Shown piece by piece: positions 1 to 63,768 of a stretch of 63,768 nucleotides of DNA (the first letter of the stretch is position 1; each line of letters starts with the position of its first letter). A program made the translations under genes and the position numbers. Source of the stretch: Actinomycetota bacterium (GTDB lineage Bacteria > Actinomycetota > Coriobacteriia > Anaerosomatales > D1FN1-002). Under the pieces are notes generated by a model. That model had not been told where the DNA came from. It saw nothing but the letters and a program-made list of their open reading frames with translations, and did not search any database. Location of the stretch: positions 16,433 to 80,200 of the forward strand of contig JBBIJK010000005.1 in NCBI GenBank assembly GCA_037445995.1, written 5' to 3'.

Positions 1-720
1 CCGCCGCCAGACCCTGTCTCCCTCCCGCACCGCCAGGTACGCCCTGGCCTCGGTGACCACCGGTCCCTGGTAGTCGAACTCCATGTCCTCCAGGGTGATG
101 AACGCTCCGGTGAAGGGGACGCCGCGATCAGGAAGCTGCGTTATCCGCTGGTGGGACTCCCTTACATCGGGCGTCTCGACGCCCTCGACCAGCAGCATCT
201 CCCCTTCGAACCTGGTCATGGCCGTGACGACCCCGGCGAGGATCACAGCCACCATGCCCCAGTGCATGACCAGCGAACCGGTGTGCCCTCGACGGCCCGA
301 GACGCAGACCACTCCCCCCGGCGCCTCCGCGCACGCCCTGGCGTTCCAGCCGCCCCCGAGCGCCAGGGCCGCCTCGGCCGGCCCCAGACGCCAGGCGATC
401 TCATGAGCCGATTCCGGAGGCTTTCCGACAGAGCCGAACCGCCGGTCGCGACGCTTCGACCTCAGAGCCGTGCACGCCGCGAGATTCACGGACAGGAGCA
501 CGGTCACGACATAGAACGGCCATGAGTGGAACACCCGGTCCAGGCCGAGCGCGAGCGCCGGCTCGGCCAGCCACGGCTCCGACTCGCGCCACCGGTCGAC
601 GACGTTGGTCCCGAGCGTCGCGCTCTGGGGCACGACCACCGACAACACGGACATGACGAGCAGCACCGCGATGAGAGCGGCCGCCAGCCTGATGGAAGCG
701 AGGGCCCTCAGGGCCTTCAT
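1..720 (-). CDS. ResB/CcsB-like cytochrome c biogenesis protein (System II); C-terminal part lies beyond the window edge
   Basis: Absent from the ORF track because there is no stop inside the window. My own translation of the reverse strand from ATG 720-718 gives 240 open codons: MKALRALASIRLAAALIAVLLVMSVLSVVVPQ...RVFHSWPFYVVTVLLSVNLAACTALRSKRR...GHTGSLVMHWGMVAVILAGVV. This shows a ResB-type N-terminal TM, an SWxF helix with Cys/Arg, and a His-containing TM. The ATG overlaps the upstream stop (ATGA at 717-720). Confidence 0.7.
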   Translation of the reverse strand, partial: MKALRALASIRLAAALIAVLLVMSVLSVVVPQSATLGTNVVDRWRESEPWLAEPALALGLDRVFHSWPFYVVTVLLSVNLAACTALRSKRRDRRFGSVGKPPESAHEIAWRLGPAEAALALGGGWNARACAEAPGGVVCVSGRRGHTGSLVMHWGMVAVILAGVVTAMTRFEGEMLLVEGVETPDVRESHQRITQLPDRGVPFTGAFITLEDMEFDYQGPVVTEARAYLAVREGDRVWRR

Positions 721-2303
721 CGACCGTCCCCGGCAGCCGCCGGGTCCCCTACCCTCCACTCAGGCGCCTGCGCGAGGGCTTCGTCCGGAGCCGGCCATGC
801 CTTCACACCCCGCACGCCCTTCGACAGGACCCTCTCGGGCAGCGGCCACAGGTCGATGACGACAGCGAGGTCGTACAGCCGCCGTCCGGCGCGCTGCATG
901 GCCCGCTTGGAAGCCTCAGGGTCGGGCGCGGACCTGGCCTGGCGGTACGCCTCCTCGACCTCGGGATCGTCAAGGTGGCCGAAGTTCAGCCCCCACGGCC
1001 GCTCCCATGAAGGATGGTCTCCCGCCACGAACTGGAACGCCCACCCCCACGGCCTCCCCTCCGGGATGGCCAGGTAGTACGCGGGCTTCACGCCGCGGGC
1101 GACGTCGCCGTACTCCACCCACGATGTGCGAGGCCAGGTCGAGCCCTGCCCGATGACGCCGTACATGCCCGAAGAGGCCCACACGTTGGTGATGTGTTGC
1201 GTGACGGCCGCATCCTCGCGCGTCATCGCGTGGGTGCCCGTGAACAGGTCCAGCCGCTTGCCCTCCTTCATCCTGACCCCGCGGGCGGCGTCGAACAGGT
1301 ACCCGGCCGCCTCGAAGGTCCGGGCCGCGGCCCGCGTGTCCGGACGGCTGCGCGAGGGAGGCGCGATCCCGAACGGATAGGCCGCCTCGGGCAGGTCGGG
1401 CGGGACTGTGGTCGAGGTCATCGCCGCCACGGCGCGCCTCAGCCCGACGTCGTTCCACCTCTGCCCCGGGCGGGTGTCGAAGGCCAGCCGCTTCCAGACG
1501 GGCCCCCAGGTGGTCGAAAGCGACTCGGCGTCACTGGCGGGGCCGAGCGGAGCGTCGAGCCAGACGGCGGCCGCGGCCTGGTCGAACGCCCTAGCCGCCT
1601 CCGCGGAGTCCCGGTGGGGCGAGATGGTCAGCGAGGGGGCCCCCGGGGCCCGCGGCGCAAGGTCCACCTCGCCCCCTGGAGCCGCGTACTCCACCTCATA
1701 GGGGCCCGAGACGACGGGCGCCTGCCAGTAGGAGTCGCGGGCGGGGTCCGCGCTCCCGGAAAGCACGTGCTCAGGAAGGACGTATGGCGCCAGCCTCCAC
1801 GCCAGGACGGAGTCCGGGCCAGACATCCTGACCACGACCGTACGGTCGTCGGGGGTGTCGACGCTCTCTATGACCGACATGTCCTCCGCCGGGTCGTCCG
1901 TCAGCCGGCCGTCCGCGAGCAGGCGGATGGTGAACGCGACGTCCCGCGATGTGAGCGGGGTCCCGTCAGACCACTCGGCATCCTCGGTCACGCGGTAGGT
2001 CACGGTCCTGCCCCCGTCGCCTAAGCCGCCGTTGGCCACCGTCGGCACCTCCACGGCCAGATCGGGCTCGGGCCCGCCGTCGGGGCCGACGGCGAACAGG
2101 CCGCGAAGGAGCAGCCGGCCGATGCGACGGTCCGATGTCCGGGGGGAGTAGGGGTTGAGCGTCAGGCCGCGCTCCTCCGTGACAACCACGACGGTCTCAG
2201 CGGCGCCACCCGAGCCGCCCTGTCCGGGCGCTCCCGCGCAGCCGGTGGCGAACGCGACAAGGAGCAGCCCCGCGAGCGCCGCGCTGCCGATCCGGCCTCT
2301 CAC
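717..2303 (-). CDS. ABC-type substrate-binding lipoprotein, family 5 (peptide/nickel/heme-type SBP); no permease or ATPase nearby
   Basis: ORF 717..2555. The likely GTG start at 2303 (GTGA overlap with the upstream stop) gives the lipoprotein signal VRGRIGSAALAGLLLVAFATGC. The body has the family-5 SBP hallmark region TYRVTEDAEWSDGTPLTSRDVAFTIRLL. Confidence 0.7.
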   Translation of the reverse strand: MRGRIGSAALAGLLLVAFATGCAGAPGQGGSGGAAETVVVVTEERGLTLNPYSPRTSDRRIGRLLLRGLFAVGPDGGPEPDLAVEVPTVANGGLGDGGRTVTYRVTEDAEWSDGTPLTSRDVAFTIRLLADGRLTDDPAEDMSVIESVDTPDDRTVVVRMSGPDSVLAWRLAPYVLPEHVLSGSADPARDSYWQAPVVSGPYEVEYAAPGGEVDLAPRAPGAPSLTISPHRDSAEAARAFDQAAAAVWLDAPLGPASDAESLSTTWGPVWKRLAFDTRPGQRWNDVGLRRAVAAMTSTTVPPDLPEAAYPFGIAPPSRSRPDTRAAARTFEAAGYLFDAARGVRMKEGKRLDLFTGTHAMTREDAAVTQHITNVWASSGMYGVIGQGSTWPRTSWVEYGDVARGVKPAYYLAIPEGRPWGWAFQFVAGDHPSWERPWGLNFGHLDDPEVEEAYRQARSAPDPEASKRAMQRAGRRLYDLAVVIDLWPLPERVLSKGVRGVKAWPAPDEALAQAPEWRVGDPAAAGDGR

Positions 2304-3385
2304 CGCTTGACCTCCCCGTACCTCAGGACCGTTACCCCTTCGGCGTCGGCGTCCAGCAGCCACAGGGCGCCGGCCGCCACGCGCGCGCGGGGCAGCAGGT
2401 CGGGCAGGAACACCGACCAGGGAACGATCTCCCTGGCGATCAGGCGCCCGGTATGCGAGGCCGCTATGACCTCCGCCTCGGGCACGAGGGCGTAGGGCCA
2501 GCCCGCGCGACCGACAGCGACCTCGGGGGCGAAGCTCCGGGGCATGACCACCCACACCACGTCTCCGTCAACCCCCAGAGGGGTCGACATGCCGGGCACG
2601 CGCAGCATCGAGCCGTCAGGCCACGTGATCGTGTGGGTGCTGTCCTCGGTGGGGTTGAACCCGTCCTCCTCCAGGAGCCTGCGGTACATGCGGCCCGCGG
2701 TGTCGGCGCCGGCGCCCACCACCGCGACCTGCTCCTCGACGGGCGCCGGACCTTCGGCCAGCAGCTCGACGATTGGCACCGCCTGGGGCTCGAACCGCAT
2801 CGCCGCCGGGACGTCGTCGAACATGAAGATCTCGGACGTCACGAACAACCTGTCTTCGGCCCTGAACAGGTTCGCGCTGTTCACTTCGGCCGGTATGGGG
2901 AAACTGGCCTCCACGGAACCGTCCTCACTCAGGAGCCTCAGCGTCTCGCTCATGGACTCCCCCCGGGCGGTGACGTACATGATGCCGTTGCCGAACGGCT
3001 CGAAGAGCGTCGAGCCCGGAGGGGTCATCCAGGTGGCCTCCAGCTTCCCCTCAGGGGAGAAGCGGCGAACCCTGGCGCCGACGTGCCAGCCGGGATGATC
3101 GGCCAGCAGGATCCTCCCGTCCGGCGTCACGGCCAGCCTGCCCACCGTCGAGCCTGACCCCTCGGGGTCCGCCCAGACGTCGCCGTCTCCCGTGCCCCAC
3201 GGCAGGCGCAGCACGACCGTGGGCTCAAGGTCGAGCGCTGGAGGCTGCGAGAGGTCGACCTGTGGCACGAGCTCAGGCGGCGGCTTCCCCGCCCCGCCGA
3301 ACAGGTAGGTCGCGAACCCCGCGCCCAGCAGGGCCGCTATAGCCGCGCTGCCGATGACGATGCCGCGCACGGTCCGCCGGTCCAT
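2300..3385 (-). CDS. Hypothetical protein with an N-terminal TM anchor and an extracytoplasmic domain
   Basis: 361-aa ORF with ATG at 3385 preceded by GGAGGA. N-terminus MDRRTVRGIVIGSAAIAALLGAGFATYLF is one hydrophobic helix. No motif recognised in the rest. Packed between ccsA-like and SBP genes with 12-nt and overlapping junctions. Confidence 0.6.
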   Translation of the reverse strand: MDRRTVRGIVIGSAAIAALLGAGFATYLFGGAGKPPPELVPQVDLSQPPALDLEPTVVLRLPWGTGDGDVWADPEGSGSTVGRLAVTPDGRILLADHPGWHVGARVRRFSPEGKLEATWMTPPGSTLFEPFGNGIMYVTARGESMSETLRLLSEDGSVEASFPIPAEVNSANLFRAEDRLFVTSEIFMFDDVPAAMRFEPQAVPIVELLAEGPAPVEEQVAVVGAGADTAGRMYRRLLEEDGFNPTEDSTHTITWPDGSMLRVPGMSTPLGVDGDVVWVVMPRSFAPEVAVGRAGWPYALVPEAEVIAASHTGRLIAREIVPWSVFLPDLLPRARVAAGALWLLDADAEGVTVLRYGEVKR

Positions 3386-3397
3386 GGTCCTCCGTGA

Positions 3398-4201
3398 TCA
3401 GTATGGCCTGATGAGCGTGATCTCGAAATGGTGGTAAGTCCCCGGGAAGACGCTCCATATCCACAGCGCGAGCAGCAGCAGCGGGAGCACCGACACGACC
3501 GCTGCGGCAAGCCCTCTGCCGGACAGACTATAGAACAGCCGGGCGTGGATGACGAGGGCGTAGGCGAGCCATGCGACCATGGACAGCGTGCCCACCACGT
3601 CCCAGCGCCAGAACTCGGCGAACAGCAGGTAGAGGTACCAAGCGCCGGTCAGTATCATCGCCGTCATCGCCAGGAAGCCGACGTTGAGCCACGAGCCGAT
3701 CGCGTCGTCGGACGCCTCGGGCGTCATGCCCCAGGCCGGACGGCCGAGCAGTCTGGGGACGGACACGCTGGTGGCGGCGAGGAAGCCGGCGAACGCCACC
3801 CACGCGAAGATCGCGTGCGCCTCCACCCAGAGCGACTGCTCGGAGATGGTGAGCGGCAGAGGCTCCCGCCGGAAGAAAGCCCCGTAAAGCAGGAGGGCCA
3901 GGGACCAGGGCGCCGCCCAGCCCCACGCGCCCGCGGAGTCACGCCGCAGCGAAGTGACGACGGCCGCCCAGGCCAGGAACACCGACGCCAGGAGCGTGTT
4001 CTCGAACGTCCCGAACATCGGGATGTGGCCGGCCGCGGCCCACCTCAGGGCCACCGCGAGGGTGCCCAGGACCGCGACGGCCCGGCAGACCCACCGCGAC
4101 CACGCCAGCGGCCCCCGCGCGACCGCCCACAACAGCAGGACGCACAGGACGATCACCCCGGTGGAGTAGACGGCCAGCGAGACCTCGAACGCCGCTCTCA
4201 C
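3398..4201 (-). CDS. ccsA: CcsA/ResC-like cytochrome c assembly protein (System II heme handling)
   Basis: 267-aa polytopic membrane ORF. Contains GHIPMFGTFENTL, the Trp-rich segment GAWYLYLLFAEFWRWDVVGTLSMVAWLAYALVIHARL (a degenerate WWD domain followed by the conserved His), and an internal VEAHAIFAW His. The GTG start overlaps the stop of the upstream resB-like gene (GTGA). Confidence 0.75.
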   Translation of the reverse strand: MRAAFEVSLAVYSTGVIVLCVLLLWAVARGPLAWSRWVCRAVAVLGTLAVALRWAAAGHIPMFGTFENTLLASVFLAWAAVVTSLRRDSAGAWGWAAPWSLALLLYGAFFRREPLPLTISEQSLWVEAHAIFAWVAFAGFLAATSVSVPRLLGRPAWGMTPEASDDAIGSWLNVGFLAMTAMILTGAWYLYLLFAEFWRWDVVGTLSMVAWLAYALVIHARLFYSLSGRGLAAAVVSVLPLLLLALWIWSVFPGTYHHFEITLIRPY

Positions 4202-5535
4202 GTCCCGGCCCCCTTACCCGAGGCGCCATCCGAGATACGGCGCCCGACCTCGCGGGCCAGAGGAAGGCCGGCGGCGCGCCCCGGCCGTCCGTCGACGCGA
4301 GCGAGGACCCCGAGCCCCTCGCCGTGCCTCCAGACGACCACGTGCCTGGCCGGGAGAAGGGTACGGCATCCAAGCCCGGCCGTCATCATCACGCCCGCCA
4401 GCGCCAGCAGCGGCCAGCCGTACGAGCGCCACACGCGAAGGACGCCGAAGCGCCGCATCTCGGCCACCCTCACGTCCATGCCCGACACGCCGAGCGTCTC
4501 ACCCACCGACACCAGACGCCTGCCTTCCACCACCCCTGAAGGGAAGGTGCGCTCGACCCCCATCAGCACCTTTGGGTTCCGCAGGTTGTAGCTGGCCGAG
4601 ACGTCACGGCCCCCCATCCTCGCGTGGTCGGGGTACACCACCATCGACACCGTGTAGCCATGCCCCGGCAGGCGCACCCTGTCGAGCGAGCCGGGCGGGA
4701 AGAGCGCCGCGGCGGCTATGACCTCCTCGACCACCTCGCCGGATGGCGACAGCAGCTGGATGCGGGGGGCGTACCCGAAATCCTGCACCGACATCAGCGT
4801 GAACGGGTCCAGCCAAAGAGGCGAGGACAGGGAGAACCCCCGCGTCCTCCCGGTGCCCTCCTCCACCACCGTCGCCGCCAGCCGCTCGAACAGCAGCACG
4901 TCTTGGAAGAAGGACGGCTCGAGTGTCTCAAGCGTCAGGCTGGCCGCCGATGAGGGCAACGCCTCCCAATCCCCCTCTCCGGCCGCGAGGCCAGCGAGCG
5001 GGACGTCGCTGCTCTGACCCTCGATGAGCCTGAACTGGATCGAGCCGGCGGTCGCGGCGTGCGCCACCAGCCCGGCCGCCAGCAGAGGCACGCCCAGGTG
5101 GAAGAGCGAGCCCGACAGCAGCGACCATCGCCTCTGGACGCCCGTGACCCGGTCCTCAAGGCGCGAGACCGCGAATCCCATTCGGCCCAGAGCGGCCTGC
5201 GCGGCCTCCAAGTCCCCCACGCAACTATCCATCGGCTCAAGAGGCAGAGGGCGGCCGGCGGAGCGCTTCAGCCGCAGGCGGCCGAGGTCCTTGCCCAAGC
5301 GCGCCAGGCCGCAGACGGCGCTTGTGGCCACCAGCGCCCAGTGGGCTGCCCTGAAGGGCAGCCAGTCGTTGCCGATGCCCCGGAGCGTCGCCTCGGGCTG
5401 GCCGGTGAGCTGGAACGGGACCAGCCACACCAGCGCCAGCGCGATCCACGCCCCGATCACCCAGAAGGACGCGACGCGCGACGACATGGCGTCGAGGAAC
5501 AGACTCAGGGCGCGCCGTACCGGCGTGCGCATCAA
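4198..5535 (-). CDS. ResB/CcsB-like cytochrome c biogenesis protein, divergent copy
   Basis: 445-aa ORF (ATG at 5532 is the second codon). Layout is N-terminal TM, WLPFRAAHWALVATSAVCGLARL helix, RRWSLLSGSLFHLGVPLLAAGLVAH helix, a large soluble middle and a C-terminal TM WPLLALAGVMMTAGLG, which is ResB-like topology. Lies 38 nt downstream of the giant cytochrome gene. Confidence 0.6.
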   Translation of the reverse strand: MMRTPVRRALSLFLDAMSSRVASFWVIGAWIALALVWLVPFQLTGQPEATLRGIGNDWLPFRAAHWALVATSAVCGLARLGKDLGRLRLKRSAGRPLPLEPMDSCVGDLEAAQAALGRMGFAVSRLEDRVTGVQRRWSLLSGSLFHLGVPLLAAGLVAHAATAGSIQFRLIEGQSSDVPLAGLAAGEGDWEALPSSAASLTLETLEPSFFQDVLLFERLAATVVEEGTGRTRGFSLSSPLWLDPFTLMSVQDFGYAPRIQLLSPSGEVVEEVIAAAALFPPGSLDRVRLPGHGYTVSMVVYPDHARMGGRDVSASYNLRNPKVLMGVERTFPSGVVEGRRLVSVGETLGVSGMDVRVAEMRRFGVLRVWRSYGWPLLALAGVMMTAGLGCRTLLPARHVVVWRHGEGLGVLARVDGRPGRAAGLPLAREVGRRISDGASGKGAGT

Positions 5536-5574
5536 GCTAGATGACCTCCGATCACGTCATGCCGTACGGCGGCC

Positions 5575-8500
5575 CTACCTGCGTCGGCTGTAGTAGTAGA
5601 TGACGCCGTCGGAGCCGCGAGGGTTGGTGGGACCGTGCTCGTTGCAGGTAGCGTAGGTCGACGTGAACTCCTGCGTCACGCAGTTGGCGGCGCCGTCGGG
5701 CAGGTTCGCCCCTACGTCCTCGTACCGGTGCGAGGCTCCCCAGACCGCGCCGTTCATCATGCGATAGCCCGCCGCGGTCCACTGCGCCGTCGGGGACGCC
5801 TCGCGGTTGGTGCCGTGGAGGGCGCCCGACGACGGCCAGCCCGTGCGGGGTCTGGCGCCGTGGCACTGGTAGCAGCCGATGTTCATCAGGTGAGCCATCC
5901 CCCAGCTTGCGGTGCCGGCGTCGTCGACCCTGCTGCACCCCGAATGGTTGAATCGCGACAGGTTACGGTAGGTCGCGCCGTTGACATACACGTCGGCGCG
6001 GTGGCAGTTCACGCAGAAGTTGGACGCGTTGGTGTTGGTGTTGTTGTTGGGCAGGAGGACCGATCCGCCAGCGACCGTGACCTTGACGGCGGTGTCCTTA
6101 CCTCGAAGTTGCCAGCGGCTCGAGGAGCCGTGAGGCGTATGGCAGTCGGTGCAGGTCACGAGGCTGGCGGCCTGCCATCCGTTGGTGAAGGTGTTGGACA
6201 GGCCGTTGTTGATCTCCGCGGTGCCGATGCGGCGGCGCCCCGCGCTGGTGTTCCAGTTGGTGTTGGCGTTGACCGGGGGCTGGTTCCAGCCGCGAGCGAA
6301 CACCGGGTGGTATGAGGTCATCGACGGGTTGAAGTCGCGACCGACGTCGGTCTGCTGACCGCCGCCCATTGCGCCCGCGCCGGACTGGTTGGCCGTGCTC
6401 AGGCTCACGAGCGGCGTGGCGGCGGTGCTCCACGCGTAGCGGCTGTGGCACTTCAGGCACAGCTGCCACTGGTAGGAGATCGTCTCGACCTTGGAGTACG
6501 TCGGGAAGGCGGGGGTGATGGTGGTCCCGCTCCCCGTCCACGTCCCGTTGACCGACCCGGAGATGGTGACGCCCCAGACGCCGTACAGGGCCCCTCCGAG
6601 CGGTACGGCAGTGTCGGTCGGCCTCACGCTGTGGAATTCCGGCAGGGTCGATGCACCGGAACGTGTCGCGTGGACGTTGTGGCAGTCCATGCAGCTCGCG
6701 TGCCGGGTGGCACCGACGTTCCAGCCCGCGGCCGTGTTCTCCTGCGCGGAGTGCCGCTCCCGGCCGATCGGGTGGCGGTACGGACGCGCGAAGTCGCTCT
6801 CGACGCGGCTGGCCGGCCAGGTCAGCGGCTGGGAATCGTAGTAGTCGCGCCGCTTGACCGCGTTGGGGTTGCCAAAGCCGTGGCACCGGTAGCACAGCGT
6901 CGGGTAGGAGGTGCCCGTCGCGTTGATGGAGACGCCCATGCCGGCCAGCAGCGTGGCCTCGGCGGAGAAGTGGAGGCCAAAGCGGTCGGGGCCGATCGCC
7001 TTGCTGCCGGTGTTCTCGTCGTCGTGGCACTTGGAGCAGTTCGCCCTGAAGTTGGGCTGCCCCGCGGCCAGGGTGCCCGGGACCGAATAGTTGTGCGCCG
7101 AGGCGGCGTAGTCCTGCGGGGATATCCCGAAGACGATCGGGCCGCCGCCGGCCCTCTGGTTGACGTTGTCCCTTGGCATGTTGGAGGAGTGGCAGCTCAG
7201 GCAGATCCCGTAGCTCGGGTTGCCGCTGGCGATGAAGTCGGTGTTGGTGCCCCCCGTCGAAGGCTGGGCGCCGATCGAGAAGCGCAGGTTCGCGGCGGGG
7301 TTGGCGTTGAAGTAGTTGTGGTCCACGTGGCAGGAGACGCACTGCAGCACCGACGTCGATGTCGGATAGGCACCGGTGCCGGGCGCCGCGTCAGGCGGCG
7401 AGCCGTCGAGCACGTGATGGAAGAAGCCGGTCTGACCCGTGTTCATCGCCTGATACGGATGGCATCCGTAGCAGGGCAGGGTGCCGTTGGAGCCGCCGCC
7501 CGTGGGCTGGTGGACGTCCGCGTGACAGCCCAGGCAGCTCTGCGTGGTGTCGTAGTGGTAGTGGCCGTTGACGTTGGGCAGCCTCAGCTTGGGGCCGACC
7601 GCCTGCCCGACCGCCGACTGCGTGAAGCGGCTGAAGCCAAGGGCGCGGTCCCCGACGGTGACGGACTGCATCGCCGAGCCGTTCCAGCCCGAGTTGCCGC
7701 TGGCGGTGGTGTGACAGCTGAAGCAGAAGTTGCGGACACCCTGGGCGGTACCCACGTTGAGCTCGCCCACGCCGTCACCGACGGTCACCGTCGTGCCGTT
7801 GTACTGCGTGATCACCTGCAGGCCGTACGTGGTCTCGCCCGAGCCGTGCGGGTTGTGGCACGCGTAGCACGGGATCGGCGAGCCGCCGGCGAACACGGTG
7901 CCGGTGGTGGACACGGTGCGGTGGCCCGAGCGGGGGTCGGTGCTGGAGCCGCCGACCGACGTCGGGTACTTGGCCCTGATGTCCAGCGTCGATGGCGAGC
8001 CGTCGTGGCAGGTGAAGCAGAAGGTGAACGAGGTGTTCGTGAACGTGCTGGTGGACGGGGTGCCTCGCAGGTCGTCAAGGGGGTTGGCGGTCCCGTGGAC
8101 ATCGTGGCACTGCTTGCAGTCGCCGCTGACGTAGGGGTTGGGCGAGAAGTCGGGCCAGCGCACGTTGACCGTCGAGGTGTTGTGGATGCCGCGCGCGATC
8201 CAGGTGGCAAAGCCCGGCCAGGCGCCGTCGGTCGGGTAGAACGAGGCTGTCAGCGATGGATGGGCCTGCGCCGGGAACCCGGTCGAGGCGACGTTGTGGC
8301 ACGCCTGGCAGACGCGGTTGTCGTTTGCGGTGATCGTCAGGGCGCCGATCGTGTTGACGTTGCTGGCGGCCTGGTAGGTGCCGAGCAGCTTGGGCGCCGC
8401 CGAGCCGTGCTTGTCGTGACAGTCGTCGCAGGTCTGGATCTCGCCGGCCGATATCGAGCCGTTGGGGATCCAGTGGCTGCGGGCCTGGTTGGGTGACTTG

Positions 8501-11500
8501 TTGGAGATGGCGGTCTTGGCAGCGCCGATCACGACAGGCGTCGGGACGAGCGATGGCGAGACGGACCACGCCGAGGGCACGGTGCCGTTGTGGCAGCTCA
8601 TGCAGAACTGCGTCCTGTCGTCCTTGGTGGCCCATGCGGCCGGCAGGTAGGTGTTGGTCGGCGAGGAGATCTTGGAGGTGTTCGAGACCTCGTGTGGGTT
8701 GTGGCAGTTCACGCACGCGACGCGAGAGCCAGAGGCGTTGCCAGAGACCGGGTGCGTGGATGCGCGAGAGAAGACCGCCTGGGTCGCGCGGTCCGCCACC
8801 GACATGGCCGCCACGCCGTAGTGGTCGGTCGTCGTGCCGTTGTGGCAGCGGAAGCAGGACTGCTCGAGCAGCGGGTCGACCATCGTGCCGCCAAGAGCCG
8901 AGAGCAGACGGCGCTCGGGCGAGACGTGCGCGGAGAACTTGTTGGCAGAGCTCTGGAACTGCTCCGTGGGGCTGTCGGAGTCGTGGCACTTGACGCAGTT
9001 GGCGCGGAAGGTCGATGAGCCGAACGTAGAGGTCGCGTTGTAGCTGTGCGTGGAGGTGGTGAACACCGAGCCGCTTATCGCCGCGACCCCGTTGCGGCCG
9101 TCACTGCGCTGGTTGGTGAGGTCCTTGGTGCGCGCCGTCGAGTGGCACGAGACGCAGATGCCGAAGCTGCCAGAACCGATGAAGTCGGTGTTGGTGGCAA
9201 GGGCGCCAGAGGTGTTGGTGATGGCGATGCGCAGGTTGGCGGCGGGCGAAGTCGGGCTCGAGCCGTTGAAGTAGTTGTGGTCGGTGTGGCACGAGACGCA
9301 GAAGACGTCCTGGTTCGATGTCGGGTAGGTCCCGGCGCCTGGCGCCATGTCGCCGGTGTAGGCGACGGTCGAGGTGCCCAGCACATGGTGGTAGGCGTTG
9401 GTCTTCTGGGTGCCGGCCATGTCCATGGTCTCGCGGAAGGCCGTGTGGCAGCTGTAGCAGTTCGAGCCGCCGTTGGAGATGCCGCCCGTGGGCTGGTGCG
9501 GGTCTGCGTGGCACTGCAGGCAGTCCTGCGTGGTGTCGTAGTGGTAGTGGCCGTTGACGTTGGGGAGCCTGAGCTTGGGGCCGACCGCCTGCCCGACCGC
9601 CGACTGCGTGAAGCGGCTGAAGCCAAGGGCGCGGTCCCCGACGGTGACGGACTGCATCGCCGAGCCGTTCCAGCCCGAGTTGCCGCTGGCGGTGGTGTGA
9701 CAGCTGAAGCAGAAGTTGCGGACACCCTGGGCGGTACCCACGTTGAGCTCGCCCACGCCGTCACCGACGGTCACCGTCGTGCCGTTGTACTGCGTGATCA
9801 CCTGCAGGCCGTACGTGGTCTCGCCCGAGCCGTGCGGGTTGTGGCACGCGTAGCACGGGATCGGCGAGCCGCCGGCGAACACGGTGCCGGTGGTGGACAC
9901 GGTGCGGTGGCCCGAGCGGGGGTCGGTGCTGGAGCCGCCGACCGACGTCGGGTACTTGGCCCTGATGTCCAGCGTCGATGGCGAGCCGTCGTGGCAGGTG
10001 AAGCAGAAGGTGAACGAGGTGTTCGTGAACGTGCTGGTGGACGGGGTGCCTCGCAGGTCGTCAAGGGGGTTGGCGGTCCCGTGGACATCGTGGCACTGCT
10101 TGCAGTCGCCGCTGACGTAGGGGTTGGGCGAGAAGTCGGGCCAGCGCACGTTGACCGTCGAGGTGTTGTGGATGCCGCGCGCGATCCAGGTGGCAAAGCC
10201 CGGCCAGGCGCCGTCGGTCGGGTAGAACGAGGCTGTCAGCGATGGATGGGCCTGCGCCGGGAACCCGGTCGAGGCGACGTTGTGGCACGCCTGGCAGACG
10301 CGGTTGTCGTTTGCGGTGATCGTCAGGGCGCCGATCGTGTTGACGTTGCTGGCGGCCTGGTAGGTGCCGAGCAGCTTGGGCGCCGCCGAGCCGTGCTTGT
10401 CGTGACAGTCGTCGCAGGTCTGGATCTCGCCGGCCGATATCGAGCCGTTGGGGATCCAGTGGCTGCGGGCCTGGTTGGGTGACTTGTTGGAGATGGCGGT
10501 CTTGGCAGCGCCGATCACGACAGGCGTCGGGACGAGCGATGGCGAGACGGACCACGCCGAGGGCACGGTGCCGTTGTGGCAGCTCATGCAGAACTGCGTC
10601 CTGTCGTCCTTGGTGGCCCATGCGGCCGGCAGGTAGGTGTTGGTCGGCGAGGAGATCTTGGAGGTGTTCGAGACCTCGTGTGGGTTGTGGCAGTTCACGC
10701 ACGCGACGCGAGAGCCAGAGGCGTTGCCAGAGACCGGGTGCGTGGATGCGCGAGAGAAGACCGCCTGGGTCGCGCGGTCCGCCACCGACATGGCCGCCAC
10801 GCCGTAGTGGTCGGTCGTCGTGCCGTTGTGGCAGCGGAAGCAGGACTGCTCGAGCAGCGGGTCGACCATCGTGCCGCCAAGAGCCGAGAGCAGACGGCGC
10901 TCGGGCGAGACGTGCGCGGAGAACTTGTTGGCAGAGCTCTGGAACTGCTCCGTGGGGCTGTCGGAGTCGTGGCACTTGACGCAGTTGGCGCGGAAGGTCG
11001 ATGAGCCGAACGTAGAGGTCGCGTTGTAGCTGTGCGTGGAGGTGGTGAACACCGAGCCGCTTATCGCCGCGACCCCGTTGCGGCCGTCACTGCGCTGGTT
11101 GGTGAGGTCCTTGGTGCGCGCCGTCGAGTGGCACGAGACGCAGATGCCGAAGCTGCCAGAACCGATGAAGTCGGTGTTGGTGGCAAGGGCGCCAGAGGTG
11201 TTGGTGATGGCGATGCGCAGGTTGGCGGCGGGCGAAGTCGGGCTCGAGCCGTTGAAGTAGTTGTGGTCGGTGTGGCACGAGACGCAGAAGACGTCCTGGT
11301 TCGATGTCGGGTAGGTCCCGGCGCCTGGCGCCATGTCGCCGGTGTAGGCGACGGTCGAGGTGCCCAGCACATGGTGGTAGGCGTTGGTCTTCTGGGTGCC
11401 GGCCATGTCCATGGTCTCGCGGAAGGCCGTGTGGCAGCTGTAGCACGCGCTCCCGCCGCTCGAGCCGCCCGGACTCGGGTTGTGGACGTTGTTGGTGGTC

Positions 11501-14500
11501 GCCCCCGTGTAGTCGCTGCCGTGGCATCCGTAGCACGACTGGGTGTCGGCGTTGTAGTGGCCGCTCACCGGCGGGATCTTCAGGTGGGCGCCGTTGGCGT
11601 CGTAGGCCGTGCGCGAGATGCCGAGGTGGACGTCCCCGGCCTGCAGGGTGACCATCGTCGAGCCGTTCCACGCCCAAGTGGAGGTGGACTCCGCCGAGCC
11701 GTGGCAGCTGAAGCAGAACCGGCGTACCGATGCGGGGGTCGGCGTGCCGGTGACCGTGATCTCACCCGTGCTGTCGCCGATCGTGATGGTCGCCCCGCGC
11801 GTGCGGGTGACGACCTTCAGACCGTATGGCGAGGCGGTGCCGTGCGGGTTGTGGCACTCGTAGCAGGGCAGCGCGCTGCCCGCGGCGAGCGAGCCTGGCG
11901 ACAGAGTGCGGTGGCCGAAGCGCGTGCCGGGGCTGCTAGCGCCGCCGAACGCCGACTGGACCGCGGTCCCGCCGGCCGCCACCGGGTAGTAGCGGCGGAT
12001 GTCGTCAGCAGCCGGGCTGCCGTCGTGACAGGTGAAGCAGAACGCGAAGGTCCCAGCCGAGTAGTTCGGCGTCGTAGTCGTCCCGCCTCGCAGGATGTCG
12101 AGGGTGTTGGAGGGCCCGTGCATGACGTGGCAGTTCTTGCAATCGCCGGTCGCAAGACCCGACGAGGGCCAGATCATGTTGGCCGTGGAGGTCCCGTGCA
12201 GCGAACCGGTGTGGTCGGCGGGGCTGTAGACGACCGCGTAGGTCGCCTCGCCGGGCCAGCGGCCCGTGAGCGGGTAGCCCGAAGCGTTGCGCGAGTAGGC
12301 GGTAAGAGCGCCTGAGTGGCAGCCGTAGCAGACGGTGGCGTTGTTGCCGGTCAGGGTGCGGGCGCCGATGCGCGAGACCGCCGCGGTCGCGTCGTACGTC
12401 CCCAGGAGTCTAGGGACGCGGCTGGCGTGGTTGTCGTGGCAGGCGGTGCACTGGATGCCGGGATTGGACGATGTGGAGGGCACCCTCGAGACGTCGGCGT
12501 GCAGGTTCAGCGAGGGCGTCCAGCCGGTGCGGTGATCGCCGCCTGAGTTCACGTAGGCGCCGGAGCCGCCGACTATCGCGATCAGGGTCGCGGCCGAGTC
12601 GGAAGCGCTGCCGTGGCAGTCGAAGCAGACCTGGTTCCCGACCGGGTTCGAGTAGCTGTTGTAGCGGTAGGTGACGGCGGGCGTCGTGATCTGCGTGCGG
12701 AGCAGCAGGTTGAAGGCGTTAGCGGGGTTCGGGTCCACCCCGGTCGTGGCCGGACGACGGTGCGGGGTGTGGCACGCGTCGCACTCGCGCTGAATCGACG
12801 CCATGTAGGCGTTGCGATGCACCCAGCGCGTGCCGCTGACCGACGGGCCGGTGGTGGCCACGACGGTGTCGTCGCCAAAACCGCCCTGGGAGTCGTAGGT
12901 CGAGCCCCAGCCGAAGGCAGCGGTGCCGGCGGTCGCGCCGTGGCACCTGTAGCAGGACTGCGCGCTCTTGGCCCCCAGCGACAGCGACTGGGCCGCGCCG
13001 TGAGGGGTGTGGCAGTTGGTGCAGTTGGCGATGTTGTAGCCCGAGAGATAGGTCCCGTGAGGGTCTGGTGAGGACATCGGCGACGTCGCCGAGACGTTCC
13101 CTGAAGCGTCGATGGCGCGGATCGTGTAGTAGTAGGTGTACTTCGCGGGCAGCGTCTCGGTGGTGCCCTTCGCGAACGTGGCCGAGGTGACCGAGGAGGG
13201 CACCGTCGCCACCTGCATCGGCGTGGCGGTGACCGTGCGGGAGCGCCACACCGTGTAGGTGGTGACTCCGCTCTGGTCGTCGCGCGCGGCGTTCCACGTC
13301 ACCGTGACCGAGGACAACCCGTCGACGCGAGCGAAGGGCCGTGACGGCGCGCTGGGCGGCGTGACGTCGAGCACCTCTAGACCGGTGGAGAAGGTGATGG
13401 GCTCGACCTCGCCAAGCGGATTGCCCGCGCGGTCGCGGAGGGCCGGCGAGATGCGGATGGCGTAGGTGCCGCCAGCCAGCGCCACCTTGGGCTTGAGTCT
13501 GACGGCCCTCTCACGGGCGGAGTAGGTGACCTCGGCCGACACCGGCTTGCCAGCGGCGTCGGCAAGACTGACCCCGCGCTCGGCCGTGGTCGGGTCAAGG
13601 CTCTCCGAGAAGGTCAGCGTGAACGAGTCCGCGCGGACGCGGGTGGCCCCCGTCGGCACAGATGCGGCGACGAAACGCGGGGGCACGCGATCGCGCACCG
13701 AGGCCATCCGCAGCCGCAGGGGGCTCCAGACCTTGGCCGGCGACATGTAGCTGGCGAAGGTCAGGCTCGGCCCCGCGCCGGGATAGGCGCGGACCTGCCA
13801 GCGTCCGGCGTTGCGCTCGAGCCAGACGACCGCGTCGCCCTGCGCCTCCACGCCCGACATCGGCCCCGAGCCGCGGGAGTCAAAGACGACGGGCTTGCGG
13901 TCCGAGAGCGAGAAGCCGTCGATGTGGAGGCGCTCGCCGGCGCTGTTGTCTATCCAGTACGCGACCCCGCCGCCCACCGTCGGCAGCGTCTGCTCCCCCG
14001 GCCCGGTGAAGACGTCGAAGGTCTCGCCGGTGGCCGAGTCCCAGGCCCTGAGGTCGAGGCTGTCCCCTGCGGCGGCGGCCCAGACCACGTAACGGCCGTC
14101 GGTGGAGGGCAGCATCTCGTTGACCGAGGTGCCAGCTATGGTCGTCTTGACGCCGCTGACCCGGTTCCAGATGCGAACGTCCGCGTCACCGCGGCCGCCG
14201 GCCTGCCCGGAGTAGTCCTCCCAGACCACCAGGTCGCCAGCCACCTGCGGGCGGCGCTTGGGACGGTTGTAGCCAGAGTCGATCCAAACCTCGGCGCCAA
14301 GGGAGATGTCAAAGCCGTAGACACCGGGGCTGTAGCCGGTGCGATAGTCCTCCCAGACCACCAGGTCGCCCCAGACCGACGGATTGACCTGGTCGTTGGC
14401 GGCCGCGCACACGACCCGGGTGGTCCCCGAGGGGATATCGAAAAGGTGTATGTCGGCCGTGCCCGCCGCGTAGCTCACGTAGACCACGCGGTCACCGTAG

Positions 14501-14763
14501 ATAGCGGGCTGGATCTCATCGGCCGCCGAAGACGCGATTGCACGCGTCACACCGGACGCCGAGTCCATCAGCATGATGTCGAACGAGCCCCCCGAGCGGT
14601 CCGCCCACACCACCCAGCGACCCGAGATCGCCGGGGTCTCGGGCATGCGCCCGCCAGCGGCGAGGGGCGACCCCGCGCCGTTCAGCGCGACCGCGACGGC
14701 CGCGCACAGCGCGAAAGCCGTTGCGAGTGCAACGGCCAGATAGCGCCTCGACAGCGTACGCAT
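5575..14763 (-). CDS. Giant secreted multiheme c-type cytochrome (~3062 aa, ~49 CXXCH) with propeller-like, Ig-like and FN3-like N-terminal domains
   Basis: ORF 5575..14844. I place the start at ATG 14763 (GGGAG 6 nt upstream), which gives the signal-like MRTLSRRYLAVALATAFALCAAVAVA. There are seven GxxVVWxD-type repeats, then SbsA-Ig-like and FN3-like segments. I count 49 CXXCH motifs (CTNCH, CYRCH, CDACH ... CYQCH), many as CXXCHxxH(G). Confidence 0.9.
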   Translation of the reverse strand: MRTLSRRYLAVALATAFALCAAVAVALNGAGSPLAAGGRMPETPAISGRWVVWADRSGGSFDIMLMDSASGVTRAIASSAADEIQPAIYGDRVVYVSYAAGTADIHLFDIPSGTTRVVCAAANDQVNPSVWGDLVVWEDYRTGYSPGVYGFDISLGAEVWIDSGYNRPKRRPQVAGDLVVWEDYSGQAGGRGDADVRIWNRVSGVKTTIAGTSVNEMLPSTDGRYVVWAAAAGDSLDLRAWDSATGETFDVFTGPGEQTLPTVGGGVAYWIDNSAGERLHIDGFSLSDRKPVVFDSRGSGPMSGVEAQGDAVVWLERNAGRWQVRAYPGAGPSLTFASYMSPAKVWSPLRLRMASVRDRVPPRFVAASVPTGATRVRADSFTLTFSESLDPTTAERGVSLADAAGKPVSAEVTYSARERAVRLKPKVALAGGTYAIRISPALRDRAGNPLGEVEPITFSTGLEVLDVTPPSAPSRPFARVDGLSSVTVTWNAARDDQSGVTTYTVWRSRTVTATPMQVATVPSSVTSATFAKGTTETLPAKYTYYYTIRAIDASGNVSATSPMSSPDPHGTYLSGYNIANCTNCHTPHGAAQSLSLGAKSAQSCYRCHGATAGTAAFGWGSTYDSQGGFGDDTVVATTGPSVSGTRWVHRNAYMASIQRECDACHTPHRRPATTGVDPNPANAFNLLLRTQITTPAVTYRYNSYSNPVGNQVCFDCHGSASDSAATLIAIVGGSGAYVNSGGDHRTGWTPSLNLHADVSRVPSTSSNPGIQCTACHDNHASRVPRLLGTYDATAAVSRIGARTLTGNNATVCYGCHSGALTAYSRNASGYPLTGRWPGEATYAVVYSPADHTGSLHGTSTANMIWPSSGLATGDCKNCHVMHGPSNTLDILRGGTTTTPNYSAGTFAFCFTCHDGSPAADDIRRYYPVAAGGTAVQSAFGGASSPGTRFGHRTLSPGSLAAGSALPCYECHNPHGTASPYGLKVVTRTRGATITIGDSTGEITVTGTPTPASVRRFCFSCHGSAESTSTWAWNGSTMVTLQAGDVHLGISRTAYDANGAHLKIPPVSGHYNADTQSCYGCHGSDYTGATTNNVHNPSPGGSSGGSACYSCHTAFRETMDMAGTQKTNAYHHVLGTSTVAYTGDMAPGAGTYPTSNQDVFCVSCHTDHNYFNGSSPTSPAANLRIAITNTSGALATNTDFIGSGSFGICVSCHSTARTKDLTNQRSDGRNGVAAISGSVFTTSTHSYNATSTFGSSTFRANCVKCHDSDSPTEQFQSSANKFSAHVSPERRLLSALGGTMVDPLLEQSCFRCHNGTTTDHYGVAAMSVADRATQAVFSRASTHPVSGNASGSRVACVNCHNPHEVSNTSKISSPTNTYLPAAWATKDDRTQFCMSCHNGTVPSAWSVSPSLVPTPVVIGAAKTAISNKSPNQARSHWIPNGSISAGEIQTCDDCHDKHGSAAPKLLGTYQAASNVNTIGALTITANDNRVCQACHNVASTGFPAQAHPSLTASFYPTDGAWPGFATWIARGIHNTSTVNVRWPDFSPNPYVSGDCKQCHDVHGTANPLDDLRGTPSTSTFTNTSFTFCFTCHDGSPSTLDIRAKYPTSVGGSSTDPRSGHRTVSTTGTVFAGGSPIPCYACHNPHGSGETTYGLQVITQYNGTTVTVGDGVGELNVGTAQGVRNFCFSCHTTASGNSGWNGSAMQSVTVGDRALGFSRFTQSAVGQAVGPKLRLPNVNGHYHYDTTQDCLQCHADPHQPTGGISNGGSNCYSCHTAFRETMDMAGTQKTNAYHHVLGTSTVAYTGDMAPGAGTYPTSNQDVFCVSCHTDHNYFNGSSPTSPAANLRIAITNTSGALATNTDFIGSGSFGICVSCHSTARTKDLTNQRSDGRNGVAAISGSVFTTSTHSYNATSTFGSSTFRANCVKCHDSDSPTEQFQSSANKFSAHVSPERRLLSALGGTMVDPLLEQSCFRCHNGTTTDHYGVAAMSVADRATQAVFSRASTHPVSGNASGSRVACVNCHNPHEVSNTSKISSPTNTYLPAAWATKDDRTQFCMSCHNGTVPSAWSVSPSLVPTPVVIGAAKTAISNKSPNQARSHWIPNGSISAGEIQTCDDCHDKHGSAAPKLLGTYQAASNVNTIGALTITANDNRVCQACHNVASTGFPAQAHPSLTASFYPTDGAWPGFATWIARGIHNTSTVNVRWPDFSPNPYVSGDCKQCHDVHGTANPLDDLRGTPSTSTFTNTSFTFCFTCHDGSPSTLDIRAKYPTSVGGSSTDPRSGHRTVSTTGTVFAGGSPIPCYACHNPHGSGETTYGLQVITQYNGTTVTVGDGVGELNVGTAQGVRNFCFSCHTTASGNSGWNGSAMQSVTVGDRALGFSRFTQSAVGQAVGPKLRLPNVNGHYHYDTTQSCLGCHADVHQPTGGGSNGTLPCYGCHPYQAMNTGQTGFFHHVLDGSPPDAAPGTGAYPTSTSVLQCVSCHVDHNYFNANPAANLRFSIGAQPSTGGTNTDFIASGNPSYGICLSCHSSNMPRDNVNQRAGGGPIVFGISPQDYAASAHNYSVPGTLAAGQPNFRANCSKCHDDENTGSKAIGPDRFGLHFSAEATLLAGMGVSINATGTSYPTLCYRCHGFGNPNAVKRRDYYDSQPLTWPASRVESDFARPYRHPIGRERHSAQENTAAGWNVGATRHASCMDCHNVHATRSGASTLPEFHSVRPTDTAVPLGGALYGVWGVTISGSVNGTWTGSGTTITPAFPTYSKVETISYQWQLCLKCHSRYAWSTAATPLVSLSTANQSGAGAMGGGQQTDVGRDFNPSMTSYHPVFARGWNQPPVNANTNWNTSAGRRRIGTAEINNGLSNTFTNGWQAASLVTCTDCHTPHGSSSRWQLRGKDTAVKVTVAGGSVLLPNNNTNTNASNFCVNCHRADVYVNGATYRNLSRFNHSGCSRVDDAGTASWGMAHLMNIGCYQCHGARPRTGWPSSGALHGTNREASPTAQWTAAGYRMMNGAVWGASHRYEDVGANLPDGAANCVTQEFTSTYATCNEHGPTNPRGSDGVIYYYSRRR
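7541..11445 (-). repeat. In-frame tandem duplication, period 1986 bp (662 aa, 14 CXXCH per unit), two copies
   Basis: 7586..9459 matches 9572..11445 with no differences seen. Overlapping ORFs in several frames are duplicated exactly at offset 1986 (for example 7812..8210 and 9798..10196, or 8075..8989 and 10061..10975). Two synonymous mismatches occur at 7579/9565 and 7585/9571. Identity decays outside 7541 and 9459/11445. Confidence 0.9.
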
Positions 14764-14827
14764 TTGCGCTCCCGTATCCGAGACGAAGACCAGCGCGGCT
14801 GATAGCCGCCCTGACACCTTAATACGG

Positions 14828-14870
14828 ATTATCGGCCGATTCAATGTCAGACGCTGTGAGCGCCGTCACA
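14828..14870 (-). promoter_or_regulatory. Candidate promoter of the cytochrome operon: CRP/FNR-family palindrome TGTGA-N6-TCACA plus a GATAAT -10 box
   Basis: Perfect TGTGAgcgccgTCACA at 14855..14870, inside a longer imperfect palindrome (TGTC...GACA, 14846..14880). GATAAT on the minus strand at 14833..14828 places the palindrome centre at -41.5 if GATAAT is -12..-7. No good -35 hexamer. Confidence 0.4.
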
Positions 14871-14884
14871 CGAGACGACACTGT

Positions 14885-14916
14885 CGGCGCCCGCTACCGC
14901 CGGCGCCCGCTACCGC
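14885..14916. repeat. 16-bp perfect tandem direct repeat (cggcgcccgctaccgc x2) spanning the argH stop codon
   Basis: Read directly: 14885..14900 is identical to 14901..14916. The argH stop (TAG, 14912-14910) lies in the second copy. Confidence 0.9.
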
Positions 14917-16310
14917 CAGCGATTGTCCTCCAGCAAAGCGCGCGCCTGATCGATCTGCGCTTCCACGGCGTCCGGCCCGGTGCCTCCCGCTCCGCGCCTG
15001 CGCGCGGCCACCTCGGCCGCTCCCAGCGCGATGACCGCGTCCCCGAAGCGAGGGTCAGCCGCCTCAAGGTCCGCGGCGGTCAGGTCGCCCATGCCACGGC
15101 CGGTCCGCTCGCACTCCAGGACGAGCCTGCCCACGATCTCGTGGGCCTCGCGGAAGGGCACGCCGCTGGCGGCGAGATGGTCCGCGAGGTCCGTCGCGGC
15201 CATGAAGCCCTGCTCGGCGGCGGCGAGCATGCGGTCCTCGCGCACAGTCATGTTCGCCAGCATCCCCTCGATCGCGAGCAGGCAGTCTCCCACCGTGTCG
15301 ACCGCATCGAACGCCGGCTCCTTGTCCTCCTGCATGTCCTTGTTGTAGGCCAGCGGCAGGCCCTTCATCGTCGTGAGCAAGGACACGAGGCCGCCGTAGA
15401 CCCGGCCGGTCTTCCCGCGCACGAGCTCGGCGAAGTCGGGGTTCCTCTTCTGCGGCATGATGCTCGAGCCCGTAGACCAGGAGTCGTCGAGGGAGACGAA
15501 CCCGAACTCCTCGCTCGACCACAGCACGATCTCCTCGGCCAGCCGCGACAGGTGCATCGCGATCATCGAGCACGCGTACACGAGGTCGAGAAGGAAGTCG
15601 CGGTCGGACACGGCGTCCATGGAGTTGGGGATGACGGAGGAGAAGCCGAGCTTCTCGGCCACTGAGGCGCGATCGACAGGGTGTGGCGTGCCGGCCAGCG
15701 CCGCGCTTCCCAGCGGCAGCGAGTCCGCCGCCGCGTGAGCCGCCGCCATACGGTCCGCGTCCCGGCTCAGCATCCAGAAGTACGCCAGCAGGTGATGGGC
15801 GAAGGACACCGGCTGCGCCCGCTGGAGATGGGTGTAGCCCGGCATGATCGTGGCGACGTGCCGCTCGGCGACCTCCAGCACGGTCCCGCGAAGGCTGTCG
15901 ACCCGCGCGAGCAGGCCCGACGCCGCAGCCATCGCCCACAGCCGGGTGTCGGTGGCGACCTGGTCGTTGCGGGACCGGGCGGTGTGCAGCCGCTTGCCGG
16001 CGTCGCCGATGCGCTCGGTCAGGACGCGCTCGATCGCCATGTGGACGTCCTCGTCCTCGACGCGCCACTCGAACCGCCCGGCCGAGATCTCCTCGCCGAT
16101 GCTGCGAAGACCGCTCTCGATGGCGTCGGCGTCGTCGGCGCCCAGCAGCCCCACCTCCGCGAGCATCCGGGCGTGGGCGATCGAACCCTCGATGTCCTGG
16201 GCCCACAGGCGGCGATCGAACGGCAGCGAGGCTCCGAAGCGGATCGCGAAGTCGTCGGTCGCGTCCGTGAACCGCCCGCCCCAAGGTGTCTTCGGGTCAG
16301 TCATCGTCAT
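14910..16310 (-). CDS. argH: Argininosuccinate lyase
   Basis: ORF 14910..16370. Conserved body starts at [21 protein letters not shown] (ATG 16310), with lyase-1 family features ([22 protein letters not shown]). The upstream ORF extension runs through a 15-bp repeat and is unlikely to be coding for ArgH. Confidence 0.9.
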
Positions 16311-16536
16311 CGCCCCGGCCCTCGTCGCCCCGGCCCTCGTCGCCCCGGCCCTCGAAGTCCTCCCGCTCATGAGATTCGCCCTGTTGCCGCTCTACGACCT
16401 CCGCGCCGGAGGCCGACTCGGACCTGCCGCGACGGCGCCCTGCGGCGTACCCGCCCCACCACAGAGCGAGCGCTGGCGCGAACAGCAGCAATGCGAGCAC
16501 GCCTATGGCCAAGAGCTCCTGTGCGCCGATCGACAC
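16297..16536 (-). CDS. Possible small membrane protein (79 aa) filling the argG-argH gap
   Basis: GTG at 16536, two nt after the argG stop, with AAGGAGGGGGAGG just upstream. One hydrophobic helix (LLAIGVLALLLFAPALALWWGGYAA), then a charged tail with (GRGDE)x3. The stop overlaps the argH start region. No homology recognised. Confidence 0.35.
   Translation of the reverse strand: MSIGAQELLAIGVLALLLFAPALALWWGGYAAGRRRGRSESASGAEVVERQQGESHEREDFEGRGDEGRGDEGRGDDDD
16311..16355. repeat. 15-bp tandem repeat x3 (cgccccggccctcgt, last copy ends in a)
   Basis: Read directly at 16311..16325, 16326..16340 and 16341..16355. Encodes [14 protein letters not shown] in the small minus-strand ORF and sits immediately upstream of the argH ATG. 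Confidence 0.9.
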
Positions 16537-16537
16537 C

Positions 16538-17767
16538 TCAGACCTCCCCCTCCTTGCCCACCTTGCGGCGCTGGCGCGCCCACACCTTCACGGGCAGACC
16601 GTGCAGGTCGATGAAGCCCTTGGCCGCCGCGTGGTCGAAGCTGTCCGACTCATCGTAGGTGGCCAGATCGTAGTCGTACAGCGAGTACGGGGAGCGGCGG
16701 CCGACGGTGACGCAGGAGCCCTTGAAGAACCTCAGTCGGACGTCCCCCGTGACCAGCTGCTGGGTCGTGTCGACGAAGCCGTCGAGCGCCTCCTTGAGCG
16801 GCGAGTACCACATCCCGTTGTAGACGAGCTCCGCCCACTTCTGCTCCACCCCCAGCTTGTAGTGGAGCAGCTCACGCTCGAGGCAGAGATCCTCCAGAGC
16901 CTTGTGGGCGGTGATCAGAGTCAGCGCGCCGGGCACCTCGTATATCTCGCGGGACTTCACCCCCACCAGCCTGTTCTCGATCATGTCGATCCGCCCGAAG
17001 CCGTGCTTGCCCGCGAGGTCGTTCATCCGCTCGATGATCTCGCGGAAGCCGAGGGCCTGCCCGTCCAGGGCGACCGGCAGACCCTGCTCGAAACCGATCT
17101 CGGCGTACTCGGGCTCGTTGCACGCGTCGCCGCGGGAGTCGGCGGTCAGCGTGTAGATGTCCGGGGGCGGCTCGACCCATGGGTCCTCCAGGACCCCGCA
17201 CTCGATGGCCCTGCCCCAGAGGTTGTCGTCGATCGAGTACGGGCTTGCCTTGGTGGTGGGGACGGGGACGCCGCGCTCGAGGGCGTACTCCATCTCCTGC
17301 TCGCGTGTCCTGAGCTCCCACTCGCGCACGGGCGCGAGGACTGTGAGGTCGGGGTCGAGCGCGGCTATCCCCACCTCGAAGCGCACCTGGTCGTTGCCCT
17401 TGCCCGTGCATCCGTGGGCGATGAAGCGCGCCTGATGGCGATGCGCCTCCTCGACCAGGTGCTTGACGATGATCGGCCTGCTCATCGCCGAGACCAGCGG
17501 GTACTTGTTCTCATACAGCGCGTTGGCCTTGAGCGCCTTTGCGAGGAACTCGTCGACGTACTCGTCGCGGACGTCCTTGACGATCGACTCGACGGCCCCG
17601 ATGTCCAGCGCTTTGCGGCGCACGAACTCCAGGTCCTGCCTCTCCTGCCCGACGTCGATCGCCAGCGCTATGACGTCCACTCCGCGGTTCTCGCGAAGCC
17701 AAGGTATGGCGACCGACGTGTCCAGCCCGCCGGAGTACGCCAGGACCACTCTCTCCCTGTCAGCCAC
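16538..17767 (-). CDS. argG: Argininosuccinate synthase
   Basis: 409 aa. Has the N-terminal AYSGGLDTSV ATP-PPase motif and a typical ArgG body (RPIIVKHLVEEA, GCTGKGNDQVRFE). Confidence 0.95.
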   Translation of the reverse strand: MADRERVVLAYSGGLDTSVAIPWLRENRGVDVIALAIDVGQERQDLEFVRRKALDIGAVESIVKDVRDEYVDEFLAKALKANALYENKYPLVSAMSRPIIVKHLVEEAHRHQARFIAHGCTGKGNDQVRFEVGIAALDPDLTVLAPVREWELRTREQEMEYALERGVPVPTTKASPYSIDDNLWGRAIECGVLEDPWVEPPPDIYTLTADSRGDACNEPEYAEIGFEQGLPVALDGQALGFREIIERMNDLAGKHGFGRIDMIENRLVGVKSREIYEVPGALTLITAHKALEDLCLERELLHYKLGVEQKWAELVYNGMWYSPLKEALDGFVDTTQQLVTGDVRLRFFKGSCVTVGRRSPYSLYDYDLATYDESDSFDHAAAKGFIDLHGLPVKVWARQRRKVGKEGEV

Positions 17768-17814
17768 GGTCTCTTTGTCCTTTCAGTCTTAAGGTGCGAG
17801 CCGCGCGCCCGTGC

Positions 17815-18258
17815 TCACCTGTGGGCCCGACGCTCGGGCACGTACCTTTCGAGCAGCCCGGTCAGCTCTCTGGCCGCGTCCTCGCCGGGCGTCACGAGGA
17901 GCACGGTGTCGTCACCCGCTATCGAGCCAAGGACCTCGCCCAGGGCGGCCCCGTCGATCGCGGCGGCGACCCCCTGGGCCCCGCCCGCGGACGTCTTGAC
18001 GATGATCAGCTGCTGCGAACGCACGACGCCCGTGACCAGGTCCTCGAACATCCTGTGCAGATGCAGGTCCTCGGGGAGCACGTAGCCGCCCCCGGCCAGC
18101 TTGCGCAGACCGAGCTCGGAGGCGTCCCGGGACACGGTGGCCTGGGTGCACACGAAGCCCGATGCCCGCAGCCGGTCGACGATCTCCTGCTGGGTCCTGA
18201 CCTTGCCCTCCCGCACGATCGCGCGGAGCGCGTCCTGTCTGTCGTACCGCTTCGTCAT
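17815..18258 (-). CDS. argR: Arginine repressor ArgR
   Basis: ORF 17815..18507. The conserved protein begins at MTKRYDRQDALRAIVREGKVRTQQEIVDRL (ATG 18258, ATGA overlap with the argF stop). Winged-helix N-terminus and C-terminal GDDTVLLV oligomerisation/arginine-binding motif. Confidence 0.9.
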   Translation of the reverse strand: MTKRYDRQDALRAIVREGKVRTQQEIVDRLRASGFVCTQATVSRDASELGLRKLAGGGYVLPEDLHLHRMFEDLVTGVVRSQQLIIVKTSAGGAQGVAAAIDGAALGEVLGSIAGDDTVLLVTPGEDAARELTGLLERYVPERRAHR

Positions 18259-19199
18259 CGCGATCCCTCCAGCAGCAGGGCCAGCAGCGCCTGCTGCGCC
18301 CACAGCCTGTTCTCCGCCTCGTCGAAGACCACCGATGAGGGCCCGTCGATCACGCCGGGGGAGACCTCCTCGCCTCTGTGGGCCGGGAGGCAGTGCATGA
18401 ACACGGCCCCGTCGGCGGCGAGCGCCATCAGCCCCTCGTCCACCGTCCATCCCGCGAAAGCCTCGACGCGGGCGGCGTGCTCCTCCTCCTGCCCCATCGA
18501 GGCCCACGTGTCGGTGGCCACGACATCCGCCCCGGCGACCGCCTCTTCGGGATCGCGCACAACGGAGATCCCGGCGCCGGTCGAGTGCCTTTCGGCCAGT
18601 GACGCCGCGAGTTCCACGACCCGCCTCTCAGGCTCGAAACCGGCTGGCGAGGCGACCGTGACGTGCATGCCCGCGAGCGCCCCGGCGAGCAGGTAGGTGT
18701 TAGCCATGTTGTTGCCGTCGCCGACGTAGGCGAGGCGCTTGCCGGCGGCGGACCCCAAACGCTCCTCGATGGTCATCAGGTCCGCGAGTCCCTGGCAAGG
18801 GTGATGGTCGTCGGTCAGCGAGTTGACCACCGGCACGGCAGCTTGCTCGGCCACCTCCTCGACGTGGGACTGAGCGAACGTGCGAAGGACGATGGCGTCG
18901 ACGTAGCGCTCGAGCGTCCTGACCGTGTCATGCACCGTCTCGCTGCGCGAGAAGACGTCACCGGCGCCCAGGACGACCGGATGGAGCCCGAGATTGCGGC
19001 AGGCCACCTCGAACGACACCCTGGTCCGAAGCGACGGCTTCATGAAGACGAGCGCGACGGCGCCGCCCGAGCCGGGGGCCGTCGGGTCCCCGCCGGCCTT
19101 CATCGCATGCGCCCGGTCCAGCACTAGACGCAGCTCGGCGGGGTCCAGGTCCGCCATCGTGAGCAGGTCGCGACCCGCGAGTGGGTTGCCCGACATCAT
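18255..19199 (-). CDS. argF: Ornithine carbamoyltransferase
   Basis: ORF 18255..19532. The real start is at MMSGNPLAGRDLLTMADL (ATG 19199 or 19196, overlapping the argD stop). Motifs SLRTRVSFE, HPCQGLAD and HCLPAHRGEEV. Confidence 0.9.
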   Translation of the reverse strand: MMSGNPLAGRDLLTMADLDPAELRLVLDRAHAMKAGGDPTAPGSGGAVALVFMKPSLRTRVSFEVACRNLGLHPVVLGAGDVFSRSETVHDTVRTLERYVDAIVLRTFAQSHVEEVAEQAAVPVVNSLTDDHHPCQGLADLMTIEERLGSAAGKRLAYVGDGNNMANTYLLAGALAGMHVTVASPAGFEPERRVVELAASLAERHSTGAGISVVRDPEEAVAGADVVATDTWASMGQEEEHAARVEAFAGWTVDEGLMALAADGAVFMHCLPAHRGEEVSPGVIDGPSSVVFDEAENRLWAQQALLALLLEGSR

Positions 19200-20404
19200 C
19201 CGTCCTCTCGCTCCAGCAGCTCCCCGAGCACCTCGACCATCGCGTCGACCTCGTCCTTCCCGCACACGAGCGGCGGGATGAAGCGAAGGACGCTCTCGCC
19301 CACGTTGTTGAGCACCATCCCTCGAGTCAGCGCGGCGGCGGCGACCCGGGCGGCGCGGGGCGTCGCGAGCTCCGCGGCGGAGAGCTGACCCTCGCCGCGG
19401 ACCTCGGTGATCGCGCCGGTGCGCTCCGCCAGACCCTGCAGGCGCGACCTCAGGTACGCGCCCGCCCGCGCGGCCGTCTCGCCAAGCCTCTCGGCGCGCA
19501 GGGACGCGATCGTGGCGCGCGCGGCCGCGCACACCACGGGGCCCCCGGCGAACGTCGAACCGTGGTCGCCGGGCGCGAAGGCCTCAGCCACCTCCGCCCT
19601 GGCGACGACCGCGCCCATCGGCAGCCCGTTCGCCATGGCCTTGGCCAGGCAGGTGACGTCCGCCTCGACGCCGTGCGCCTGCTGCGCGAAGGCCGTTCCC
19701 GTCCGCCAGAAGCCGGTCTGCACCTCGTCCAGGACGAGCAGGACCTCGCGCTCGTCGCACAGACGGCGCACCGCTTCGAGGTAGCCGGGCTGGCAGGGGT
19801 GGACCCCGCCCTCGCCCTGGATCGGTTCGAGAAGGACGGCGCAGGTGCCCTGATCGACCGCCGCGTCCAGCGCGTCGATGTCGTTGAGGGGCACGTGCGA
19901 GAACCCGGGCACGAGCGGCGCGAACGCCTCCTGCTTCGAGGGCTGACCGGTCGCCGACAGCGCTCCAAAGGTCCGGCCGTGGAACGAGCGTTCAGCGGCC
20001 ACGACGCGATGACAGCCCTCGCCGCGCGCCTGGCGCCCCCAGCGGCGGGCGAGCTTGATCGCGCCCTCGACGGACTCCGCGCCGGAGTTGCAGAGGAAGA
20101 CCTTCCTGGCCGGACCGAGGAGCGAGGCCACTGTCTCGGCGAGCTCCGACCGGTGCTCGACGTAGAACAGGTTCGTCGTCTGCACCAGTCGGGCCATCTG
20201 GCCGCTCACCGCCTCGGCCACCGCGGGATGCGCGTGCCCGAGGTTGACCGACCCTATCCCCCCGACGAAGTCCAGGTACTCGGCGCCCTCGTCGTCGTAC
20301 AGGCGCATCCCGTCGCCTCGCACGAACATCACGGGCTTGCGGGCGTAGGTCCGCATGTGGTGGGCGGAGTCGATCGCCGCGGCCGCCTCCAGGAGGGCTC
20401 CCAT
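19196..20404 (-). CDS. argD: Acetylornithine aminotransferase (class III PLP)
   Basis: 402 aa. Shows the typical LDFVGGIGSVNLGHAHPAV, EPIQGEGGV and DEVQTGFWRTG patterns. Start overlaps the argB stop. Confidence 0.9.
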   Translation of the reverse strand: MGALLEAAAAIDSAHHMRTYARKPVMFVRGDGMRLYDDEGAEYLDFVGGIGSVNLGHAHPAVAEAVSGQMARLVQTTNLFYVEHRSELAETVASLLGPARKVFLCNSGAESVEGAIKLARRWGRQARGEGCHRVVAAERSFHGRTFGALSATGQPSKQEAFAPLVPGFSHVPLNDIDALDAAVDQGTCAVLLEPIQGEGGVHPCQPGYLEAVRRLCDEREVLLVLDEVQTGFWRTGTAFAQQAHGVEADVTCLAKAMANGLPMGAVVARAEVAEAFAPGDHGSTFAGGPVVCAAARATIASLRAERLGETAARAGAYLRSRLQGLAERTGAITEVRGEGQLSAAELATPRAARVAAAALTRGMVLNNVGESVLRFIPPLVCGKDEVDAMVEVLGELLEREDG

Positions 20405-21291
20405 CAGACGACGACCTCCTCGACGCGCGCGGGCTCCACGTCGTGCGTGATCATCGTGCCGACGCCCTCGTCCGTGTAGACCTCGAGCAGCAGGGCGTGC
20501 GGGATGGTGCCGTTGAGGATGTGCGCGCGGCGCACCCCCGCGGCCAGCGCGGTTATGCAGGCCCCCACCTTCGGGATCATCCCGGCGCCCATGCCGCCCG
20601 CGTCGACGCGGTCCCTTGCCTCCGACAGGGTCAGGCCCCTGATCAGCGAACCGGGATCCGAGAAGTCCTCGTACAGCCCATCGACATCGGTGAGGAAGAT
20701 CACCTTCTCCGAGCCCAGGGCCGCGGCCAGCTCGCTTGCGACGACGTCGGCGTTGATGTTGAAGCTCCCGCCGTCGTCCCCCGCGCCCACCGACGCCACC
20801 ACGGGTACGAACCCGTCCTCGATGAGGTTGGTGACGACGGTGGTGTCGATGGCGGCGACCTCGCCGACGCGGCCGAGCTCGGGCGAGGACTGCGTGGCCC
20901 TGATCAGGTTGGCGTCGTCGCCGGCGATCCCGACGGCCAGCCGGCCGTGAGAGTTGATGGCGGCCACCAGCTCCTTGTTCACCTTGCCGACCAGCACCAT
21001 CTTGACGACCTCCATCGCCGCCTCGTCGGTGACGCGCAGCCCGTCGACGAAGCGGACCTCCATGCCGAGGCGCTCCATGTAGTGGGTGATCTCAGGGCCG
21101 CCCCCGTGGACGATGACCGGGTTCATGCCCATCAGCTTCATCAGCACCACGTCGGAGGCGACCATGTCGCGAAGCGACCGGTCCGTCATGGCCGCGCCTC
21201 CGTACTTGATGACGACGGTCTTGCCCCAGGCGCGCTTGATCCACGGAAGGGCCTCCGTGAGCGTCTCAGCCTTGGCGAGCAGGTCCTCCAC
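20404..21291 (-). CDS. argB: Acetylglutamate kinase
   Basis: 295 aa with a GTG start. Contains VVIKYGGAAM, VIVHGGGPEI and an amino-acid kinase fold signature. Confidence 0.9.
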   Translation of the reverse strand: MEDLLAKAETLTEALPWIKRAWGKTVVIKYGGAAMTDRSLRDMVASDVVLMKLMGMNPVIVHGGGPEITHYMERLGMEVRFVDGLRVTDEAAMEVVKMVLVGKVNKELVAAINSHGRLAVGIAGDDANLIRATQSSPELGRVGEVAAIDTTVVTNLIEDGFVPVVASVGAGDDGGSFNINADVVASELAAALGSEKVIFLTDVDGLYEDFSDPGSLIRGLTLSEARDRVDAGGMGAGMIPKVGACITALAAGVRRAHILNGTIPHALLLEVYTDEGVGTMITHDVEPARVEEVVV

Positions 21292-21302
21292 CGCGCCTCA
21301 CC

Positions 21303-22529
21303 TCATGTCCTGTAATCGCCGTTGATACGGACGTAGTCGTACGTGAGGTCGCAGGTCCAAACCCGGGCCCGTCCCTCGCCGAGGTGCAGGTCCACCTCGA
21401 TGGAGACCTCCGGCCGCGCCAGCGCGGCCGCCGCTTCCTCCTCGTCGAAGGCCTGGGCCACCCCCGCCCGGCAGGTGAGGATCCCCGCGAAACGGACGTC
21501 CAGGGCCGCCGGGTCCACCGCGGCCTCGGACTTGCCGACGGCCATCGCCACCCTCCCCCAGTTGGCGTCCGCCCCGAATATGGCCGTCTTGACCAGGGGG
21601 GAGTCGGCTATCGCGAAGGCCGCGGCGGCCGCGTCCTCGTCCGTCGCCGCTCCCCGGACGTCCACGGTGATGAGCTTGGTGGCTCCCTCGCCGTCCCTGG
21701 CGACCATGATCGCGAGGCGCTCGCACACCTCCGTGAGTGCGGCGAGGACACCCGCGAAGCACGCGGTGCCCTCCTCGACCGGCTCCCCTCCCTCGGCGCC
21801 GCTGGCCAAGAGCACGCACATGTCGTTGGTGGAGGTGTCCGAATCCACCGTGATGCGGTTGAAGGTCTTGGCGACCGCGGCGCGCAGCACCGCGTCACAG
21901 GCGCGCGGCGTCAGCGGAGCGTCGGTGGTGACGAACGCCAGCATGGTCGCCATGTCCGGGCGGATCATCCCGCTGCCCTTGGCCATCCCTCCGACCGTGA
22001 AGCCGCGACCCTCGCACTCGACCCTGACGGCCGTCTCCTTGACGAAGGTGTCCGTGGTCATGATCGCCTCGGCCGCCATACCGCCGCCCGCGCGGTCCGC
22101 GGCCGCTACGGCCTCGCGCACACCACCGAGCACGGCGTCCATCGGCATGGGCACGCCTATCACTCCGGTGGACGCCACCAGGACGTCGCCAGGGTCGCAA
22201 CCGAGCGCCTCCGCGACCGCGCCGGCCATGGCCTCGGCGTCCGCCTCACCCCGCGGACCGGTGCACGCGTTGGCGTTGCCGGCGTTCACGATCACGGCGC
22301 GTGCGAGGCCCGACGCCACGTTGCGGCGACTGAGCGAGACGGGAGGCGCCGCCATCCGGTTGCGGGTGAACACGGCGGCCGCGGGCACCGGCTCGGCTGC
22401 GGCGATCAGCGCCACGTCACGCCTCCCCGACCTTCTGACGCCGGCCATGACCCCTGAGGCGAGGAATCCCGCTGGCGCGGTCACGCCGCCCGGGACGTCG
22501 CGGATGTCGTATGCGACCTTGCCTGCCAC
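21303..22529 (-). CDS. argJ: Bifunctional ornithine acetyltransferase / N-acetylglutamate synthase
   Basis: 408 aa. Has the autoprocessing-site region ATMLAFVTTDA and an ArgJ-type body ending in INGDYRT. Confidence 0.9.
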   Translation of the reverse strand: MAGKVAYDIRDVPGGVTAPAGFLASGVMAGVRRSGRRDVALIAAAEPVPAAAVFTRNRMAAPPVSLSRRNVASGLARAVIVNAGNANACTGPRGEADAEAMAGAVAEALGCDPGDVLVASTGVIGVPMPMDAVLGGVREAVAAADRAGGGMAAEAIMTTDTFVKETAVRVECEGRGFTVGGMAKGSGMIRPDMATMLAFVTTDAPLTPRACDAVLRAAVAKTFNRITVDSDTSTNDMCVLLASGAEGGEPVEEGTACFAGVLAALTEVCERLAIMVARDGEGATKLITVDVRGAATDEDAAAAAFAIADSPLVKTAIFGADANWGRVAMAVGKSEAAVDPAALDVRFAGILTCRAGVAQAFDEEEAAAALARPEVSIEVDLHLGEGRARVWTCDLTYDYVRINGDYRT

Positions 22530-23564
22530 TCACACCACCGGCCCGTACGCCGTGAGTCCCGCGGTCTCATCGAAGCCCAGTGCGAGGTTCGCGCACTGCA
22601 CCGCCTGCCCGGCGGTGCCCTTCACGAGGTTGTCGATCGCGCAGGTGACGACCAGCGTCCCGGAGACCTCGTCCAGGGCCACTCCGATGTGCGCACGGTT
22701 GCCGCCGCACACCTCGCGGGTGGAGGGCATCCGGCCCAAGGGGTGGACCGTGATGAATGGCTCGCCCGCGAACCTGTCAGCGTAGACCGCGTGTGCCGCC
22801 TCCGTGTCGATACCCTCGGCGACACGGAGGTACACGGTCGCCAAAAGCCCGCGGGTGGACGGGAGCAGGTGCGGTACGAACGTGGCGTGCACGGAGCGTC
22901 CGGCCGCCGCCGACAGCTGCTGGTCGATCTCGGGCGAGTGCCTGTGCCCCGCCGCCTTGTATGCGGACACGGACTCGTTGCACGAGGGGAAGTGCGTGGC
23001 CTCCGACGGCGTCCGGCCCGCGCCCGAGACCCCGGACTTGGCGTCGATCACCACGCCGTCGGCCGAAGCGATCCGGGCTTCGACCGCCGGGACGGCCGCG
23101 AGGAGCGCGGCGGTCGGATAGCAGCCCGGACACGCGACCAGCCGGGCTCCGGCGATCGCCTCGCGGCCCAGTTCCGGCAACCCGTAGGCCGCGCCCGCGA
23201 GAAGAGATGCCGCCGAGTGCGGAACGCCGTACCAGCGCTCGTACTGCGCGGCGTCTTTCAGTCTGAAGTCGGCGGACGCGTCGACGACCATGGCCCCGCG
23301 GGCGAGCACGTCCGGGACGTAGGGCATCGCTGCGGTGTGCGGGACCGCCAGCATGACCAGGTCGGCGTCCAGCGTGACCGCCTGCGCGTGGGGGACGTAG
23401 GCGAGGTCACACCCGGCCAGTGCGGGGTACAGGTCGCTAACGCGCCTGCCGGCGTCCGAGTCCGAGCTCACCGCGACAAGCCGCATCCCGGGATGCCCGA
23501 GCACCAACCGGGTGATCTCCGCTCCGGCGTATCCGGCGGCGCCAACCACCACCACATCGGTCAT
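22530..23564 (-). CDS. argC: N-acetyl-gamma-glutamyl-phosphate reductase
   Basis: 344 aa. N-terminal VVVVGAAGYAGAE Rossmann motif and active-site region ACPGCYPTA. ATG preceded by GGAGGAAGG. Confidence 0.9.
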   Translation of the reverse strand: MTDVVVVGAAGYAGAEITRLVLGHPGMRLVAVSSDSDAGRRVSDLYPALAGCDLAYVPHAQAVTLDADLVMLAVPHTAAMPYVPDVLARGAMVVDASADFRLKDAAQYERWYGVPHSAASLLAGAAYGLPELGREAIAGARLVACPGCYPTAALLAAVPAVEARIASADGVVIDAKSGVSGAGRTPSEATHFPSCNESVSAYKAAGHRHSPEIDQQLSAAAGRSVHATFVPHLLPSTRGLLATVYLRVAEGIDTEAAHAVYADRFAGEPFITVHPLGRMPSTREVCGGNRAHIGVALDEVSGTLVVTCAIDNLVKGTAGQAVQCANLALGFDETAGLTAYGPVV

Positions 23565-23597
23565 GGCCTTCCTCCAAGGTCGAGGCCGTCAGAACCG

Positions 23598-23640
23598 ATG
23601 ATACGCTCAACTGCATGAAATGGCAACTGTATGCATTAGC
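23598..23640 (-). promoter_or_regulatory. arg operon promoter (TTGCCA-17-TATCAT) with overlapping ARG-box-like TGCAT motifs
   Basis: AT-richer island upstream of argC. On the minus strand, TTGCCA (23626..23621), a 17-nt spacer, then TATCAT (23603..23598). TGCAT/ATGCAT half-sites at 23612..23616 and 23631..23636 resemble actinobacterial ArgR operators. Confidence 0.5.
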
Positions 23641-23663
23641 ACGCAGGGATGATCCGCCGCCGA

Positions 23664-26093
23664 CTAGTCTCGCAGCTTGGCGCCGAGAGCTCCGCATACC
23701 CTGCTGACCAACCGCTCGTGAGCCTCGCGCACCTCGGCGTCGGTGAGCGTGCGCTCGGTCGAGCGGTAGGCGAGCGCGAACGCCAGGCTCTTGCGGCCCT
23801 CTCCCACCCCCGCGCCACGGTAGACGTCGAACAGGCGCACCGAATCCAGAAGCGGGCCTCCGGCCTTTCGCATCGAGGCGGCCACCTTCTCGGCGGGGAC
23901 ATCGTCGTCGACCACCAGCGCGACATCGAGCTCCACGGCCGGATAGCGGCCGAGCGGCCTGAAGGAGGGAACGTCCTCCGACGCGGCCAGGACGGGATCC
24001 AGGCCGATCTCGAACAGCACGACCGGGCCGTCGGCCCCGAAGGCGTCCAGGCAGTCGGGGTGGACCTCGCCCAGCCATCCCTCCACCGAACCGCGCACGA
24101 GCACCTCGGCGCCCCTGCCAGGCTGGAGGAAGGGCAGATCGGCGGCCCTGACCGACCAGGCGCCGACGTTCAGCGTCTCCATCAGGGTCTCGAGGACGCC
24201 CTTGCCGTCGAAGAAGCCCAAGCGAGCCGGCGCCGGGCCGCCGTCAGCCGGGTCGCTCCACGAGGGACGGGCCCATCTCCCGGCGAGCGCGCCGCTCACC
24301 ATCTGGCGCTCCAGGGGCTGCTTGCGCCCCTCGACAGCCGAGAACACCGTGCCGATCTCGTAGAGGTGCACGTCGGCCACGCCCCTGCGCTGGTTGGACG
24401 CGACAGCGCGCAACAGCCCCGCCGCGATCGTGGGGCGGAGCACCGACTGCTCCACCGACATCGGGTTCAGCAGCTCGACGACGCCCTGGCCACCAGCCGG
24501 TCCCCAGCGCAGACGCTCCAGGTCCGATGGGTCCGCGAACGCATAGGTCAGGGTCTCGCTCAGGCCGGCGGCCCGCATGCCCTCGCCAGCCCGCTCGCGA
24601 AGCCGCTGCTCGCGGGTCAACCCGCCGATCCGCCCACGGCCCGCGGGCAACGTGCCCGGTACGCGGTCCATCCCCCAGAGACGGACGACCTCCTCCACAA
24701 GATCGATCTCCCGCTCCAGGTCGGGCCGGTACGTCGGCACGGTCACCTCGAGCGTCTCCCCTCCAGACACGCCCAGCCCGAGGCGCGTAAGGAGGTCGGT
24801 GACCTCCCCGGGCCCTAGCGAGGTCCCCAGCACCGAGTTGAGCTTCGCCACCCTGAGTTCGATCACGCGAGGGTGGGCCGGCCGGGCGTACTCGTCGACC
24901 ACGCCGGGCGCCACCGTGCCGCCCGACACCTCGACGATGAGGGCGGCGGCCCGGTCGAGCGCCGCAACGCACCCGTCGGGGTCGACGCCCCGCTCGAACC
25001 TGACCGACGCCTCGCTCACGAGGCCGAGCGAGCGGCTGGTGCGGCCGATCGAAGCGGGCGCGAAGCAGGCGGACTCAAGGAGCACGTCGACCGTCGACCC
25101 GGACACCTCGGTGTCCTCGCCCCCCATCACGCCGGCGAGGGCGACCGGACCTCGCGGGTCGCAGATCAGGAGCATCCCGGGCTCGAGCTCACGGTCCTGC
25201 CCGTCCAGCGTGCGAAGGCGCTCCCCGGCCGCCGCGGGCCGCACGACGATGGTCGTCCGGCCGTTTTCGCAACCCAAGGTGGCGGCGTCGAAGGCGTGCA
25301 GCGGCTGCCCGAGCTCGTAAAGGACGTGGTTAGTGACGTCCACGATGTTGTTGATGGGGCGCGAGCCCGACGCCGCCACCCGCTCGGCCAGCCACTTGGG
25401 CGAAGGCCCGACCTTCACCCCGCGTATCAGCCTTGCGGCGTACCGTGGGCACAGGTCGGCGTCCTCTATGCGGACCTCCACGGCGGACCCCGCCGCCTCT
25501 CCCGATTCGACCGGCGAGGACGAGGGTGTCCTGTGGCTCGTGCCCAGGATAGCGGCGACCTCCCGCGCGATCCCGACCATGGACATGCAGTCCGGCCTGT
25601 TGGGTGTCACCTCAAGCTCGAGCACCGCGTCCCCCTCACCGTGGTACTCGCCGAAGGGGGTGCCCACGGGCGCGTCCTTGGGGAGGATGAGCAGGCCGCG
25701 ATCGTCGCCGGGTAGGCCGAGCTCCCCGGGGGAGCAGTTCATGCCTTCGCTGACCACGCCCCGGAGCTTCGTCTTCCTGATGGTCGCGCCGCCAGGGAGT
25801 GTCGTCCCCGCAAGAGCCACCGGGACCCTGTCGCCAGCCTCGAAGTTGTCCGCGCCGCAGACTATCGAGAGGGGTTCAGCGCCGCCGACGTCCACCCGCG
25901 TGACCCACAGCTTGTCTGCGTCCGGGTGACGCTCCTTGGTCACCACCCTGCCCACGACGACGCCCTCGAAACCGGCGGCGTCATCATGCACCGCCTCCAC
26001 GGCGGTACCGGTCATCTCGAGGCGCTCCGCCAGCGCGGCGGGCGACAGGTCTGTGTCGACCAGCTCACGCAGCCATCTCATCGATACGAGCAT
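23664..26093 (-). CDS. pheT: Phenylalanine--tRNA ligase beta subunit
   Basis: 809 aa. N-terminal MLVSMRWLRELV, tRNA-binding (EMAP-like) domain, B3/4 and B5 domains and the C-terminal FDVYRG motif. Confidence 0.95.
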   Translation of the reverse strand: MLVSMRWLRELVDTDLSPAALAERLEMTGTAVEAVHDDAAGFEGVVVGRVVTKERHPDADKLWVTRVDVGGAEPLSIVCGADNFEAGDRVPVALAGTTLPGGATIRKTKLRGVVSEGMNCSPGELGLPGDDRGLLILPKDAPVGTPFGEYHGEGDAVLELEVTPNRPDCMSMVGIAREVAAILGTSHRTPSSSPVESGEAAGSAVEVRIEDADLCPRYAARLIRGVKVGPSPKWLAERVAASGSRPINNIVDVTNHVLYELGQPLHAFDAATLGCENGRTTIVVRPAAAGERLRTLDGQDRELEPGMLLICDPRGPVALAGVMGGEDTEVSGSTVDVLLESACFAPASIGRTSRSLGLVSEASVRFERGVDPDGCVAALDRAAALIVEVSGGTVAPGVVDEYARPAHPRVIELRVAKLNSVLGTSLGPGEVTDLLTRLGLGVSGGETLEVTVPTYRPDLEREIDLVEEVVRLWGMDRVPGTLPAGRGRIGGLTREQRLRERAGEGMRAAGLSETLTYAFADPSDLERLRWGPAGGQGVVELLNPMSVEQSVLRPTIAAGLLRAVASNQRRGVADVHLYEIGTVFSAVEGRKQPLERQMVSGALAGRWARPSWSDPADGGPAPARLGFFDGKGVLETLMETLNVGAWSVRAADLPFLQPGRGAEVLVRGSVEGWLGEVHPDCLDAFGADGPVVLFEIGLDPVLAASEDVPSFRPLGRYPAVELDVALVVDDDVPAEKVAASMRKAGGPLLDSVRLFDVYRGAGVGEGRKSLAFALAYRSTERTLTDAEVREAHERLVSRVCGALGAKLRD

Positions 26094-26123
26094 CCTGATC
26101 CTTCCACCCTTCGCGAGCGGCTT

Positions 26124-27182
26124 TCAGTACTGCCGCAGGAACCTCATGTCGCTTTCCACCAGCAGTCGCAGATCCGGGATGCCGTACCGCAGCGCGGCGA
26201 TACGCTCGGCGCCCATGCCGAACGCGAACCCGGTGTGACGCTCCGGATCCACGCCCACGAACCCGAAGACGTTGGGGTCGACCATCCCGCACCCCATGAT
26301 CTCCAGCCAGCCGGTCCCCTTGCAGAAGCGGCAGCCCTCGCCGTCGCAGATCCCGCAGGACACGTCCACCTCGGCCGAAGGCTCCGTGAACGGGAAGAAG
26401 TGCGGCCGGAACCTCGTCCGGCGGTCCGGACCGAACATCGCGTGGCAGAAGTGGTCGAGCGTCCCCTTGAGGTCGCCAAACGTGATGCCCTCGTCGACGA
26501 CCAGACCCTCCACCTGCGAGAACTGAGGCAGGTGACTCGGGTCCGCGACGTCGCGGCGGTACACCTTGCCGGGCGCGACGATGTAGATGGGCGGCTGGTT
26601 CGCCTCCATGTACCGAACCTGCACCGGGCTGGTGTGGGTGCGCAGAAGGAGGTCACCGCCGCTCTCGGCGCCCGGACTCCCGGACGTGTCACGGACGTAG
26701 AAGGTGTCCTGGAGGCTGCGCGCCGGGTGGTCGGGAGGGGTGTTCAGGGCGGTGAAGTTATAGTGGTCCAGCTCGACCTCGGGTCCCTCCGCGACCCGAT
26801 AGCCCAAGCCGACGAATATCTCGACGATCTCGGAGACGATGCGGTCGATCAGGTGCCGATGCCCAGGAGCGCGGCGACGGCCCGGAAGGGTCACGTCCGC
26901 CGCCTGGGCCGCTATGCGAGCGGCGCGCTCGGCGCCGCCCAGCTCCGCGCCCCTGACGGAGAGCGCCTCCTCAAGCGCCTCCCTCACGGCGTTGGAGGCC
27001 TGGCCGATGGCCGGGCGCTCCTCGGCCGGGAGCGAACCCAGCCCTCGCAGAACGCCCGTCAGCGAGCCCTTCTTGCCCAGGTAGCTCACGCGCACCGATT
27101 CGAGTGACGCCGTGTCGGTCGCGCCCGCGATGTCGGCCAGCCCCGCGCCTTCAAGTTCCCTGAGCCTTTCGAGGATGTCCAT
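26124..27182 (-). CDS. pheS: Phenylalanine--tRNA ligase alpha subunit
   Basis: ORF 26124..27665. The conserved protein starts at MDILERLRELEGAGLADI (ATG 27182). Class II motifs present (FRPHFFPFTEPSAEVD, GFAFGMGAERIA). The upstream extension overlaps the T-box leader. Confidence 0.9.
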   Translation of the reverse strand: MDILERLRELEGAGLADIAGATDTASLESVRVSYLGKKGSLTGVLRGLGSLPAEERPAIGQASNAVREALEEALSVRGAELGGAERAARIAAQAADVTLPGRRRAPGHRHLIDRIVSEIVEIFVGLGYRVAEGPEVELDHYNFTALNTPPDHPARSLQDTFYVRDTSGSPGAESGGDLLLRTHTSPVQVRYMEANQPPIYIVAPGKVYRRDVADPSHLPQFSQVEGLVVDEGITFGDLKGTLDHFCHAMFGPDRRTRFRPHFFPFTEPSAEVDVSCGICDGEGCRFCKGTGWLEIMGCGMVDPNVFGFVGVDPERHTGFAFGMGAERIAALRYGIPDLRLLVESDMRFLRQY

Positions 27183-27189
27183 GGACCAC

Positions 27190-27478
27190 CTCCTCCGTAC
27201 GAATGTAAAGGAGCCAGCTCCGTCCTCCAAGGACGGGAGCCGGCTCCCGCGGTACCACCTCGGTTGGCCGCCTCTGGCGACCCTCTCATCGCCGCCGGCA
27301 GTGCCGGCGGCCCCGGCCCTGCGACCGGCAAGCCCGATATCGGGGGCACCGGCTCCCCTACTCGACCCTAGCGGGCCTTTCGGTTCGCGACTGAGGAGTG
27401 AACCGGTCCTCCCCCGCTCGGACCCCTCGCAGTCTGGGGGGTCCTCCCTTTGGAGCGGGTGGCCGAAGACCGCCTCTC
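27190..27478 (-). promoter_or_regulatory. T-box riboswitch leader, Phe specifier (UUC)
   Basis: The reverse strand shows the T-box core GAGGUGGUACCGCGGGAG (27246..27259 region) and an AGGGA (AGVGA-type) box. The specifier-loop 3' side reads GG-UUC-A followed by CUCC, which pairs with the 5' GGAG; UUC is at 27402..27400. A hairpin gagccggctcccgtcc/ggacggagctggctc followed by CUUU lies before the pheS RBS GGAGGAGG. Confidence 0.75.
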
Positions 27479-27480
27479 CG

Positions 27481-27894
27481 TTAGCGCCTCTGCCTGTGCG
27501 ATTGAGCCGAGATTCTAGCACACGCCGCAGCAGCCGAGCGTAGCGCCGAGCAGGCCTTCCCGGTCCGGAGGACCACCACCACCTTCCCCATGACCGACCT
27601 GGCGGCGACAGGGTCGAGGTCGGCCGACGGATTGGCGTCTCCGCGGGTGACCAGAGCGCCGTCACCTCTGACGCTCACGACCCTGTGCAGCACCGGTGCC
27701 GCCCCCGGCCCCTCGAACAAGGCGATGTCGCCGGCGCGGAGCGTGGATGGACGCGCCACCAGGCAGACGTCCCCCCATGACATGGCTGGCTCCATCGACG
27801 AACCCGTTACCAGGATCGGCCTGTAGACCGCCGGCAGCGCCGCTAGAACGACCAGAACCGGCACCCACGCGACGCCCGACCTTCCCGTCCCCAT
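27481..27894 (-). CDS. Signal peptidase I, SipW/Sec11-type (S26B)
   Basis: 137 aa. TM anchor, then VTGSSMEPAMSWGD (catalytic Ser box) and LHRVVSVRGDGALVTRGDANPSADLDPV (His box / GDxN...D). ATG overlaps the stop of the upstream TasA-like gene (ATGA). Confidence 0.75.
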   Translation of the reverse strand: MGTGRSGVAWVPVLVVLAALPAVYRPILVTGSSMEPAMSWGDVCLVARPSTLRAGDIALFEGPGAAPVLHRVVSVRGDGALVTRGDANPSADLDPVAARSVMGKVVVVLRTGKACSALRSAAAACARISAQSHRQRR

Positions 27895-28379
27895 CAGCGC
27901 GTCTGCTCAGCGCCCACGTTCACAGTCAACTTCACGTAGTCGCCCATCAGCGAGACGCCCGCTGTCGCGGGAAGCCCCACGCCGAACCTCAGCTGATGCC
28001 TGGCACCGGCCTGCAGGGTGACGGGAGCCGTGCGCATGGACGACATCTTGCCGTCGTACAGCACTCGCCCGCTCTCGTCGAGGACCCTGCAGGTGAGAGC
28101 CTCGTACATCTCGGTGAAGCCAGCCTTCTTGGCCCCGGTCACAACGATGTCCGCCGCGAGCGTGCCGCCGTTGACAACGGTCAGCGACCTCCACTCGACC
28201 ACCCCGGGAGCCAGGGCGCTGACGCTGAGCGCGGCCGACGTGGGTTCGGCGGAGACTGCCACCCGGCCCGCCGTGATCACGTTCTCCGGGACCGCCGCCT
28301 GCGAGGTGAAGTACGCTCCCGCGCTGCCCGCACCCGCCGCCACCGCCAACGCACCGACCGCCAACAACAACCTCTTCAT
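27894..28379 (-). CDS. TasA/camelysin-like secreted protein with a SipW-cognate signal peptide
   Basis: 161 aa. N-terminus MKRLLLAVGALAVAAGAGSAGAYFTSQAAVPENVITAGRV has the AYFT/S...N.ITAG signature of SipW-dependent signal peptides. Immediately upstream of the SipW-type peptidase. Confidence 0.65.
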   Translation of the reverse strand: MKRLLLAVGALAVAAGAGSAGAYFTSQAAVPENVITAGRVAVSAEPTSAALSVSALAPGVVEWRSLTVVNGGTLAADIVVTGAKKAGFTEMYEALTCRVLDESGRVLYDGKMSSMRTAPVTLQAGARHQLRFGVGLPATAGVSLMGDYVKLTVNVGAEQTR

Positions 28380-28562
28380 GCCGCACCTCCGTCGATCGTG
28401 CCGAGGGGAGGCTCATCCGGCTGCGACGCCCCGCGGGCGCCCGTGGGAAGACTCGCGCAAGCGGATGACCGCGCTCCAACCCCGGACGTACCGCGCAAGG
28501 ATTTGACCGGTCGACGGGGTACGGGTATCAAGTTCAGGAAGGCTTCGGGAAGGGGTTGCGGC

Positions 28563-29063
28563 ATGCGAACGGCGACGATGGCGACGGCCCTGGTGCTGCT
28601 GATGACACTCGTCGCCGGCTGCGGCCAGGAATCCGACGCGGGCTCCAGCTCGACCGACGTCTCGACCAGCACCGCCGGCGACATCAAGAGCACCGACGCG
28701 GCGGGCCTGTGGGACATCATCACAGCGGAGGACTACCTCTCGTGGGACCGGCCCGCCGGTGCCGCAGACACGATATCGTCCAAGGGACCGCACGGTGACG
28801 AGGTCGACCTCTACATCAACGACGTGGTCGCGGCGACCGGGGCAGGAGCGTCCGCGTGGCCGGAGGGCTCAGTGGTCGTCAAGGAGGCCCGGGCCGGGGG
28901 CTCACTGGTGGTGATCGCGGCCATGTGGAAGCGCGACGGCGCATGGCTGTGGGCTGAGTACGAGCCCGACGGTCGCGTCATCATCGAAGGCGAGGCCGCG
29001 CCAGCGTGCGCGGGCTGCCACGCCAGCGGGCAAGACTCGGTGATCGCCTTCGACCTGCCCTAG
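28563..29063 (+). CDS. Cytochrome P460-like heme c lipoprotein
   Basis: Only the last 166 codons of ORF 27696..29063 look real. MRTATMATALVLLMTLVAGC is a lipoprotein signal. The pattern HGDEVDLYINDV...WPEGSVVVKE...VIAAMWKRDGAWLWAEYEPDG...PACAGCHASGQDSVIAF, with a single C-terminal CXXCH, matches the P460 family layout. Confidence 0.55.
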   Translation: MRTATMATALVLLMTLVAGCGQESDAGSSSTDVSTSTAGDIKSTDAAGLWDIITAEDYLSWDRPAGAADTISSKGPHGDEVDLYINDVVAATGAGASAWPEGSVVVKEARAGGSLVVIAAMWKRDGAWLWAEYEPDGRVIIEGEAAPACAGCHASGQDSVIAFDLP

Positions 29064-29069
29064 AAAGCC

Positions 29070-29101
29070 GATGAGGCCCGCCGTGTCCGGTGGGCCTCAT
29101 C
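29070..29101. terminator. Hairpin between convergent genes (P460-like and rplT)
   Basis: Perfect 10-bp stem GATGAGGCCC / GGGCCTCATC with a 12-nt loop. Followed on the minus strand by GGCUUUCUA. Weak U-tract. Confidence 0.45.
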
Positions 29102-29132
29102 GTGGGTTACGCCGCGTGGCGGTGCGTTCCTG

Positions 29133-29492
29133 TCAGGCGCTCGCCTTGTCCTTGGCCAGCTCGGCGAGCTTGGCGAAGGCCGCCGGATCGTTGACGGCCA
29201 TGTCGGACAGGATCTTGCGGTCCAAGGTGACCTCGGCCACCTTGAGCCCGTGCATGAATGCGGAGTAGGACAGGCCGTTCTGACGGGCGCCGGCGTTGAT
29301 GCGCGCGATCCACAGGCGGCGGATCTCCCGCTTGCGGTTCCTGCGGTCGCGGTACGCGTACTGCAGCGAGTGCTGGACCTGCTCCTTGGCCTTGCGGTAG
29401 GAACGACTCCTGGTCGCGTAGTAGCCCTTCGCGCGAGCGAGGACTGTTCGACGCTTCTTCCGGGCGGCAACGCCCCTCTTCACCCTAGGCAT
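29133..29492 (-). CDS. rplT: 50S ribosomal protein L20
   Basis: 119 aa, [25 protein letters not shown]..., canonical L20. Confidence 0.95.
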
Positions 29493-29531
29493 CGGACTTC
29501 ACTCCAATCGTTGTTCGGCGGCGAACCGGGT

Positions 29532-29729
29532 CTACCCGATGCCGAGGTTCTTCTTGATGACGTTCGCGTCAGAGGGGTGCACCAGCGAAGCCTCGCGGAA
29601 GGCGCGCTTGCGCTTGGGACTCTTCTTCTCGAGGATGTGGCTCTTGAACGCGTTGCCCCGGCGGAGCTTGCCCGACCCGGTCGTCCTGAAACGCTTCGCT
29701 GTGGCCTTGTGTGTCTTCATCTTCGGCAT
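29532..29729 (-). CDS. rpmI: 50S ribosomal protein L35
   Basis: 65 aa, [24 protein letters not shown]..., canonical L35. Confidence 0.95.
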
Positions 29730-29739
29730 GGGCTGCTCC

Positions 29740-30360
29740 CTACTCCTCGGCGACCGCCGCCGCGTCCCCGGAACCGGGATCGGCGTCTGTCGCGGCCTCG
29801 GCCGGGTCGGCGTCGGCGCTAGCTTCCTTCTTGGGGTCCTTCTTGGTCGGGGCGATCAGCATGAACATGTTGCGCCCCTCCAGCTTGGGCTCGTTCTCGA
29901 TGACGGCGAGTTCCCTGAGCTCGCCGGCGAGCCTCTCCAGGATCGCAAGGCCTCGCTCGGCATGTGCCATCTCGCGGCCACGGAACATGATGGTGACCTT
30001 CACCTTCGCCCCGCCGTCCAGGAACCGGATGATGTGCCTCTTCTTGGTCTCGTAGTCGTGCCGGTCGACCTTGGGCCGGAACTTCATCTCCTTGATCTGG
30101 ATCATGGTCTGGTGCTTGCGCGCCTTCTTGGCCTTGATGGCCTCCTCGTACTTCCACTTGCCGAAGTCCATGATCCGACCGACGGGCGGGTCGGCGTTGG
30201 GCGCCACCTCCACGAGGTCCAGGCCCTGTTCGTCGGCGATCTGCTGGGCGTCCGCGGTGTTGAAGATCCCGAGCTGGGACCCGTCGACACCTATCAGGCG
30301 CACCCGAGGCGCCCTGATCTTCTCGTTCACTCGCGCGTCAACTGCGCTTATGTCCGTCAC
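29740..30360 (-). CDS. infC: Translation initiation factor IF-3 (start codon uncertain: GTG 30360 or ATA 30351)
   Basis: Conserved [22 protein letters not shown] and C-terminal domain. An acidic, low-complexity C-terminal tail follows. GGAGGTG overlaps the GTG itself and sits 8 nt upstream of an ATA codon. Confidence 0.9.
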
Positions 30361-30594
30361 CTCCGCGTGTCACGCCCCGGCATACGGGGCCCTTCCATCG
30401 CACTCCGGAAAGCAGGACGCCCGGCGGCGGGAGCCGTCCGGGCGTGAACGACGCGATGCCCCGGCACAGGTCCGGGTCGCGCTCTCTCGACCAGACAGCC
30501 GCGCTCAGGGAGCGCGCCGCAAGGTGGGGACCACCTCGACCCCGAGGGGCGGGGTCCCGCTTCCGATGTTCGATTGTGGAGCGTGAGTATACTG

Positions 30595-31788
30595 TCAGGC
30601 GTCCGCGGAGTCCAGCGGCGAATGCTCCCGCGGAAGGCGCAGCGTGAAGGTGGACCCGACGCCCGGCTCGCTGACGACTGTCACGTCGCCGCCCAGCATC
30701 CTGGCCAGCCGCCTCGACACCGCCAAACCCAGACCTGTACCCTTCGGCTTGCCGGCCCTCGCAGACTTGGCTTGGAAGAACTCGTCGAAGACGAGCTCGA
30801 TCTGAGCGGCGGCGATACCGCAGCCTGTGTCCGACACCGACACCTCGGCGCCGTCCGTCGTGAGCTCGCACCCTACGGTGATCAGACCCGTCTCGGTGAA
30901 CTTGACGGCGTTGGACAGCAAGTTGAGCACGATCTGCCTGACGCGCGTCGTGTCCGACATCACCGGGACGGAACCTTCCGCGGACTCGAACCTGAGCCCC
31001 AAGCCACGCTCCTCCGCGAGCAGCCGGACGGACTCGACGCACTCGCCCGTGAGGGCAGCCAGGTCGACCGCCTCCTGCTCGAACCGCAGTTCGCCCGCGC
31101 GTATCCTCGACAGGTCCAGCATGTCCTCGATGATCGCGAGCAGGTGCCGGCCCGAGGCGTTGATCGCGGCGATCTGCTTGCGCTGCTCCTCGCTCAGCTC
31201 GCCGGCGAGTCCGGACAGCAGCACGCCCGAGAACCCGATAATGGAGTTGAGCGGCGTCCTGAGCTCGTGGCTCATGTTGGCGAGGAAGGAGTCCGACGCC
31301 GCACCGGCGGCCTCGAGGCTTCTCACCAGCGTGCGCAACTCGTCGGTGCGCGCCTCGACGGTGGCCTCCAGGATGTGGTTGGCCTCCTTCACCCGCTCCT
31401 CAGCCAGGACGTACCTGGTGATATCCCTCAGGACGTGCACGAAGACCCCGGTCTCCAGCGAATCGCCGCCGGGAGACACCGCCACCTCGCAGATCCGATC
31501 TCCAATCGGGACGATCGTCGCGCACGTGGAGCCGAGCTCCAGCATCTGCCTTGTGGGGCAGGCGGGTACGGGCTCAGATGCTCCGTGCACGACCTCGTGA
31601 CATCGCCGTCCCAGCATCTCGGCCTCCGCCAGACCCGCGAATTCGCACATAGCCCGGTTGACGAGGCTGATCCTGTAGTCGAGGCCGGCAACCATGACGG
31701 CCTCCGAGATGCCGTCGAACAGGGTTCGCCACTCTATCGGCGCCCCCTCGACGGGGTAGGTGCCCCTGGGATGTGCCCCTGCCGTCAC
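30595..31788 (-). CDS. Cytoplasmic PAS-domain sensor histidine kinase (no adjacent response regulator)
   Basis: 397 aa. PAS-like N-terminus, H-box SHELRTPLNSIIGFSGVL, N-box LLSNAVKFT, G-boxes DTGCGI and GTGLGLAVS. Confidence 0.85.
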   Translation of the reverse strand: MTAGAHPRGTYPVEGAPIEWRTLFDGISEAVMVAGLDYRISLVNRAMCEFAGLAEAEMLGRRCHEVVHGASEPVPACPTRQMLELGSTCATIVPIGDRICEVAVSPGGDSLETGVFVHVLRDITRYVLAEERVKEANHILEATVEARTDELRTLVRSLEAAGAASDSFLANMSHELRTPLNSIIGFSGVLLSGLAGELSEEQRKQIAAINASGRHLLAIIEDMLDLSRIRAGELRFEQEAVDLAALTGECVESVRLLAEERGLGLRFESAEGSVPVMSDTTRVRQIVLNLLSNAVKFTETGLITVGCELTTDGAEVSVSDTGCGIAAAQIELVFDEFFQAKSARAGKPKGTGLGLAVSRRLARMLGGDVTVVSEPGVGSTFTLRLPREHSPLDSADA

Positions 31789-31881
31789 GCCGCTCCCTCG
31801 CGTCGGACCCTTCCGGACACATACTGCTCCGCAGAAGCCGAGCGGGCAACACCGTCCGTCGGATGACCGCGAGTGGCGAGA

Positions 31882-33795
31882 TCAGCAGCCCCGCTCGACG
31901 ACCATCTCAGCGAACTCGGCGACCCCCATGCCCCCGATGTCGCCACGGGCGCGGTCCCTCACCGACACCGTGAGCTCCTCGACCTCCTTGTCCCCGACGA
32001 CGAGCATGTAGGGGACCTTCTTGGCCTGCGCCTTGGCGATCTTGACGCGCATCGGCTCGTTGTCCGAGTAGACCTCGGCGCGCACGCCCTTGGTGGTGAG
32101 ATCGTCACGGACCGACCCGGCGTAGTCGACGTGACGGTCCGCGATCGGGACGATGACGGCCTGCACGGGCGCGAGCCAAGCCGGCAGCGCCCCCGCGTAG
32201 TGCTCGATGAGGATCCCGAGGAACCGCTCCATGGATCCAAGGATGGTCCTGTGGAGCATGTAGGGCCGCGCCTCGGTGTTGTGCGCGGTGCGATAGGAAA
32301 GGTCGAAGCGCGCAGGGAAGTTGAAGTCGACCTGGATCGTCGCACACTGCCAGGTGCGGCCGATCGCGTCGCGCAGCTTGATGTCGATCTTGGGCCCGTA
32401 GAAGGCTCCGTCCCCATGGTTGACCTCGAAAGGCAGACCGCGCGCCTCGAGTGTTGATATCAGTGATGCGGTGGCGTGGTCCCAGTCCGCGTCGTCGCCG
32501 ATGGATTTCTCGGGCCGGGTGGAGACCTCGGCGCTGTACTCGAAGCCGAACGCCCCCATCGCCCAGTCGACCAGGTCCAGCATCCGGTCGACCTCGCCGG
32601 GGACCTGCTCGGCCGTGCAGAAGATGTGGGCGTCGTCCTGGGTGAACCCGCGCGCGCGCATCAGCCCGTGCACGACACCGCTCATCTCGTGGCGGTACAC
32701 CGTGCCGAACTCGAAGATCCGCATGGGCAGGTCCCGGTAGGAGCGGACGTCGTTGGCGTAGATCATGACGTGGCCCGGGCAGTTCATCGGCTTGACGCCG
32801 TACTCGGCCACCCTGCCATCGCCCTCGTCCGTCTCGAAGAAGTACATGTTCTCGCGATAGAAGTCGTAGTGACCCGACGTCTTCCACACGTCCGACTTGT
32901 ACAGGTGGGGCGTTATGGCCTCCTCGTAGCCGCGCCGGTACAGCTCCTGCCTCATCCACTCCTGCAGGAGCCTGAGCACCCTGGCACCCTTGGGGTGGTA
33001 GACGACCAGCCCCGCGCCCGCCTGCTCGTGGAAGGAGAACAGGTCCAGCTCACGGCCGAGCTTGCGGTGGTCGCGGCGCTCCGCCTCCTCGACGCGCTCT
33101 ACATAGGCGGCGAGGTCGGCGTCGTTGAACCACGCGGTGCCGTAGATGCGCTGGAGCATGGGGCGCGACGAATCGCCGCGCCAGTAGGCTCCCGCCACCT
33201 TCAGGAGCTTGAACGCCCGGACGAAGGACGTGTCCGGGACGTGCGGGCCGCGGCACAGGTCCGTGAACGCGCCCTGCGAGTACACGCTTATGGTCGCATC
33301 GGCGTCGAGCTCGGCGACCAGCTCCTGCTTCAGCGGCTGCCCCTCGAAGACGTCGTCGGCCTCCGTCCGGTCGACCTCGCTGCGCTCGAAGGGGAGAGCC
33401 TCGGCGACGATCTGGCGCATGCGCTCCTCGATGGCCTCGAGGTCCTCGGGGGTAAACGGCCGGCCGACATCGAAGTCGTAGTAGAAGCCGTCCTCGATGG
33501 AGGGCCCTATCCCGAACGTCGCGGCCGGGAACAGCTGCTTGACCGCTTCCGCCATGACGTGGGCGGCGGAATGGCGAAGCACCTCGAGCGCCTCGGGGGA
33601 GCGGTCGGTCAGGACCTCGAGCCGCTCGCCGTCGTGAAGCGTCCGGCGAACGTCGGAGAGCTCCCCGTCGACCTTGGCGGCGACGGCCGCCTGACCGAGC
33701 CGGGCGCCTATGGCGCTCGCCGCGTCCCGGGCCGTGGAGCCCTCGGGGACGGACAGCCCGGTGCCGTCGGGCAGGATGACCGTGATCTCCGCCAC
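31882..33795 (-). CDS. thrS: Threonine--tRNA ligase
   Basis: 637 aa. TGS domain N-terminus (ITVILPDG), editing-domain HSAAHVMA motif, class II core and anticodon-binding domain. Confidence 0.95.
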   Translation of the reverse strand: MAEITVILPDGTGLSVPEGSTARDAASAIGARLGQAAVAAKVDGELSDVRRTLHDGERLEVLTDRSPEALEVLRHSAAHVMAEAVKQLFPAATFGIGPSIEDGFYYDFDVGRPFTPEDLEAIEERMRQIVAEALPFERSEVDRTEADDVFEGQPLKQELVAELDADATISVYSQGAFTDLCRGPHVPDTSFVRAFKLLKVAGAYWRGDSSRPMLQRIYGTAWFNDADLAAYVERVEEAERRDHRKLGRELDLFSFHEQAGAGLVVYHPKGARVLRLLQEWMRQELYRRGYEEAITPHLYKSDVWKTSGHYDFYRENMYFFETDEGDGRVAEYGVKPMNCPGHVMIYANDVRSYRDLPMRIFEFGTVYRHEMSGVVHGLMRARGFTQDDAHIFCTAEQVPGEVDRMLDLVDWAMGAFGFEYSAEVSTRPEKSIGDDADWDHATASLISTLEARGLPFEVNHGDGAFYGPKIDIKLRDAIGRTWQCATIQVDFNFPARFDLSYRTAHNTEARPYMLHRTILGSMERFLGILIEHYAGALPAWLAPVQAVIVPIADRHVDYAGSVRDDLTTKGVRAEVYSDNEPMRVKIAKAQAKKVPYMLVVGDKEVEELTVSVRDRARGDIGGMGVAEFAEMVVERGC

Positions 33796-33799
33796 CGCG

Positions 33800-34234
33800 C
33801 TACTGCTTCGTCTTGCAGTAGGGGCACACGCCCCACTCGAGCTTGAGGGCGCGACCGCACTCCGTGCACTGCTTGCGCAGCTTCTTGAGGCATGCGGGGC
33901 ATATGAGGAAATCGCGCTCGACCGGACGCAGGCACGAGGAGCAGGTCTCCATGTCGCGCTGAAGCGCTATCTCCTTGGCGCGGATCTCGAGGTCGCGCTC
34001 GCGCACGTCCGCGAGGAACTCTGGGGGCCGGACGACCATGTACACGGCCCAGCCGGCGATGTTGAAGAAGGCGACGACCAGCGCCCAGAACCAGGCCATG
34101 GCGCCGCGCTTGCTCGCGTCCCTCCAGGTCCAGAAGATCAGGGCGAGCGAGAACACCACGAAGAACAGCCAGCAAAGCTGGCTTACCAGTCTGAACTCCG
34201 GGCTCCGGAACAGCGGAGCGAGGATGTCTCCCAT
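33800..34234 (-). CDS. Small membrane protein with a C-terminal zinc-ribbon (two CxxC pairs)
   Basis: 144 aa. Two TM helices (PLD-nuclease-N-like WRDASKRG motif), then CSSC...CPAC...CTEC...CPYC. Confidence 0.65.
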   Translation of the reverse strand: MGDILAPLFRSPEFRLVSQLCWLFFVVFSLALIFWTWRDASKRGAMAWFWALVVAFFNIAGWAVYMVVRPPEFLADVRERDLEIRAKEIALQRDMETCSSCLRPVERDFLICPACLKKLRKQCTECGRALKLEWGVCPYCKTKQ

Positions 34235-34298
34235 CTCTCCCCTCTCGGGACTCGTGCCCGGCTGCGGACGGGCCGGTCAGGCGGCTGTAGGGATGATA

Positions 34299-35603
34299 TC
34301 AGAAGCCCTCACGGTCCCAGCCGGTCAGCCTCCGGACATCGGCCGCCATGGTCAGGCTCCCCGTGACGAGCACGCCCGCCTCGCCACCGAGTCCGGTCGC
34401 GCGGCCCAGCGCCGCCTCCAGGTCGGCGAACACCTCGGGGCGCTCTCCCGTCACCCCCTCAACGACGCCGGCGAGCCTCTCGGGTGACAGGGCGCGGTCG
34501 GAAGCGCTGCGCGAGCACACGAACGCGGCGGCCACGGGTGCCAACGCCATCACGATGCCTTCGGCGTCCTTGTCGTCGAGCACGCCCAGGAGGACCGTCG
34601 GCTTCGAACCGGGCCACGCGTCCGCGACCGCCCGGGCGAGCGTGGCCGCCCCCTGCGGGTTGTGGGCGCCGTCAACGACCAGCGGCGGGGCCTCGCGAAG
34701 CGTCTCGAAGCGCGCGGGGAACCGCATCGCCCCAAGAGCTGTCGCTGTGCTGTCTGGCGAAAGCGCGCGCCCGAGGAAGGCCTCGGCCGCGGCTATGGCG
34801 ACGGCCGCGTTGGGCGCCTGGTACGCGGGTCCCCTGACCCGGACGGTCACGTCGGTGCCGCGGTTCCCCTCGATCCGGACGAGCGTGCCGCCGCCGGGCC
34901 GTGACGGCCTGTCCAGAACCGCCCATCGCGCGTCCCCGCGATCCTCCCGGACCGTGACGACGGCGGCACCCACCTCGCTCGCCCTGCCGGCGAACACGGC
35001 TTGGGTCTCGATCGTGCCCGGCCCCAGCACGGCGGTGCCGCCCGGACGGATGATCGCCGCCTTCTCTCGCGCGATGTGCCAGACGGTCGGGCCGAGGTGC
35101 TCGGTGTGCTCCAGGCCGACCCCGGTGAGCACCGACACCAGCGGACGCGCGACGCTCGTGGCGTCCCAGCGCCCGCCCATCCCTACCTCCAGGACGGAGG
35201 CCTCGACCCCGGCGTCCCTGAGCAGGAGGAAGCCCGCCGCGGTGAGGATCTCGAACTGCGTGGCCCCCTCCGGGCCGGCCGCTTCGACCGCCGTCATGAC
35301 AGCGGCCGAGAACGCCTCAGCCCCGACCGGCACACCGTCCACGATCACACGCTCTGTGAGCGAGTGGAGGTGCGGGGACGTGTAGCAGCCGGTGCGAAGC
35401 CCGTGCGCCGCGAGCAGGGCCGCGGTCATCCTGGTCACGGAGGTCTTGCCGTTCGAGCCGGTGACCTGCACGGACGGCACCGCGTGCTGGGGGTCACCGA
35501 GCGCCTCGCACAGACGCTCCATCGCCTCGAGCGAAGGGTTGACACCGAACCTCGCGGCGCGCTCCAGCGCGGCGATCGCCTGCCCCAAGCCGCTTTCCGG
35601 CAC
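34299..35603 (-). CDS. folC: Folylpolyglutamate synthase / dihydrofolate synthase (Mur ligase family)
   Basis: 434 aa. P-loop [10 protein letters not shown] and Mur-ligase middle and C-terminal domains ([11 protein letters not shown]). Confidence 0.85.
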
Positions 35604-35618
35604 GGGAGGGGTCCTCCG

Positions 35619-38290
35619 TCAGTCCGACAGCGAGGCGGCCTGCGCCTCGAGGGTGACGACGGCCCGTGCGAGCTCCGCGGCCTTGGCTCGGTCCTTCTCG
35701 ATCACCTCGGCCGCGGCCTTCGCGAGGTAGCCCTCGTTGGCGAGCTTGCGCTCGAGCCGCTCGAGGTCCTCGCGCGCGCGGCCCAGGTCACGGACGACGC
35801 GCTCGCGCTCGGCCGCGAAATCCACCAGGCCCTCGAGCGGCACGTAGAGCTCGAACGAGCCCGCGACACCGACGGCCGAGCATGCGGGTCGCACGGCGGC
35901 CGGGTCCACCGACAGCGAACCGACGCCAGCGAGCTCGTGAAGGTAGTGCGCCTGGGCCTCGACGAGCGCGGCGTCCGCACCGGCGGCCCTGACCACCAGG
36001 TCCACCCGAGCCTTGGGCGACAGGCCGTAGCGGGCACGGATCGCACGGACCTCCGTGACGAGCTCCTGGAGGACGCCGACCGATGCCTCGGCGGCGGGGT
36101 CCCGCATGTGCGCAAGACCTCGCGGCCACTCCGCGATCATGAGGGAGTCGGCGCGGTCCTCGGTGGGCAGCGGGAGGCGGCGCCATATCTCCTCGGTCAC
36201 GAAGGGCATCATGGGGTGCAGCAGCCGGAGCGCGCGGTCCAGCACGAACACCAGATTGCGCCTGGCGGCTGCGCCTGGCGGACCGCCCTCGGCCAGCCGA
36301 CCCTTCGCCAGCTCGATGTACCAGTCGCAGAACTCACTCCAGAAGAAGTCGTAAAGCGCCCTTGCCGCCTCCCCGAACTGGAAGGGCTCCGCACCCGCCT
36401 CCCTGGCGCGGTCGGCGTCCAGGCAGACGTCCACAGTCTGGGACAGATCGGCCAGCCGGGACAGTATCCACCTGTCCGCGACGGTGAGCGGCTCGGGCGG
36501 GCCGGGCTCGTAGTCCTCACGCAGGCTCATGAGCACGAACCTGCTCGCGTTCCAGACCTTGTTGGCGAAGTTCCGGCTGTGCGCCAGCTTCTCCTCCGCG
36601 AAGCGGATGTCCTGGCTCCCGGTGGTCTGCAGCATCAGCCCGAACCGCATCCCGTCGGCCCCGTAGTGCTCCATCAGGTCGAGCGGGTCCACGCCCGTGC
36701 CCAGCGACTTGCTCATCCGCTTGCCCGCGGCGTTGAACACGGTGGGGTGGATGATGACCTCGGCGTACGGGATGTCGCCGGCGAACTTCAGCCCCTGCAT
36801 GATCATGCGGGCCACCCACAGGAACAGGATGTCGCGCGCCGTGGACAGCACGGTCGTGGGATAGAAGTAGTCGAGCTCGGGTGTCTTCTCGGGCCAGCCC
36901 AGCGTCGCGAAGGGCCACAGGGCCGACGAGAACCACGTGTCGAGGACATCGGGATCCTGCCGCACCGGGCCGCCGCACGCGGGACACGCCGCCAGGTCCT
37001 CCATCGACGCGGCCATCTCGCCGCAGGAGTCGCAGTAGAACACCGGTATCTGATGACCCCACCACAGCTGGCGGGAGACACACCAGTCGCGGATGTTCTC
37101 CATCCAGTGGTAGTAGACGCCCGTCCAGCGAGCCGGATGGAACCGCACACGGCCGTCCCTCGCGCACTCGATCGCGGGGGCCGCGAGGGGCTTCATGTCG
37201 ACGAACCACTGGTCCGACAGCCAGGGCTCCACCACCGTGTGGCACCTGTAGCAGTGGCCGACGGAGTGGACGTGGTCGTCGACCGAGACGAGGAGCCCCT
37301 GCTCCTCGAGGTCCGCCACGATGCGCTTGCGCGCCTCGTACCGGTCGAGACCCTCGTAGGCCCCTCCCTCCGCCGTGACGCGAGCGTCGGCGGTCAGGAC
37401 GTTGACCTTCTCGCAGCCGTGGCGCTCACCGATCTCGAAGTCGTTGGGATCGTGCGCCGGGGTGACCTTGACCGCGCCGGTCCCGAAGGAAGGATCGACG
37501 TGCTCGTCCGCGACCACCGGGATGCGGCGGCCGACGAGGGGCAGGACCACCGTGGCGCCGATCAGCGCGCGGTACCGCGCGTCGTCGGGGTGCACCGCCA
37601 CGCACGTGTCGCCCAGCATGGTCTCGGGCCTGGTGGTCGCAACCACCAGGTGATCGACGTCGCCAGCGGGGTCGGCAAGCGGGTAACGGATGCGCCAGAG
37701 CCGGCCTTCGAGCTCCTCGTGTTCGATCTCGATGTCCGAGAGGGCCGTCGTGCAGCGCGGACACCAGTTGATGATGCGCTCACCACGGTAGATGAGGCCC
37801 TGCTCGAAGAGGTCCACGAACACCTTGCGGACCGCCTTCTGGTACGAGGGGTCCATCGTGAACCACTCGTCCTCGAAATCGCACGAGCAGCCCATCTGCT
37901 TGAGCTGCGAGATGATGATGGAGCCGTGCTCGCGTCGCCACTCCCAGCACGCCTCGACGAACGCCTCACGGCCGATCTCGTGGCGGTCACGGCCCTCCGC
38001 GGCCAGCTTCTGCTCGACCTTGTTCTGCGTCGCGATCCCGGCATGGTCGGTCCCGACCACCCAGCGCGTCGGACGCCCGGTCATGCGCGCCCGGCGCACC
38101 AGCACGTCCTGGATCGTGTTGTTGAGCGCGTGCCCCATGTGGAGCGAGCCGGTGACGTTTGGCGGCGGGATGACGACCGTGAAGGGCGGGCGTCCTTCGA
38201 GCACGGGCTGTCCGTACCATCCGCCGGCGAGCCAGGATTCCAGTATCGGGCCCTCGACCTCGCGAGGATCGTAAGCGGCGGGCGGCAAGC

Positions 38291-38294
<4 letters not shown>
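35619..38294 (-). CDS. valS: Valine--tRNA ligase
   Basis: 891 aa. HIGH motif ([12 protein letters not shown]), KMSKS motif (GKRMSKSLG) and a C-terminal coiled coil. ATG overlaps the clpX stop. Confidence 0.95.
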
Positions 38295-39553
<1,259 letters not shown>

Positions 39554-39565
39554 GTCTGGACACCC

Positions 39566-40174
39566 CTAGTCCTTGGCCCGGTGCTCGAAGACGTTGTCGA
39601 CCAGCCCGTAGGTCCTGGCGTCCTCGGCCGTCATGATGTTGTCGCGCTCGGTGTCGGCGTGGATCTTCTCGGGCGACTGACCGGTGTGCCTCGCGAGGAT
39701 GCGGTCCAGCGACTCGCGCATGCGAAGCATCTCGCGTGCCTGGATCTCGATGTCGGTGACCTGACCCTGCGCCCCTCCCCACGGCTGGTGGATGAGGATG
39801 CGGCTGTTGGGGAGCGCCGAACGCTTCCCGGCGGCGCCCGCCGCCAGAAGAACGGCGGCCATGCTGGCGCACTGGCCGATGCAGATGGTCGCCACGTCGC
39901 AGCGGATGTACTGCATCGTGTCGTAGATGGCCAGCCCGGCGCTGACCGAACCGCCCGGGGAGTTGATGTAAAGGTTGATGTCCTTGTCGGGGTCCTCGCT
40001 TTCCAGGTGGAGCAGTTGCGCGATGACGAGGTTGGCGCTCAGGTCGTCTATGTCGCGCCCGAGGAAGATCACGCGATCGTTGAGCAGTCGCGAGTAGATG
40101 TCGAAGTGGCGCTCGCCCCTGCTGGTCTGCTCGACCACCATGGGCACGAGGTCCGCTCTCAGGTCTGGAAGCAT
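39566..40174 (-). CDS. clpP: ATP-dependent Clp protease proteolytic subunit
   Basis: 202 aa. Contains [14 protein letters not shown] (catalytic Ser) and IHQPWGG (His). Confidence 0.95.
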
Positions 40175-40200
40175 GTCGTCTCCTTCTCGCAGGCGGGCCG

Positions 40201-41538
40201 CTACTCGCCCGCGTCCTTTGCCGCAGGGCCGTCATCGGACGGCTCAGCCTCGGTGACCACGACGTTCTCGACAAGCCACGCCATCGACTTGCGATGCACT
40301 ATCTGCTCGCGGATCAGCGGTATCATGCCCGCGCCGCGGAAGCGCTCCTTCATGCGCTCGGCGGCGCCCGCCTCCGACCCGGCCATCTCGGCGATCTCGG
40401 CGTCGACCTCGTCCTCGTCAACCTCCAGGCCCGCGGCGCGCGCAAGAGCCTCCAGCGCCAGTTCCTCGCGGAGCACGGATTCGGCGCGAAGCGCGATGTC
40501 GGCGTCGATCCGCTCGCGATCGATGCCGGTGGCCGCGGAGTAGTCCTCTACCGTGACCCCGCGCTGCTGCAGGGCGCCGAAGAACTCCTCGGACAGCTGC
40601 TCGGAGCGATGCTCGATCATGGCGGCGGGAACGTCACCCTCGGCGCGCTCCGCCAGCGCCTTGCGCGCGGCGCGCTCCACCTCCTGCTTGTGCGCGACGC
40701 CCTTCGCCTCCTCAAGCCTGCGACGGACGTCCTCGCGGAACTCGTCGAACGTCTCGTACCCGCCGACCTCGGCCGCGAAGGCGTCGTCGAGCTCGGGGAG
40801 GACCTTCGCCTTGACCTCGTGGACCTCGATGTCGAAGGTCGCGGTCTTGCCGACGAAGTCGGGGTTGGCCGAGGTGTCCGGGATCAGGAACTCCGAGCGC
40901 GCCGTGCCGCCCGCCGTCACACCCCACAGGGCCGCATCGAACTCGGCCGGCATCATCCCGCGACCGGTCTCGTAGAGGTACTTGTCCACCGTGTTGCCCG
41001 GGTAGTCGTCGCCGTCGACCTTGCCGACGAAGGAGACCAGGACGAAGTCCCCCTCCCGCGCGCCGCGGTCGACGGGCTCCAGGCTCGCGAAGCGCTCGCG
41101 GGTGTGGCCTATCTGAGCGTCGATCTCGCGATCCGAAGCCTTGGTCGGCGGCACCGTCACCGCGAGCCCCTCCGTGCTCGCGAGCTTGAACTCCGGGCGC
41201 AGCTCGACCGTCGCTTTGAAGGTGAACTCCTCGCCGTCCACGAGTTCGGCAAGATCGCCGATCTCGGGCGGACCGATGGGACGGAGCCTCTCGGCGTCCA
41301 GGGCCAGCGGATACGAGTCCTCGACGATGGTCTCGCGGGCGTCGGAGAGCACGGCGTCCCGCCCGACGCGGCTGTCGATCAGCTGCCGCGGGGCCTTCCC
41401 GCTGCGAAAGCCCGGGATCCGGATGCGGCTGGCCACGGCCGAGTAGGCCTCGGACAGCGTAAGGGCCACGCTATCGGCCGGCACCGTCACGGTCAGTTCT
41501 ACCCTGTCGCTATCGAGACGCTTGACACTGGTCTGCAA
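40201..41538 (-). CDS. tig: Trigger factor
   Basis: 445 aa with a TTG start preceded by AGGAGG. N-terminal ribosome-binding motif [13 protein letters not shown]-like middle and C-terminal arm domain. Confidence 0.9.
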
Positions 41539-41608
41539 GGATCCTCCTAGGATGGGGGGCGATGGAGCAGCCTGAAGGCCGGTCCGACGCCCTGCCGGGG
41601 ACGACGTC

Positions 41609-41692
41609 TGGTGCGGGCGAGAGGAGTCGAACCTCCACGAGTCGCCTCACCGGGACCTAAACCCGGCGCGTCTGCCGTTCCGCCACGCCCGC
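41609..41692 (-). tRNA. tRNA-Leu (anticodon TAG), CCA encoded
   Basis: The reverse strand gcgggcgtggcggaacggcagacgcgccgggtTTAGGtcccggtgaggcgactcgtggaggttcgactcctctcgcccgcacca folds as a cloverleaf with a long variable arm. Anticodon loop is uuUAGgu. Confidence 0.9.
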
Positions 41693-41722
41693 GTACGGAG
41701 CCGACACACAACTATACACAAA

Positions 41723-41749
41723 GGCCAGCCGCCAAGCAGGCGGTCGGCC
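41723..41749 (-). terminator. Hairpin downstream of the mrp-like operon
   Basis: GGCCaGCCGCC-aagca-GGCGGtCGGCC. On the minus strand it is followed by CUUUGUGUAUAGUUGUGUGU (U-rich). Confidence 0.45.
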
Positions 41750-41760
41750 CTAGATGTCCA

Positions 41761-41822
41761 TGGGGGGCCGCGTAGGGATCAAACCTGTGCCTTTGGGTCG
41801 GTGAACAGGTCACGGCCGCTCC
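41761..41822 (-). other. tRNA-Lys-like remnant (3' half, degenerate)
   Basis: Reverse strand cccaaaggcacaggtttgatccctacgcggcccccca versus the tRNA-Lys 3' part cccaaggtcataggttcgatccctatacggcccacca: about 31 of 38 aligned positions match by eye. The match includes acceptor-stem bases not shared with tRNA-Leu. Too short, and it lacks a D arm and anticodon arm. Confidence 0.5.
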
Positions 41823-43388
41823 CTAGGTCGCGAGAACGACGAGCACTGTGGCGAGCACCACGAACATGCCCGCGGCGACCGACCAGACGGTGAGTGCTCC
41901 GTCCGCGCGCACGAGCCATCGCGTGACGGCGTCCCGGGCCTCGTCCTGTCGGGCAGACCCCCCAGTGGCCGCAGGCGCGCTCGGCGCCGGGCGGCGGCGC
42001 AAGAGCGCCCTGCCGGCGAGGGTCCACGCATCTCCGGGCAGCACGACGCCGAGGAGATCGCGATCCGCGGACCGGGCGACGAGCATCGCGACCGCGCCGA
42101 GGGCAACGGCGGCAAGCGCCGGCCACGTCGCCGCCCATAGGGACGCGGGAGCTGTCAGCGACTTCGCCGCGGAAGCGACCCAGTCGGCTGGCCACGCCCA
42201 GACCGCACCGGCGACGAACGCGATCAGGCCCGCGTAGACCGCGCGCGGCCCAGGGCGGTGCCCGTCCCCGCCCGCCGGCTGGCCCGCGGCCAGCGCGAAG
42301 AAGCGGAGCATCAGGAGCGCGGTCCCGACGGCAGCCCACGGCAGGAGCGCTTCCGCCAGATGGGCGGATTCGGTCGAGACCGCGTGGACCGCGTCTTTGA
42401 GCGCGTACTTGGCCGCGAAGCCGCTCGTGAACGGAAGGCCCACGAGCGCGGCCGCCGGCAGGGCGGCGAGCGCCAGCATCGCGCCGCGCGATCGTCCCGC
42501 CGAGCCTCTTGCCACGTCCTCGCCGATGAAAAGCGTCGCCTTCGCGAGGCCGTGATGCAGCGAGTAGGCGACCGCCGCGGCTACCGCAGCGGCCCCGGCG
42601 GCGGGGTCTGCAAGGCCTACTCCCACTCCGATCAGCACGAGCCCCATCTGGCTCGCGCTGGAGTAACCGAGCACTGCGCGGGGCGTCGTCGTAAGCACAC
42701 CCAGCGCCACGGCGACGAACGCCGACGCCACACCGATGCCCACGACGACGGACGACCAGCCGGGCTCGCTCGCCTGCCCCAAGGGGAGCAGCCGTAGAAG
42801 CCCGAGGACACCGACCTTGGCCGCCGCGCCCGCAAGCGCCGCCGCGGCTCCAGCGGGTGCGTGCCCGTACGTGAGCGGCAGCACCCCGCTCGCGCCGACC
42901 ACGCCGAGCTTGAGGCCGAACGCGCCGATGGTCAGGGCGAATGCGAGGTCGCCGTAGGGCGATGTCAGCATGGCGTCTCGCAACGCCGGAAGCGCGATGC
43001 TCTCGGCCTCGGCGGCAGTGAGCGCCAGGGCCGCGAGCAGGAGCGCCTCACCGACGACTGTCGCCACGAGGTAGAGCCGCCCCGCCAGTCGTCCCTGAGC
43101 GTCGCCGGACCACGCGACGAGCCCCCAGCTCGGCAGCGCCATGAGCGCGAAGCACAAGTAGAAGGAGATCGCGTCGGCCGCGAAGGCCACGAGGATGCCG
43201 CCGGCCGCCGCCGGGGCGTAGTAGGAGAGGAACCTCGAGCGTTCCCGGGCCGGCACCGTCATCCAGGCATACACCGCCGACAGAAGCCAGATGACGGCGA
43301 AGAGCAGGCCGTACACGGTCGCAAGCTCGTCGACCGTGTAGGCGGTTCCGCCCGGCACGAGCGTCATCCAGTCGATCACGGCGTCCAC
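41823..43388 (-). CDS. Mrp/Mnh subunit D-like proton-conducting membrane protein (NuoM/N type), copy 3, divergent
   Basis: 521-aa polytopic ORF with the glycine/alanine-rich TM pattern of the antiporter-like family (HGLAKATLF, ASQMGLVLIGVG). Has an extra C-terminal TM. Confidence 0.7.
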   Translation of the reverse strand: MDAVIDWMTLVPGGTAYTVDELATVYGLLFAVIWLLSAVYAWMTVPARERSRFLSYYAPAAAGGILVAFAADAISFYLCFALMALPSWGLVAWSGDAQGRLAGRLYLVATVVGEALLLAALALTAAEAESIALPALRDAMLTSPYGDLAFALTIGAFGLKLGVVGASGVLPLTYGHAPAGAAAALAGAAAKVGVLGLLRLLPLGQASEPGWSSVVVGIGVASAFVAVALGVLTTTPRAVLGYSSASQMGLVLIGVGVGLADPAAGAAAVAAAVAYSLHHGLAKATLFIGEDVARGSAGRSRGAMLALAALPAAALVGLPFTSGFAAKYALKDAVHAVSTESAHLAEALLPWAAVGTALLMLRFFALAAGQPAGGDGHRPGPRAVYAGLIAFVAGAVWAWPADWVASAAKSLTAPASLWAATWPALAAVALGAVAMLVARSADRDLLGVVLPGDAWTLAGRALLRRRPAPSAPAATGGSARQDEARDAVTRWLVRADGALTVWSVAAGMFVVLATVLVVLAT

Positions 43389-44884
43389 CCCACGAACGAG
43401 GGGGCCAGTGCGCGGGCCGCCCAGTCGAGGGGGCTACCGGGAACCCCGGCGAGCAGACCCATCGCGAGCGCCAGAAGCGCGACGGTGACGATGGGCCACA
43501 ACATGCGCGGATCGCTCTCTGGCCGACGGCGAGCGGCGTCGTGTGCCTCGTCGGCGGAGCGATCGCCGAACGCGTCCGCGTCGCCTCGCCGCGCGGCTCG
43601 GATCAGTATCGGCGCGAGGTATCCCACGGCCAGCGCCCCGCTCGTCACGAAGAGGATGACGGCCCAGATCTCGCCGGCCTGCGCCGCTCCGACGCCGAGC
43701 GGGAACTTGCTGAAGAACCCGGCGACCGGCGGCAGTCCCGCAAGGCCGAACGAGGCGATCGCGAACGACCACATCGTGAGCGGCATCACCCGGCCGATGC
43801 CGTCGAGGCGACTGACCGATTTGATGTGATGAGTCTCGGCGAGACTGCCGGCGGTGAAGAACATGGTGATCTTCATCGCCGCGTGATGCGCGAGATGCGC
43901 GAGCGCGCCGATCGCCGCGAGCGGCGAGCACAGAGCCGTGCCGAGCGTGATGTACGAGAGTTGCGCCACCGTCGAATAGGCGAGCCTCTTCTTGATGTCG
44001 TCTTGCCGCAGCGCGACGATCGAACCGAACAGGATAGTCGCGGCGGCCAGTATGGCCAGCGGCTGCGCGACGCCGATCGACCGTGCCAACTCGGGGCCGT
44101 AAACCTCGTTCACGAGTCGCACGATGCCGAACACGCCCGCCTTCACGACCGCGACCGCGTGCAGGAGCGCGCTCACCGGGGCGGGCGCGACCATCGCGCC
44201 CGGCAGCCACCCATGCAGCGGCACGAGCGCGGCCTTCACCCCGAAACCGATCACCAGCAGCGCGAATATCGCACGCAGCTCGCCGACGTGGTCAGCGACG
44301 GAAGCAAGCGCGCCACCTGGGACGAACGCCAGTGAGCCGGAGAGCACGTGCAGCCAGACCAGCCCCACGAGCAATGCCGCACCGCCGCCGAGCGCGTAGT
44401 ACAGGTACCGGCGGCCCGCCGCCAGGGCCTTCGCCGTACCCGAATGGACCACCAGCGGATACGTCGCGAGCGACAGGACCTCGTAGAAGACGAACAGCGT
44501 CAGCAGGTCGTTCGAGAGCGCGATGCCGTTGGCACTCGCGATACATAGAGCGAAGAAGCCAAAGAAGCGCGCCCTGTCCTCGGCATGAGACATGTAGCCG
44601 AACGCGTACACGAGCGTGACGCCCCAGAGCACCGTCGCCACCGTCGCGTACAACAGGCCGAGCAGGTCCGACGAGAGGCCGACCGCGAGTCCCGGCAGCG
44701 TCTCGATCTCCCAAGTGTGGACGCGCCCCGCGTATGCGTCGACCGCGAGCCGGATGACGACGACAGCTGAGATCAGCGCGCCCCCGAAGTTCACCGCGAC
44801 GCGCAGCCGACCGCGCTCCTCGCCTGCCACGAACGTGACGAGACTGACGACGGCAGGCAGCAGGACGGGCAGCCACGGGCTCAC
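43376..44884 (-). CDS. mrpD: Mrp/Mnh subunit D-like proton-conducting membrane protein, copy 2
   Basis: ORF 43376..44995. Likely GTG start at 44884 (GTGA overlap with the upstream stop). Motifs LFVFYEVLSLATYPLV, LHGWLPGAM, AYSTVAQLSYI and HHAAMKITMFF. Confidence 0.8.
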   Translation of the reverse strand: MSPWLPVLLPAVVSLVTFVAGEERGRLRVAVNFGGALISAVVVIRLAVDAYAGRVHTWEIETLPGLAVGLSSDLLGLLYATVATVLWGVTLVYAFGYMSHAEDRARFFGFFALCIASANGIALSNDLLTLFVFYEVLSLATYPLVVHSGTAKALAAGRRYLYYALGGGAALLVGLVWLHVLSGSLAFVPGGALASVADHVGELRAIFALLVIGFGVKAALVPLHGWLPGAMVAPAPVSALLHAVAVVKAGVFGIVRLVNEVYGPELARSIGVAQPLAILAAATILFGSIVALRQDDIKKRLAYSTVAQLSYITLGTALCSPLAAIGALAHLAHHAAMKITMFFTAGSLAETHHIKSVSRLDGIGRVMPLTMWSFAIASFGLAGLPPVAGFFSKFPLGVGAAQAGEIWAVILFVTSGALAVGYLAPILIRAARRGDADAFGDRSADEAHDAARRRPESDPRMLWPIVTVALLALAMGLLAGVPGSPLDWAARALAPSFVGWTP

Positions 44885-46374
44885 GGAATCACCCCGGCGC
44901 CCACCATCGCCGTTCCCGACTCGACCAGGCGGGTCAGGAGAGGCACGGCGAACAGGAGCAGGGACGCGCAGGCGGCGAGCCCCAGCGGGACCCACTCGGT
45001 GCGCAACGGCTTGAGGTTGCCGACGGGTCCGGGACGGTCACCGGGGTCCGCGATGAAATGCGCGAGCACACGGAACATGTAGGCGGCGGCGAGGAGCCCC
45101 CCGACGACCACGACGAGGGCCCACCACCATTGGCCGGCCTCGAGCGAAGCGCCGACCAGCAGCCACTTGGCCGCGAACCCGCCGCTCGGCGGGAGTCCCA
45201 TCATCGTGACGCCCGCAAGGGCGAACGTGGCGGCGAGCACGGGGGTCCGACGCGCGGCGCCCGCGAGATCGGCGATGCGGTCATGGCCGTATCGCTTGAG
45301 CGCCATGCCGGCCGCAAGGAACATCGCGGCCTTGGCCAGGCCGTGCGAGGTCGCGTGCACGAGCGTGCCGAGAAGCGCGGTGGGCAGCACGGTGCCGCCA
45401 GCGGCGGCGAGCGGGAAGATGATGAACAGGTAGCCGACCTGGGCGACCGTGGAGTACGCGACCATCAGCTTCAGCCGTTGCTGGAACAGCGCCTGCAGCG
45501 AACCCCAGACGATCGCGGCCCCGCCCAGCACCCCGAGCAGCACCCGCGCATCGCCGAGGTAGCCAGGCGGCATCACGTCGAGGAGCAGGCGGAGCACCAC
45601 GAAGAACGAGCCCTTGACCACGAGCGCGGAGAGCACCGCGCTCACCGGTGCCGGGGCGGCCGCGTGCGCGCTCGGCAGCCAGAAGTGCAGCGGCACGAGG
45701 GCGGTCTTGAGCAGGAGCGCCGCTATCATGAGCGCAAGACCCGTCTGCGCGGCCACCGAGTGGTCGAGTGACTCCGCGAGTTGGCGCATGTCGAGCCGCC
45801 CGGCCGCCCCGTACAGCAGCGCCACACCGAGCAGGTACGTCATCGCGCCGAAGATGCTCGCGAACATGTACCGCATGCCCGCGCGAAGCGGCTCGGCACC
45901 CTCGGAGATAGTCACGAGCGCGACCGCCGAGAGCCCCACCAGCTCGAGGCAGACGTATACGTTGAACACATCGCCCGTGAGGAACAGGGCGTTGAGCGAC
46001 GCCCACATGAAAAGCCACAGCGTCCAGAACATGCCGTGACCGGGTCCGGGGTCGTCGGCCGTCGCGGGCCTGAAATAGCCGGTGGCAAAGACCGTGACGG
46101 CCAAACCGACTACGCCGACGAGCACGAGGAACACCGCCGCGGTCCCGTCAGCGATCAGGTTGATGCCGAGCGGCGCACCCCACCCGCCGATCGCGTAGCT
46201 CACGGGGCCCGTCGTGACAGCGAGCCACGCCATCGCCGCCGCGAGCGCAGCTGTCAGGGCACCGGTCACGAGCGCTATCCACGAGGCGGCCCGGGGCCCG
46301 ACCACGAAGGCGACGGCCGCGGCGGCGAGCGGTACGACGACGAGGAGCGCCGGGAGATGGAGCGCGAGGCTCAT
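44881..46374 (-). CDS. mrpD: Mrp/Mnh subunit D-like proton-conducting membrane protein, copy 1
   Basis: ORF 44881..46707. The real start is MSLALHLPALLVV (ATG 46374, ATGA overlap with the mrpC stop). Motifs DVFNVYVCLELVGLSAVALV, HFWLPSAH, AYSTVAQVGYL and SHGLAKAAMFL. Confidence 0.8.
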   Translation of the reverse strand: MSLALHLPALLVVVPLAAAAVAFVVGPRAASWIALVTGALTAALAAAMAWLAVTTGPVSYAIGGWGAPLGINLIADGTAAVFLVLVGVVGLAVTVFATGYFRPATADDPGPGHGMFWTLWLFMWASLNALFLTGDVFNVYVCLELVGLSAVALVTISEGAEPLRAGMRYMFASIFGAMTYLLGVALLYGAAGRLDMRQLAESLDHSVAAQTGLALMIAALLLKTALVPLHFWLPSAHAAAPAPVSAVLSALVVKGSFFVVLRLLLDVMPPGYLGDARVLLGVLGGAAIVWGSLQALFQQRLKLMVAYSTVAQVGYLFIIFPLAAAGGTVLPTALLGTLVHATSHGLAKAAMFLAAGMALKRYGHDRIADLAGAARRTPVLAATFALAGVTMMGLPPSGGFAAKWLLVGASLEAGQWWWALVVVVGGLLAAAYMFRVLAHFIADPGDRPGPVGNLKPLRTEWVPLGLAACASLLLFAVPLLTRLVESGTAMVGAGVIP

Positions 46375-46691
46375 CGTGCGCCCTCCTCCGGCTCGGGTGG
46401 CTCCATCGTGGTCAGGCCGGTCGCCGAGTAGTAGCGCTTGATGAGCGCCAGCGCCAGCGCGGTGAGCGCCACGGTCACGACGATGCCGGTGAGCACCATC
46501 GCCTGCGGCACGGGATCCGACGACGGCCCGTCGGACCTTCGGCCGAGCCCGATGAGGACCAGGAAGACCCCCGAACCGAGGAAGTTCGACGCGATGACCT
46601 TGTGCAGCAGGTGCTGGCGGACGAGCAGTCCGTACGCGCCCACCGCGAACAGGGCCGCGCCCGCGATCGAGTAGATGATCGCGGGGCTCAT
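46371..46691 (-). CDS. mrpC: Mrp/Mnh subunit C (NuoK-like)
   Basis: ORF 46371..47120. The real start is MSPAIIYSIAGAALFAVGAYGLLVRQHLLHKVIA (ATG 46691, ATGA overlap). About 106 aa with three TM helices. Confidence 0.8.
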   Translation of the reverse strand: MSPAIIYSIAGAALFAVGAYGLLVRQHLLHKVIASNFLGSGVFLVLIGLGRRSDGPSSDPVPQAMVLTGIVVTVALTALALALIKRYYSATGLTTMEPPEPEEGAR

Positions 46692-47380
46692 CAGCGATCG
46701 ACTCCATCTTCGGCGGATGCCGAGGAGAGGAACAGGATCGCGAGGCTCACGCCGATCGACAGTGTCAGCAGGAGCTCGATGACGAGGATGAGCGTCTTTC
46801 GGGCGCCGTCCGGATACTGCAACAGATCGCCCCCGGCGTAGATGGCGAGCAGCGAGATCGCGAGGAACGTCAGGACCCCCACAGCGAGCGTCGCCCGCAT
46901 GGCGCCCCGGCCGACCCACCGAGGACGCGCGAAGCCGCTCAGGGCCAGAAGGATGCTCGCGGCACCGAGCACCGCCCCCGCCTGGAAGGCGCCGCCGGGT
47001 TGACTCGCGCCGATCCAGACGAGATGGACGGCGGCTATCACGGCAAGCGGCACGAGCCCCTTGTTGAGAGTGGCGAGCACCGCCGTGGCGCGACGGGAGA
47101 TCGGCCGCCGCAGCACGCACGGTTCCTCACGCAGCGAGAGCACCGTAACGGTGGCGAGCATGAGCACGGCGACCTCGAGAAGTGTGTCGTACCCGCGGAA
47201 GTCGAGCAGGACCGCCGTCACCCTGTTCTTGAAGCCGATCGAATCGGCCGCTTGGGATACCTGTGTGGCAAGCCCCTGCCCGGTCGGCGGGATCGACAGC
47301 ACGGCGCGCACGATGACGACGAAGACTGCGAGACTCACGATGCCGGGCAGCGCCGGCAGGGTACGCGACGGCCTAGACAT
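46691..47380 (-). CDS. mrpB: Mrp/Mnh subunit B
   Basis: ORF 46691..47464. Probable start is MSRPSRTLPAL (47380). Hallmarks NRVTAVLLDFRGYDTLLEVAV and PGGAFQAG. Confidence 0.75.
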   Translation of the reverse strand: MSRPSRTLPALPGIVSLAVFVVIVRAVLSIPPTGQGLATQVSQAADSIGFKNRVTAVLLDFRGYDTLLEVAVLMLATVTVLSLREEPCVLRRPISRRATAVLATLNKGLVPLAVIAAVHLVWIGASQPGGAFQAGAVLGAASILLALSGFARPRWVGRGAMRATLAVGVLTFLAISLLAIYAGGDLLQYPDGARKTLILVIELLLTLSIGVSLAILFLSSASAEDGVDR

Positions 47381-47657
47381 CGCCGGGCTCCGCGGCGGGG
47401 AGCTTTGTGGGATAGGGCGTCCGGCGCCTGCGGATGTGACCGACCGCGTCGAGCATGAGGGCACCCGTCACGCCCGCTCCGAGGGCCGCCTCGGCCAGCG
47501 CGACATCGGGAGCGCCGAGTCGCACCCACACGATCGCAAGGAACAGGCCGAACACGATGAACATGACGACCGACTTGAACAGCTTCACCTCGCTGAGCGA
47601 GACGATGGCGATCCACACGAGCAGCCCTGCGAGCAGCAGGTCGAAAACCGCGCTCAT
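47373..47657 (-). CDS. MbhD / MrpA-C-terminal-like small membrane subunit (DUF4040-type)
   Basis: 94 aa, with the motif LGAPDVALAEAALGAGVTG typical of this subunit. Confidence 0.65.
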   Translation of the reverse strand: MSAVFDLLLAGLLVWIAIVSLSEVKLFKSVVMFIVFGLFLAIVWVRLGAPDVALAEAALGAGVTGALMLDAVGHIRRRRTPYPTKLPAAEPGDV

Positions 47658-47977
47658 TCAGCGGCCTCCTTGGTCCACGGCTCCACACCAGCGGAACGCG
47701 CCGCCTCTGCGACCAGATAGCAGGCGGTGGCACTGGCGGCCAGAATCAGCAGCCAGACGAGCAGCAGCTTGAGCCCGACGATCGCGGAGCCCGACCGGAT
47801 CGCGAGCCCCACGCACACGAGCCCGAGACCGAGGTTGTCAGCCTTGGTGAGGGCGTGCAGCCGTGTGTAGACGTCGGGGAACCGCACAAGACCGACCGAC
47901 CCGGCGAGCAAGAAGAATGCGCCGGCCAGGTAGAAACCGTACTCAAGCATGACGCCGAGGATCTCGAGCGACGGCAT
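47654..47977 (-). CDS. mrpG: Mrp/Mnh subunit G
   Basis: ORF 47654..47995. ATG at 47977 overlaps the mrpF stop. Motif GLVRFPDVYTRLHALTKADNLGLGL. Confidence 0.8.
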   Translation of the reverse strand: MPSLEILGVMLEYGFYLAGAFFLLAGSVGLVRFPDVYTRLHALTKADNLGLGLVCVGLAIRSGSAIVGLKLLLVWLLILAASATACYLVAEAARSAGVEPWTKEAAE

Positions 47978-48237
47978 CAGTCTCCCGCCCCCCATGCGCG
48001 CCGCACGAACGCCACCGCTGTGATGGCGCCGAGCAGCGCGAACACCAGCGCCGCGTCTCGCGACCCCGCGGTGCCGGTGGCTTCGGCGACCACCAGCACC
48101 AGAGCCGTGCCGGTCGTACCGAACAGCATCGCGGCCAGCATGCGGTCCGCGCCGGTCGGTCCGCGCTGGATCCGCAGGATCCCGAGGAACGCGGTGACTA
48201 TGAGTACGGACGCGAGCCCTGCGAGTACGGGGTCCAT
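47977..48237 (-). CDS. mrpF: Mrp/Mnh subunit F
   Basis: About 86 aa, three TM helices, motif RIQRGPTGADRMLAAMLFGTTG. ATG 48237 overlaps the mrpE stop. Confidence 0.75.
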   Translation of the reverse strand: MDPVLAGLASVLIVTAFLGILRIQRGPTGADRMLAAMLFGTTGTALVLVVAEATGTAGSRDAALVFALLGAITAVAFVRRAWGAGD

Positions 48238-48728
48238 CACGCTACCCGCTCTGCGGGCGGCCCGAGTGTCAGGCCGAAAACCTCGGCCACGCGCCGCTCC
48301 ACGACCTCGACCTCTTCGAGGGCCGCCGGGTTGTGGTCGAGTACGTGCACCATCAGGTAGTCGCGGTCGAGGTGTGCGCTCAGGGTGCCTGGTAGCAAAC
48401 TCACCGTGTTGGCGAACATGACCCTGACGGCGATCGGCTCGATGCGCAAAGGGTAGGCAACCATGCCTGGGTCTATCGGCAGGCTAGGGTGCATGGCCCG
48501 CGACGCGACATCGATGCCGCCGCGCACCGACTGGAAGGCGAAGAAGCCTATGAATCGGAGAAGGCCGGGGAGGCTTAATCCGAGCGGGCTGCCCGGGGCG
48601 AGCGCCAGAGATGCGGCCGCGGCGAACAACGCCGCGGCCATGCCTACGCCCAGCGCCGCCACATCGCCTTCGGACACGACGAACCACAGGCAGACGGCCA
48701 CGAGCCACCGCATCGTGAACTGTCGCAT
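48237..48728 (-). CDS. mrpE: Mrp/Mnh subunit E
   Basis: ORF 48237..48821. Probable start is MRQFTMRWLVAVCLWFVVSE (48728 or 48713). The C-terminal half with ANTVSLLPGTLS is typical of MnhE. Confidence 0.7.
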   Translation of the reverse strand: MRQFTMRWLVAVCLWFVVSEGDVAALGVGMAAALFAAAASLALAPGSPLGLSLPGLLRFIGFFAFQSVRGGIDVASRAMHPSLPIDPGMVAYPLRIEPIAVRVMFANTVSLLPGTLSAHLDRDYLMVHVLDHNPAALEEVEVVERRVAEVFGLTLGPPAERVA

Positions 48729-49053
48729 TCGCTTCAGGTGGGGCCTCCCGGGAGTCAAAGCCACGCCTTCATGTCGCCAGCAGGTGTCCGGGTCGTCGCC
48801 CACGATAAGTCCTGAAGACATGGGAGCCCGATTCGTTGAGGCAATATCTTGAGGTAGGTGGAGCTGAAGCGCTACCCCCCGTCGTCAACCATTTTGAGCC
48901 ACAGCCGACACGGCCGACCCTCGACTCGATCCTGCAGCCCCTGCTGTCCATCACGGAAGCACTGACGATCTGTTCAGCCCCGGCCTAGCCCGATGCTGTT
49001 GTCTGGAAGACAAGACAGGCCGGAGGCTTATGGCCTCCAGCCTGCGGTGATCA

Positions 49054-49129
<76 letters not shown>

Positions 49130-49196
49130 GTGGAGCGAACGATATTCTACACGGTCGGAGGCTCCTCGCAAGGGCTTCTCCGCACCGCGCGCAGCC

Positions 49197-50306
49197 CTAC
49201 AACGCGCTGACCACCAGATCCCCCATGCGGGCGGTCCCGACCACCATCTCGGCGGGCGTCTCGCCGCTGGCGATGTCGGCGGTCCTCCACCCGAAGTCGA
49301 GCACCCGGGCGATCGCCGCCCCGAGCCCGTCGGCCGCCGCATCCATCCCGAGGCTGTGGCGGAGGAGGAGCTCCACAGACAGCAGCATCGCCAGCGGGTT
49401 GGCGACTCCCCGGCCCGCGATGTCGGGCGCGCTTCCGTGGCTCGGCTCGTACAGCGCCGCGCCATCACCCAGCGACGCGGAGGCGAGCATCCCGAGCGAG
49501 CCGGTCAGCATCGAGGCCTCGTCCGACAGGATGTCACCGAACATGTTCTCGGTCACCACCACGTCGAACTGGGCCGGCCTGCGGACCAGCTGCATCGCCG
49601 TATTGTCCACGAGCTGGTCGTGGAGCTCGACGTCGGGATACTCCTCGCGATGGACGCGGTGGACGACCTCCCGCCACATCCTCGAGGACTCAAGGACGTT
49701 GGCCTTGTCCACCGAGTGGACGAGGTTGCGCCGCTCCCTGGCGATCTCGAAGGCGACGCGCGCGATCCGCTCCACCTCGTACTCGCGGTACTCCATGGTG
49801 TCGAACGCCCTCTGACCCGCGGCGCCACCGGAACCGGCCCCCGCCACGTCGTACTGCCGGCCCCTGTCGCCGAAGTACAGCCCGCCGGTCAACTCGCGGA
49901 CGATGACCATGTCGACCCCGGTGAGCGCCTCGGGCTTGAGCGACGAGGCGTCGGCAAGCGGGGGGAAGAGGCGGACCGGCCTTAGGTTTGCGTACACGCC
50001 AAGCGCCTTGCGAAGCCCGAGCAGACCCTGTTCGGGCCTTGGTCTGGCAGGATCGGTCGTGTCCCATTTCGGCCCGCCGATCGCCGCCAGCAGCACGGCG
50101 TCCGCGGCGTGAGCCTCCGCCAGGGTCGCCTCGGGGAGTGGCGACCCTGTCTCGTCGATGGCCGCCCCGCCCATCGGGGCCTCGCGGACATCGAAGTCGA
50201 TGCCGTGCAGCTCGCCCACGGCGCGCAGGACCTTGACCGCTTCGGCGCTGACCTCGGGGCCGATACCGTCACCGGGGAGCAGGCATACGCGACAGCCGAT
50301 GCTCAT
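49197..50306 (-). CDS. leuB: 3-isopropylmalate dehydrogenase
   Basis: 369 aa. Contains [10 protein letters not shown], the NLFGDILSD-type motif ([21 protein letters not shown]) and GSAPDIAG. Confidence 0.95.
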
Positions 50307-50800
50307 CGGCCAGCCATCTTCTCCTTGGCCGCCTCGACCAGGCCGCCCTTCTCGATGATGGCCTTCACGAACGGCGGGAACGGCTGCGCCGCGAAGGTTT
50401 CGCCGGAGGTCTCATTGGTGATCAGCCCGGCATCCGCGTCCACGGTGACGCTGTCACCGTCCCGTATGCCGTCGACCGCCTCGGGCGACTCCATGATCGG
50501 CAGCCCTGTGTTGATCGCGTTGCGGTAGAAGATGCGCGCGAAGCTCTTGGCTATCACCACCGACACGCCGGCCGCCTTGATGGAGATCGGCGCGTGCTCG
50601 CGGCTGGAACCGCATCCGAAGTTCTCCTCGGCCACGATGATGTCACCGGGAGCCACCCTGGACACGAACGCCGGGTCAAGGTCCTCCATGCAGTGAGCGG
50701 CCAGCTCCGCCGCATCGGAGGTGTTGAGATAGCGCGCCGGGATGATCACGTCCGTGTCGATGTCGCGGCCGTAACGATGAGCCTTCCCCTGGAACCTCAC
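50303..50800 (-). CDS. leuD: 3-isopropylmalate dehydratase small subunit
   Basis: ORF 50303..50878. Likely GTG start at 50800 ([25 protein letters not shown]) preceded by GGGAGGG. Contains [10 protein letters not shown]. Confidence 0.9.
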
Positions 50801-50868
50801 GTGAGCCCTCCCTGTCCTGCGCCCCGCGCCGTGGCGAGCGTGCGCTATTGATACCATAGTCGCGGCCC

Positions 50869-52707
50869 ATGGGGGCATCGAACAAGCTGTCTGTCGGGAG
50901 GAACATGCGAGACGTGACGTCGACGCCGGTGTCGGACCGCCCTGCGATGACGCTCGCCCTGTGGGTGACGGCCGCGATGGCCCTCAGCGTCATCGCGCTG
51001 CCTGTGGCCGCCGCCGCGGTCGCCGCGACGATGGCAGGGCTTGCCGGAGCGGCGCTGCTCGCGGCCCAGGCGGCCCTGAGGCCGTCGACCCTCGTCCCCC
51101 GGGCGCTGCCCGCGCTGGGAGCTCTGCTGCTGCTCGCGGGCTGGATGACCCTGACCTCAGCCCTCGCCATCGAGCCGCGAGTCTCGTTCTTCGGGCTCGT
51201 CGGCCAGCACGACGGCGCGCTGTTGTGGGTCGTGTGCGCGGTACTCGCTTGGTCGGCGGCCGCGATGGCGGGTCCTCGGACGCTGCGTCTGCTCGTAGCC
51301 GCGATCTCGGTCCTGGGCGGGGTGTTCGCCGTCGGGGCCGTCCTGGACGCGGCCGGCGTGCTCGACCGTCTGGGACGGTTCTCCATAGAAGCTTCGGGGT
51401 TCCTCGAGAACTCCCTGTCCCTCGGGCAGCTGCTCGTGCTGTCCTTGGGATGCTCGATCGCTTGGGCCATGACCGCGAGGGAGCCGGGCGCCAAGCTGGT
51501 CGCTGGGGTGTTGGGGGCGGCGTCCCTGATGGGCCTGATGCTGGCCCAGTCGCGCGCCGCCTGGCTGGCGCTCGTCGCGGCCGTCGTCATCGCGGCGGCT
51601 CTTCACAGGGCGAGCGCCAGGACCCGCCGGATCGCCCTCGTCACGGCGGTCGCCATCACGCTGGCGACGGTCGCCCTGATGCCCGCCGCGCTCGACGGCA
51701 GGCTCGGCGAGGGGCCGGTTCGCGCCGTGAAGGCCCTGGTGGCGGACCGGGCCAACATCTGGGGCACGGCCTACACCATCGCTGGCACCGACCCGTATCT
51801 GGGCAGGGGTCCCGACCAGTTCTCCTGCTGGGGCACCTGGACCGTCAACGACCCCGCCATCGTCGAATCGACCGGCGTCCACGACCCGCACGACGTCCTG
51901 CTGTACCTGCTGGTGTCCGCCGGCGTGCCCGGCCTGCTGCTCGGATCCGCGGCCTTCGCGCTCTTCGGCGACGCCCTGATCCGCTCCACCGCCGGCCGAG
52001 GCGGGATGGCGATGACCGTCCTGTGGGCCGCCCTGCTGGCATGGGCGCTCTCCCTGCGGCTCGCCTGGGTCTCCCCCATGCCGGCGTTCGTCGCCTCGCT
52101 GCTCGCAGGTGTGATCCTCGGGACCGTCACCACCGGTCAGGCGCTCCCGGGCCGCTGGGTCCGGCCGCCTGCATGGTTGGCGGCGGCCGGGTGCGCGACG
52201 TTGTTCGTCCTGCTTGCGGGACCGGCCTTCACCGAGATCCGCTGGGCCGTCGCCGACCACACCCGGAGAGCCCCGGCGGAGGTCCTCGAGGCGGACTACG
52301 CATCCTGGCCCGACGCGACCTACGCCCGCGTGGCGTTGGAGAAGCGCATGGCCGCGGGCTCCGACGCCGACCTCAAGAAAGCGCTCGAGCTGGCTGCCGT
52401 CGCCGCGCCGCAGATGGGCTACGACGTGGACCTCGCGCTGACGTCCGCGCGCCTTCACCAGCACTACGGTGTCCGGACCGGCATAGAGACGACCAAGGGG
52501 TTCTCCGCCGCGCTGGACGCTGGCCGGTCCGCCGACCCTGACTCGGGGTTGTGGGACTACATCGACGCGTTGGCGGCGTCGCTGCGAAACGACGAACCGG
52601 GGTTCCTCAGGGCGGCCTCGGCGGCTCTCTCGCACCAGCTGCCGCCGGTCGCTGAGGAGAGGCTTCGGGCCGAACTCGCGGCCCGCTCGAAGTCGAAGAC
52701 CCCCTAG
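50869..52707 (+). CDS. O-antigen ligase (Wzy_C)-like polytopic membrane protein with a soluble helical C-terminal domain
   Basis: 612-aa ORF (alternative starts at 50905 and 50947). Multiple TM helices, [43 protein letters not shown] and [20 protein letters not shown], which match the O-antigen ligase loop pattern. Its stop overlaps the leuC stop in a CTAG. Confidence 0.65.
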
Positions 52708-53972
52708 CCCAGGTCCTCGGGTATCGCGATGCGCCCGGCGACCGCCGTGGCGGCGGCCACGGCCGGGGACGCCAAGTAGACCTCCGACGTCGGGTCGCCC
52801 ATGCGCCCGACGAAGTTGCGGTTGGTGGTGGCCACCGCCCGCTCCCCAGCGGCCAGGATTCCCATGTGCCCGCCGAGGCACGGACCGCACGTCGGCGTGG
52901 ACACCGCAGCCCCGGCGTCAAGGAAGACGTCGAACAGACCCTCATCCATGGACTGGCGCCATATCGCCTGCGTGGCCGGGATGATGATCAGGCGGACGTC
53001 GGGGTGGACCCTCCGGCCCCTCAGCACCTCGGCCGTGACCCTCATGTCCTCCATCCGCCCGTTCGTGCAAGACCCGATCACGACCTGGTCGACCGTGACG
53101 TCCCGGGAATCGGCGGCCGCGCGGGTGTTGCTGGGCAGGTGCGGGAAGGAGACCGTGGGCACGATCTCGGAGGCGTCAATCTCGATGGTCCGGGCGTACG
53201 CGGCGTCCTCGTCCGACAGGTGGATCTCCCACTGGCGCTGGGCGCGCGGACCGCAGTAGTCGGCGGTGACACCGTCGAACGCGATGATCCCGCTCTTGCC
53301 GCCGGCCTCGATCGCCATGTTGCAGACGGTCTGGCGCGCGTCCATGTCCAGCGCCGTGATGGTCGACCCGGTGAACTCCATGGCCTGGTAGAGGGCGCCG
53401 TCGACGCCTATCAGGCCGATGATGTGGAGGATGAGGTCCTTCGAGGAGACCCATGCGCCAAGCTCGCCCTCCACGACGAACTTGATGGAGGAGGGCACCT
53501 TGAACCAGGCCTCGCCGGTCGCCATGCCGACGGCGGCGTCCGTGGACCCGACACCCGTCGCGAACGCTCCGAGGGCGCCGTACGTGCAGGTGTGCGAGTC
53601 GGCGCCGATGACGACGTCACCGGGGACCACGACCCCCTGCTCGGGCAGGAGCGCGTGCTCGACGCCCATGCAACCGATCTCGTAGTAGTGCGTGATCCCC
53701 TGCTCGCGAGCGAAATCGCGCATCATCTTGGCCTGCTCGGCGGACTTGATGTCCTTGTTGGGGGTGTAGTGGTCAGGCACGAGGGCGATCCTGTCGCGGT
53801 CCCAGACCCTGTCCACGCCGATCTTGCGGAACTCCTTGATCGCGATAGGGGCGGTCACGTCGTTGGCCAGAACGATGTCCAGACGGCACTCGATCAGCTG
53901 CCCAGGCACGACCTCCTCAAGGTCGGCATGGGCTGCGAGGATCTTCTCGGTGATCGTCATCGGGCGGGGCAT
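52704..53972 (-). CDS. leuC: 3-isopropylmalate dehydratase large subunit (short, archaeal/actinobacterial type)
   Basis: 422 aa. Aconitase-family Fe-S ligand regions [23 protein letters not shown] and PTCGPCLGG. Confidence 0.9.
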
Positions 53973-54024
53973 CTAGGCTCCTTCTGTGGGGCTCGGGGTC
54001 GGTCGCGGACAACAGGAGCGGTGG

Positions 54025-55584
54025 TCACACCTCGTCTTGGACGTTCGGCCGATCCGCGGTCATCAGCCGGTTGAGCGCGTTGATGTAGGCCTTGCCTGAC
54101 GCGACGATGATGTCGGTGTGCGAACCGCGGCCCGTGAACACGTCCCCGGCGCCGCTCCGAACCCGTATCGTGACCTCTCCTTGGGCGTCGATCCCCTTGG
54201 TCACGGACTTGACCGAGAACTCGATCAGCTCGTTGTCCACGTCGATGATCCGGTTCACGGCGCGGTAGACGGCGTCCACCGGCCCGGTGCCGTGACTGGA
54301 ATCGACGAGGCACACCCCGTCGGCATCGACCAACTCGACGGTGGCGGTGGGTATCCCGGGCTCGCCGCATACGACCTGGACGCGCTCCAGGTGGTAGATC
54401 TCGGACAGACCTCGCTCGCGGTCGGACACCAGCGCTTCGAGGTCCTCGTCCCAGACCTCCTTCTTCTTGTCGGCGAGGTCGAGGAAGGCCGCGTAGATCT
54501 CCTCGAAATCCGACCCCTCAAGGTTGAACCCGAGCTCGGTCAGGCGGTGCTTGAGCGCGTGCCGCCCCGACCGGGCCGTGAGCACGATGCTGGTGCCTCC
54601 GGCGCCGACCTCCACGGGGTCGATTATCTCGTAGGTGGAGCGCTCCTTGAGCACGCCGTCCTGGTGGATGCCGCTGCTGTGCGCGAAGGCGTTCGCGCCC
54701 ACGATCGCCTTGTTGGGCTGCACGACGATGCCGGTGATGTTGGAGACCAGACGCGACGTCCGGGTGATCTCGCGCGAGTTCACCCCGGTGTCGCAGCCGA
54801 ACACGTCCCTGCGAGCGCGGATCGCCATCACAACCTCCTCGAGGGAGGTGTTGCCGGCGCGCTCACCGATCCCGTTCACGGTGCACTCCACCTGCCTGGC
54901 GCCGTTGGCCACACCCGCAAGAGCGTTGGCCGTGGCCATCCCGAGGTCGTTGTGGCAGTGGACGGAGATGGTCACGTCCTCGATGCCTGCGACGTTCTCG
55001 CGAAGCCCGGCGATGAGCGCGCCGAACTCGTCGGGCCAGGCGTACCCGGTCGTGTCGGGGATGTTGACCACGGTGGCGCCAGCGCCGATCGCCGCCTCGA
55101 CCATCCTGTAGAGGAACGCCGGCTCAGCGCGGCCAGCGTCCTCGGCGTAGAACTCCACGTCGTCGGTGAAGCTCCTGGCGAGCCTGACGGCCGCGACCGC
55201 CCGCTCCAGCGCCTCCTCGCGGGATATCTTGAACTTGTGGGCCAGGTGGTTGTCCGAGACGCCGATGCCCGTGTGGATCCTGGGCCTCGACGCCGTCTTG
55301 AGCGCGTCGGCGGCGGCCTCGATGTCCTTGGGTATCGCGCGCGAAAGGCCGCACACCACAGCCGCGTCCCCGACCTCCTCGCCGATGCGGCGCACGCTGT
55401 CGAAGTCGCCGGGGCTGGAGATGGGGAACCCCGCCTCGATCACGTCGACGCCGAGACGAACGAGCTGCCTGGCGATCTCGAGCTTCTCGTCGGTGTTCAT
55501 GCTGGCGCCCGGCGACTGCTCGCCGTCCCGGAGCGTCGTGTCGAACACCCACAGCCTGTCGCCGCTCATCGCTCCTAGCTCCAT
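54025..55584 (-). CDS. leuA: 2-isopropylmalate synthase
   Basis: 519 aa. Contains DTTLRDGEQSPG, the HCHNDLGMATAN motif and a C-terminal LeuA regulatory domain. Confidence 0.95.
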   Translation of the reverse strand: MELGAMSGDRLWVFDTTLRDGEQSPGASMNTDEKLEIARQLVRLGVDVIEAGFPISSPGDFDSVRRIGEEVGDAAVVCGLSRAIPKDIEAAADALKTASRPRIHTGIGVSDNHLAHKFKISREEALERAVAAVRLARSFTDDVEFYAEDAGRAEPAFLYRMVEAAIGAGATVVNIPDTTGYAWPDEFGALIAGLRENVAGIEDVTISVHCHNDLGMATANALAGVANGARQVECTVNGIGERAGNTSLEEVVMAIRARRDVFGCDTGVNSREITRTSRLVSNITGIVVQPNKAIVGANAFAHSSGIHQDGVLKERSTYEIIDPVEVGAGGTSIVLTARSGRHALKHRLTELGFNLEGSDFEEIYAAFLDLADKKKEVWDEDLEALVSDRERGLSEIYHLERVQVVCGEPGIPTATVELVDADGVCLVDSSHGTGPVDAVYRAVNRIIDVDNELIEFSVKSVTKGIDAQGEVTIRVRSGAGDVFTGRGSHTDIIVASGKAYINALNRLMTADRPNVQDEV

Positions 55585-55612
55585 TCGCGAGGTGTTGACG
55601 CCGAAGCTCGTC

Positions 55613-57202
55613 TCACAGCTCGACGCCCCAGACGTCGTCCATGCCAGCCTGTTCCTTGATGGCCGCGAGCAGCTCGGTGCTGACCGGCGAGTCGACGGTG
55701 ATGCACATGAGGGCCGGACCGCCCGCCTCGTGACGGCCGACCTGCATGGACCCGATGTTGACGCCCTGCTCGCCGAGGATGGTTCCGACCTTGCCGATCA
55801 TGCCGGGCCGGTCGGGGTAGCGGAAGAACGCCATGCTCTTCGCCGGCGCGATGTCGATGTCGTAGCCCAGCACCGACACGAGACGCGGCTCGTTGGCCTT
55901 GCCCATCAGGGCCGCGCCCACATCCACCTCTCCGGACGGGCCGTGCGAGCGGACCACCACCATCGAGACGTAATCGTGCGTCTCGGGCCGCTTGGTCTCG
56001 GTGACCTGGATACCGCGCTGTTCGGCGTAGTAGTCGGCGTTGACGAAGTTGACCGATTCGGCCGACACGACGGTGAGCACGCCCTTGAGCACGGCGGTGC
56101 GAAGTATGCGGGTATCGGCCTCGGCCAAGCCTCCGACGAACATGATGTCGAGGGACCCAAGACCCCCGCCTATCTGGGCGACCATCTTGCCCAGGTCCTC
56201 CGCCAGGGAGATGTAGGGCCCGACCTTCTCAAGGGTCTCGGGCGGAACCGGAGCGATGTTGACGGCCGTGGGCACCATCTCGCCGCGCAGGCCGGCGGCG
56301 ACGTACTCCGCTATCTGCTCGCCGGCGCGGTCCTGGGCCTCCGAGGTCGACGCACCCAGGTGCGGGGTGAGGATGGCGTTCTCGACGCCGACGAGCGGCG
56401 AGTCCGTGCACGGCTCCACCTCGTAGACGTCGATGGCCGCGCCGGCGACCTTGCCCGAACGGAGCGCGTCGGCGAGCGCCTCTGTCTGGTAGATGCCCCC
56501 GCGCGCCGTGTTCACGAGCCGGACGCCCTCCTTCATCTTGGCGAACTGCTCGGCGCCGAACATGCCGATGGTCTCCTTGGTCTTGGGAAGGTGGACGGTG
56601 ATGAAGTCCGCCTGCGCGAGGATCGCGTCCACGTCGTCCATGAGCTCGACGCCCATCGCCTGGGCGCGCTCGGGCGTGGTGTAAGGGTCGAAGCCAACCA
56701 GCCGCATGCCGAAGGCCCGGGCGCGCTCCGCCACCAGCGACCCGATGCGACCCAGCCCGAAGATCGCGAGCGTCTTCTCGTACAGCTCGGCTCCCACGAA
56801 CCTGGAGCGCTCCCACTTGCCCTGAGCCATCGACGCCGAGGCCGCCGGGATGTTGCGGGCCATCGCGAGCATCAGCGCGACCGTGTGCTCCGCCGCCGAC
56901 ACTATGTTGGAGGTCGGCGCGTTGCACACGATGATGCCCCGCTCGGTGGCCGCCTCGACGTCGACGTTGTCCACGCCGACGCCCGCGCGTCCGATGATCC
57001 GCAGCTCGGTCCCGGCCTCGATGACCTCGCGGCTGGCCCGGGTGGCGGAGCGCACGATAAGGGCGTGGTAGCCGGGAACCTCCGCCACCAGCTGCTCAGG
57101 GGTCAGGTCGGTCTTGAGCTCTACGTCGAACCCCTGCTTGAGCTTGTCTATCCCGCTGGGCGCGATCTTCTCGGCAACCAGCACCCTCAGCCGCTCGCTC
57201 AT
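55613..57202 (-). CDS. serA: D-3-phosphoglycerate dehydrogenase (long form with ASB and ACT domains)
   Basis: 529 aa. NAD-binding GLGRIGSLVAERA, catalytic region TPHLGAST and a C-terminal ACT domain. Confidence 0.9.
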   Translation of the reverse strand: MSERLRVLVAEKIAPSGIDKLKQGFDVELKTDLTPEQLVAEVPGYHALIVRSATRASREVIEAGTELRIIGRAGVGVDNVDVEAATERGIIVCNAPTSNIVSAAEHTVALMLAMARNIPAASASMAQGKWERSRFVGAELYEKTLAIFGLGRIGSLVAERARAFGMRLVGFDPYTTPERAQAMGVELMDDVDAILAQADFITVHLPKTKETIGMFGAEQFAKMKEGVRLVNTARGGIYQTEALADALRSGKVAGAAIDVYEVEPCTDSPLVGVENAILTPHLGASTSEAQDRAGEQIAEYVAAGLRGEMVPTAVNIAPVPPETLEKVGPYISLAEDLGKMVAQIGGGLGSLDIMFVGGLAEADTRILRTAVLKGVLTVVSAESVNFVNADYYAEQRGIQVTETKRPETHDYVSMVVVRSHGPSGEVDVGAALMGKANEPRLVSVLGYDIDIAPAKSMAFFRYPDRPGMIGKVGTILGEQGVNIGSMQVGRHEAGGPALMCITVDSPVSTELLAAIKEQAGMDDVWGVEL

Positions 57203-58353
57203 GCTCCCTGCCCCTCCATGAAGACGGATTCCGCCGCGCGGATCCCCGCGCCGCGCTCGAACGCGTAGCCCTGTGCCGCGAGCGCCATCTCCAGCGCGGA
57301 CAGGGTCACGATGATGTCGAAGTCGCCGAAGTAGCCGAGGTGACCCACGCGGAAGATGCGGCCCGTGTACTCGTCCTGGCCGCCCGCGATGGTGACACCG
57401 AACCTGTTCTTCATCGTCGAGACCAGCGCCTTGCCGTCAACACCCTCGGGCACCCAGACCGGCGTGACGGCGTTGCCGCGACCCTCGGGCGGCGCGAACA
57501 GCCGCAGACCGAGGGCCTCGCATCCCATGCGAGTGGCTTGGGCCAGCCTCGCGTGGCGGGCGACGGTGTTCTCGATGCCCTCCTCGCGAATCATCCGCAG
57601 CGCCTCGGCAAGGCCGATCACCAACGAGACGGCCGGGGTGAAGGGCGTTGTCTGGTCCGCCAGGTTCTTCTGGTACCTCCTCCAGTCGAAGTAGAAGCGA
57701 GGCAGGGTCGCGCGCTCATACGCGCGCCACGCCTTCTCCGAGACCGTGCACGCCGCCAGGCCCGGCGGCAGCATCAGGCCCTTCTGCGAGCCGGTCATGA
57801 CCACGTCCAGCCCCCAGTCGTCGGTGCGACACTCGACCGCGCCGATCCCGGTGATGCTGTCGACGATGAGCACGCACTCGGAGTGCTCCCGCACGATCTC
57901 ACCGATGGCCCGGACGTCGTTGAGGACCCCCGACGACGTCTCGGAGTGAGTGACGACGACACCCCTCGCGTCGGGGTTGTCTCGCAGCGCATTGGAGATG
58001 TCGCCTGGGTCGACGACGGAGGTCCACTCGTAGCGAAGGTCGACTACGTCCAGGCCGTAGGCGGTCGCGATGGCCACCATCCGGTCCCCGAACTTGCCGT
58101 TGCGCGCGACGATGACTTTGTCGCCGGCGCAGAAGCTGTTGCAGATCGCCGACTCCATCGCGCCCGTCCCCGACGACGAGAAGAGCAGCACGTCGGCGGT
58201 GGTCTGGAAGACGTACTTCAGTCCCTCGACCACCTCCATCAGCGTCGCCGAGAAGTCCGGCGTGCGGTGGTGGATCATCGGTCTGGCCTGCGCGAGCAGG
58301 ACCTCCGCGGGCACGGGAGTGGGCCCCGGTGTCATCAGGTACTTCTTCTGCAT
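57199..58353 (-). CDS. Class V aminotransferase (serine-glyoxylate / phosphoserine aminotransferase-like)
   Basis: 384 aa. MTPGPTPVP N-terminus and PLP-lysine region TGSQKGLMLPPGL. The stop overlaps the serA start. Confidence 0.8.
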   Translation of the reverse strand: MQKKYLMTPGPTPVPAEVLLAQARPMIHHRTPDFSATLMEVVEGLKYVFQTTADVLLFSSSGTGAMESAICNSFCAGDKVIVARNGKFGDRMVAIATAYGLDVVDLRYEWTSVVDPGDISNALRDNPDARGVVVTHSETSSGVLNDVRAIGEIVREHSECVLIVDSITGIGAVECRTDDWGLDVVMTGSQKGLMLPPGLAACTVSEKAWRAYERATLPRFYFDWRRYQKNLADQTTPFTPAVSLVIGLAEALRMIREEGIENTVARHARLAQATRMGCEALGLRLFAPPEGRGNAVTPVWVPEGVDGKALVSTMKNRFGVTIAGGQDEYTGRIFRVGHLGYFGDFDIIVTLSALEMALAAQGYAFERGAGIRAAESVFMEGQGA

Positions 58354-58422
58354 GCCTTGGCGCTCCTTCGCTGTCCCCCCTCGGCCCGGCCGCCGGGAGG
58401 CTCCTGTCCTGCCGAGTGCCGC

Positions 58423-59418
58423 TCAGTCCTTCTTCAGCCAGGCGAACATGCCCCGCAGCTCGCCGCCGACCTCCTCGATGAGGTGCTCGGCGTGGATCCG
58501 CCTCATCGCCTTGAAGTGGGGCTGCCCCGCCTTGTTCTCCAGGATCCACTTCCGGGCGAACTCGCCGTTCTGGATCTCCCAAAGGACCTCGGCCATCGCT
58601 TCGCGGGTCTGGTCGGTGATGATCCTGGGTCCGGTCTCGTAGTCGCCGAACTCGGCGGTGTTGGAGATGGAGTCCCGCATCTTGGCCATTCCGCCCTCAT
58701 ACATGAGGTCGACGATGAGCTTGAGCTCGTGGAGGCACTCGAAGTAGGCCACCTCTGGCTGGTAGCCCGCCTCGACCAGCGTCTCAAAGCCGGCCTGCAC
58801 CAGATGCGTGGCGCCACCGCACAGCACGGCCTGCTCGCCGAACAGGTCCGTCTCGGTCTCCTCGGCGAACGTCGTCTCGATGACGCCGGAGCGGGCGCCG
58901 CCGATGCCGAGCGCCCATGCAAGCGCGATGTCGCGCGCCTGCCCGCTCGCGTCCTGATCGACCGCGATCAGGCACGGGACCCCGGAGCCCTCGAGGTAGA
59001 CGCGGCGCACCATGTGCCCGGGGCCCTTCGGGGCGATCATCACCACGTCGACGTCGGAGGGGGCCTCGACCTGGCCGTAGTGGACGTTGAAGCCGTGCGC
59101 CCAGGCCAGCACCTTGCCCGCGCTCATGGACTCGTGGATCTCCGAGTAGTACACATGGGCCGCGAGCTCGTCGGGCACGAGCATCATGACGATGTCGGCC
59201 TCCTGCGCGGCCTCCCGGGGCGTCATCACCTTCAGGCCGTCGGCCTTGACCTTATCCCAGCTCGCGGACCCGGGACGCAGGCCCACACGGACGTCGCAAC
59301 CCGAGTCGTGCAGGTTGAGAGCGTGAGCGTGTCCCTGCGAGCCGTATCCGATGACGGCGATGGGCCGCCCCTTGATCAGGGACAGGTCGCAGTCGCCCTC
59401 GTAGTACATGGTCGCCAT
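58423..59418 (-). CDS. ilvC: Ketol-acid reductoisomerase
   Basis: 331 aa. Contains [22 protein letters not shown] and the [11 protein letters not shown] motif. Confidence 0.95.
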
Positions 59419-59458
59419 TCTCCCAGCTCCTTCTTCCGGTCGCGCCGCGGCGGCGCGG

Positions 59459-59944
59459 CTACTGTTCCCTCGAACCGCGGGCCAGCGCGATGCGGCCCGT
59501 CCTGGCCAGCTCCTTGATGCCGTACGCCCGCAGGAGGTCCTCCATCGCCCCGAGCTTGTCGGGAGTGCCGGTCGCCTCGATCGTCAGCGAGTTGCGCCCC
59601 ACGTCGATGATCTTGGCGCGGAACACGTTGGCTATCTCGATTATCTCGTGCCGCCTGTCGGGCGGGGCGTTCACCTTGAACAGCACAAGCTCGCGGTCGA
59701 CCATGTCGGCCGGGTCGAGATCCTGGATCTTGAGCACGTTCACCAGCTTGTAAAGCTGCTTGGTGACCTGCTCCAGCGGGGTGTCCGCCGCCGAGACGAC
59801 GATCGTCATGCGCGAGAGCGTGGAGTCCTCGGTCGGGCCGACCGCCAGTGAATCGATGTTGAAGCCGCGCCGCGCGAAAAGGCCGGCGACCCGCGTGAGG
59901 ACGCCCGGCTTGTTCTCGACGAGCACCGAGATCGTGTGCTGCAT
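59459..59944 (-). CDS. ilvN: Acetolactate synthase small (regulatory) subunit
   Basis: 161 aa. [35 protein letters not shown] is an ACT domain. Confidence 0.95.
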
Positions 59945-61693
59945 CTACTCCCACACCTCCTCGAGCAACTCGTCGTCCAGCATCTCCGAGACGGGTCCGC
60001 CCGGCACTCCGCCGAGCATCTCGTCGATCGAGCCGCCCGGCGCGACCATCGGGTAGACCATCTCCTCGCGCTCGACGCGGCAGTCCACGAGCGCAGGGCC
60101 GTCATGCCCGAACGCCTTCGACAGGGCCGCGTCTACACCTTCCCGCTCAGTGACCCTCAGGCCCAGCCAACCGTAAGCCTCGGCGAGCCTGACAAGGTCG
60201 GGGCACTCCTGCGAGAGGACGGAGGCCGAGTAGCGCTTTCCGTAGAAGAGCTCCTGCCACTGGCGGACCATTCCGAGATAGCCGTTGTTGAGGACGACCA
60301 CCTTGACCGGGAGCCCGTTGAGCGCGGCGGTGGCCATCTCCTGGCTGTTCATCTGGATCGAACCGTCCCCGGCGATATCGACGACCAGCGCGTCGGGACG
60401 CCCCACCTGAGCGCCGATGGCCGCGGGCAGCCCGAAGCCCATCGTCCCGAGGCCGCCGCTCGAGACCCAGGTCCGTGGCGAGCGGACGGTGTAGTACTGG
60501 CACGCCCACATCTGGTTCTGGCCGACCTCGGTGGCCACGACGGTCTCGCGGTCCTTGGTCAGCTCCCTCACGCGCTCCACGACATACTGCGGGTGCAGCA
60601 CCTCGCCCTCGCCGTCGTGACCGTAGTGGAGCGGGAAGCGCTTGCGCCAGTCGTCTATGACCCGCATCCATGCTTCGGTCCGCGGTTGCGCGTCGCCCCT
60701 GCGAAGCTCCTCCACGATAGCCCCGAGCACCACCTTGGCGTCTCCGACGATCGGGACGTCGACGGCCTTGTTCTTGCCGATCTCGGCGGGGTCGACATCC
60801 GCGTGGATGATCTTGGCCTTGGTGGCGAAAGCGGCCAGCTTGCCGGTGACGCGGTCGTCGAAGCGCACGCCCACCGCCACGAGGAGGTCGGTCTCTGTCA
60901 TCGCGTAATTGGTGTACTTCGCGCCGTGCATCCCCGGCATGCCGACCCACAGGTGATGGTCCTCGGGGAACGCGCCCTTCCCCATCATCGTGGTCACGAC
61001 GGGGAGCTGCATCAGCTCCGCCAGATCCTTGAGCTCCCGGTGCGCGTCTGCGGCGATCACGCCGCCGCCGATGTAGAGAAGCGGCTTGCGGGCTCGCTTG
61101 ATCAGCTCCACGGCCTGCTTTATCTGCTTGCCGTGCCCCTTGACGGTCGGCCTGTACCCGGGAAGGTTCACTGAGGAGGGGTAGCGGAATGCCAGCTCGC
61201 CCTTGCTCACGTCGACAGGCACGTCGATCAGAACCGGGCCGGGTCTGCCGGTAGTCGCGATGTGGAACGCCTCCTTGATGACCTCGGGCAGCTCGGAGGG
61301 GTTCTTCACGAGGTAGTTGTGCTTGGTTATCGGCAGCGTGATGCCGGTGATGTCGGACTCCTGGAAGGCGTCGGTCCCGATCACGGCGGTCGACACCTGG
61401 GCCGTGAAGACCACGAGCGGTATCGAGTCCATGTACGCGTTCGCGATGCCGGTCACCGTGTTGGTGGCCCCAGGACCGCTCGTGACGAGCGCGGGCGCCA
61501 CGCGGCCGGTCGCCCGGGCGTAGCCGTCCGCCATGTGCACCAGGCCCTGCTCGTGCCTCGGCAGGATGGTACGTATCGACTTCGAGTCGTACAGCGCGTC
61601 GAATATGGGCAACGCCACGCCGCCCGGGTAGCCAAAGACGGTGTCCACGCCTTCGGCCTCGAGTGCCCGGACCAGAGCCTCGGCCCCGGTCAT
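59945..61693 (-). CDS. ilvB: Acetolactate synthase large subunit
   Basis: ORF 59945..61795. The conserved start is MTGAEALVRALEAEGVDTVFGYPGG (ATG 61693; an alternative GTG at 61705 overlaps the ilvD stop). ThDP motif GGLGTMGFGLPAAIGA...GDGS...NN. Confidence 0.9.
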   Translation of the reverse strand: MTGAEALVRALEAEGVDTVFGYPGGVALPIFDALYDSKSIRTILPRHEQGLVHMADGYARATGRVAPALVTSGPGATNTVTGIANAYMDSIPLVVFTAQVSTAVIGTDAFQESDITGITLPITKHNYLVKNPSELPEVIKEAFHIATTGRPGPVLIDVPVDVSKGELAFRYPSSVNLPGYRPTVKGHGKQIKQAVELIKRARKPLLYIGGGVIAADAHRELKDLAELMQLPVVTTMMGKGAFPEDHHLWVGMPGMHGAKYTNYAMTETDLLVAVGVRFDDRVTGKLAAFATKAKIIHADVDPAEIGKNKAVDVPIVGDAKVVLGAIVEELRRGDAQPRTEAWMRVIDDWRKRFPLHYGHDGEGEVLHPQYVVERVRELTKDRETVVATEVGQNQMWACQYYTVRSPRTWVSSGGLGTMGFGLPAAIGAQVGRPDALVVDIAGDGSIQMNSQEMATAALNGLPVKVVVLNNGYLGMVRQWQELFYGKRYSASVLSQECPDLVRLAEAYGWLGLRVTEREGVDAALSKAFGHDGPALVDCRVEREEMVYPMVAPGGSIDEMLGGVPGGPVSEMLDDELLEEVWE

Positions 61694-61701
61694 CCTGTCG
61701 G

Positions 61702-63366
61702 TCACGTCACCACCGCCCCTCTGTCGGCGCTCGAGACGGTGCGGGCGTACCGCGCGAGATACCCGGAGGTCGCCTTGATCTCGAGGGCCGTCCATCCGGC
61801 CCGCCTCCGGGCGAGCACGTCTTCGGCGACGTCCAGCGAGATCGTGCCCGCGTCGATGTCCAGCGTGATCGGGTCCCCCTCCTCGACAAACGCGATGGGC
61901 CCGCCAGCCGCCGCCTCCGGCGAGACGTGACCCACTGCGGGCCCCTTGGTCGCGCCGCTGAATCGGCCGTCAGTCACGAGGGCGACACTGGTTGCCAGCC
62001 CCATGCCGCTCACCGCGGACGTCGGGGTCAGCATCTCGCGCATGCCAGGCCCGCCTCGCGGGCCCTCGTGGCGGATGACAATCACGTCACCTGCCCTGAT
62101 GCCACCGCCGAAGATGGCCTCCACGGCGGATTCCTCGGACTCGAACACCCGCGCGGGGCCGGTGTGACGGCGCATCTCGGCGGGGACGGCGGACTGCTTG
62201 ACCACGGACCCGTCAGGCGCGAGGGAGCCGCGCAGGACCTTCAGCCCGCCCTCCGGGTAGTAGGGGTCGTCGATGCGGCGCACGACCACGCCGTCAGCGT
62301 CGGGCGCGGCGTCCGCGATCTGGCCGATGGTGCGCCCGGCGACCGTGCGCGCTTCACCGAAGATCAGCCCCTTCTTCCCGAGCTCCCGCATGATCGTCGG
62401 GACGCCGCCCACCGCGTGGAGATCCTCCATGTGCATGTCGCTGGCCGGGGAGATGCGGCAGAGGTTGGGCGTCCTCGCGGACACTTCCGCCCAGTCGTCC
62501 ATGCCGATCGGGCAACCGAGCTCGTGCGCGATGGCGGTCAGGTGGAGCACGGTGTTGCTGGACCCGCCGAACGCCATGTCGAGCGCCAAGGCGTTGCGGA
62601 TGGCGTCGGCCGTCATCACGTCCCGGGCGGTGATCCCATCCCGCAACAGTTCCATCACGCGCATCCCGGCGCGCTTGGCCAAGCGGATGCGCTCGGAGTA
62701 GACCGCCGGGACCGTGCCGTTGCCCGGAAGGCCCATCCCGATGGCCTCCGTGAGGCAGTTCATCGAGTTGGCCGTGAACATCCCGGCGCAACTGCCGCAC
62801 GTCGGGCAAGCGGCCTCCTCGAGCTCGCACAGCTCGTCCTCGGTCATTTCGCCAGCCTTGACCTTGCCGACGGCGGTGAAGACCGTATCGAGGTCCACCT
62901 GCTTGCCGCGGAAGCGCCCGGCCAGCATGGGCCCCCCGCTTACGATCACCGTCGGGATGTCCAGACGCGCGGCGGCCATGAGCATGCCGGGGGTGATCTT
63001 GTCGCAGTTCGGGATCATCACCATCGCGTCGAACGCGTGAGCCTGGACGGTCAGCTCGATCGAATCGGCGATGACCTCGCGGCTCGGCAGCGAGTAGCGC
63101 ATGCCCGCGTGATTCATCGCGATGCCGTCGCAGATGCCGATCGTCGAGAACCCGAGCGGCGTGCCGCCCGACATCAGGACGCCGTCGCGCACGGCCGCGG
63201 CGATGCGGTCGAGCATGACGTGACCGGGGATCACGTCGTTGGTGGAGCCGACGACGGCGACGAGCGGTCTGGAGATCTCCTCGTCGGTGAGCCCGTCAGC
63301 CTTGAGCAGGCTGCGATGGGGGCTCCTGGCCGTCCCAAGCTTCATGCGGTCGCTTCGCAGCTCCAT
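61702..63366 (-). CDS. ilvD: Dihydroxy-acid dehydratase
   Basis: ORF 61702..63579. The conserved start is [26 protein letters not shown] (ATG 63366, RBS GGAGAAGGAG). Contains [12 protein letters not shown] and TDGRFSG motifs. Confidence 0.9.
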
Positions 63367-63369
63367 GTC

Positions 63370-63760
63370 CACTCCTTCTCCGGGGTGGCGAGCCGTCATT
63401 GCCGCACGTGGAGGACGGTCGAGCGAGGAGGCCATAGATGCAGAGACCGCGGCGAGCGCGCTCCATCCCGGCCAGGGACGAGAGCCAGACACTCCCGCGG
63501 TACCACCCCGCTTGGCGCTGCATCCCCCGGGCTGCGGAGGCTGGTCACGCCCACTCGTGCGGCAGGTAACGGATGCCACCGACCCGATCTACTTGTCCCG
63601 GCTGTCGTCGAAGGTCTTCCGCGCGGCAGCGCCGGTACGTTCCTCCGGGTGGCTCAGGGGCCAGATTCCAGACGTCCCGCGCCGGTTTCCCACCATCCCC
63701 GGCTCTCTTGGGGCGGGATTGGCCTGTACTACTCCCCGTCAACGCCAATCATCGATATCC
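63370..63760 (-). promoter_or_regulatory. T-box riboswitch leader upstream of ilvD (probable Leu CUG specifier; AUC overlaps it)
   Basis: The reverse strand shows a GAUGA K-turn element (63753..63749), GAGUAG S-turn, AGAGA box, GGUGGGAAA distal loop, the specifier-loop 3' side GAAUCUGG before a CCCC stem, F-box CCGUUA (63572..63567) and the T-box core GGGGUGGUACCGCGGGAG (63509..63493). Confidence 0.7.
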
Positions 63761-63768
63761 ATCCCGCT

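Follow-up and report, generated by a model that had tools for sequence, protein, structure and literature searches.

A giant multiheme cytochrome gene and two System II synthase pairs in a conserved cassette: a candidate envelope electron-conduit module in a monoderm-type actinobacterium

How might a bacterium of monoderm type build a cytochrome with close to fifty hemes, and what would such a protein be for? The question is raised by one end of the DNA stretch analysed here (63,768 nt, hereafter the window), where a gene for a giant multiheme c-type cytochrome (3,062 aa, 49 CXXCH; 5575–14763, minus strand, as are all features below) is followed by five co-oriented genes that lie at most 42 nt apart or overlap at stop and start codons. 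In order, these encode a divergent ResB, a divergent CcsA, a membrane-anchored beta-propeller protein, an SBP_bac_5 lipoprotein and a second ResB (ResB2). Pfam and NCBIfam profile searches upheld the identities given to the six genes by a first-pass annotation, and most of its junctions also stand: GTGA overlaps join ResB-like 1 to CcsA1 (4198–4201) and the propeller gene to the SBP gene (2300–2303), an ATGA overlap joins the SBP gene to ResB2 (717–720), and a 12-nt gap, with GGAGG ahead of ATG 3385, separates CcsA1 from the propeller gene. The gap after the giant gene, however, is not the 38 nt proposed: it measures 42 nt from the stop codon to the ResB-like 1 ATG at 5532, which has GGAGG upstream, or 39 nt to TTG 5535. 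Terminator-like sites occurred at chance frequency only, and none lay at any junction of the gene set. The 146 nt that separate argH from the giant gene (14764–14909) likely hold a promoter and a ribosome-binding site; a consensus scan of this region yielded no sigma-70-type site. All six genes of the proposed unit are present, but the unit continues beyond position 1: in a strain of the same species with 98.7% DNA identity (L001), a seventh gene, CcsA2, follows just past that position. The locus thus extended has at least seven genes, with two complete ResB/CcsA pairs.

The open reading frame of the giant gene spans 5575–14844, and the preferred start is ATG 14763, preceded by a GGGAG ribosome-binding site. 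A second assembly carries the identical start call (3,062 aa). A protein of the same length that is 99% identical is encoded in GCA_964592805.1, and 'Actinobacteria bacterium' FDZ70 has an orthologue of 3,140 aa (54% identical). The earlier estimate of about 49 hemes agrees with the count of 49 CXXCH motifs, compared with a mean of 0.14 and a maximum of 2 when the protein was shuffled 2,000 times; a motif count over the 3,062 aa found neither CX3-4CH nor CXXCK. Profile searches confirmed the multiheme assignment (Paired_CXXCH_1, 234 bits; MtrC/MtrF domain II/IV, 219 bits) and also matched Big_5 and beta_prop_Msarc. No solved structure gave a detectable sequence match.

The protein begins with a predicted export signal (aa 1–37; 14653–14763), read from the sequence as an RR-containing n-region, a 20-residue hydrophobic core and an Ala/Gly-rich c-region; the AF2 model has a helix at residues 3–27, and the signals of homologues show probable AXA-type cleavage sites. 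Three non-heme domains follow. A TolB-like beta-propeller (aa 31–330; 13774–14673; NCBIfam beta_prop_Msarc, 110 bits) is modelled by AF2 with a pLDDT of about 80–90, and Foldseek matched it to TolB and to the trilobed-protease propeller 2gop (TMt 0.74). A Big_5 bacterial Ig-like domain (aa 358–460; 13384–13692; PF13205, E 2.6e-13) forms a confident beta-sandwich in AF2. An Fn3-like beta-sandwich (aa 470–565; 13069–13356), with strands at pLDDT 60–77 and a weak Ig_J_second match, lies just ahead of the first heme site and is kept across the family. MtrC-domain-like heme modules make up the next 2,500 or so residues. Sequence and profile searches detected no recognised wall anchor (LPXTG, SLH or CW_binding) in the giant protein, and apart from its signal it has no TM helix.

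The heme-binding region proper (aa 581–2968; 5860–13023) contains the 49 CXXCH at about 51 residues per heme, together with 68 extra histidines, which suffice for bis-His ligation. Its modules are arranged as S1-B0-A1-B1-A2-B2-A3-C, and the Pfam MtrC/MtrF domain II/IV model matches them in 10 stretches. The AF2 pLDDT of about 25 over this region amounts to no usable model. Loss of CXXCH positions among homologues had been named as a finding that would refute the first-pass interpretation; instead, CXXCH 1–5 are invariant in 12 homologues, as are the heme sites shared by the family. Two AB modules of 14 CXXCH each, copy 1 (aa 1096–1757; 9493–11478) and copy 2 (aa 1758–2419; 7507–9492), lie in tandem with a period of 1,986 nt. 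Relatives carry 45–76 CXXCH.

Both ResB/CcsA pairs retain the catalytic histidines. ResB-like 1 (444 aa; 4198–5532) is a divergent System II CcsB/ResB that scores 19 bits against Pfam ResB, under the 24.6 cut-off; it retains the conserved TM histidine (GSxxxHxG), and orthologues at 39–64% identity carry PF05140. CcsA1 (267 aa; 3398–4201) is a divergent CcsA/ResC (Cytochrom_C_asm, 46.6 bits; cut-off 29.9) with an altered WWD motif, FWRWDVVGT. It has no direct sequence match in the PDB; its histidines at the P-His1, TM-His2 and P-His2 positions were mapped through alignment to CcsA2 and then of CcsA2 to CcsBA 7S9Y (E 1.6e-17). ResB2 is cut by the window end to its N-terminal 240 aa (1–720; Pfam ResB, 72.6 bits); in L001 its full length is 447 aa, and CcsA2 has 290 aa. 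Across the lineages that share the locus, identity within each type is 29–64% for ResB-like 1, 43–56% for ResB2, 53–62% for CcsA1 and 62–80% for CcsA2, whereas identity between the two paralogue types is only 20–29%, a pattern suggesting that the paralogues are old and that selection acts on both. The description of the set as a 'private' maturation system is plausible for pair 1, the divergent one; pair 2 may instead be the general System II of the cell. As had been reported, no CcdA- or ResA-like gene is seen among the annotated ORFs of the window.

The two pairs bracket the other two genes. The membrane-anchored propeller protein (361 aa, Cys-free; 2300–3385) had been described as a TM-anchored unknown; the anchor stands, and the remainder is now predicted to be a beta-propeller. 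The AF2 model (pLDDT 70.7, pTM 0.71) has a TM helix at 3–29 and is otherwise all-beta, Foldseek matched it to 6-bladed SGL/NHL propellers, and HHalign detected one NHL-like blade. No Pfam family covers it, and a search of 5.8 billion proteins gave only 5 homologues, each of them inside the cassette; the protein is specific to the cassette-bearing clade. The lipoprotein (528 aa, lipobox ..FATGC; 717–2303) is highly divergent: the SBP_bac_5 match (77 bits) covers the N-lobe only, matches to Opp4A and NikA are weak, and no permease or ATPase gene adjoins this orphan. It is kept in six cassettes at 31–63% identity. Both proteins are integral, conserved members of the cassette.

Is the association of giant cytochrome and synthase genes accidental? 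The cytochrome-plus-six-gene cassette is present in at least seven lineages (L001, L086, L087, L088, L089, L090 and L002, the latter partial at a contig end), in the same order and always directly after the giant cytochrome. In a related family of 15-heme cytochromes from Coriobacteriia-labelled MAGs, ResB follows the cytochrome in 8/8 loci with downstream sequence, with CcsA coming next after ResB in 6 of 7 assessable loci. The neighbourhood comparison proposed at the outset therefore shows that the link between giant cytochrome and System II is conserved, not accidental. The 15-heme clusters also hold a small cytochrome, an NHL protein and Rex, which the cassette lacks, as it lacks a membrane quinol-oxidising cytochrome. 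That family manages with a single ResB/CcsA pair, which counts against the conduit-module reading set out below. In a genome scan, the carriers of the propeller-cytochrome family were MAGs only, with no named isolate genome.

The host is a monoderm-type, Coriobacteriia-related member of the Actinomycetota; the first-pass annotation had argued for a monoderm. Homologues are labelled Actinomycetota or Coriobacteriia, S-layer-like CW_binding_2/SlpA-like genes are conserved neighbours of the cassette, and neither the window cassette nor any of the related loci contains a porin or other beta-barrel gene. The argCJBDFRGH order and the SipW-like/TasA-like pair (27481–28379) were likewise found in the window. 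The T-box leaders also invoked are a weak argument: one partial match was obtained, upstream of pheS, at 32 bits (gathering score 93).

One close parallel is archaeal. ANME MHC-B are giant S-layer multiheme cytochromes with up to 86 motifs in cells without an outer membrane, and always adjoin a divergent CcmF2 paralogue; special lyases have been proposed for such extremely large apoproteins (Chadwick et al. 2022, PMC9012536). Fused non-heme cell-surface domains and an adjoining divergent extra heme-attachment enzyme are common to both. However, the ANME archaea use System I (Ccm) and the window organism, a bacterium, System II; MHC-B combine an S-layer domain with a C-terminal TM helix, where the giant has an N-terminal propeller, Big_5 and Fn3; and their partner genes encode a signal peptidase and an 8-TM protein, whereas those of the cassette encode another complete synthase pair, the TM propeller and the orphan SBP. 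Several System II synthases, some encoded beside the cytochrome served, are also found in Wolinella succinogenes (the CcsBA isoenzymes NrfI, CcsA1 and CcsA2), where the dedicated enzymes NrfI and CcsA1 recognise the non-standard motifs CXXCK and CX15CH. A parallel with NrfE and CXXCK is cited in PMC9012536. Specialisation in Wolinella is motif-based, whereas 49/49 sites of the giant are CXXCH; the known reason for a dedicated synthase does not apply to pair 1, and any specialisation must therefore rest elsewhere, for example on size, repetitiveness or throughput. Wolinella ResB and CcsA are fused as CcsBA, unlike the separate proteins of the window.

Among monoderms, cytochromes of Thermincola and Carboxydothermus have been proposed or shown to move electrons across the thick wall or S-layer. 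Those of T. potens (CwcA, OcwA) and C. ferrireducens (OmhA, Smh) are surface multiheme cytochromes of metal reducers (PMC7829351). They form a relay of several cytochromes with 6–11 hemes, whereas the window has 49 hemes on one polypeptide. The heme modules recall the outer-membrane decahemes MtrC/OmcA/UndA of Shewanella in their repeated matches to the MtrC/MtrF domain II/IV model, but the giant is accompanied by neither a porin nor MtrA/MtrB, carries roughly fivefold the number of hemes and belongs to a monoderm host. Within the same broad lineage as the window organism, large MHCs of the Horonobe clade (PMC5520028), of the anode-biofilm Coriobacteriales S27 (PMC7399161) and of the Anaerosoma and Parvivirga isolates (PMC9686372) have been read as indicators of respiration on iron or electrodes. 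The multiheme cluster of Parvivirga, with cytochrome c biogenesis genes and Rex (PMC9686372), matches that of the 15-heme family.

Altogether, these observations lead us to favour, with some reserve, an exported modular 49-heme cytochrome that forms an envelope electron-conduit module with two System II pairs. Sec would thread the giant apoprotein through the membrane, and the System II synthases would move heme outward and attach it to every CXXCH on the outer side of that membrane. Divergent pair 1, with its altered heme-handling WWD loop, may be specialised for a very long, repetitive substrate. Pair 2 looks like the standard synthase that related genomes encode. The SBP-fold lipoprotein and the propeller protein, found only with giant cytochromes, may be extracytoplasmic helpers. 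The N-terminal domains would retain the mature protein in the envelope, and the heme chain would span the thick wall or S-layer and carry electrons, in one direction or the other, so as to connect redox carriers of the membrane with minerals, electrodes or partner cells outside. The giant cytochrome would probably be a protein wire through the cell wall, and gain or loss of 14-heme AB modules could make its length differ between species.

A possible but doubtful alternative is that the genes are merely co-located: both pairs would be housekeeping System II, placed beside their largest client for co-regulation, and the propeller and SBP would be unrelated, serving for instance in nutrient binding. 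CcsA2 is indeed 35–42% identical to the single CcsA of the 15-heme family, pair 2 is also near the solved CcsBA, every motif of the giant is canonical, and a second c-type cytochrome of the window, a P460-like lipoprotein, needs maturation too. Nevertheless, pair 1, the propeller and the SBP stand together in fixed order behind the giant cytochrome in 7/7 lineages, all propeller homologues are confined to the cassette, and the SBP lacks transporter genes and lies far from ordinary family members. The genes might also be as described and the cytochrome have another job, being released or polymerised outside the cell, storing electrons as a capacitor, or taking them up from Fe(II), cathodes or partner cells, and not conducting them outward across the wall. 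The giant has neither a covalent nor a known non-covalent wall anchor, its homologues have probable AXA-type cleavage sites, and a related Coriobacteriaceae strain on a biocathode expressed MHC genes under electron uptake (PMC7943316); however, a conserved N-terminal set of propeller, Ig and Fn3 domains is what one typically sees in proteins associated with the envelope, and S-layer-like CW_binding_2 genes are conserved neighbours. We regard such a role as unlikely, with no feature of the sequence being decisive.

Could the figure of 49 hemes be partly an artefact, the gene being real but a repeat loop in the AB tract hiding a copy number other than two? Positions 7586–9459 are 100% identical to 9572–11445 (1,874 nt, between the two AB modules), all 20 strain differences inside the repeat between the window and L001 are mirrored at +1,986 nt, and the FDZ70 orthologue has a comparable perfect tract of 1,286 nt. 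Gene conversion would account equally for this pattern, and both assemblies of the species as well as FDZ70 have two in-frame units with diverged ends. Since, in addition, L086 carries three units clearly distinct at 72% DNA identity (at least 60 CXXCH) and the window gene holds the older diverged copies B0 and A3, module repetition itself appears real, and we consider an artefact improbable. The copy number, and with it the 49, is provisional, because the exact 1.87-kb duplication could have arisen in the assembly graph and an exactly duplicated 14-heme module is uncountable by short reads. A diderm source with an ordinary porin-cytochrome system is scarcely credible: the profile matches to MtrC/MtrF domains and DmsE/GSU2203-type decahemes would suit it, yet the NCBIfam decaheme models score far under their cut-offs, no beta-barrel gene accompanies the cassette here or in related loci, and the homologue labels, the CW_binding_2 neighbours and the SipW/TasA pair speak against it.

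Part of the conduit reading is already known, namely the existence of heme-rich Coriobacteriia-like Actinobacteria and of a dedicated lyase paralogue adjoining a giant cytochrome (ANME CcmF2). Relatives of the lineage are MHC-rich, electrode-enriched and Fe(III)-reducing (PMC5520028, PMC7399161, PMC7943316, PMC9686372), and a conduit role has been proposed for it in print (PMC5520028, PMC7399161, PMC9686372). The accessible portions of the latter three reports describe neither the subfamily with 45–76 hemes nor a cassette with double System II, and they do not mention the propeller or the orphan SBP. The locus hints at how giant electron wires might be built.

The giant protein is encoded on the minus strand of the window by an open reading frame that runs from 14844 to 5575. 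Its best start is the ATG at 14763, which is preceded by GGGAG and gives a product of 3,062 residues, and the same start is called in GCA_964592805.1, an assembly of the same species whose locus (L001) is 98.7% identical at the DNA level. The G+C content is about 70% across the whole window. The protein contains 49 CXXCH motifs, compared with a mean of 0.14 and a maximum of 2 in 2,000 shuffles of its own residues, and a motif scan of the full sequence found no CX3CH, CX4CH or CXXCK. Paired_CXXCH_1 matches it with 234 bits (cut-off 20.6), and the MtrC/MtrF domain II/IV model matches ten stretches with 219 bits; models of decaheme families score far below their cut-offs. The spacing of the CXXCH motifs is kept in an orthologue that is 54% identical, and the first five motifs, which are common to the whole family, are invariant across 12 homologues. 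The giant protein is thus a multiheme c-type cytochrome, with covalent binding of heme predicted from its motifs.

The architecture of the N-terminal part was examined by modelling residues 1-800 with AlphaFold from an alignment of 12 homologues. A confident N-terminal helix is followed by a propeller (residues 31-330, pLDDT 80-90) whose nearest folds are TolB and the propeller of the trilobed protease, 2gop (TM 0.74); a Big_5 sandwich (358-460) and a third beta-sandwich (470-565) come next. Profile matches agree in that the protein matches Big_5, and its N-terminus matches the NCBIfam beta-propeller repeat of Methanosarcina surface proteins. The predicted export signal consists of an N-terminal basic region and a hydrophobic core of 20 residues, and may be cleaved or serve as an anchor; no recognised wall anchor was found in the protein. 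The heme region of the model is unusable (pLDDT around 25), as expected in the absence of hemes, and a sequence search against all PDB chains returned no solved relative. On average there is one heme per 51 residues in this region, where 68 histidines besides the 49 of the motifs would be enough for bis-His ligation.

Self-comparison resolved the heme region into modules in the order S1-B0-A1-B1-A2-B2-A3-C, one AB unit being 662 residues long and carrying 14 hemes. B0 and B1 are 44% identical, and A3 and A1 are 38% identical; hence, B0 and A3 are old copies. A1B1 and A2B2, on the other hand, are 98-99% identical, and at the DNA level window 7586-9459 is 100% identical to 9572-11445, with a tandem period of 1,986 nt. 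When the window is compared with L001, 20 differences are found inside the first copy and the same 20 are repeated at +1,986 in the second. The more distant FDZ70 locus (L002) has units of its own that share a perfect tract of 1,286 nt (13451-14736 against +1989), and the related cassette L086 has three AB units whose mutual identity is only 72%. Such identical tracts fit gene conversion between copies, and they also fit an assembler passing through a repeat loop. The repetition of the module is real under either explanation; the copy number of AB in this contig, and with it the figure of 49 hemes, is provisional and needs long reads. Even so, 49 hemes make a large cytochrome and not a record. 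An exhaustive, profile-free search with the AB unit retrieved 391 related clusters, 109 of them at E 1e-30 or better, and the relatives in the representative library (P0047-P0058) reach 4,629 residues and 45-76 CXXCH motifs. Their N-termini differ: some have Ig-like or Big_5 repeats in long arrays, others additional heme regions of the CX3-4CH type; several carry the C-terminal domain and NYYY tail of the giant protein.

The C-terminal end (window 5578-5700) has a feature of its own, a superfamily-wide motif other than CXXCH that is made of two cysteines and a histidine three residues past the second cysteine. It reads NCVTQEFTSTYATCNEH in the window and CxxxCGEH in a related family of cytochromes with about 15 hemes. 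In the giant subfamily the motif is followed by an N-Y-Y-Y tail, as seen by comparing the tails of P0002-P0014 and L086-L090.

The first-pass annotation had described a run of closely spaced genes behind the cytochrome, and its junctions were borne out: five more genes follow on the same strand. The next ATG lies 42 nt away, a TTG upstream of it 39 nt, and GGAGG is present; GTGA overlaps are found at 4198-4201 and 2300-2303, an ATGA overlap at 717-720, and a 12-nt gap with GGAGG separates the second and third of these five genes. Terminator-like hairpins are not commoner than in shuffled sequence and none falls at a junction, and consensus scans of the junctions yielded neither a promoter nor a terminator that was informative. 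The genes are arranged as in an operon, co-transcription being a prediction from gene spacing.

System II synthases consist of ResB and CcsA; heme is exported by them and joined through thioether bonds, outside the membrane, to an unfolded substrate that Sec has exported. The first gene behind the cytochrome (4198-5532, minus strand) encodes a divergent ResB-like protein that retains the histidine of GSxxxHxG. Its Pfam ResB score is under the cut-off (19 vs 24.6 bits), its orthologues carry PF05140, and it aligns lengthwise with ResB proteins. The following gene (3398-4201, minus strand) encodes CcsA1, which matches Cytochrom_C_asm with 46.6 bits (cut-off 29.9) and has no sequence match among all PDB chains. 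Its histidines were placed through an alignment to a second CcsA of the cassette, CcsA2, which was in turn aligned to the Helicobacter hepaticus CcsBA structure 7S9Y; P-His1, TM-His2 and P-His2 are retained. CcsA1 lacks the canonical WWD motif, WGxYWxWDPxE; all four orthologues have FWRWD[VI]V[GE]T in its place. The flanking and transmembrane histidines of this first pair are kept.

The last gene (1-720, minus strand) encodes the beginning of another ResB, one of more typical sequence, and is cut by the end of the window. Its Pfam score is 96.2 bits at full length and 72.6 bits for the fragment, above the curated cut-off. Because CcsA2 is found after this gene in L001, just outside the window, the cassette contains two complete System II pairs. 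CcsA2 is a typical protein of 290 residues (130.8 bits, above the curated cut-off; E 1.6e-17 against 7S9Y) with the motifs IHV, YWKWDPVETW and MHAR and a YH close to the C-terminus; ResB2 has GSLVMHWG. We infer that the second pair resembles the general synthase. Identity is 29-80% within a paralogue type and only 20-29% between types, which indicates that both types are old and have been maintained.

Two further genes lie between the pairs. The product of the first (2300-3385, minus strand) has no family match and no cysteine, and is modelled with one membrane helix at its N-terminus and an otherwise all-beta body. In the model, built on five known homologues (pLDDT 70.7, pTM 0.71), this body is similar to six-bladed SGL/NHL propellers in fold only (TM 0.3-0.47); the match of the protein to Pfam SGL is weak (E 0.09), and a scan of JGI metagenome contigs with its alignment as query found no relatives. 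The idea that it is a diverged copy of the NHL protein found in the 15-heme clusters was considered and dropped: HHalign aligned a single blade with a probability of 24%, and for this reason we describe the protein only as a beta-propeller. The second gene (717-2303, minus strand) encodes a lipoprotein of substrate-binding protein (SBP) family 5 that is far from ordinary members. SBP_bac_5 matches it with 77.4 bits (cut-off 32.4) over profile positions 12-223 of 368. An ordinary transporter can be rejected because no permease or ATPase gene accompanies the lipoprotein in any of seven loci, the window and six related cassettes. By contrast, an ordinary SBP accompanied by a full transporter is encoded in L003, a locus of the 15-heme family; both L003 and L004 carry a complete Opp-like ABC transporter as an insertion between the cytochrome and ResB.

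A search with the divergent ResB, followed by reading of the contigs of relatives, showed that the gene order is conserved in six more loci: L001, from the same species, and L086, L087, L088, L089 and L090, where the identity of ResB-like-1 is 39-64%. The giant cytochrome comes first, followed by ResB-like-1, CcsA1 (exactly 267 residues), the propeller, the SBP lipoprotein, ResB2 and CcsA2. An orthologue from the 'Actinobacteria bacterium' FDZ70 (54% identical, 3,140 residues, 48 CXXCH and one CX3CH) lies downstream of the same arg operon and is followed by ResB-like-1 and CcsA1, after which the contig ends. A divergent extra lyase paralogue adjoins the giant cytochrome in 7/7 lineages. The observation of a giant cytochrome coupled to maturation genes is confirmed. 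Domain content, conserved heme sites, conserved order of the genes and retention of the catalytic histidines are evident from sequence.

Other genes are found around the cassette. A B12-binding radical SAM protein of 449 residues, with best partial matches to BchE and HpnR, is encoded nearby, and a small protein of some 125 residues comes after it in 4/6 loci. Two divergently oriented CW_binding_2 proteins, one of them weakly SlpA-like, stand just outside the window beside the cassette (L001, L086, L088 and L090). The coordinates of the cassette neighbours are 26277-29189 in L001, 17118-19406 in L086, 13904-15618 in L087, 10352-12075 in L089 and 8928-13181 in L090.

The 15-heme family has a propeller-Big_5-Fn3 N-terminus and the first heme sites in common with the giant protein, and has been found in about 15 species-level MAGs, most of which are labelled as Coriobacteriia or Actinomycetota. 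In its conserved core cluster, the genes for Rex and a TPR protein are followed by those for an NHL propeller with a membrane anchor, the small and the large cytochrome, a small lipoprotein, ResB and CcsA. In 8/8 loci whose sequence extends downstream, ResB comes after the cytochrome, and CcsA follows ResB in 6/7 assessable loci; in L014 ResB is present and CcsA was undetected. PGM, glycosyltransferase and Wzy_C-TPR genes precede Rex in L003, L005-L018 and L031, and a LuxE gene on the opposite strand comes after CcsA.

A non-standard heme motif might require a special lyase; the giant protein has neither CX3-4CH nor CXXCK, and this explanation was rejected. The C-terminal C..CxxH motif was also considered as the reason for the first pair, and it fails because the family with a single pair has the motif too. 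We propose as most likely that the first pair, the propeller and the SBP-fold lipoprotein are dedicated to maturing or placing the giant protein, which would be kept in the envelope by its non-heme N-terminal domains, and that the chain of about 50 hemes would conduct electrons across the wall or S-layer. The cassette itself is devoid of a membrane quinol-oxidising cytochrome. A bolder and rather doubtful proposal is that the six downstream genes form a hitherto unrecognised 'assembly line' for very long multiheme polypeptides, in which two non-redundant synthases, the propeller and a repurposed SBP-fold lipoprotein would permit processive loading of 45-76 hemes per chain. In such an assembly line the lipoprotein would hold the emerging apoprotein, or buffer exported heme, outside the membrane, and gain, loss and gene conversion of 14-heme modules would tune chain length. 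The first-pass annotation had proposed a wall-spanning or extracellular electron conduit with private maturation genes; as far as the genes are concerned that interpretation largely holds, and its functional part stands as a proposal.

A monoderm host had also been proposed, and this view is well supported by the named relatives, which are Actinomycetota, by the CW_binding_2 proteins, by a SipW/TasA pair and by the lack of a porin gene in the loci. No adjacent beta-barrel porin or periplasmic decaheme partner was found in any locus examined. The SipW/TasA pair (27481-27894 and 27894-28379, minus strand) lies between pheS and rplT, and its SipW-like signal peptidase gene (Peptidase_S26/S24) overlaps the start of the TasA/camelysin-like gene (Peptidase_M73, 24.9 vs 22.5 bits). 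The T-box leaders invoked in the same argument carry little weight and were discarded as taxonomic evidence: there is a single partial match upstream of pheS (27229-27289, minus strand), which covers the 3' part only and is under threshold (32 bits vs a gathering score of 93, E 8e-4). The mechanical pheS reading frame runs about 180 codons upstream, through this leader.

The remainder of the window is core chromosome, with pheST, infC, rplT, thrS, valS, clpXP, tig, mrp, leu/ilv and serA. Some loci within it deserve mention. A lipoprotein of 166 residues (28563-29063, plus strand) with a single C-terminal CAGCH, scoring 26.6 bits with Pfam Cytochrome_P460 (cut-off 27), is another c-type cytochrome that would need System II. 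A gene for an O-antigen-ligase-like Wzy_C membrane protein (50869-52707, plus strand), on the strand opposite to the leu genes, is wedged between leuD-like (50303-50878) and leuC-like (52704-53972) genes and touches both; Wzy_C-TPR genes are likewise found upstream of the 15-heme clusters. Over the Mrp/Mnh antiporter cluster (42000-48000) the AT skew takes strongly positive values (0.24-0.33), unlike elsewhere in the window.

The general idea of a giant cytochrome with a special lyase has been published before. A divergent CcmF2 invariably adjoins the giant S-layer cytochrome of ANME archaea, and special lyases were suggested for extremely large apoproteins, the biggest of which had 86 motifs (PMC9012536). 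The MHC-B/CcmF2 arrangement is analogous to the one described here and not homologous, since it involves System I whereas the present one involves System II. Among relatives of the host, large multiheme cytochromes were reported in 2017 in a deep-branching clade related to Coriobacteriia (PMC5520028), one anode-biofilm member of the Coriobacteriales has 37 multiheme cytochromes (PMC7399161), a biocathode strain expresses multiheme cytochrome genes (PMC7943316), and multiheme gene clusters with Rex and biogenesis genes are known from cultured Anaerosomatales (PMC9686372). The System II form of the 'private lyase', the double synthase pair, the clade-specific membrane propeller and the orphan SBP appear to be undescribed in the searchable literature.

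The locus bears on two questions: how respiratory electrons pass through a wall tens of nanometres thick in a cell without an outer membrane, and how a polypeptide with dozens of covalent hemes is matured. It offers a compact, conserved gene set in which both wall passage and heme maturation can be tested, and a tractable system for the assembly of long wires: the substrate is modular and reducible to one 14-heme unit, the synthase pairs are separable, and there are two candidate helpers. Should the helpers prove important, they would add new components to cytochrome c biogenesis, with a possible use in making long heme wires in other hosts. In metagenomes from the subsurface and from sediments, the locus can also serve as a defined marker of electroactive Actinomycetota.

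What the first reader, a model, noticed from the sequence alone, without database searches (positions are those of the whole stretch)
5575..14763. Unusual domain architecture of the giant cytochrome: propeller + Ig-like + FN3-like head on a ~2450-aa heme array
Seen: a signal-like N-terminus (MRTLSRRYLAVALATAFALCAAVAVA) is followed by seven ~45-aa units carrying G-x-x-V-V-W/Y-x-D/E: GRWVVWADR, GDRVVYVSY, GDLVVWEDY (twice), GRYVVWAAA, GGVAYWIDN and GDAVVWLER. Next comes PPRFVAASVPTGATRV...TYAIRISPALRDRAGNPL. Then TPPSAPS...VTVTWNAARDDQSGVTTYTVWR...YYYTIRAIDASGNVS. Then 49 CXXCH motifs by my count (11 + 14 + 14 + 10), many of the form CXXCHxxH(G), such as CTNCHTPHG, CKNCHVMHG, CYECHNPHG, CDDCHDKHG and CTDCHTPHG. 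No LPXTG motif and no C-terminal TM helix is visible. Established: the VVW-type repeats are typical of beta-propeller cell-surface domains. The second segment resembles SbsA-type Ig-like S-layer domains and the third resembles fibronectin type III. CXXCH...PHG spacing is characteristic of the doubled-CXXCH cytochrome domain family. Inference: the head domains may tether or orient the heme array in the cell envelope or toward a solid substrate. The extra His two residues after the proximal His could supply distal ligands to neighbouring hemes.
Basis: partly seen in the sequence, partly recalled or inferred. Interest (0 to 1): 0.8.

Follow-up and report, generated by a model that had tools for sequence, protein, structure and literature searches.

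The report
Giant 49-heme actinobacterial surface cytochrome
This is a real 3,062-residue secreted protein of an uncultured Coriobacteriia bacterium that joins a propeller, Ig-like and FN3-like "head" to a chain of at least 49 haem sites built by repeated duplication of a 14-haem cassette; it is most likely a wire that carries respiratory electrons out through the cell wall.

Summary
Window 5575-14763 (minus strand) encodes a 3,062-aa protein. It has an N-terminal signal peptide, a 7-bladed TIGR04275-type beta-propeller, a Big_5 (SbsA-type) Ig-like domain, an FN3-like domain and exactly 49 CXXCH motifs (11+14+14+10). It has no LPXTG motif and no second hydrophobic segment.

- The array is an amplified 662-aa, 14-haem cassette. 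It contains two older diverged partial copies and two tandem copies whose DNA is 100% identical over 1,874 bp.
- A syntenic orthologue in another metagenome carries about 85 motifs over 16 kb.
- The head-plus-cytochrome architecture is not unique. An exhaustive HMMER search found 27 further protein clusters with the same complete head, normally followed by 14-16 haems. None has a functional name.

A divergent ResB/CcsA (System II haem-attachment) pair lies directly downstream. This arrangement is conserved in the orthologue.

The best reading is a cell-envelope-spanning electron conduit of a monoderm bacterium. It is analogous to, but not homologous with, the giant S-layer-fused cytochromes of ANME archaea. 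The role of the head (adhesin or anchor) is inferred, not shown. I rate it a new variant of a known kind, of moderate to high interest.

The parts
5575..14763 (-). Whole gene: 3,062-aa multihaem c-type cytochrome precursor. Mature protein about 319 kDa apo, about 349 kDa with 49 haems.
   Evidence: identical to public protein P0380
14686..14763 (-). Signal peptide, aa 1-26. Basic n-region (R2, R6, R7), 19-residue h-region, AVA|L cleavage-type site. Sec-type; the RR is not conserved in homologues.
   Evidence: AxA-type sites at the same place in homologues; no SignalP available
13783..14664 (-). Seven-bladed beta-propeller, aa 34-327. Blade 7 is closed by the N-terminal strand 34-36.
   Evidence: TIGR04275 E 4e-37; AlphaFold pLDDT >90, 28 strands; Foldseek TolB, S9 and trilobed-protease propellers
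13384..13692 (-). Big_5 (SbsA-type) bacterial Ig-like domain, aa 358-460
   Evidence: PF13205 E 2.4e-15, full-length match 1-105/105; pLDDT about 90
13069..13362 (-). FN3-like domain, aa 468-565, followed by the conserved PDPHGT junction to haem 1
   Evidence: best PDB hit 1K85 FN3 E 4e-5; orthologues hit Pfam fn3 below threshold; pLDDT 60-80
11446..13023 (-). Haem block A, aa 581-1106, 11 CXXCH. Its last ~500 aa are an old copy of the C-terminal ~460 aa of the cassette (36% identity).
   Evidence: the first ~400 aa align with the head-bearing 15-haem family (P0237, 41% over giant 32-976)
9460..11445 (-). Cassette copy B1, aa 1107-1768, 14 CXXCH (662 aa, 1,986 bp)
7474..9459 (-). Cassette copy B2, aa 1769-2430, 14 CXXCH. 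DNA is 100% identical to B1 over 1,874 bp (7586-9459 = 9572-11445). The last 37 codons differ at 7 residues.
5578..7473 (-). Block C, aa 2431-3062, 10 CXXCH. The first ~290 aa are an old copy of the cassette start (35% identity). Then comes a unique tail ending ...YYYSRRR, shared with head-less ~19-haem proteins.
4198..5535 (-). ResB-like protein (445 aa, 3 hydrophobic segments), 39 bp downstream of the cytochrome
   Evidence: weak PF05140 hit, 19 bits, below threshold; 51% identical orthologue recorded as ResB in the syntenic locus
3398..4201 (-). CcsA/ResC-like haem-handling membrane protein (267 aa, FWRWD motif), overlapping resB by 4 bp
   Evidence: PF01578 46.6 bits vs 29.9; TIGR03144 far below cut-off, so divergent
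2300..3385 (-). Conserved protein of unknown family (361 aa) with one N-terminal membrane anchor or signal segment and an extracytoplasmic body
   Evidence: no Pfam, NCBIfam or PDB match; 43% identical orthologue at the same position
717..2300 (-). SBP_bac_5 solute-binding lipoprotein-like gene in the same gene string
1..759 (-). N-terminal part of a second, canonical-looking ResB (cut by the window edge)
   Evidence: the full second ResB plus CcsA pair is seen in the syntenic locus

Best explanation
The gene encodes a secreted multihaem c-type cytochrome of about 350 kDa. It most likely acts as a single-polypeptide electron conduit ('wire') across and beyond the thick envelope of a monoderm Coriobacteriia bacterium.

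**Steps shown by sequence.**
- A Sec-type signal peptide exports the unfolded chain.
- 49 CXXCH sites of the doubled-CXXCH type follow one another every ~50 residues, with no haem-free gap.
- Conserved non-motif His residues (plus one Met) outnumber the haems. This fits bis-His electron-transfer haems rather than a catalytic site.
- A dedicated, divergent System II pair (ResB-like and CcsA-like) sits immediately downstream.
- The array grew by tandem duplication of a 662-aa, 14-haem cassette.

**Steps inferred.**
- The haems form one continuous chain roughly 40-50 nm long. This uses ~0.8-1 nm per haem, as in OmcS and GSU1996 (my own knowledge).
- The C-terminal module is shared with the head-less relatives and is exported last. 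It would stay near the membrane and take in electrons.
- The propeller, Ig-like and FN3-like head is exported first and built from domain types typical of surface proteins. It would lie distal and act as an adhesin or spacer toward a mineral, polymer or partner cell.
- Cassette number sets the length of the wire.
For: - Architecture.
- Axial ligands: 69 non-proximal His and 29 Met for 49 haems. In the last 1,012 aa, 21 His and 1 Met are at least 70% conserved for 18 motifs across 44 homologues, including every +3 His.
- No catalytic or other enzymatic domain was found in any Pfam or NCBIfam scan.
- Haem-attachment genes lie 39 bp downstream and are conserved (43-55% identity) in the syntenic orthologue.
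- Cassette structure. The orthologue has about 85 motifs over 16.2 kb, with ~2,064-bp tandem units at ~74% identity.
- Lineage: PheT is 60-74% identical to Coriobacteriia, Anaerosomatales and Actinobacteria MAG proteins, and the arg operon order is actinobacterial.
- Cultured Anaerosomatales reduce Fe(III) and carry 17-18 multihaem cytochromes (PMC9686372). A Coriobacteriales with 37 such cytochromes was enriched on an anode (PMC7399161). HGW-Actinobacteria were predicted to be iron reducers (PMC5520028); one of them (P0050) carries a head-less homologue.
- Precedent for giant cytochromes with non-haem surface domains and a dedicated maturation paralogue: ANME MHC-A/B/C (PMC9012536).
Against: - There are no expression, haem-content or localisation data.
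- The organism is known only from metagenome assemblies.
- The AlphaFold model of the array is unreliable (pLDDT 52.6) and gave no structural match. Linear geometry is therefore assumed, not seen.
- No recognisable wall-binding module (SLH, LysM, sortase signal) explains how the protein stays on the cell.
- No quinol dehydrogenase or other multihaem partner lies in the 64-kb window.
- The orientation (head distal or proximal) rests only on export order and analogy.
- Signal-peptide cleavage was not tested with a predictor.
- The 100% identity of the two cassette copies, and the exact copy number, could be products of graph-based assembly.
Confidence: 0.55

Rival explanations
1. Same wire, opposite polarity or embedded anchor. 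The head binds the cell's own wall polymers or S-layer and fixes the N-terminus in the envelope, as the first reader's 'tether' suggests. The C-terminal module would then be the exposed reductase end.
For: Big_5 is the SbsA-type S-layer Ig domain. TIGR04275 propellers are typical of archaeal cell-surface proteins. TolB-like propellers are the nearest structures, and TolB binds a peptidoglycan-associated partner (the binding is my own knowledge). No other anchoring device is present.
Against: The C-terminal module is the part conserved across head-less relatives. This argues that it meets a conserved cellular partner rather than a variable substrate. Head-bearing relatives add large variable haem-free inserts, consistent with environment-facing variability. 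There is no direct evidence either way.
Confidence: 0.25
2. Electron store (capacitor) or redox buffer in the wall zone rather than a directed conduit. Many low-potential haems would hold charge when acceptors are scarce.
For: Very high haem number per polypeptide, with an apparently all-bis-His ligand inventory. Copy number varies between relatives.
Against: A store does not need a surface-type adhesion head or strict colinear cassette order. Related lineages are respiratory Fe(III) or electrode reducers (PMC9686372, PMC7399161). The two roles are not exclusive.
Confidence: 0.1
3. A multihaem enzyme (for example a reductase of a soluble N or S compound) with a long internal feeder chain.
For: The profile of the tail family weakly matches the NrfA haem region (E 3.5e-8) and other haem proteins. 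Pfam gives weak c552 and NrfB-type hits.
Against: No CXXCK or other variant motif is present. Conserved His and Met ligands exceed the haem count. The matches cover only generic haem-packing stretches. No phmmer hit to any PDB chain was found.
Confidence: 0.05
4. Assembly artefact: the fusion, or the second cassette copy, does not exist in the cell.
For: The two copies are 100% identical over 1,874 bp. All five residue differences between the two strain versions are mirrored in both copies. That is what a single repeat node traversed twice in a de Bruijn graph would give. A third assembly of the same species breaks inside the gene.
Against: The fusion is seen in many independent contigs. Two distinct cassette ends exist. 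One (…ADPHQPTGGISNGGSN) rejoins a cassette start and the other (…ADVHQPTGGGSNGTLP) leads into block C, which requires at least two copies. The third assembly's contig ends at residue 1810, 42 residues into a second copy. This is the expected repeat-induced break and includes the copy-to-copy junction. Two separate assemblies give the same 3,062-aa length. The orthologue has several diverged copies. Copy number could be higher than two, not lower.
Confidence: 0.04

Closest known systems
Head-bearing ~15-haem proteins of uncultured Actinomycetota (for example P0235, P0237, P0239, P0251; one is labelled only 'predicted CXXCH cytochrome family protein')
   Same: Same signal peptide, 7-blade propeller, Big_5, FN3-like head and PDPHG junction. 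The first ~9 haem sites are colinear (P0237 is 41% identical over giant residues 32-976).
   Different: They carry 14-16 CXXCH. In 21 of 29 there is a 211-1,344-aa haem-free interval after haem 6. They end in ...HGWKRPRLL...W(P). P0237 has no ResB/CcsA neighbours. The window's protein has no such insert, 49 motifs from cassette amplification, and a tail closer to the head-less family.
Head-less ~1,000-1,100-aa, 19-haem 'cytochrome c3 family' proteins of Coriobacteriia, Actinobacteria and Bacillota MAGs (P0034, P0045, P0050 HGW-Actinobacteria-1, P0072)
   Same: P0034 is colinear with giant residues 2051-3043 (38% identity). It also aligns to 648-1563 and 1389-2225, so the giant is about three overlapping copies of this layout. 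Both share conserved His ligands and an aromatic C-terminus.
   Different: No propeller, Ig or FN3 head, no recent cassette duplication, and about 2.6-fold fewer haems.
Giant ANME archaeal multihaem cytochromes (MHC-A/B/C, 20-86 haems; PMC9012536, PMC5520028)
   Same: Very large secreted haem arrays fused to non-haem surface domains, including haem-free N-terminal domains. A dedicated paralogue of the haem-attachment machinery lies next to the gene. They are proposed to carry electrons through a proteinaceous or thick envelope.
   Different: Archaeal. They use DUF1608 S-layer, peptidase-M6-like or pectin-lyase-like domains and C-terminal TM helices, and the Ccm (System I) CcmF paralogue. None of those features is present here. 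This is analogy, not shown homology.
Surface cytochromes of Gram-positive metal reducers: OcwA (Thermincola, 9 haems) and OmhA (Carboxydothermus, 11 haems) (PMC7829351)
   Same: Secreted multihaem cytochromes of monoderm bacteria with no porin partner, acting at the cell surface.
   Different: Four to five times fewer haems, no propeller/Ig/FN3 head, and no detectable sequence match in the PDB searches.
MtrC/OmcA-type decahaem cytochromes and c7-polymer GSU1996 / long Desulfuromonadia 'wire' cytochromes (PMC11492766)
   Same: Pfam MtrC-MtrF_II-IV_dom and Cytochrome_C7 models score above threshold on the cassettes. The idea of long wires built by duplicating small haem modules is established for GSU1996.
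   Different: No MtrC beta-barrel domains I and III and no porin context. UndA matches the family profile only at E 0.0017. The duplicated module here is 14 haems and 662 aa, not 3 haems.

Membership tests
Multihaem c-type cytochrome | Multiple CXXCH haem-attachment motifs in an exported polypeptide | tested here: met
   49 CXXCH against 0.14 expected; N-terminal signal sequence
Multihaem c-type cytochrome | Covalent haem actually attached at each motif | not testable with these tools
   Needs mass spectrometry or haem staining. A System II-like pair adjacent to the gene makes it plausible.
Doubled CXXCH domain (PF09699 / TIGR01905) | HMM score above the curated threshold | tested here: met
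   PF09699 91-96 bits per segment vs 20.6; TIGR01905 80 bits vs 25.2
TIGR04275 beta-propeller repeat protein | HMM score above cut-off and a closed propeller fold | tested here: met
   125.7 bits vs 85; 7 blades, pLDDT >90; propeller neighbours in the PDB
Big_5 (SbsA-type) Ig-like domain, PF13205 | HMM score above the gathering threshold over the full model | tested here: met
   57.6 bits vs 23.6, model positions 1-105 of 105
Fibronectin type III, PF00041 | HMM score above the gathering threshold (25 bits) | tested here: not met
   No fn3 hit for the window's domain. Orthologous domains score 14.4-20.7 bits.
Fibronectin type III, PF00041 | FN3 fold or sequence pattern | tested here: inconclusive
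   The best PDB sequence hits are all FN3 domains (1K85 E 4e-5; Robo3, contactin, titin). The model shows a beta-sandwich with pLDDT of only 60-80. No domain-only fold search was run.
ANME S-layer-fused giant cytochromes (MHC-A/B) | DUF1608 S-layer domain | tested here: not met
   No such Pfam hit in any segment
ANME S-layer-fused giant cytochromes (MHC-A/B) | C-terminal transmembrane helix | tested here: not met
   No hydrophobic window above 1.6 outside residues 7-27
MtrC/OmcA outer-surface decahaem family | Pentahaem domains II/IV alternating with beta-barrel domains I/III | tested here: inconclusive
   PF22113 scores 41-74 bits (threshold 30) in fragmented stretches. No domain I/III was detected. 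PDB profile match to UndA is only E 0.0017. The array model is too poor to compare folds.
Sortase- or SLH-anchored Gram-positive surface protein | LPXTG-type sorting signal or SLH/LysM wall-binding domain | tested here: not met
   Pattern search negative; no such Pfam domains
Polymerising cytochrome nanowires (OmcS/OmcE/OmcZ) | Homology to a known filament subunit | tested here: not met
   Only a weak profile match to OmcE 7TFS (E 1e-7 over ~70 positions). No phmmer hit.
Polymerising cytochrome nanowires (OmcS/OmcE/OmcZ) | Head-to-tail polymerisation with inter-subunit haem stacking or ligation | not testable with these tools
   Needs cryo-EM of native material
System II cytochrome c synthase (ResB/CcsB + ResC/CcsA) for the neighbours | HMM membership of both subunits | tested here: inconclusive
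   CcsA-like: PF01578 46.6 bits vs 29.9 (met), but TIGR03144 53.5 vs 187.6. ResB-like: PF05140 19 bits vs 24.6 (below threshold), although its 51%-identical orthologue is on record as ResB.

The most novel reading that the evidence does not exclude
The haem wire is an 'accordion'. Near-identical 14-haem cassettes recombine frequently, so cells of one population carry 35, 49, 63 or more haems, and lineages reach about 85. This would tune the reach of a single-polypeptide conduit to envelope thickness or distance to the acceptor. A dedicated ResB/CcsA paralogue pair would have co-evolved to mature these very long substrates. That would be a heritable, length-adjustable protein nanowire in bacteria, and among the most haem-rich proteins known.
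Probability: 0.25. Interest if true: 0.75.

Novelty: new variant of a known kind. Interest (0 to 1): 0.6.

Why it matters
Extracellular electron transfer in monoderm bacteria is thought to rely on relays of modest cytochromes of 6-11 haems. Giant haem arrays fused to surface domains have so far been described in ANME archaea (PMC9012536). This locus shows three things.
- Uncultured Coriobacteriia encode single polypeptides with at least 49 haems, and about 85 in an orthologue.
- These belong to an unnamed family defined by a propeller, Ig-like and FN3-like head.
- Haem number changes by duplication of a defined 14-haem cassette.

This gives a concrete, testable system for how wire length evolves, how very long apocytochromes are matured by System II, and how iron or electrode reduction may work in subsurface Actinomycetota. 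The cassette is also a natural building block for engineered protein wires.

Tried and rejected
- **Word-indexed homology search with the head** found only four full or partial relatives. The GTDB and JGI scans found one locus each. This wrongly suggested extreme rarity. The exhaustive HMMER search corrected it.
- **PDB sequence searches** with the whole protein and with one cassette found nothing. A family profile gave only weak, generic haem-region matches.
- **AlphaFold of the last 1,012 aa** with 44 homologues gave pLDDT 52.6. Foldseek then returned no meaningful match. Array geometry and ligand pairing could not be read.
- **Exact-sequence look-ups** of the window's giant and PheT found no record. 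The source contig surfaced only through cluster membership.
- **Tandem Repeats Finder** missed the 1,986-bp repeat because its maximum period is 500. A period scan found it.
- **Promoter and terminator scan** of the argH-cytochrome spacer found nothing.
- **The 361-aa neighbour** has no match in Pfam, NCBIfam or the PDB.
- **Tat export rejected.** The SRR in the signal peptide is not conserved in homologues, and c-type haem attachment needs an unfolded Sec substrate (established knowledge).
- **Lipoprotein anchoring rejected.** There is no lipobox.
- **Concerted evolution not claimed.** The mirrored substitutions can be explained by graph-based assembly.
Full report
**1.

The finding lies on the minus strand. 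The open frame runs 5575-14844. The ATG at 14763 is preceded by GGGAG 5 nt upstream and gives a 3,062-aa product beginning MRTLSRRYL. Public gene calls start at the same residue.

There are exactly 49 CXXCH motifs, split 11/14/14/10, and no CXnCH or CXXCK variants. About 0.14 would be expected from the protein's own Cys and His content. No other frame of the 64-kb window has more than one.

The only hydrophobic stretch is residues 7-27. There is no LPXTG-like signal, lipobox or C-terminal helix.

**2. The head**

- NCBIfam TIGR04275 (beta-propeller repeat, Methanosarcina surface type) scores 125.7 bits against a cut-off of 85.
- An AlphaFold model built with 30 sequences has pLDDT above 90 over residues 34-327. 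It shows 28 strands, that is seven four-stranded blades, with the N-terminal strand completing the last blade.
- Foldseek places the model next to the TolB, S9-peptidase, tricorn and trilobed-protease propellers.
- Residues 358-460 match Pfam Big_5 over the full model at 57.6 bits against 23.6.
- Residues 468-565 get no fn3 hit in Pfam; their best Pfam matches (Ig-like families such as Ig_J_second, 24 bits against 27) are also below threshold. Their best PDB sequence match is the FN3 domain of chitinase A1 (1K85, E 4e-5), followed only by FN3 domains. The same domain in relatives gives sub-threshold fn3 hits. I therefore call it FN3-like, not a proven Pfam member.
- The signal peptide has an AVA|L site. 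Homologues have AxA-type sites at the same place and do not conserve the twin Arg. I infer a cleaved Sec signal, but I could not run a predictor.

**3. The array**

Every segment scores far above threshold for the doubled-CXXCH domain (PF09699, TIGR01905). Every segment also scores above threshold for the MtrC/MtrF II-IV and cytochrome c7 models.

Motifs recur every 21-102 residues with no haem-free gap. The array holds 69 non-proximal His and 29 Met for 49 haems.

In an alignment of the last 1,012 residues with 43 homologues, 21 non-motif His and one Met are at least 70% conserved for 18 motifs. Every His at +3 after a proximal His is 73-100% conserved. This supports all-hexacoordinate electron-transfer haems.

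No enzymatic domain was detected.

**4. The array is an amplified cassette**

- A period scan shows that 7586-9459 and 9572-11445 are 100% identical DNA with a period of 1,986 bp (662 aa, 14 haems). The last 37 codons of the two copies differ at seven residues.
- Block A (581-1106) is a 36%-identical older copy of the cassette's last ~460 residues.
- The first ~290 residues of block C are a 35%-identical older copy of the cassette's start.

The array is therefore about 3.2 cassettes plus a unique tail.

The two different cassette ends argue that at least two copies are real. One end rejoins a cassette start and the other leads into block C.

Three assemblies of the same species bear on this:
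- the window itself, which is identical to P0380 on an 80.2-kb NCBI contig;
- P0234 on a 54.9-kb contig, which is also 3,062 aa and differs at 38 residues;
- GCA_037440705.1, which is 98.9% identical in DNA. Its contig ends at residue 1810, which is 42 residues into the second copy.

That break is what a repeat does to a short-read assembly, and it implies that the copy-to-copy junction was read. I could not see that stretch directly.

All five residue differences between the window and P0234 inside the cassette are mirrored in both copies. This could be concerted evolution. It is equally what a repeat node traversed twice in an assembly graph produces. I therefore claim only near-identity and a copy number of at least two.

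**5. Relatives**

*Syntenic orthologue.* It lies on ENA contig_478 of ERZ25039513, a frameshift-rich assembly. The gene order is arg operon, head, haem array, ResB, CcsA, 364-aa unknown, SBP_bac_5, second ResB, second CcsA.
- The array region spans about 16.2 kb.
- It holds about 85 CXXCH motifs across the three frames.
- It contains tandem units of ~2,064 bp at ~74% DNA identity over about 9 kb.

Cassette amplification is therefore a trait of this sub-lineage. The haem count there is approximate because the reading frame is broken.

*Head-less relatives.* The tail is shared with a family of ~1,000-1,100-aa, 19-haem proteins in Coriobacteriia, Actinobacteria and Bacillota MAGs. P0034 is colinear with residues 2051-3043 (38% identity) and aligns in two further registers.

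*Head-bearing family.* The exhaustive HMMER search with a head profile over 1.84 billion representatives changed the picture.
- 27 further 50%-identity clusters carry the complete head at the N-terminus.
- Two more carry a head matched in two separate stretches.
- The 28 complete sequences among these carry 14-16 CXXCH and are 1,230-2,677 aa long.
- 21 of the 29 have a haem-free interval of 211-1,344 aa after the sixth haem.
- Only one carries any name, 'predicted CXXCH cytochrome family protein'.
- P0237 aligns with giant residues 32-976 at 41% identity. It has no ResB/CcsA neighbours.

The head-plus-cytochrome fusion is thus a recurrent, unnamed family. The window's protein is its extreme member.

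**6. Context and organism**

The gene sits in a housekeeping region with pheST, argCJBDFRGH, ilv/leu genes, clpXP and mrp-like genes. This is chromosomal core DNA, not an island.

Downstream lies a tightly packed string of genes on the same strand:
- a ResB-like protein, 39 bp after the stop;
- a CcsA-like protein, overlapping by 4 bp, with PF01578 above threshold and an FWRWD motif;
- a membrane-anchored 361-aa protein with no family;
- an SBP_bac_5 protein;
- the start of a second ResB.

In the orthologue's locus, where both ResB proteins are complete, the cytochrome-adjacent ResB shows no BLAST similarity to the second one. All five genes are 43-55% identical to their counterparts in the orthologue.

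PheT is 99% identical to the GCA_037440705.1 protein. After that it is 60-74% identical to Coriobacteriia, Anaerosomatales and 'Actinobacteria' MAG proteins. I assign the organism to class Coriobacteriia only.

**7. How it most likely works**

The steps shown by sequence are:
- an exported polypeptide with at least 49 haem sites of the electron-transfer type;
- a surface-type non-redox head;
- an adjacent dedicated haem-attachment pair;
- modular growth of the array.

I infer that the haems form one continuous chain about 40-50 nm long. This uses 0.8-1 nm per haem, from OmcS and GSU1996 (my own knowledge). Such a chain would be long enough to cross a Gram-positive wall.

Two arguments bear on orientation:
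- The C-terminal module is what all relatives share, and it leaves the translocon last. I favour it as the membrane-proximal electron-entry end.
- The head leaves first and is accompanied in relatives by variable haem-free inserts. I favour it as a distal adhesin or spacer.

The opposite orientation (head as wall or S-layer anchor) is the main rival. A capacitor role is compatible with either. An enzymatic role and an assembly artefact are unlikely for the reasons given under the rivals.

**8. Comparison with what is known**

Functionally the closest described systems are the giant ANME cytochromes. They have 20-86 haems, S-layer or other non-haem domains, and a dedicated CcmF paralogue next to the gene (PMC9012536; ≥50-haem ANME-2d proteins in PMC5520028). 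The defining ANME features are absent here: there is no DUF1608 domain and no C-terminal helix. I treat this as analogy.

Gram-positive surface cytochromes OcwA and OmhA are much smaller (PMC7829351). Multihaem-rich Coriobacteriia and their link to iron or electrode reduction are already reported (PMC5520028, PMC7399161, PMC9686372). Variation of haem number among homologues has been flagged as unexplored (PMC7399161). Module duplication is accepted for GSU1996 (PMC11492766).

My five literature searches found no description of the head-bearing family or of a 14-haem cassette. That is an absence in the searched library, not proof of novelty.

**9. Verdict**

The 'unusual architecture' is better described as an unnamed but recurrent family, whose member here has been stretched to at least 49 haems by cassette duplication. 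I rate it a new variant of a known kind with interest 0.6.

Noticed in passing
window 1-5535 (minus strand): Two System II-type pairs flank each other. A highly divergent ResB-like and CcsA-like pair lies directly after the cytochrome. A second, canonical-looking ResB starts at the window edge. In the orthologue's locus the two ResB proteins share no BLAST similarity. The layout is conserved in the orthologue but absent next to the 15-haem relative P0237.
   Followed up: partly
window 2300-3385 (minus strand): A 361-aa protein with one N-terminal hydrophobic segment has no match in Pfam, NCBIfam or the PDB. It is conserved (43% identity) at the same position in the syntenic locus. It is a candidate partner or anchor of the cytochrome.
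   Followed up: partly
giant C-terminus (window 5578-5610) and homologues P0034-P0113, P0235-P0379: The extreme C-terminus is aromatic in nearly all relatives: ...W-P or ...W in the head-bearing family, ...NW, ...NYPR or ...YYY in head-less ones, and ...YYYSRRR here. It may cap the last haem or act as a sorting or contact motif.
   Followed up: no
window 6000-14000: GC skew on the plus strand is +0.12 to +0.20 across the giant gene and -0.03 to -0.08 in the flanks, with AT skew also inverted. All these genes are on the same strand, so this probably reflects the Thr/Ser/Gly/Asn/His/Cys-rich, Lys/Glu-poor composition of the protein (K 1.5%, E 1.3%).
   Followed up: no
window 14885-14921: A 16-bp tandem repeat (CGGCGCCCGCTACCGC x2.3) lies at the 3' end of argH, in or next to the 146-bp spacer before the cytochrome. 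The spacer also holds an AT-richer stretch but no consensus promoter or terminator.
   Followed up: partly
window 28563-29063 (plus strand): A 166-aa protein with one CXXCH and a borderline Cytochrome_P460 match (26.6 bits against 27). It is the only other c-type cytochrome candidate in the window.
   Followed up: partly
window 50860-52707 (plus strand); L002 5098-7305: A Wzy_C (O-antigen-ligase-like) membrane protein lies in the window. A Wzy_C/TPR protein, glycosyltransferases and an NHL-repeat protein lie just upstream of the head-bearing homologue in the Coriobacteriia MAG SMAG_U4721. This is a possible link between these cytochromes and envelope polysaccharide genes.
   Followed up: no
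P0235, P0239, P0248, P0251 and others (head-bearing family): Most family members carry a 211-1,344-aa haem-free interval between haem 6 and haem 7, with repeated motifs suggestive of lectin- or propeller-like domains. Only weak Pfam hits (DUF1349, Reelin subrepeat B) were obtained. The window's protein has no such insert.
   Followed up: partly
window 41823-47467 (minus strand): A run of Mrp/Mbh-type antiporter-like subunits (three Proton_antipo_M proteins plus MnhB/MbhE). This is a possible energy-coupling module of the organism. No link to the cytochrome is shown.
   Followed up: no
L001/L005 (ENA ERZ25039513 contig_478): This assembly has frequent frameshifts in housekeeping genes (arg genes are split into fragments). 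The ~16-kb orthologue is therefore broken into many called genes, and the ~85-haem figure is a motif count over three frames, not a verified ORF.
   Followed up: yes

Follow-up and report, generated by a model that had tools for sequence, protein, structure and literature searches.

A tandemly repeated 14-heme module, probably kept identical by recombination, within a giant multiheme cytochrome of an uncultured actinobacterium

The window, a 63,768-nucleotide stretch of DNA analysed at its full length, derives from an uncultured subsurface Coriobacteriia-type (Anaerosomatales-related) actinobacterium. A perfect repeat lies within a single minus-strand gene (14763..5575), which encodes a protein of 3,062 residues containing 49 CXXCH motifs and begins at the same ATG (14763) as NCBI entry P0001. 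From its N-terminus the protein consists of a signal-like hydrophobic segment, seven propeller-like 'VVWxD' repeats, a Big_5 Ig-like domain and the 49 CXXCH motifs. Pfam matches include Paired_CXXCH_1 (6.7e-71), MtrC/MtrF II-IV (3.8e-65), Cytochrome_C7 (1.5e-34) and Big_5 (2.6e-13); Paired_CXXCH_1, Cytochrome_C7 and Cytochrom_c3_2 each score above the Pfam cut-off. The many CXXCH motifs together with the N-terminal signal-like segment identify the product as a secreted multiheme c-type cytochrome. Two System II heme-attachment genes (3398..5535, minus strand) lie downstream, in the same order as at the related locus L002:

5575..14763, minus strand: gene for the giant multiheme c-type cytochrome, read from the ATG at 14763 through the stop codon, 3,062 aa
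4198-5535, minus strand: weak ResB-like ORF downstream of the cytochrome gene
3398-4201, minus strand: CcsA-type cytochrome c assembly protein downstream of the cytochrome gene

These adjoining CcsA-type and ResB-like genes are circumstantial indications that the hemes would be covalently attached. We infer an extracellular location and a role in electron transfer, with every module presumably contributing 14 covalently bound hemes to a wire-like extracellular electron conduit. A PDB sequence search with the module returned no match at E <= 0.01, and a structure model of the module built from a three-row alignment (mean pLDDT 25, pTM 0.16) was unusable and gives no shape. An LPXTG motif was looked for near the C-terminus of the cytochrome, and none was found.

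The heme-bearing part of the protein is organized into two complete modules flanked by partial, old copies:

11449..12963, minus strand: M0, partial old module copy, aa 601-1105, module-profile positions 196-660, ~35% aa identity to M1
9460..11445, minus strand: M1 module, aa 1107-1768, 662 aa, 14 CXXCH
7474..9459, minus strand: M2 module, aa 1769-2430, 662 aa, 14 CXXCH
6646..7473, minus strand: M3, old and incomplete copy of the module head, aa 2431-2706 (module-profile positions 1-262), ~29% aa identity
9572..11445, minus strand: perfect tract, M1 copy, 1,874 nt, module codons 1-625, 13 CXXCH
7586..9459, minus strand: perfect tract, M2 copy, 1,874 nt, exact match to the M1 copy
9460..9571, minus strand: M1 tail, last 37 codons, CLQCH...DPHQPTGGISNGGSN
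7474..7585, minus strand: M2 tail, CLGCH...DVHQPTGGGSNGTLP

The initial annotation had described a perfect 1986-bp in-frame duplication. The repeat and its in-frame period hold (1986 = 3 x 662 codons), but the longest exact run at this offset is 1,874 nt (7586-9459 = 9572-11445), which is precisely the interval that had been read as identical. It belongs to the sole long repeat in the window (7483-9459 versus 9469-11445, 99.3% identity). The open reading frames in other frames that had been noticed at +1986 are indeed doubled, and are spurious. Homology had been thought to degrade at both ends. This is the case only at the low-coordinate end, where 22 of 126 positions mismatch (7460-7585 versus 9446-9571, ~17%) and identity falls through 96%, 80% and 64% toward the edge. 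The high-coordinate border is abrupt, 9459/11445 being the position at which the Cys codon of heme motif 1 begins in each module. The contrast between 0/1874 mismatches in the core and 22/126 in the tail (Fisher p = 6e-28) is too strong for chance to be an issue. Differences at 7579/9565 and 7585/9571 are both third-position and synonymous, as had been stated. Exact duplication had also been claimed for all 14 CXXCH motifs; thirteen lie in the perfect tract, but the fourteenth falls in the divergent tail and reads CLQCH in M1 and CLGCH in M2. Purifying selection was considered as the source of the identity and rejected because synonymous sites are identical as well.

How literally the word 'perfect' should be taken depends on the assemblies, all of which are short-read metagenomes. 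In a de Bruijn graph, copies that are nearly identical merge into a loop that is then walked twice, so that the zero differences, and the sharing of strain differences described next, are partly built in. Two strains, that of the window (W) and a second (S), differ at 135 of 9,189 sites (1.5%); all core differences between them (20/20) are present in both module copies, a picture that short-read graph collapse would also produce and for which depth controls only partly. Read evidence consists of Logan contigs and unitigs from the four runs that hold the sequence, none of them long-read. The copies may thus be very similar and not literally identical, with bubble-popping and graph collapse yielding both the perfect identity and the strain co-variation. 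Graph-type contig names (NODE_/k127_) in related MAGs fit such an origin, as does a candidate variant at 8861/10847, with T in the window against C in the Logan contigs of runs X1 and X3. In run X2, which samples strain S, contigs carry the S alleles at about twice the flank depth, and repeat contigs containing strain SNPs average 1.57-1.67x flank, not the full 2x. However, the X2 junction unitig, which is single-copy, is equally low (0.8), and the deficit is therefore not specific to variant sites. In X1 the collapsed repeat contig (7540-9459, 1,920 nt) has a depth of 24.4x against 2 x 12.5x, and each hidden difference would place 31 k-mers at half depth, which leaves room for a handful only; depth alone limits hidden copy-specific variants in X1 to roughly six sites or fewer. 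We regard this near-identity as possible but on balance unlikely. It touches only the word 'perfect', which could slightly overstate the truth, and it fits with gene conversion.

Comparison with relatives shows that the module is a unit of a wider family. In the Coriobacteriia/Anaerosomatales relatives the 14-heme unit occurs one to four times per protein, with totals of 33 hemes (one module), 48-49 (two) and 75 (four), and 23 of 24 full modules contain exactly 14 CXXCH. A module-alignment scan of genome contigs found 16 loci, none above 46% identity (44% across the module's full length); a scan of genome contigs with full-length alignment gave no match, and a metagenome contig scan added no closer relative. 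No literature match was found to accessions VAUM01 and FDZ70. Bootstrapped neighbor-joining trees were computed separately for the N-terminal two-thirds and the C-terminal third of the module. Modules pair within genomes in the N-terminal tree (L005 m1 with m2, 99%; L010 m3 with m4, 100%), whereas in the C-terminal tree they pair by position (L010_m3 with L005_m1, 99%; L010_m4 with L003_m4, 98%). The part-module phylogenies of L005, L010 and L003 thus clash at 98-100% bootstrap, and because they conflict so strongly we conclude that module shuffling recurs in the family.

The closest comparison is provided by orthologue A (L001), a syntenic gene whose protein is 54% identical and has the same M0-M1-M2-M3 layout. 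Comparing orthologues had been proposed at the outset, and A proved to be a two-module gene with a perfect tract of its own: 1,286 nt at offset 1989, spanning about codons 29-457, with borders unlike those in W (codons 1-625). Copy number and identity in A are taken from the assembly alone. Over the core, M1 and M2 are 100% identical within W and 100% identical within A, whereas W and A share 67-69% of nucleotides. The modules form within-genome clades for W and for A with 100% bootstrap; paralogues are thus closer than orthologues, the pattern of concerted evolution. In the C-terminal third M1 and M2 of A differ at 163 of 613 nt (27%), and the branching order of W and A receives bootstrap values of only 22-40%. 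The tails are orthologous by position. Those of M1 in W and A share DPH.P.GGISNGG and those of M2 share DVH.PTGGGSNG.LP, and of the informative nucleotide sites between W and A seven have the orthologous-by-position pattern and one the opposite. This stretch of ~14 codons is the weakest link in the argument, and a structural constraint common to module junctions might account for part of the tail pattern. The W/A clade comprises three genomes (W, S and A), and scans of genome and metagenome contigs gave no further ones. Together, these comparisons indicate that the duplication predates the split of W from orthologue A.

The initial annotation had offered a very recent duplication as one explanation: a tandem duplication that arose de novo in the lineage of W, separately from that in A, and is too young to have diverged. 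Zero differences over 1,874 nt are what such an event would leave, and unequal exchange at the conserved first heme motifs (CYSCH/CYGCH) would yield an exact 662-codon in-frame unit. It predicts, however, identity across the full 1,986 nt, whereas a graded divergence of 17% marks the final 112-126 nt. The M1 tail is distinct from those of both M0 and M2 and shares signature residues with the M1 tail of A; A has the two-module layout too, with parts that are 27% divergent; and two strains 1.5% apart both carry the repeat with 20 co-varying sites. The tails, the tract in A and the strain data all contradict a recent origin, which we consider improbable. The other explanation offered with it, ongoing gene conversion, is supported by the position-orthologous tails, the separate tract borders in A and the strain differences in both copies.

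The two tandem copies are real and not an assembly error. No sequence but the M1 tail (9460..9571) is specific to the tandem junction, and a 126-nt unitig (9430-9555) covers it in both X1 and X2; since the M1-tail/M2-head junction arises only with at least two tandem copies, this unitig speaks against one copy. In X1, where flanks have a depth of 12.4-13.9x, the repeat stands at 1.95 times flank depth, the comparison proposed at the outset, and the junction-only unitig at 10.8x (0.86 of flank). In X2 flanks are at 31.3x, the repeat at ~49-52x and the junction unitig at 25.5x (0.81). The contig ends join as the exact loop graph expected of a tandem duplication. Repeat depth equal to flank depth with junction reads absent, the signature of an artefact, was found in neither X1 nor X2. 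A true number of one, or of three or more, with the assembler having misjudged how often to traverse the graph loop, is highly improbable. In its favor, short reads cannot span a 1.9-kb perfect repeat, loop resolvers go round once more by default, repeat and junction in X2 reach only ~0.8 of the depth expected for two copies, and X3 has no junction contig, its contigs continuing straight across both repeat borders with repeat depth at 1.3-1.7x flank. Against it, the k-mer depths in X1 and the junction unitigs in X1 and X2 contradict a single copy, and three copies would need 3x repeat and 2x junction depth, which were not seen. Low-depth 'joints' (e.g., 7040->12025) were also considered as structural variants and rejected, one side being only 21-26 nt, out of frame and at conserved heme motifs.

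We therefore favor, with reasonable confidence, an old in-frame tandem module duplication whose two copies recombine homologously with each other and so stay identical over 1,874 nt. An ancient in-frame duplication of the 662-residue, 14-heme module within the 49-heme cytochrome would have been followed by homogenisation through gene conversion within the gene or through unequal exchange between sister strands, that is, by concerted evolution. The conversion tract would stop at the module start, the end of usable homology, and would fade at the opposite border, where 37 codons of the module remain.

Bacterial duplicates such as tufA/tufB and rRNA operons undergo concerted evolution by RecA-dependent gene conversion. 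The window copies resemble these in being closer within a genome than orthologues are between genomes and in having edges that escape homogenisation. Gram-positive 'periscope' surface proteins (Rib, SasG) contain DNA-identical tandem repeats of variable number. The repeats in the window are likewise in frame, so that their number may change without breaking the protein; unlike the periscope proteins, the cytochrome has two copies in both W and S with no strain difference in repeat number, lacks a C-terminal LPXTG anchor, and has a repeat that bears redox cofactors and is not a passive stalk. It is conceivable, though doubtful, that the protein is a length-adjustable heme wire, with recombination in the 1.9-kb tract gaining or losing whole 14-heme modules, in frame and at an appreciable rate. 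Populations would then be mixtures of alleles with one, two and perhaps three modules, and each lineage would settle on one to four to suit cell-wall thickness or mineral distance. If this is true, the protein would be a redox-active counterpart of the variable-length periscope proteins. The earlier suggestion that module and heme number vary through unequal recombination holds between species (1-4 modules, 33-75 hemes); within the population, both strains have two copies, and variation is only hinted at by depth in X2 and X3.

Multiheme cytochromes are considered to evolve by modules, as in GSU1996, a concatenation of c7 modules, and by 'grafting and pruning' (Soares et al., 2022, PMC9250108; discussed in PMC11492766). 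As in GSU1996-type modular cytochromes, a heme module is repeated in one polypeptide and homologues differ by whole modules; unlike those cases, the unit is far larger (662 aa, 14 hemes) and its copies are DNA-identical over 1.9 kb, homogenised after duplication. The terms 'gene conversion' and 'recombination' each occur 0 times in PMC12977616, as do 'tandem', 'repeats' and 'repeated' in PMC11492766, and the causes and pace of heme-number variation among homologues are described as largely unexplored (PMC7399161). The locus would offer a concrete, dated mechanism for such change, an in-frame 14-heme cassette duplication kept recombination-competent by gene conversion, and leads to the prediction that Gram-positive-type metal reducers can tune the length of the electron conduit one module at a time. 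For short-read MAGs it is also a warning: heme counts and 'identical' repeats call for depth or long-read checks.

Ten stretches of the protein match the pentaheme-domain profile PF22113 (II/IV; 3.8e-65), and, as with MtrC/OmcA/MtrF, its likely function is terminal extracellular electron transfer. It does not share the four-domain layout of MtrC (two beta-barrel and two pentaheme domains, with 10 hemes in a staggered cross), PF22113 alone matching, repeatedly. It further differs from MtrC/OmcA/MtrF in being about five times larger, in having no sequence match to a solved structure, and in its Gram-positive-type actinobacterial host, with no porin partner within the window. Compared by description and not by homology, it resembles the systems of Gram-positive metal reducers (OcwA of Thermincola potens; Carboxydothermus ferrireducens; Anaerosomatales) in its monoderm-type host and in being a secreted multiheme protein adjoining System II (ResB/CcsA) genes, although OcwA has 9 hemes. 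Anaerosomatales isolates encode 17-18 MHC genes (PMC9686372); the proteins discussed in that study are much smaller than the window cytochrome, and it reports no repeat structure. Relatives of the window protein were found in Anaerosomatales/Coriobacteriia MAGs.

The repeat lies within one minus-strand ORF encoding a multiheme cytochrome of 3,062 aa with 49 CXXCH heme-attachment motifs, the only multiheme gene in the window. Protein self-comparison resolves four homologous modules.

Features of the cytochrome gene
5575, minus strand: stop of the ORF
14763, minus strand: ATG, the likely start codon, matching NCBI protein P0001
Residues 601-1105: M0, partial module, 35% aa identity to M1
Residues 1107-1768: M1, reference module
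Residues 1769-2430: M2, relative to M1 a perfect tract plus a divergent tail
Residues 2431-2706: M3, partial module, 29% aa identity to M1

Self-comparison of the window at an offset of 1986 returned a single exact run of 1,874 nt (7586-9459 = 9572-11445), as claimed in the initial annotation, and no second long repeat anywhere in the 63.8 kb; the shadow ORFs described as duplicated in other frames also recur at +1986. Homology had been said to degrade at both ends. On the left it does decay gradually (7460-7585 vs 9446-9571, 22 mismatches/126 nt; identity falling from about 96% to 80% and then 64% over consecutive 50-nt steps), but on the right similarity stops abruptly at 9459/11445. Mismatch rates of 0/1874 and 22/126 (Fisher p = 6e-28) indicate that the mismatches did not arise by one uniform process. 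The period equals 662 codons with 14 CXXCH motifs, all 14 of which had been reported as exactly duplicated; 13 lie inside the perfect tract and are identical, whereas the 14th, in the divergent tail, is CLQCH in M1 and CLGCH in M2. The perfect tract of each module starts with the heme motif 1 Cys codon, at its first base. The repeat observation is thus confirmed with small corrections only.

Read data were used to compare depth over the unit with its flanks, as the initial annotation had proposed. The sequence is held by four public runs of one subsurface-metagenome study, all as Logan contigs and none long-read (0/4).

Depth across the repeat in two runs
X1 (100% of flank words present): flanks 12.4-13.9x; collapsed repeat 24.4x (contig 7540-9459); junction unitig 9430-9555, 10.8x
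X2 (strain 1-2% different): flank 31.3x; collapsed repeat about 49-52x; junction unitig 9430-9555, 25.5x

The junction unitig joins the M1 tail to the M2 head, which is possible only with a tandem arrangement. Contig ends sit at the positions predicted by a tandem-duplication loop graph and, together with the repeat and junction depths, indicate a copy number of about two. One copy would give no junction, and three would give 3x repeat and 2x junction depth; neither agrees with the data. An assembly artefact with the wrong copy number is therefore unlikely, given the doubled repeat depth and the junction unitig in X1 and X2. Repeat and junction in X2 are both at about 0.8 of expected depth. 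In the low-coverage run X3 the repeat reaches a depth of 11.3-14.5 where its flanks have 6.7-8.6 (1.3-1.7x flank), and the contigs of this run include no junction contig and cross both repeat borders unbroken. The X2 deficit and the X3 pattern are hints of, not evidence for, one-copy alleles. Because such assembly graphs collapse near-identical copies, literal identity is not guaranteed, and at the X1 repeat depth of 24.4, where 25 is expected, no more than a handful of differences could be hidden. One candidate is 8861/10847, where both window copies have T and the collapsed contigs read C, at 8861 in X1 and at 10847 in X3; it is either a copy-specific variant masked by graph collapse or a population SNP.

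A protein search returned only two full-length relatives, both on loci syntenic with the window: P0001 (99% identical, L002), from strain S, and P0002 (54% identical, L001), from an 'Actinobacteria bacterium' MAG, hereafter A. The repeat is also present in strain S, with an exact run of 1,880 nt. A, the orthologue comparison that had been called for, shares the M0-M1-M2-M3 layout, with a perfect tract of 1,286 nt at offset 1989. To either side of this tract M1 and M2 have diverged, by 9 mismatches over the initial ~84 nt and by 163/613 nt (27%), with indels, across the C-terminal third. As judged from these alignments, the duplication in A is clearly old and its central tract recently homogenised. 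The unconverted remnant in the window genome (W) is the tail, its last 37 codons, whose signature is shared with A by position: DPH.P.GGISNGG is common to the M1 tails and DVH.PTGGGSNG.LP to the M2 tails, and nucleotide sites favor the orthologous pattern by 7 to 1. Because the M1 tail does not duplicate that of M0, a recent unequal exchange of M0 with M is excluded. Between W and S, 135/9,189 sites differ; in the core, 20/20 differences are in both copies (in graph assemblies that collapse near-identical copies), and S alleles occur in X2 contigs at about double depth. X3 represents a third haplotype: it carries the S allele at 7655 and at 8152, plus a novel C>T change at 10765.

A very recent duplication, one of two origins first suggested, is unlikely in view of the diverged A modules and the position-shared tails. 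The mosaic of A, the tail signatures and the W/S differences in both copies form the pattern of concerted evolution, with recurrent conversion tracts that stop at the homology limit at one end and taper off at the opposite end. Ongoing intragenic conversion, the other suggested origin, acting on an old module duplication is the best explanation and a probable one. The observations comprise two modules in tandem that are nearly identical over 1.9 kb, their mosaic history, and module-number differences between species; RecA-type recombination between modules on the same or a sister chromosome would copy one onto the other. Identical modules could also permit in-frame module gain or loss.

Species-representative genomes were scanned for the module, which is present in Anaerosomatales/Coriobacteriia MAGs (L003-L011, L015, L017); Geobacteraceae have only about its first 260 residues. 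The common gene plan is a partial module, n full modules and a partial module, and 23/24 full modules contain exactly 14 CXXCH.

Full modules and CXXCH motifs per gene
L006: 1; 33 CXXCH
L008: 1 (plus 522-position partial); 33 CXXCH
W, S: 2; 49 CXXCH
A: 2; 48 CXXCH
L005: 2; ORF cut at contig start
L007: 3; ORF cut at contig end
L003, L010: 4; 75 CXXCH
L009: 4; 75 CXXCH, ORF cut at contig start

Adjacent modules in the scanned relatives have 65-81% DNA identity and no perfect tracts. In bootstrapped NJ analysis, the tree of the N-terminal two-thirds strongly contradicts that of the C-terminal third: the former contains within-genome pairs (L005 m1+m2 and L010 m3+m4, 99-100%), the latter cross-genome pairs (L010_m3+L005_m1, 99%; L010_m4+L003_m4, 98%), and L010 m1+m2 pair in the C part only (100%). 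Partial homogenisation of neighboring modules thus recurs in the family, with W and A its most recent cases. In L006, a Coriobacteriia MAG, two giant multiheme ORFs lie back to back (L006:1-5367, at least 1,789 aa with 45 CXXCH; L006:5531-13669, 2,713 aa with 33).

Pfam matches in the cytochrome are Paired_CXXCH_1, MtrC/MtrF domain II/IV (10 stretches), cytochrome c7/c3 and a Big_5 Ig-like domain; a hydrophobic segment resembling a signal sequence occurs at its N terminus together with seven 'VVWxD' repeats. Its architecture differs from the MtrC family, of which it is not a member, and no relative with a solved structure was found. Upstream lies argH, as does the arg operon. Two genes for cytochrome-c assembly follow downstream, one weakly ResB-like and the other of CcsA type; CW_binding_2 proteins are encoded near the locus in L002. 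The cytochrome may be exported, heme-loaded by the adjoining System II genes and serve extracellular electron transfer as a long chain of hemes crossing a Gram-positive-type envelope, to which each module would add 14 hemes of length. Population-level, recombination-driven tuning of wire length would be a further, less probable reading. In the X2 strain 16 nt are missing at ~14909, between argH and the cytochrome upstream of 14763, which could touch its promoter or 5' leader.

Gene conversion between bacterial duplicates is known, as are DNA-identical repeats in Gram-positive surface proteins. Our literature search found no paper in which multiheme cytochromes are connected with concerted evolution or gene conversion; in PMC12977616 the terms 'recombination' and 'gene conversion' have 0 occurrences each. 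It is established that multiheme cytochromes grow in a modular way (PMC9250108; PMC11492766), and differences in heme number between homologues are described as having received little study (PMC7399161). Fe(III) reduction occurs in cultured Anaerosomatales, whose genomes contain many MHC genes (PMC9686372).

The N-terminal ~800 aa, which comprise the propeller-like repeats, Big_5 and the first hemes, recur in a second family, P0003-P0014, whose body is different and poorer in hemes and which has a conserved 'HGWKRPRLL' region at the C terminus. This N-terminal unit seems to serve as a surface-display head that can be reused. In P0006 the middle ~450 aa are an Arg/His/Gly-rich low-complexity stretch within otherwise conserved sequence, which looks like out-of-frame read-through (frameshift or contig assembly error). 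P0016, named 'CxxxxCH...CXXCH cytochrome family protein' by JGI, has near-identical internal repeats of its own (GTCANTYCHGATLTGG...GCGTCHG[YF]PPATA, x3), and its C-terminal end shows homology to the head of the 662-aa module.
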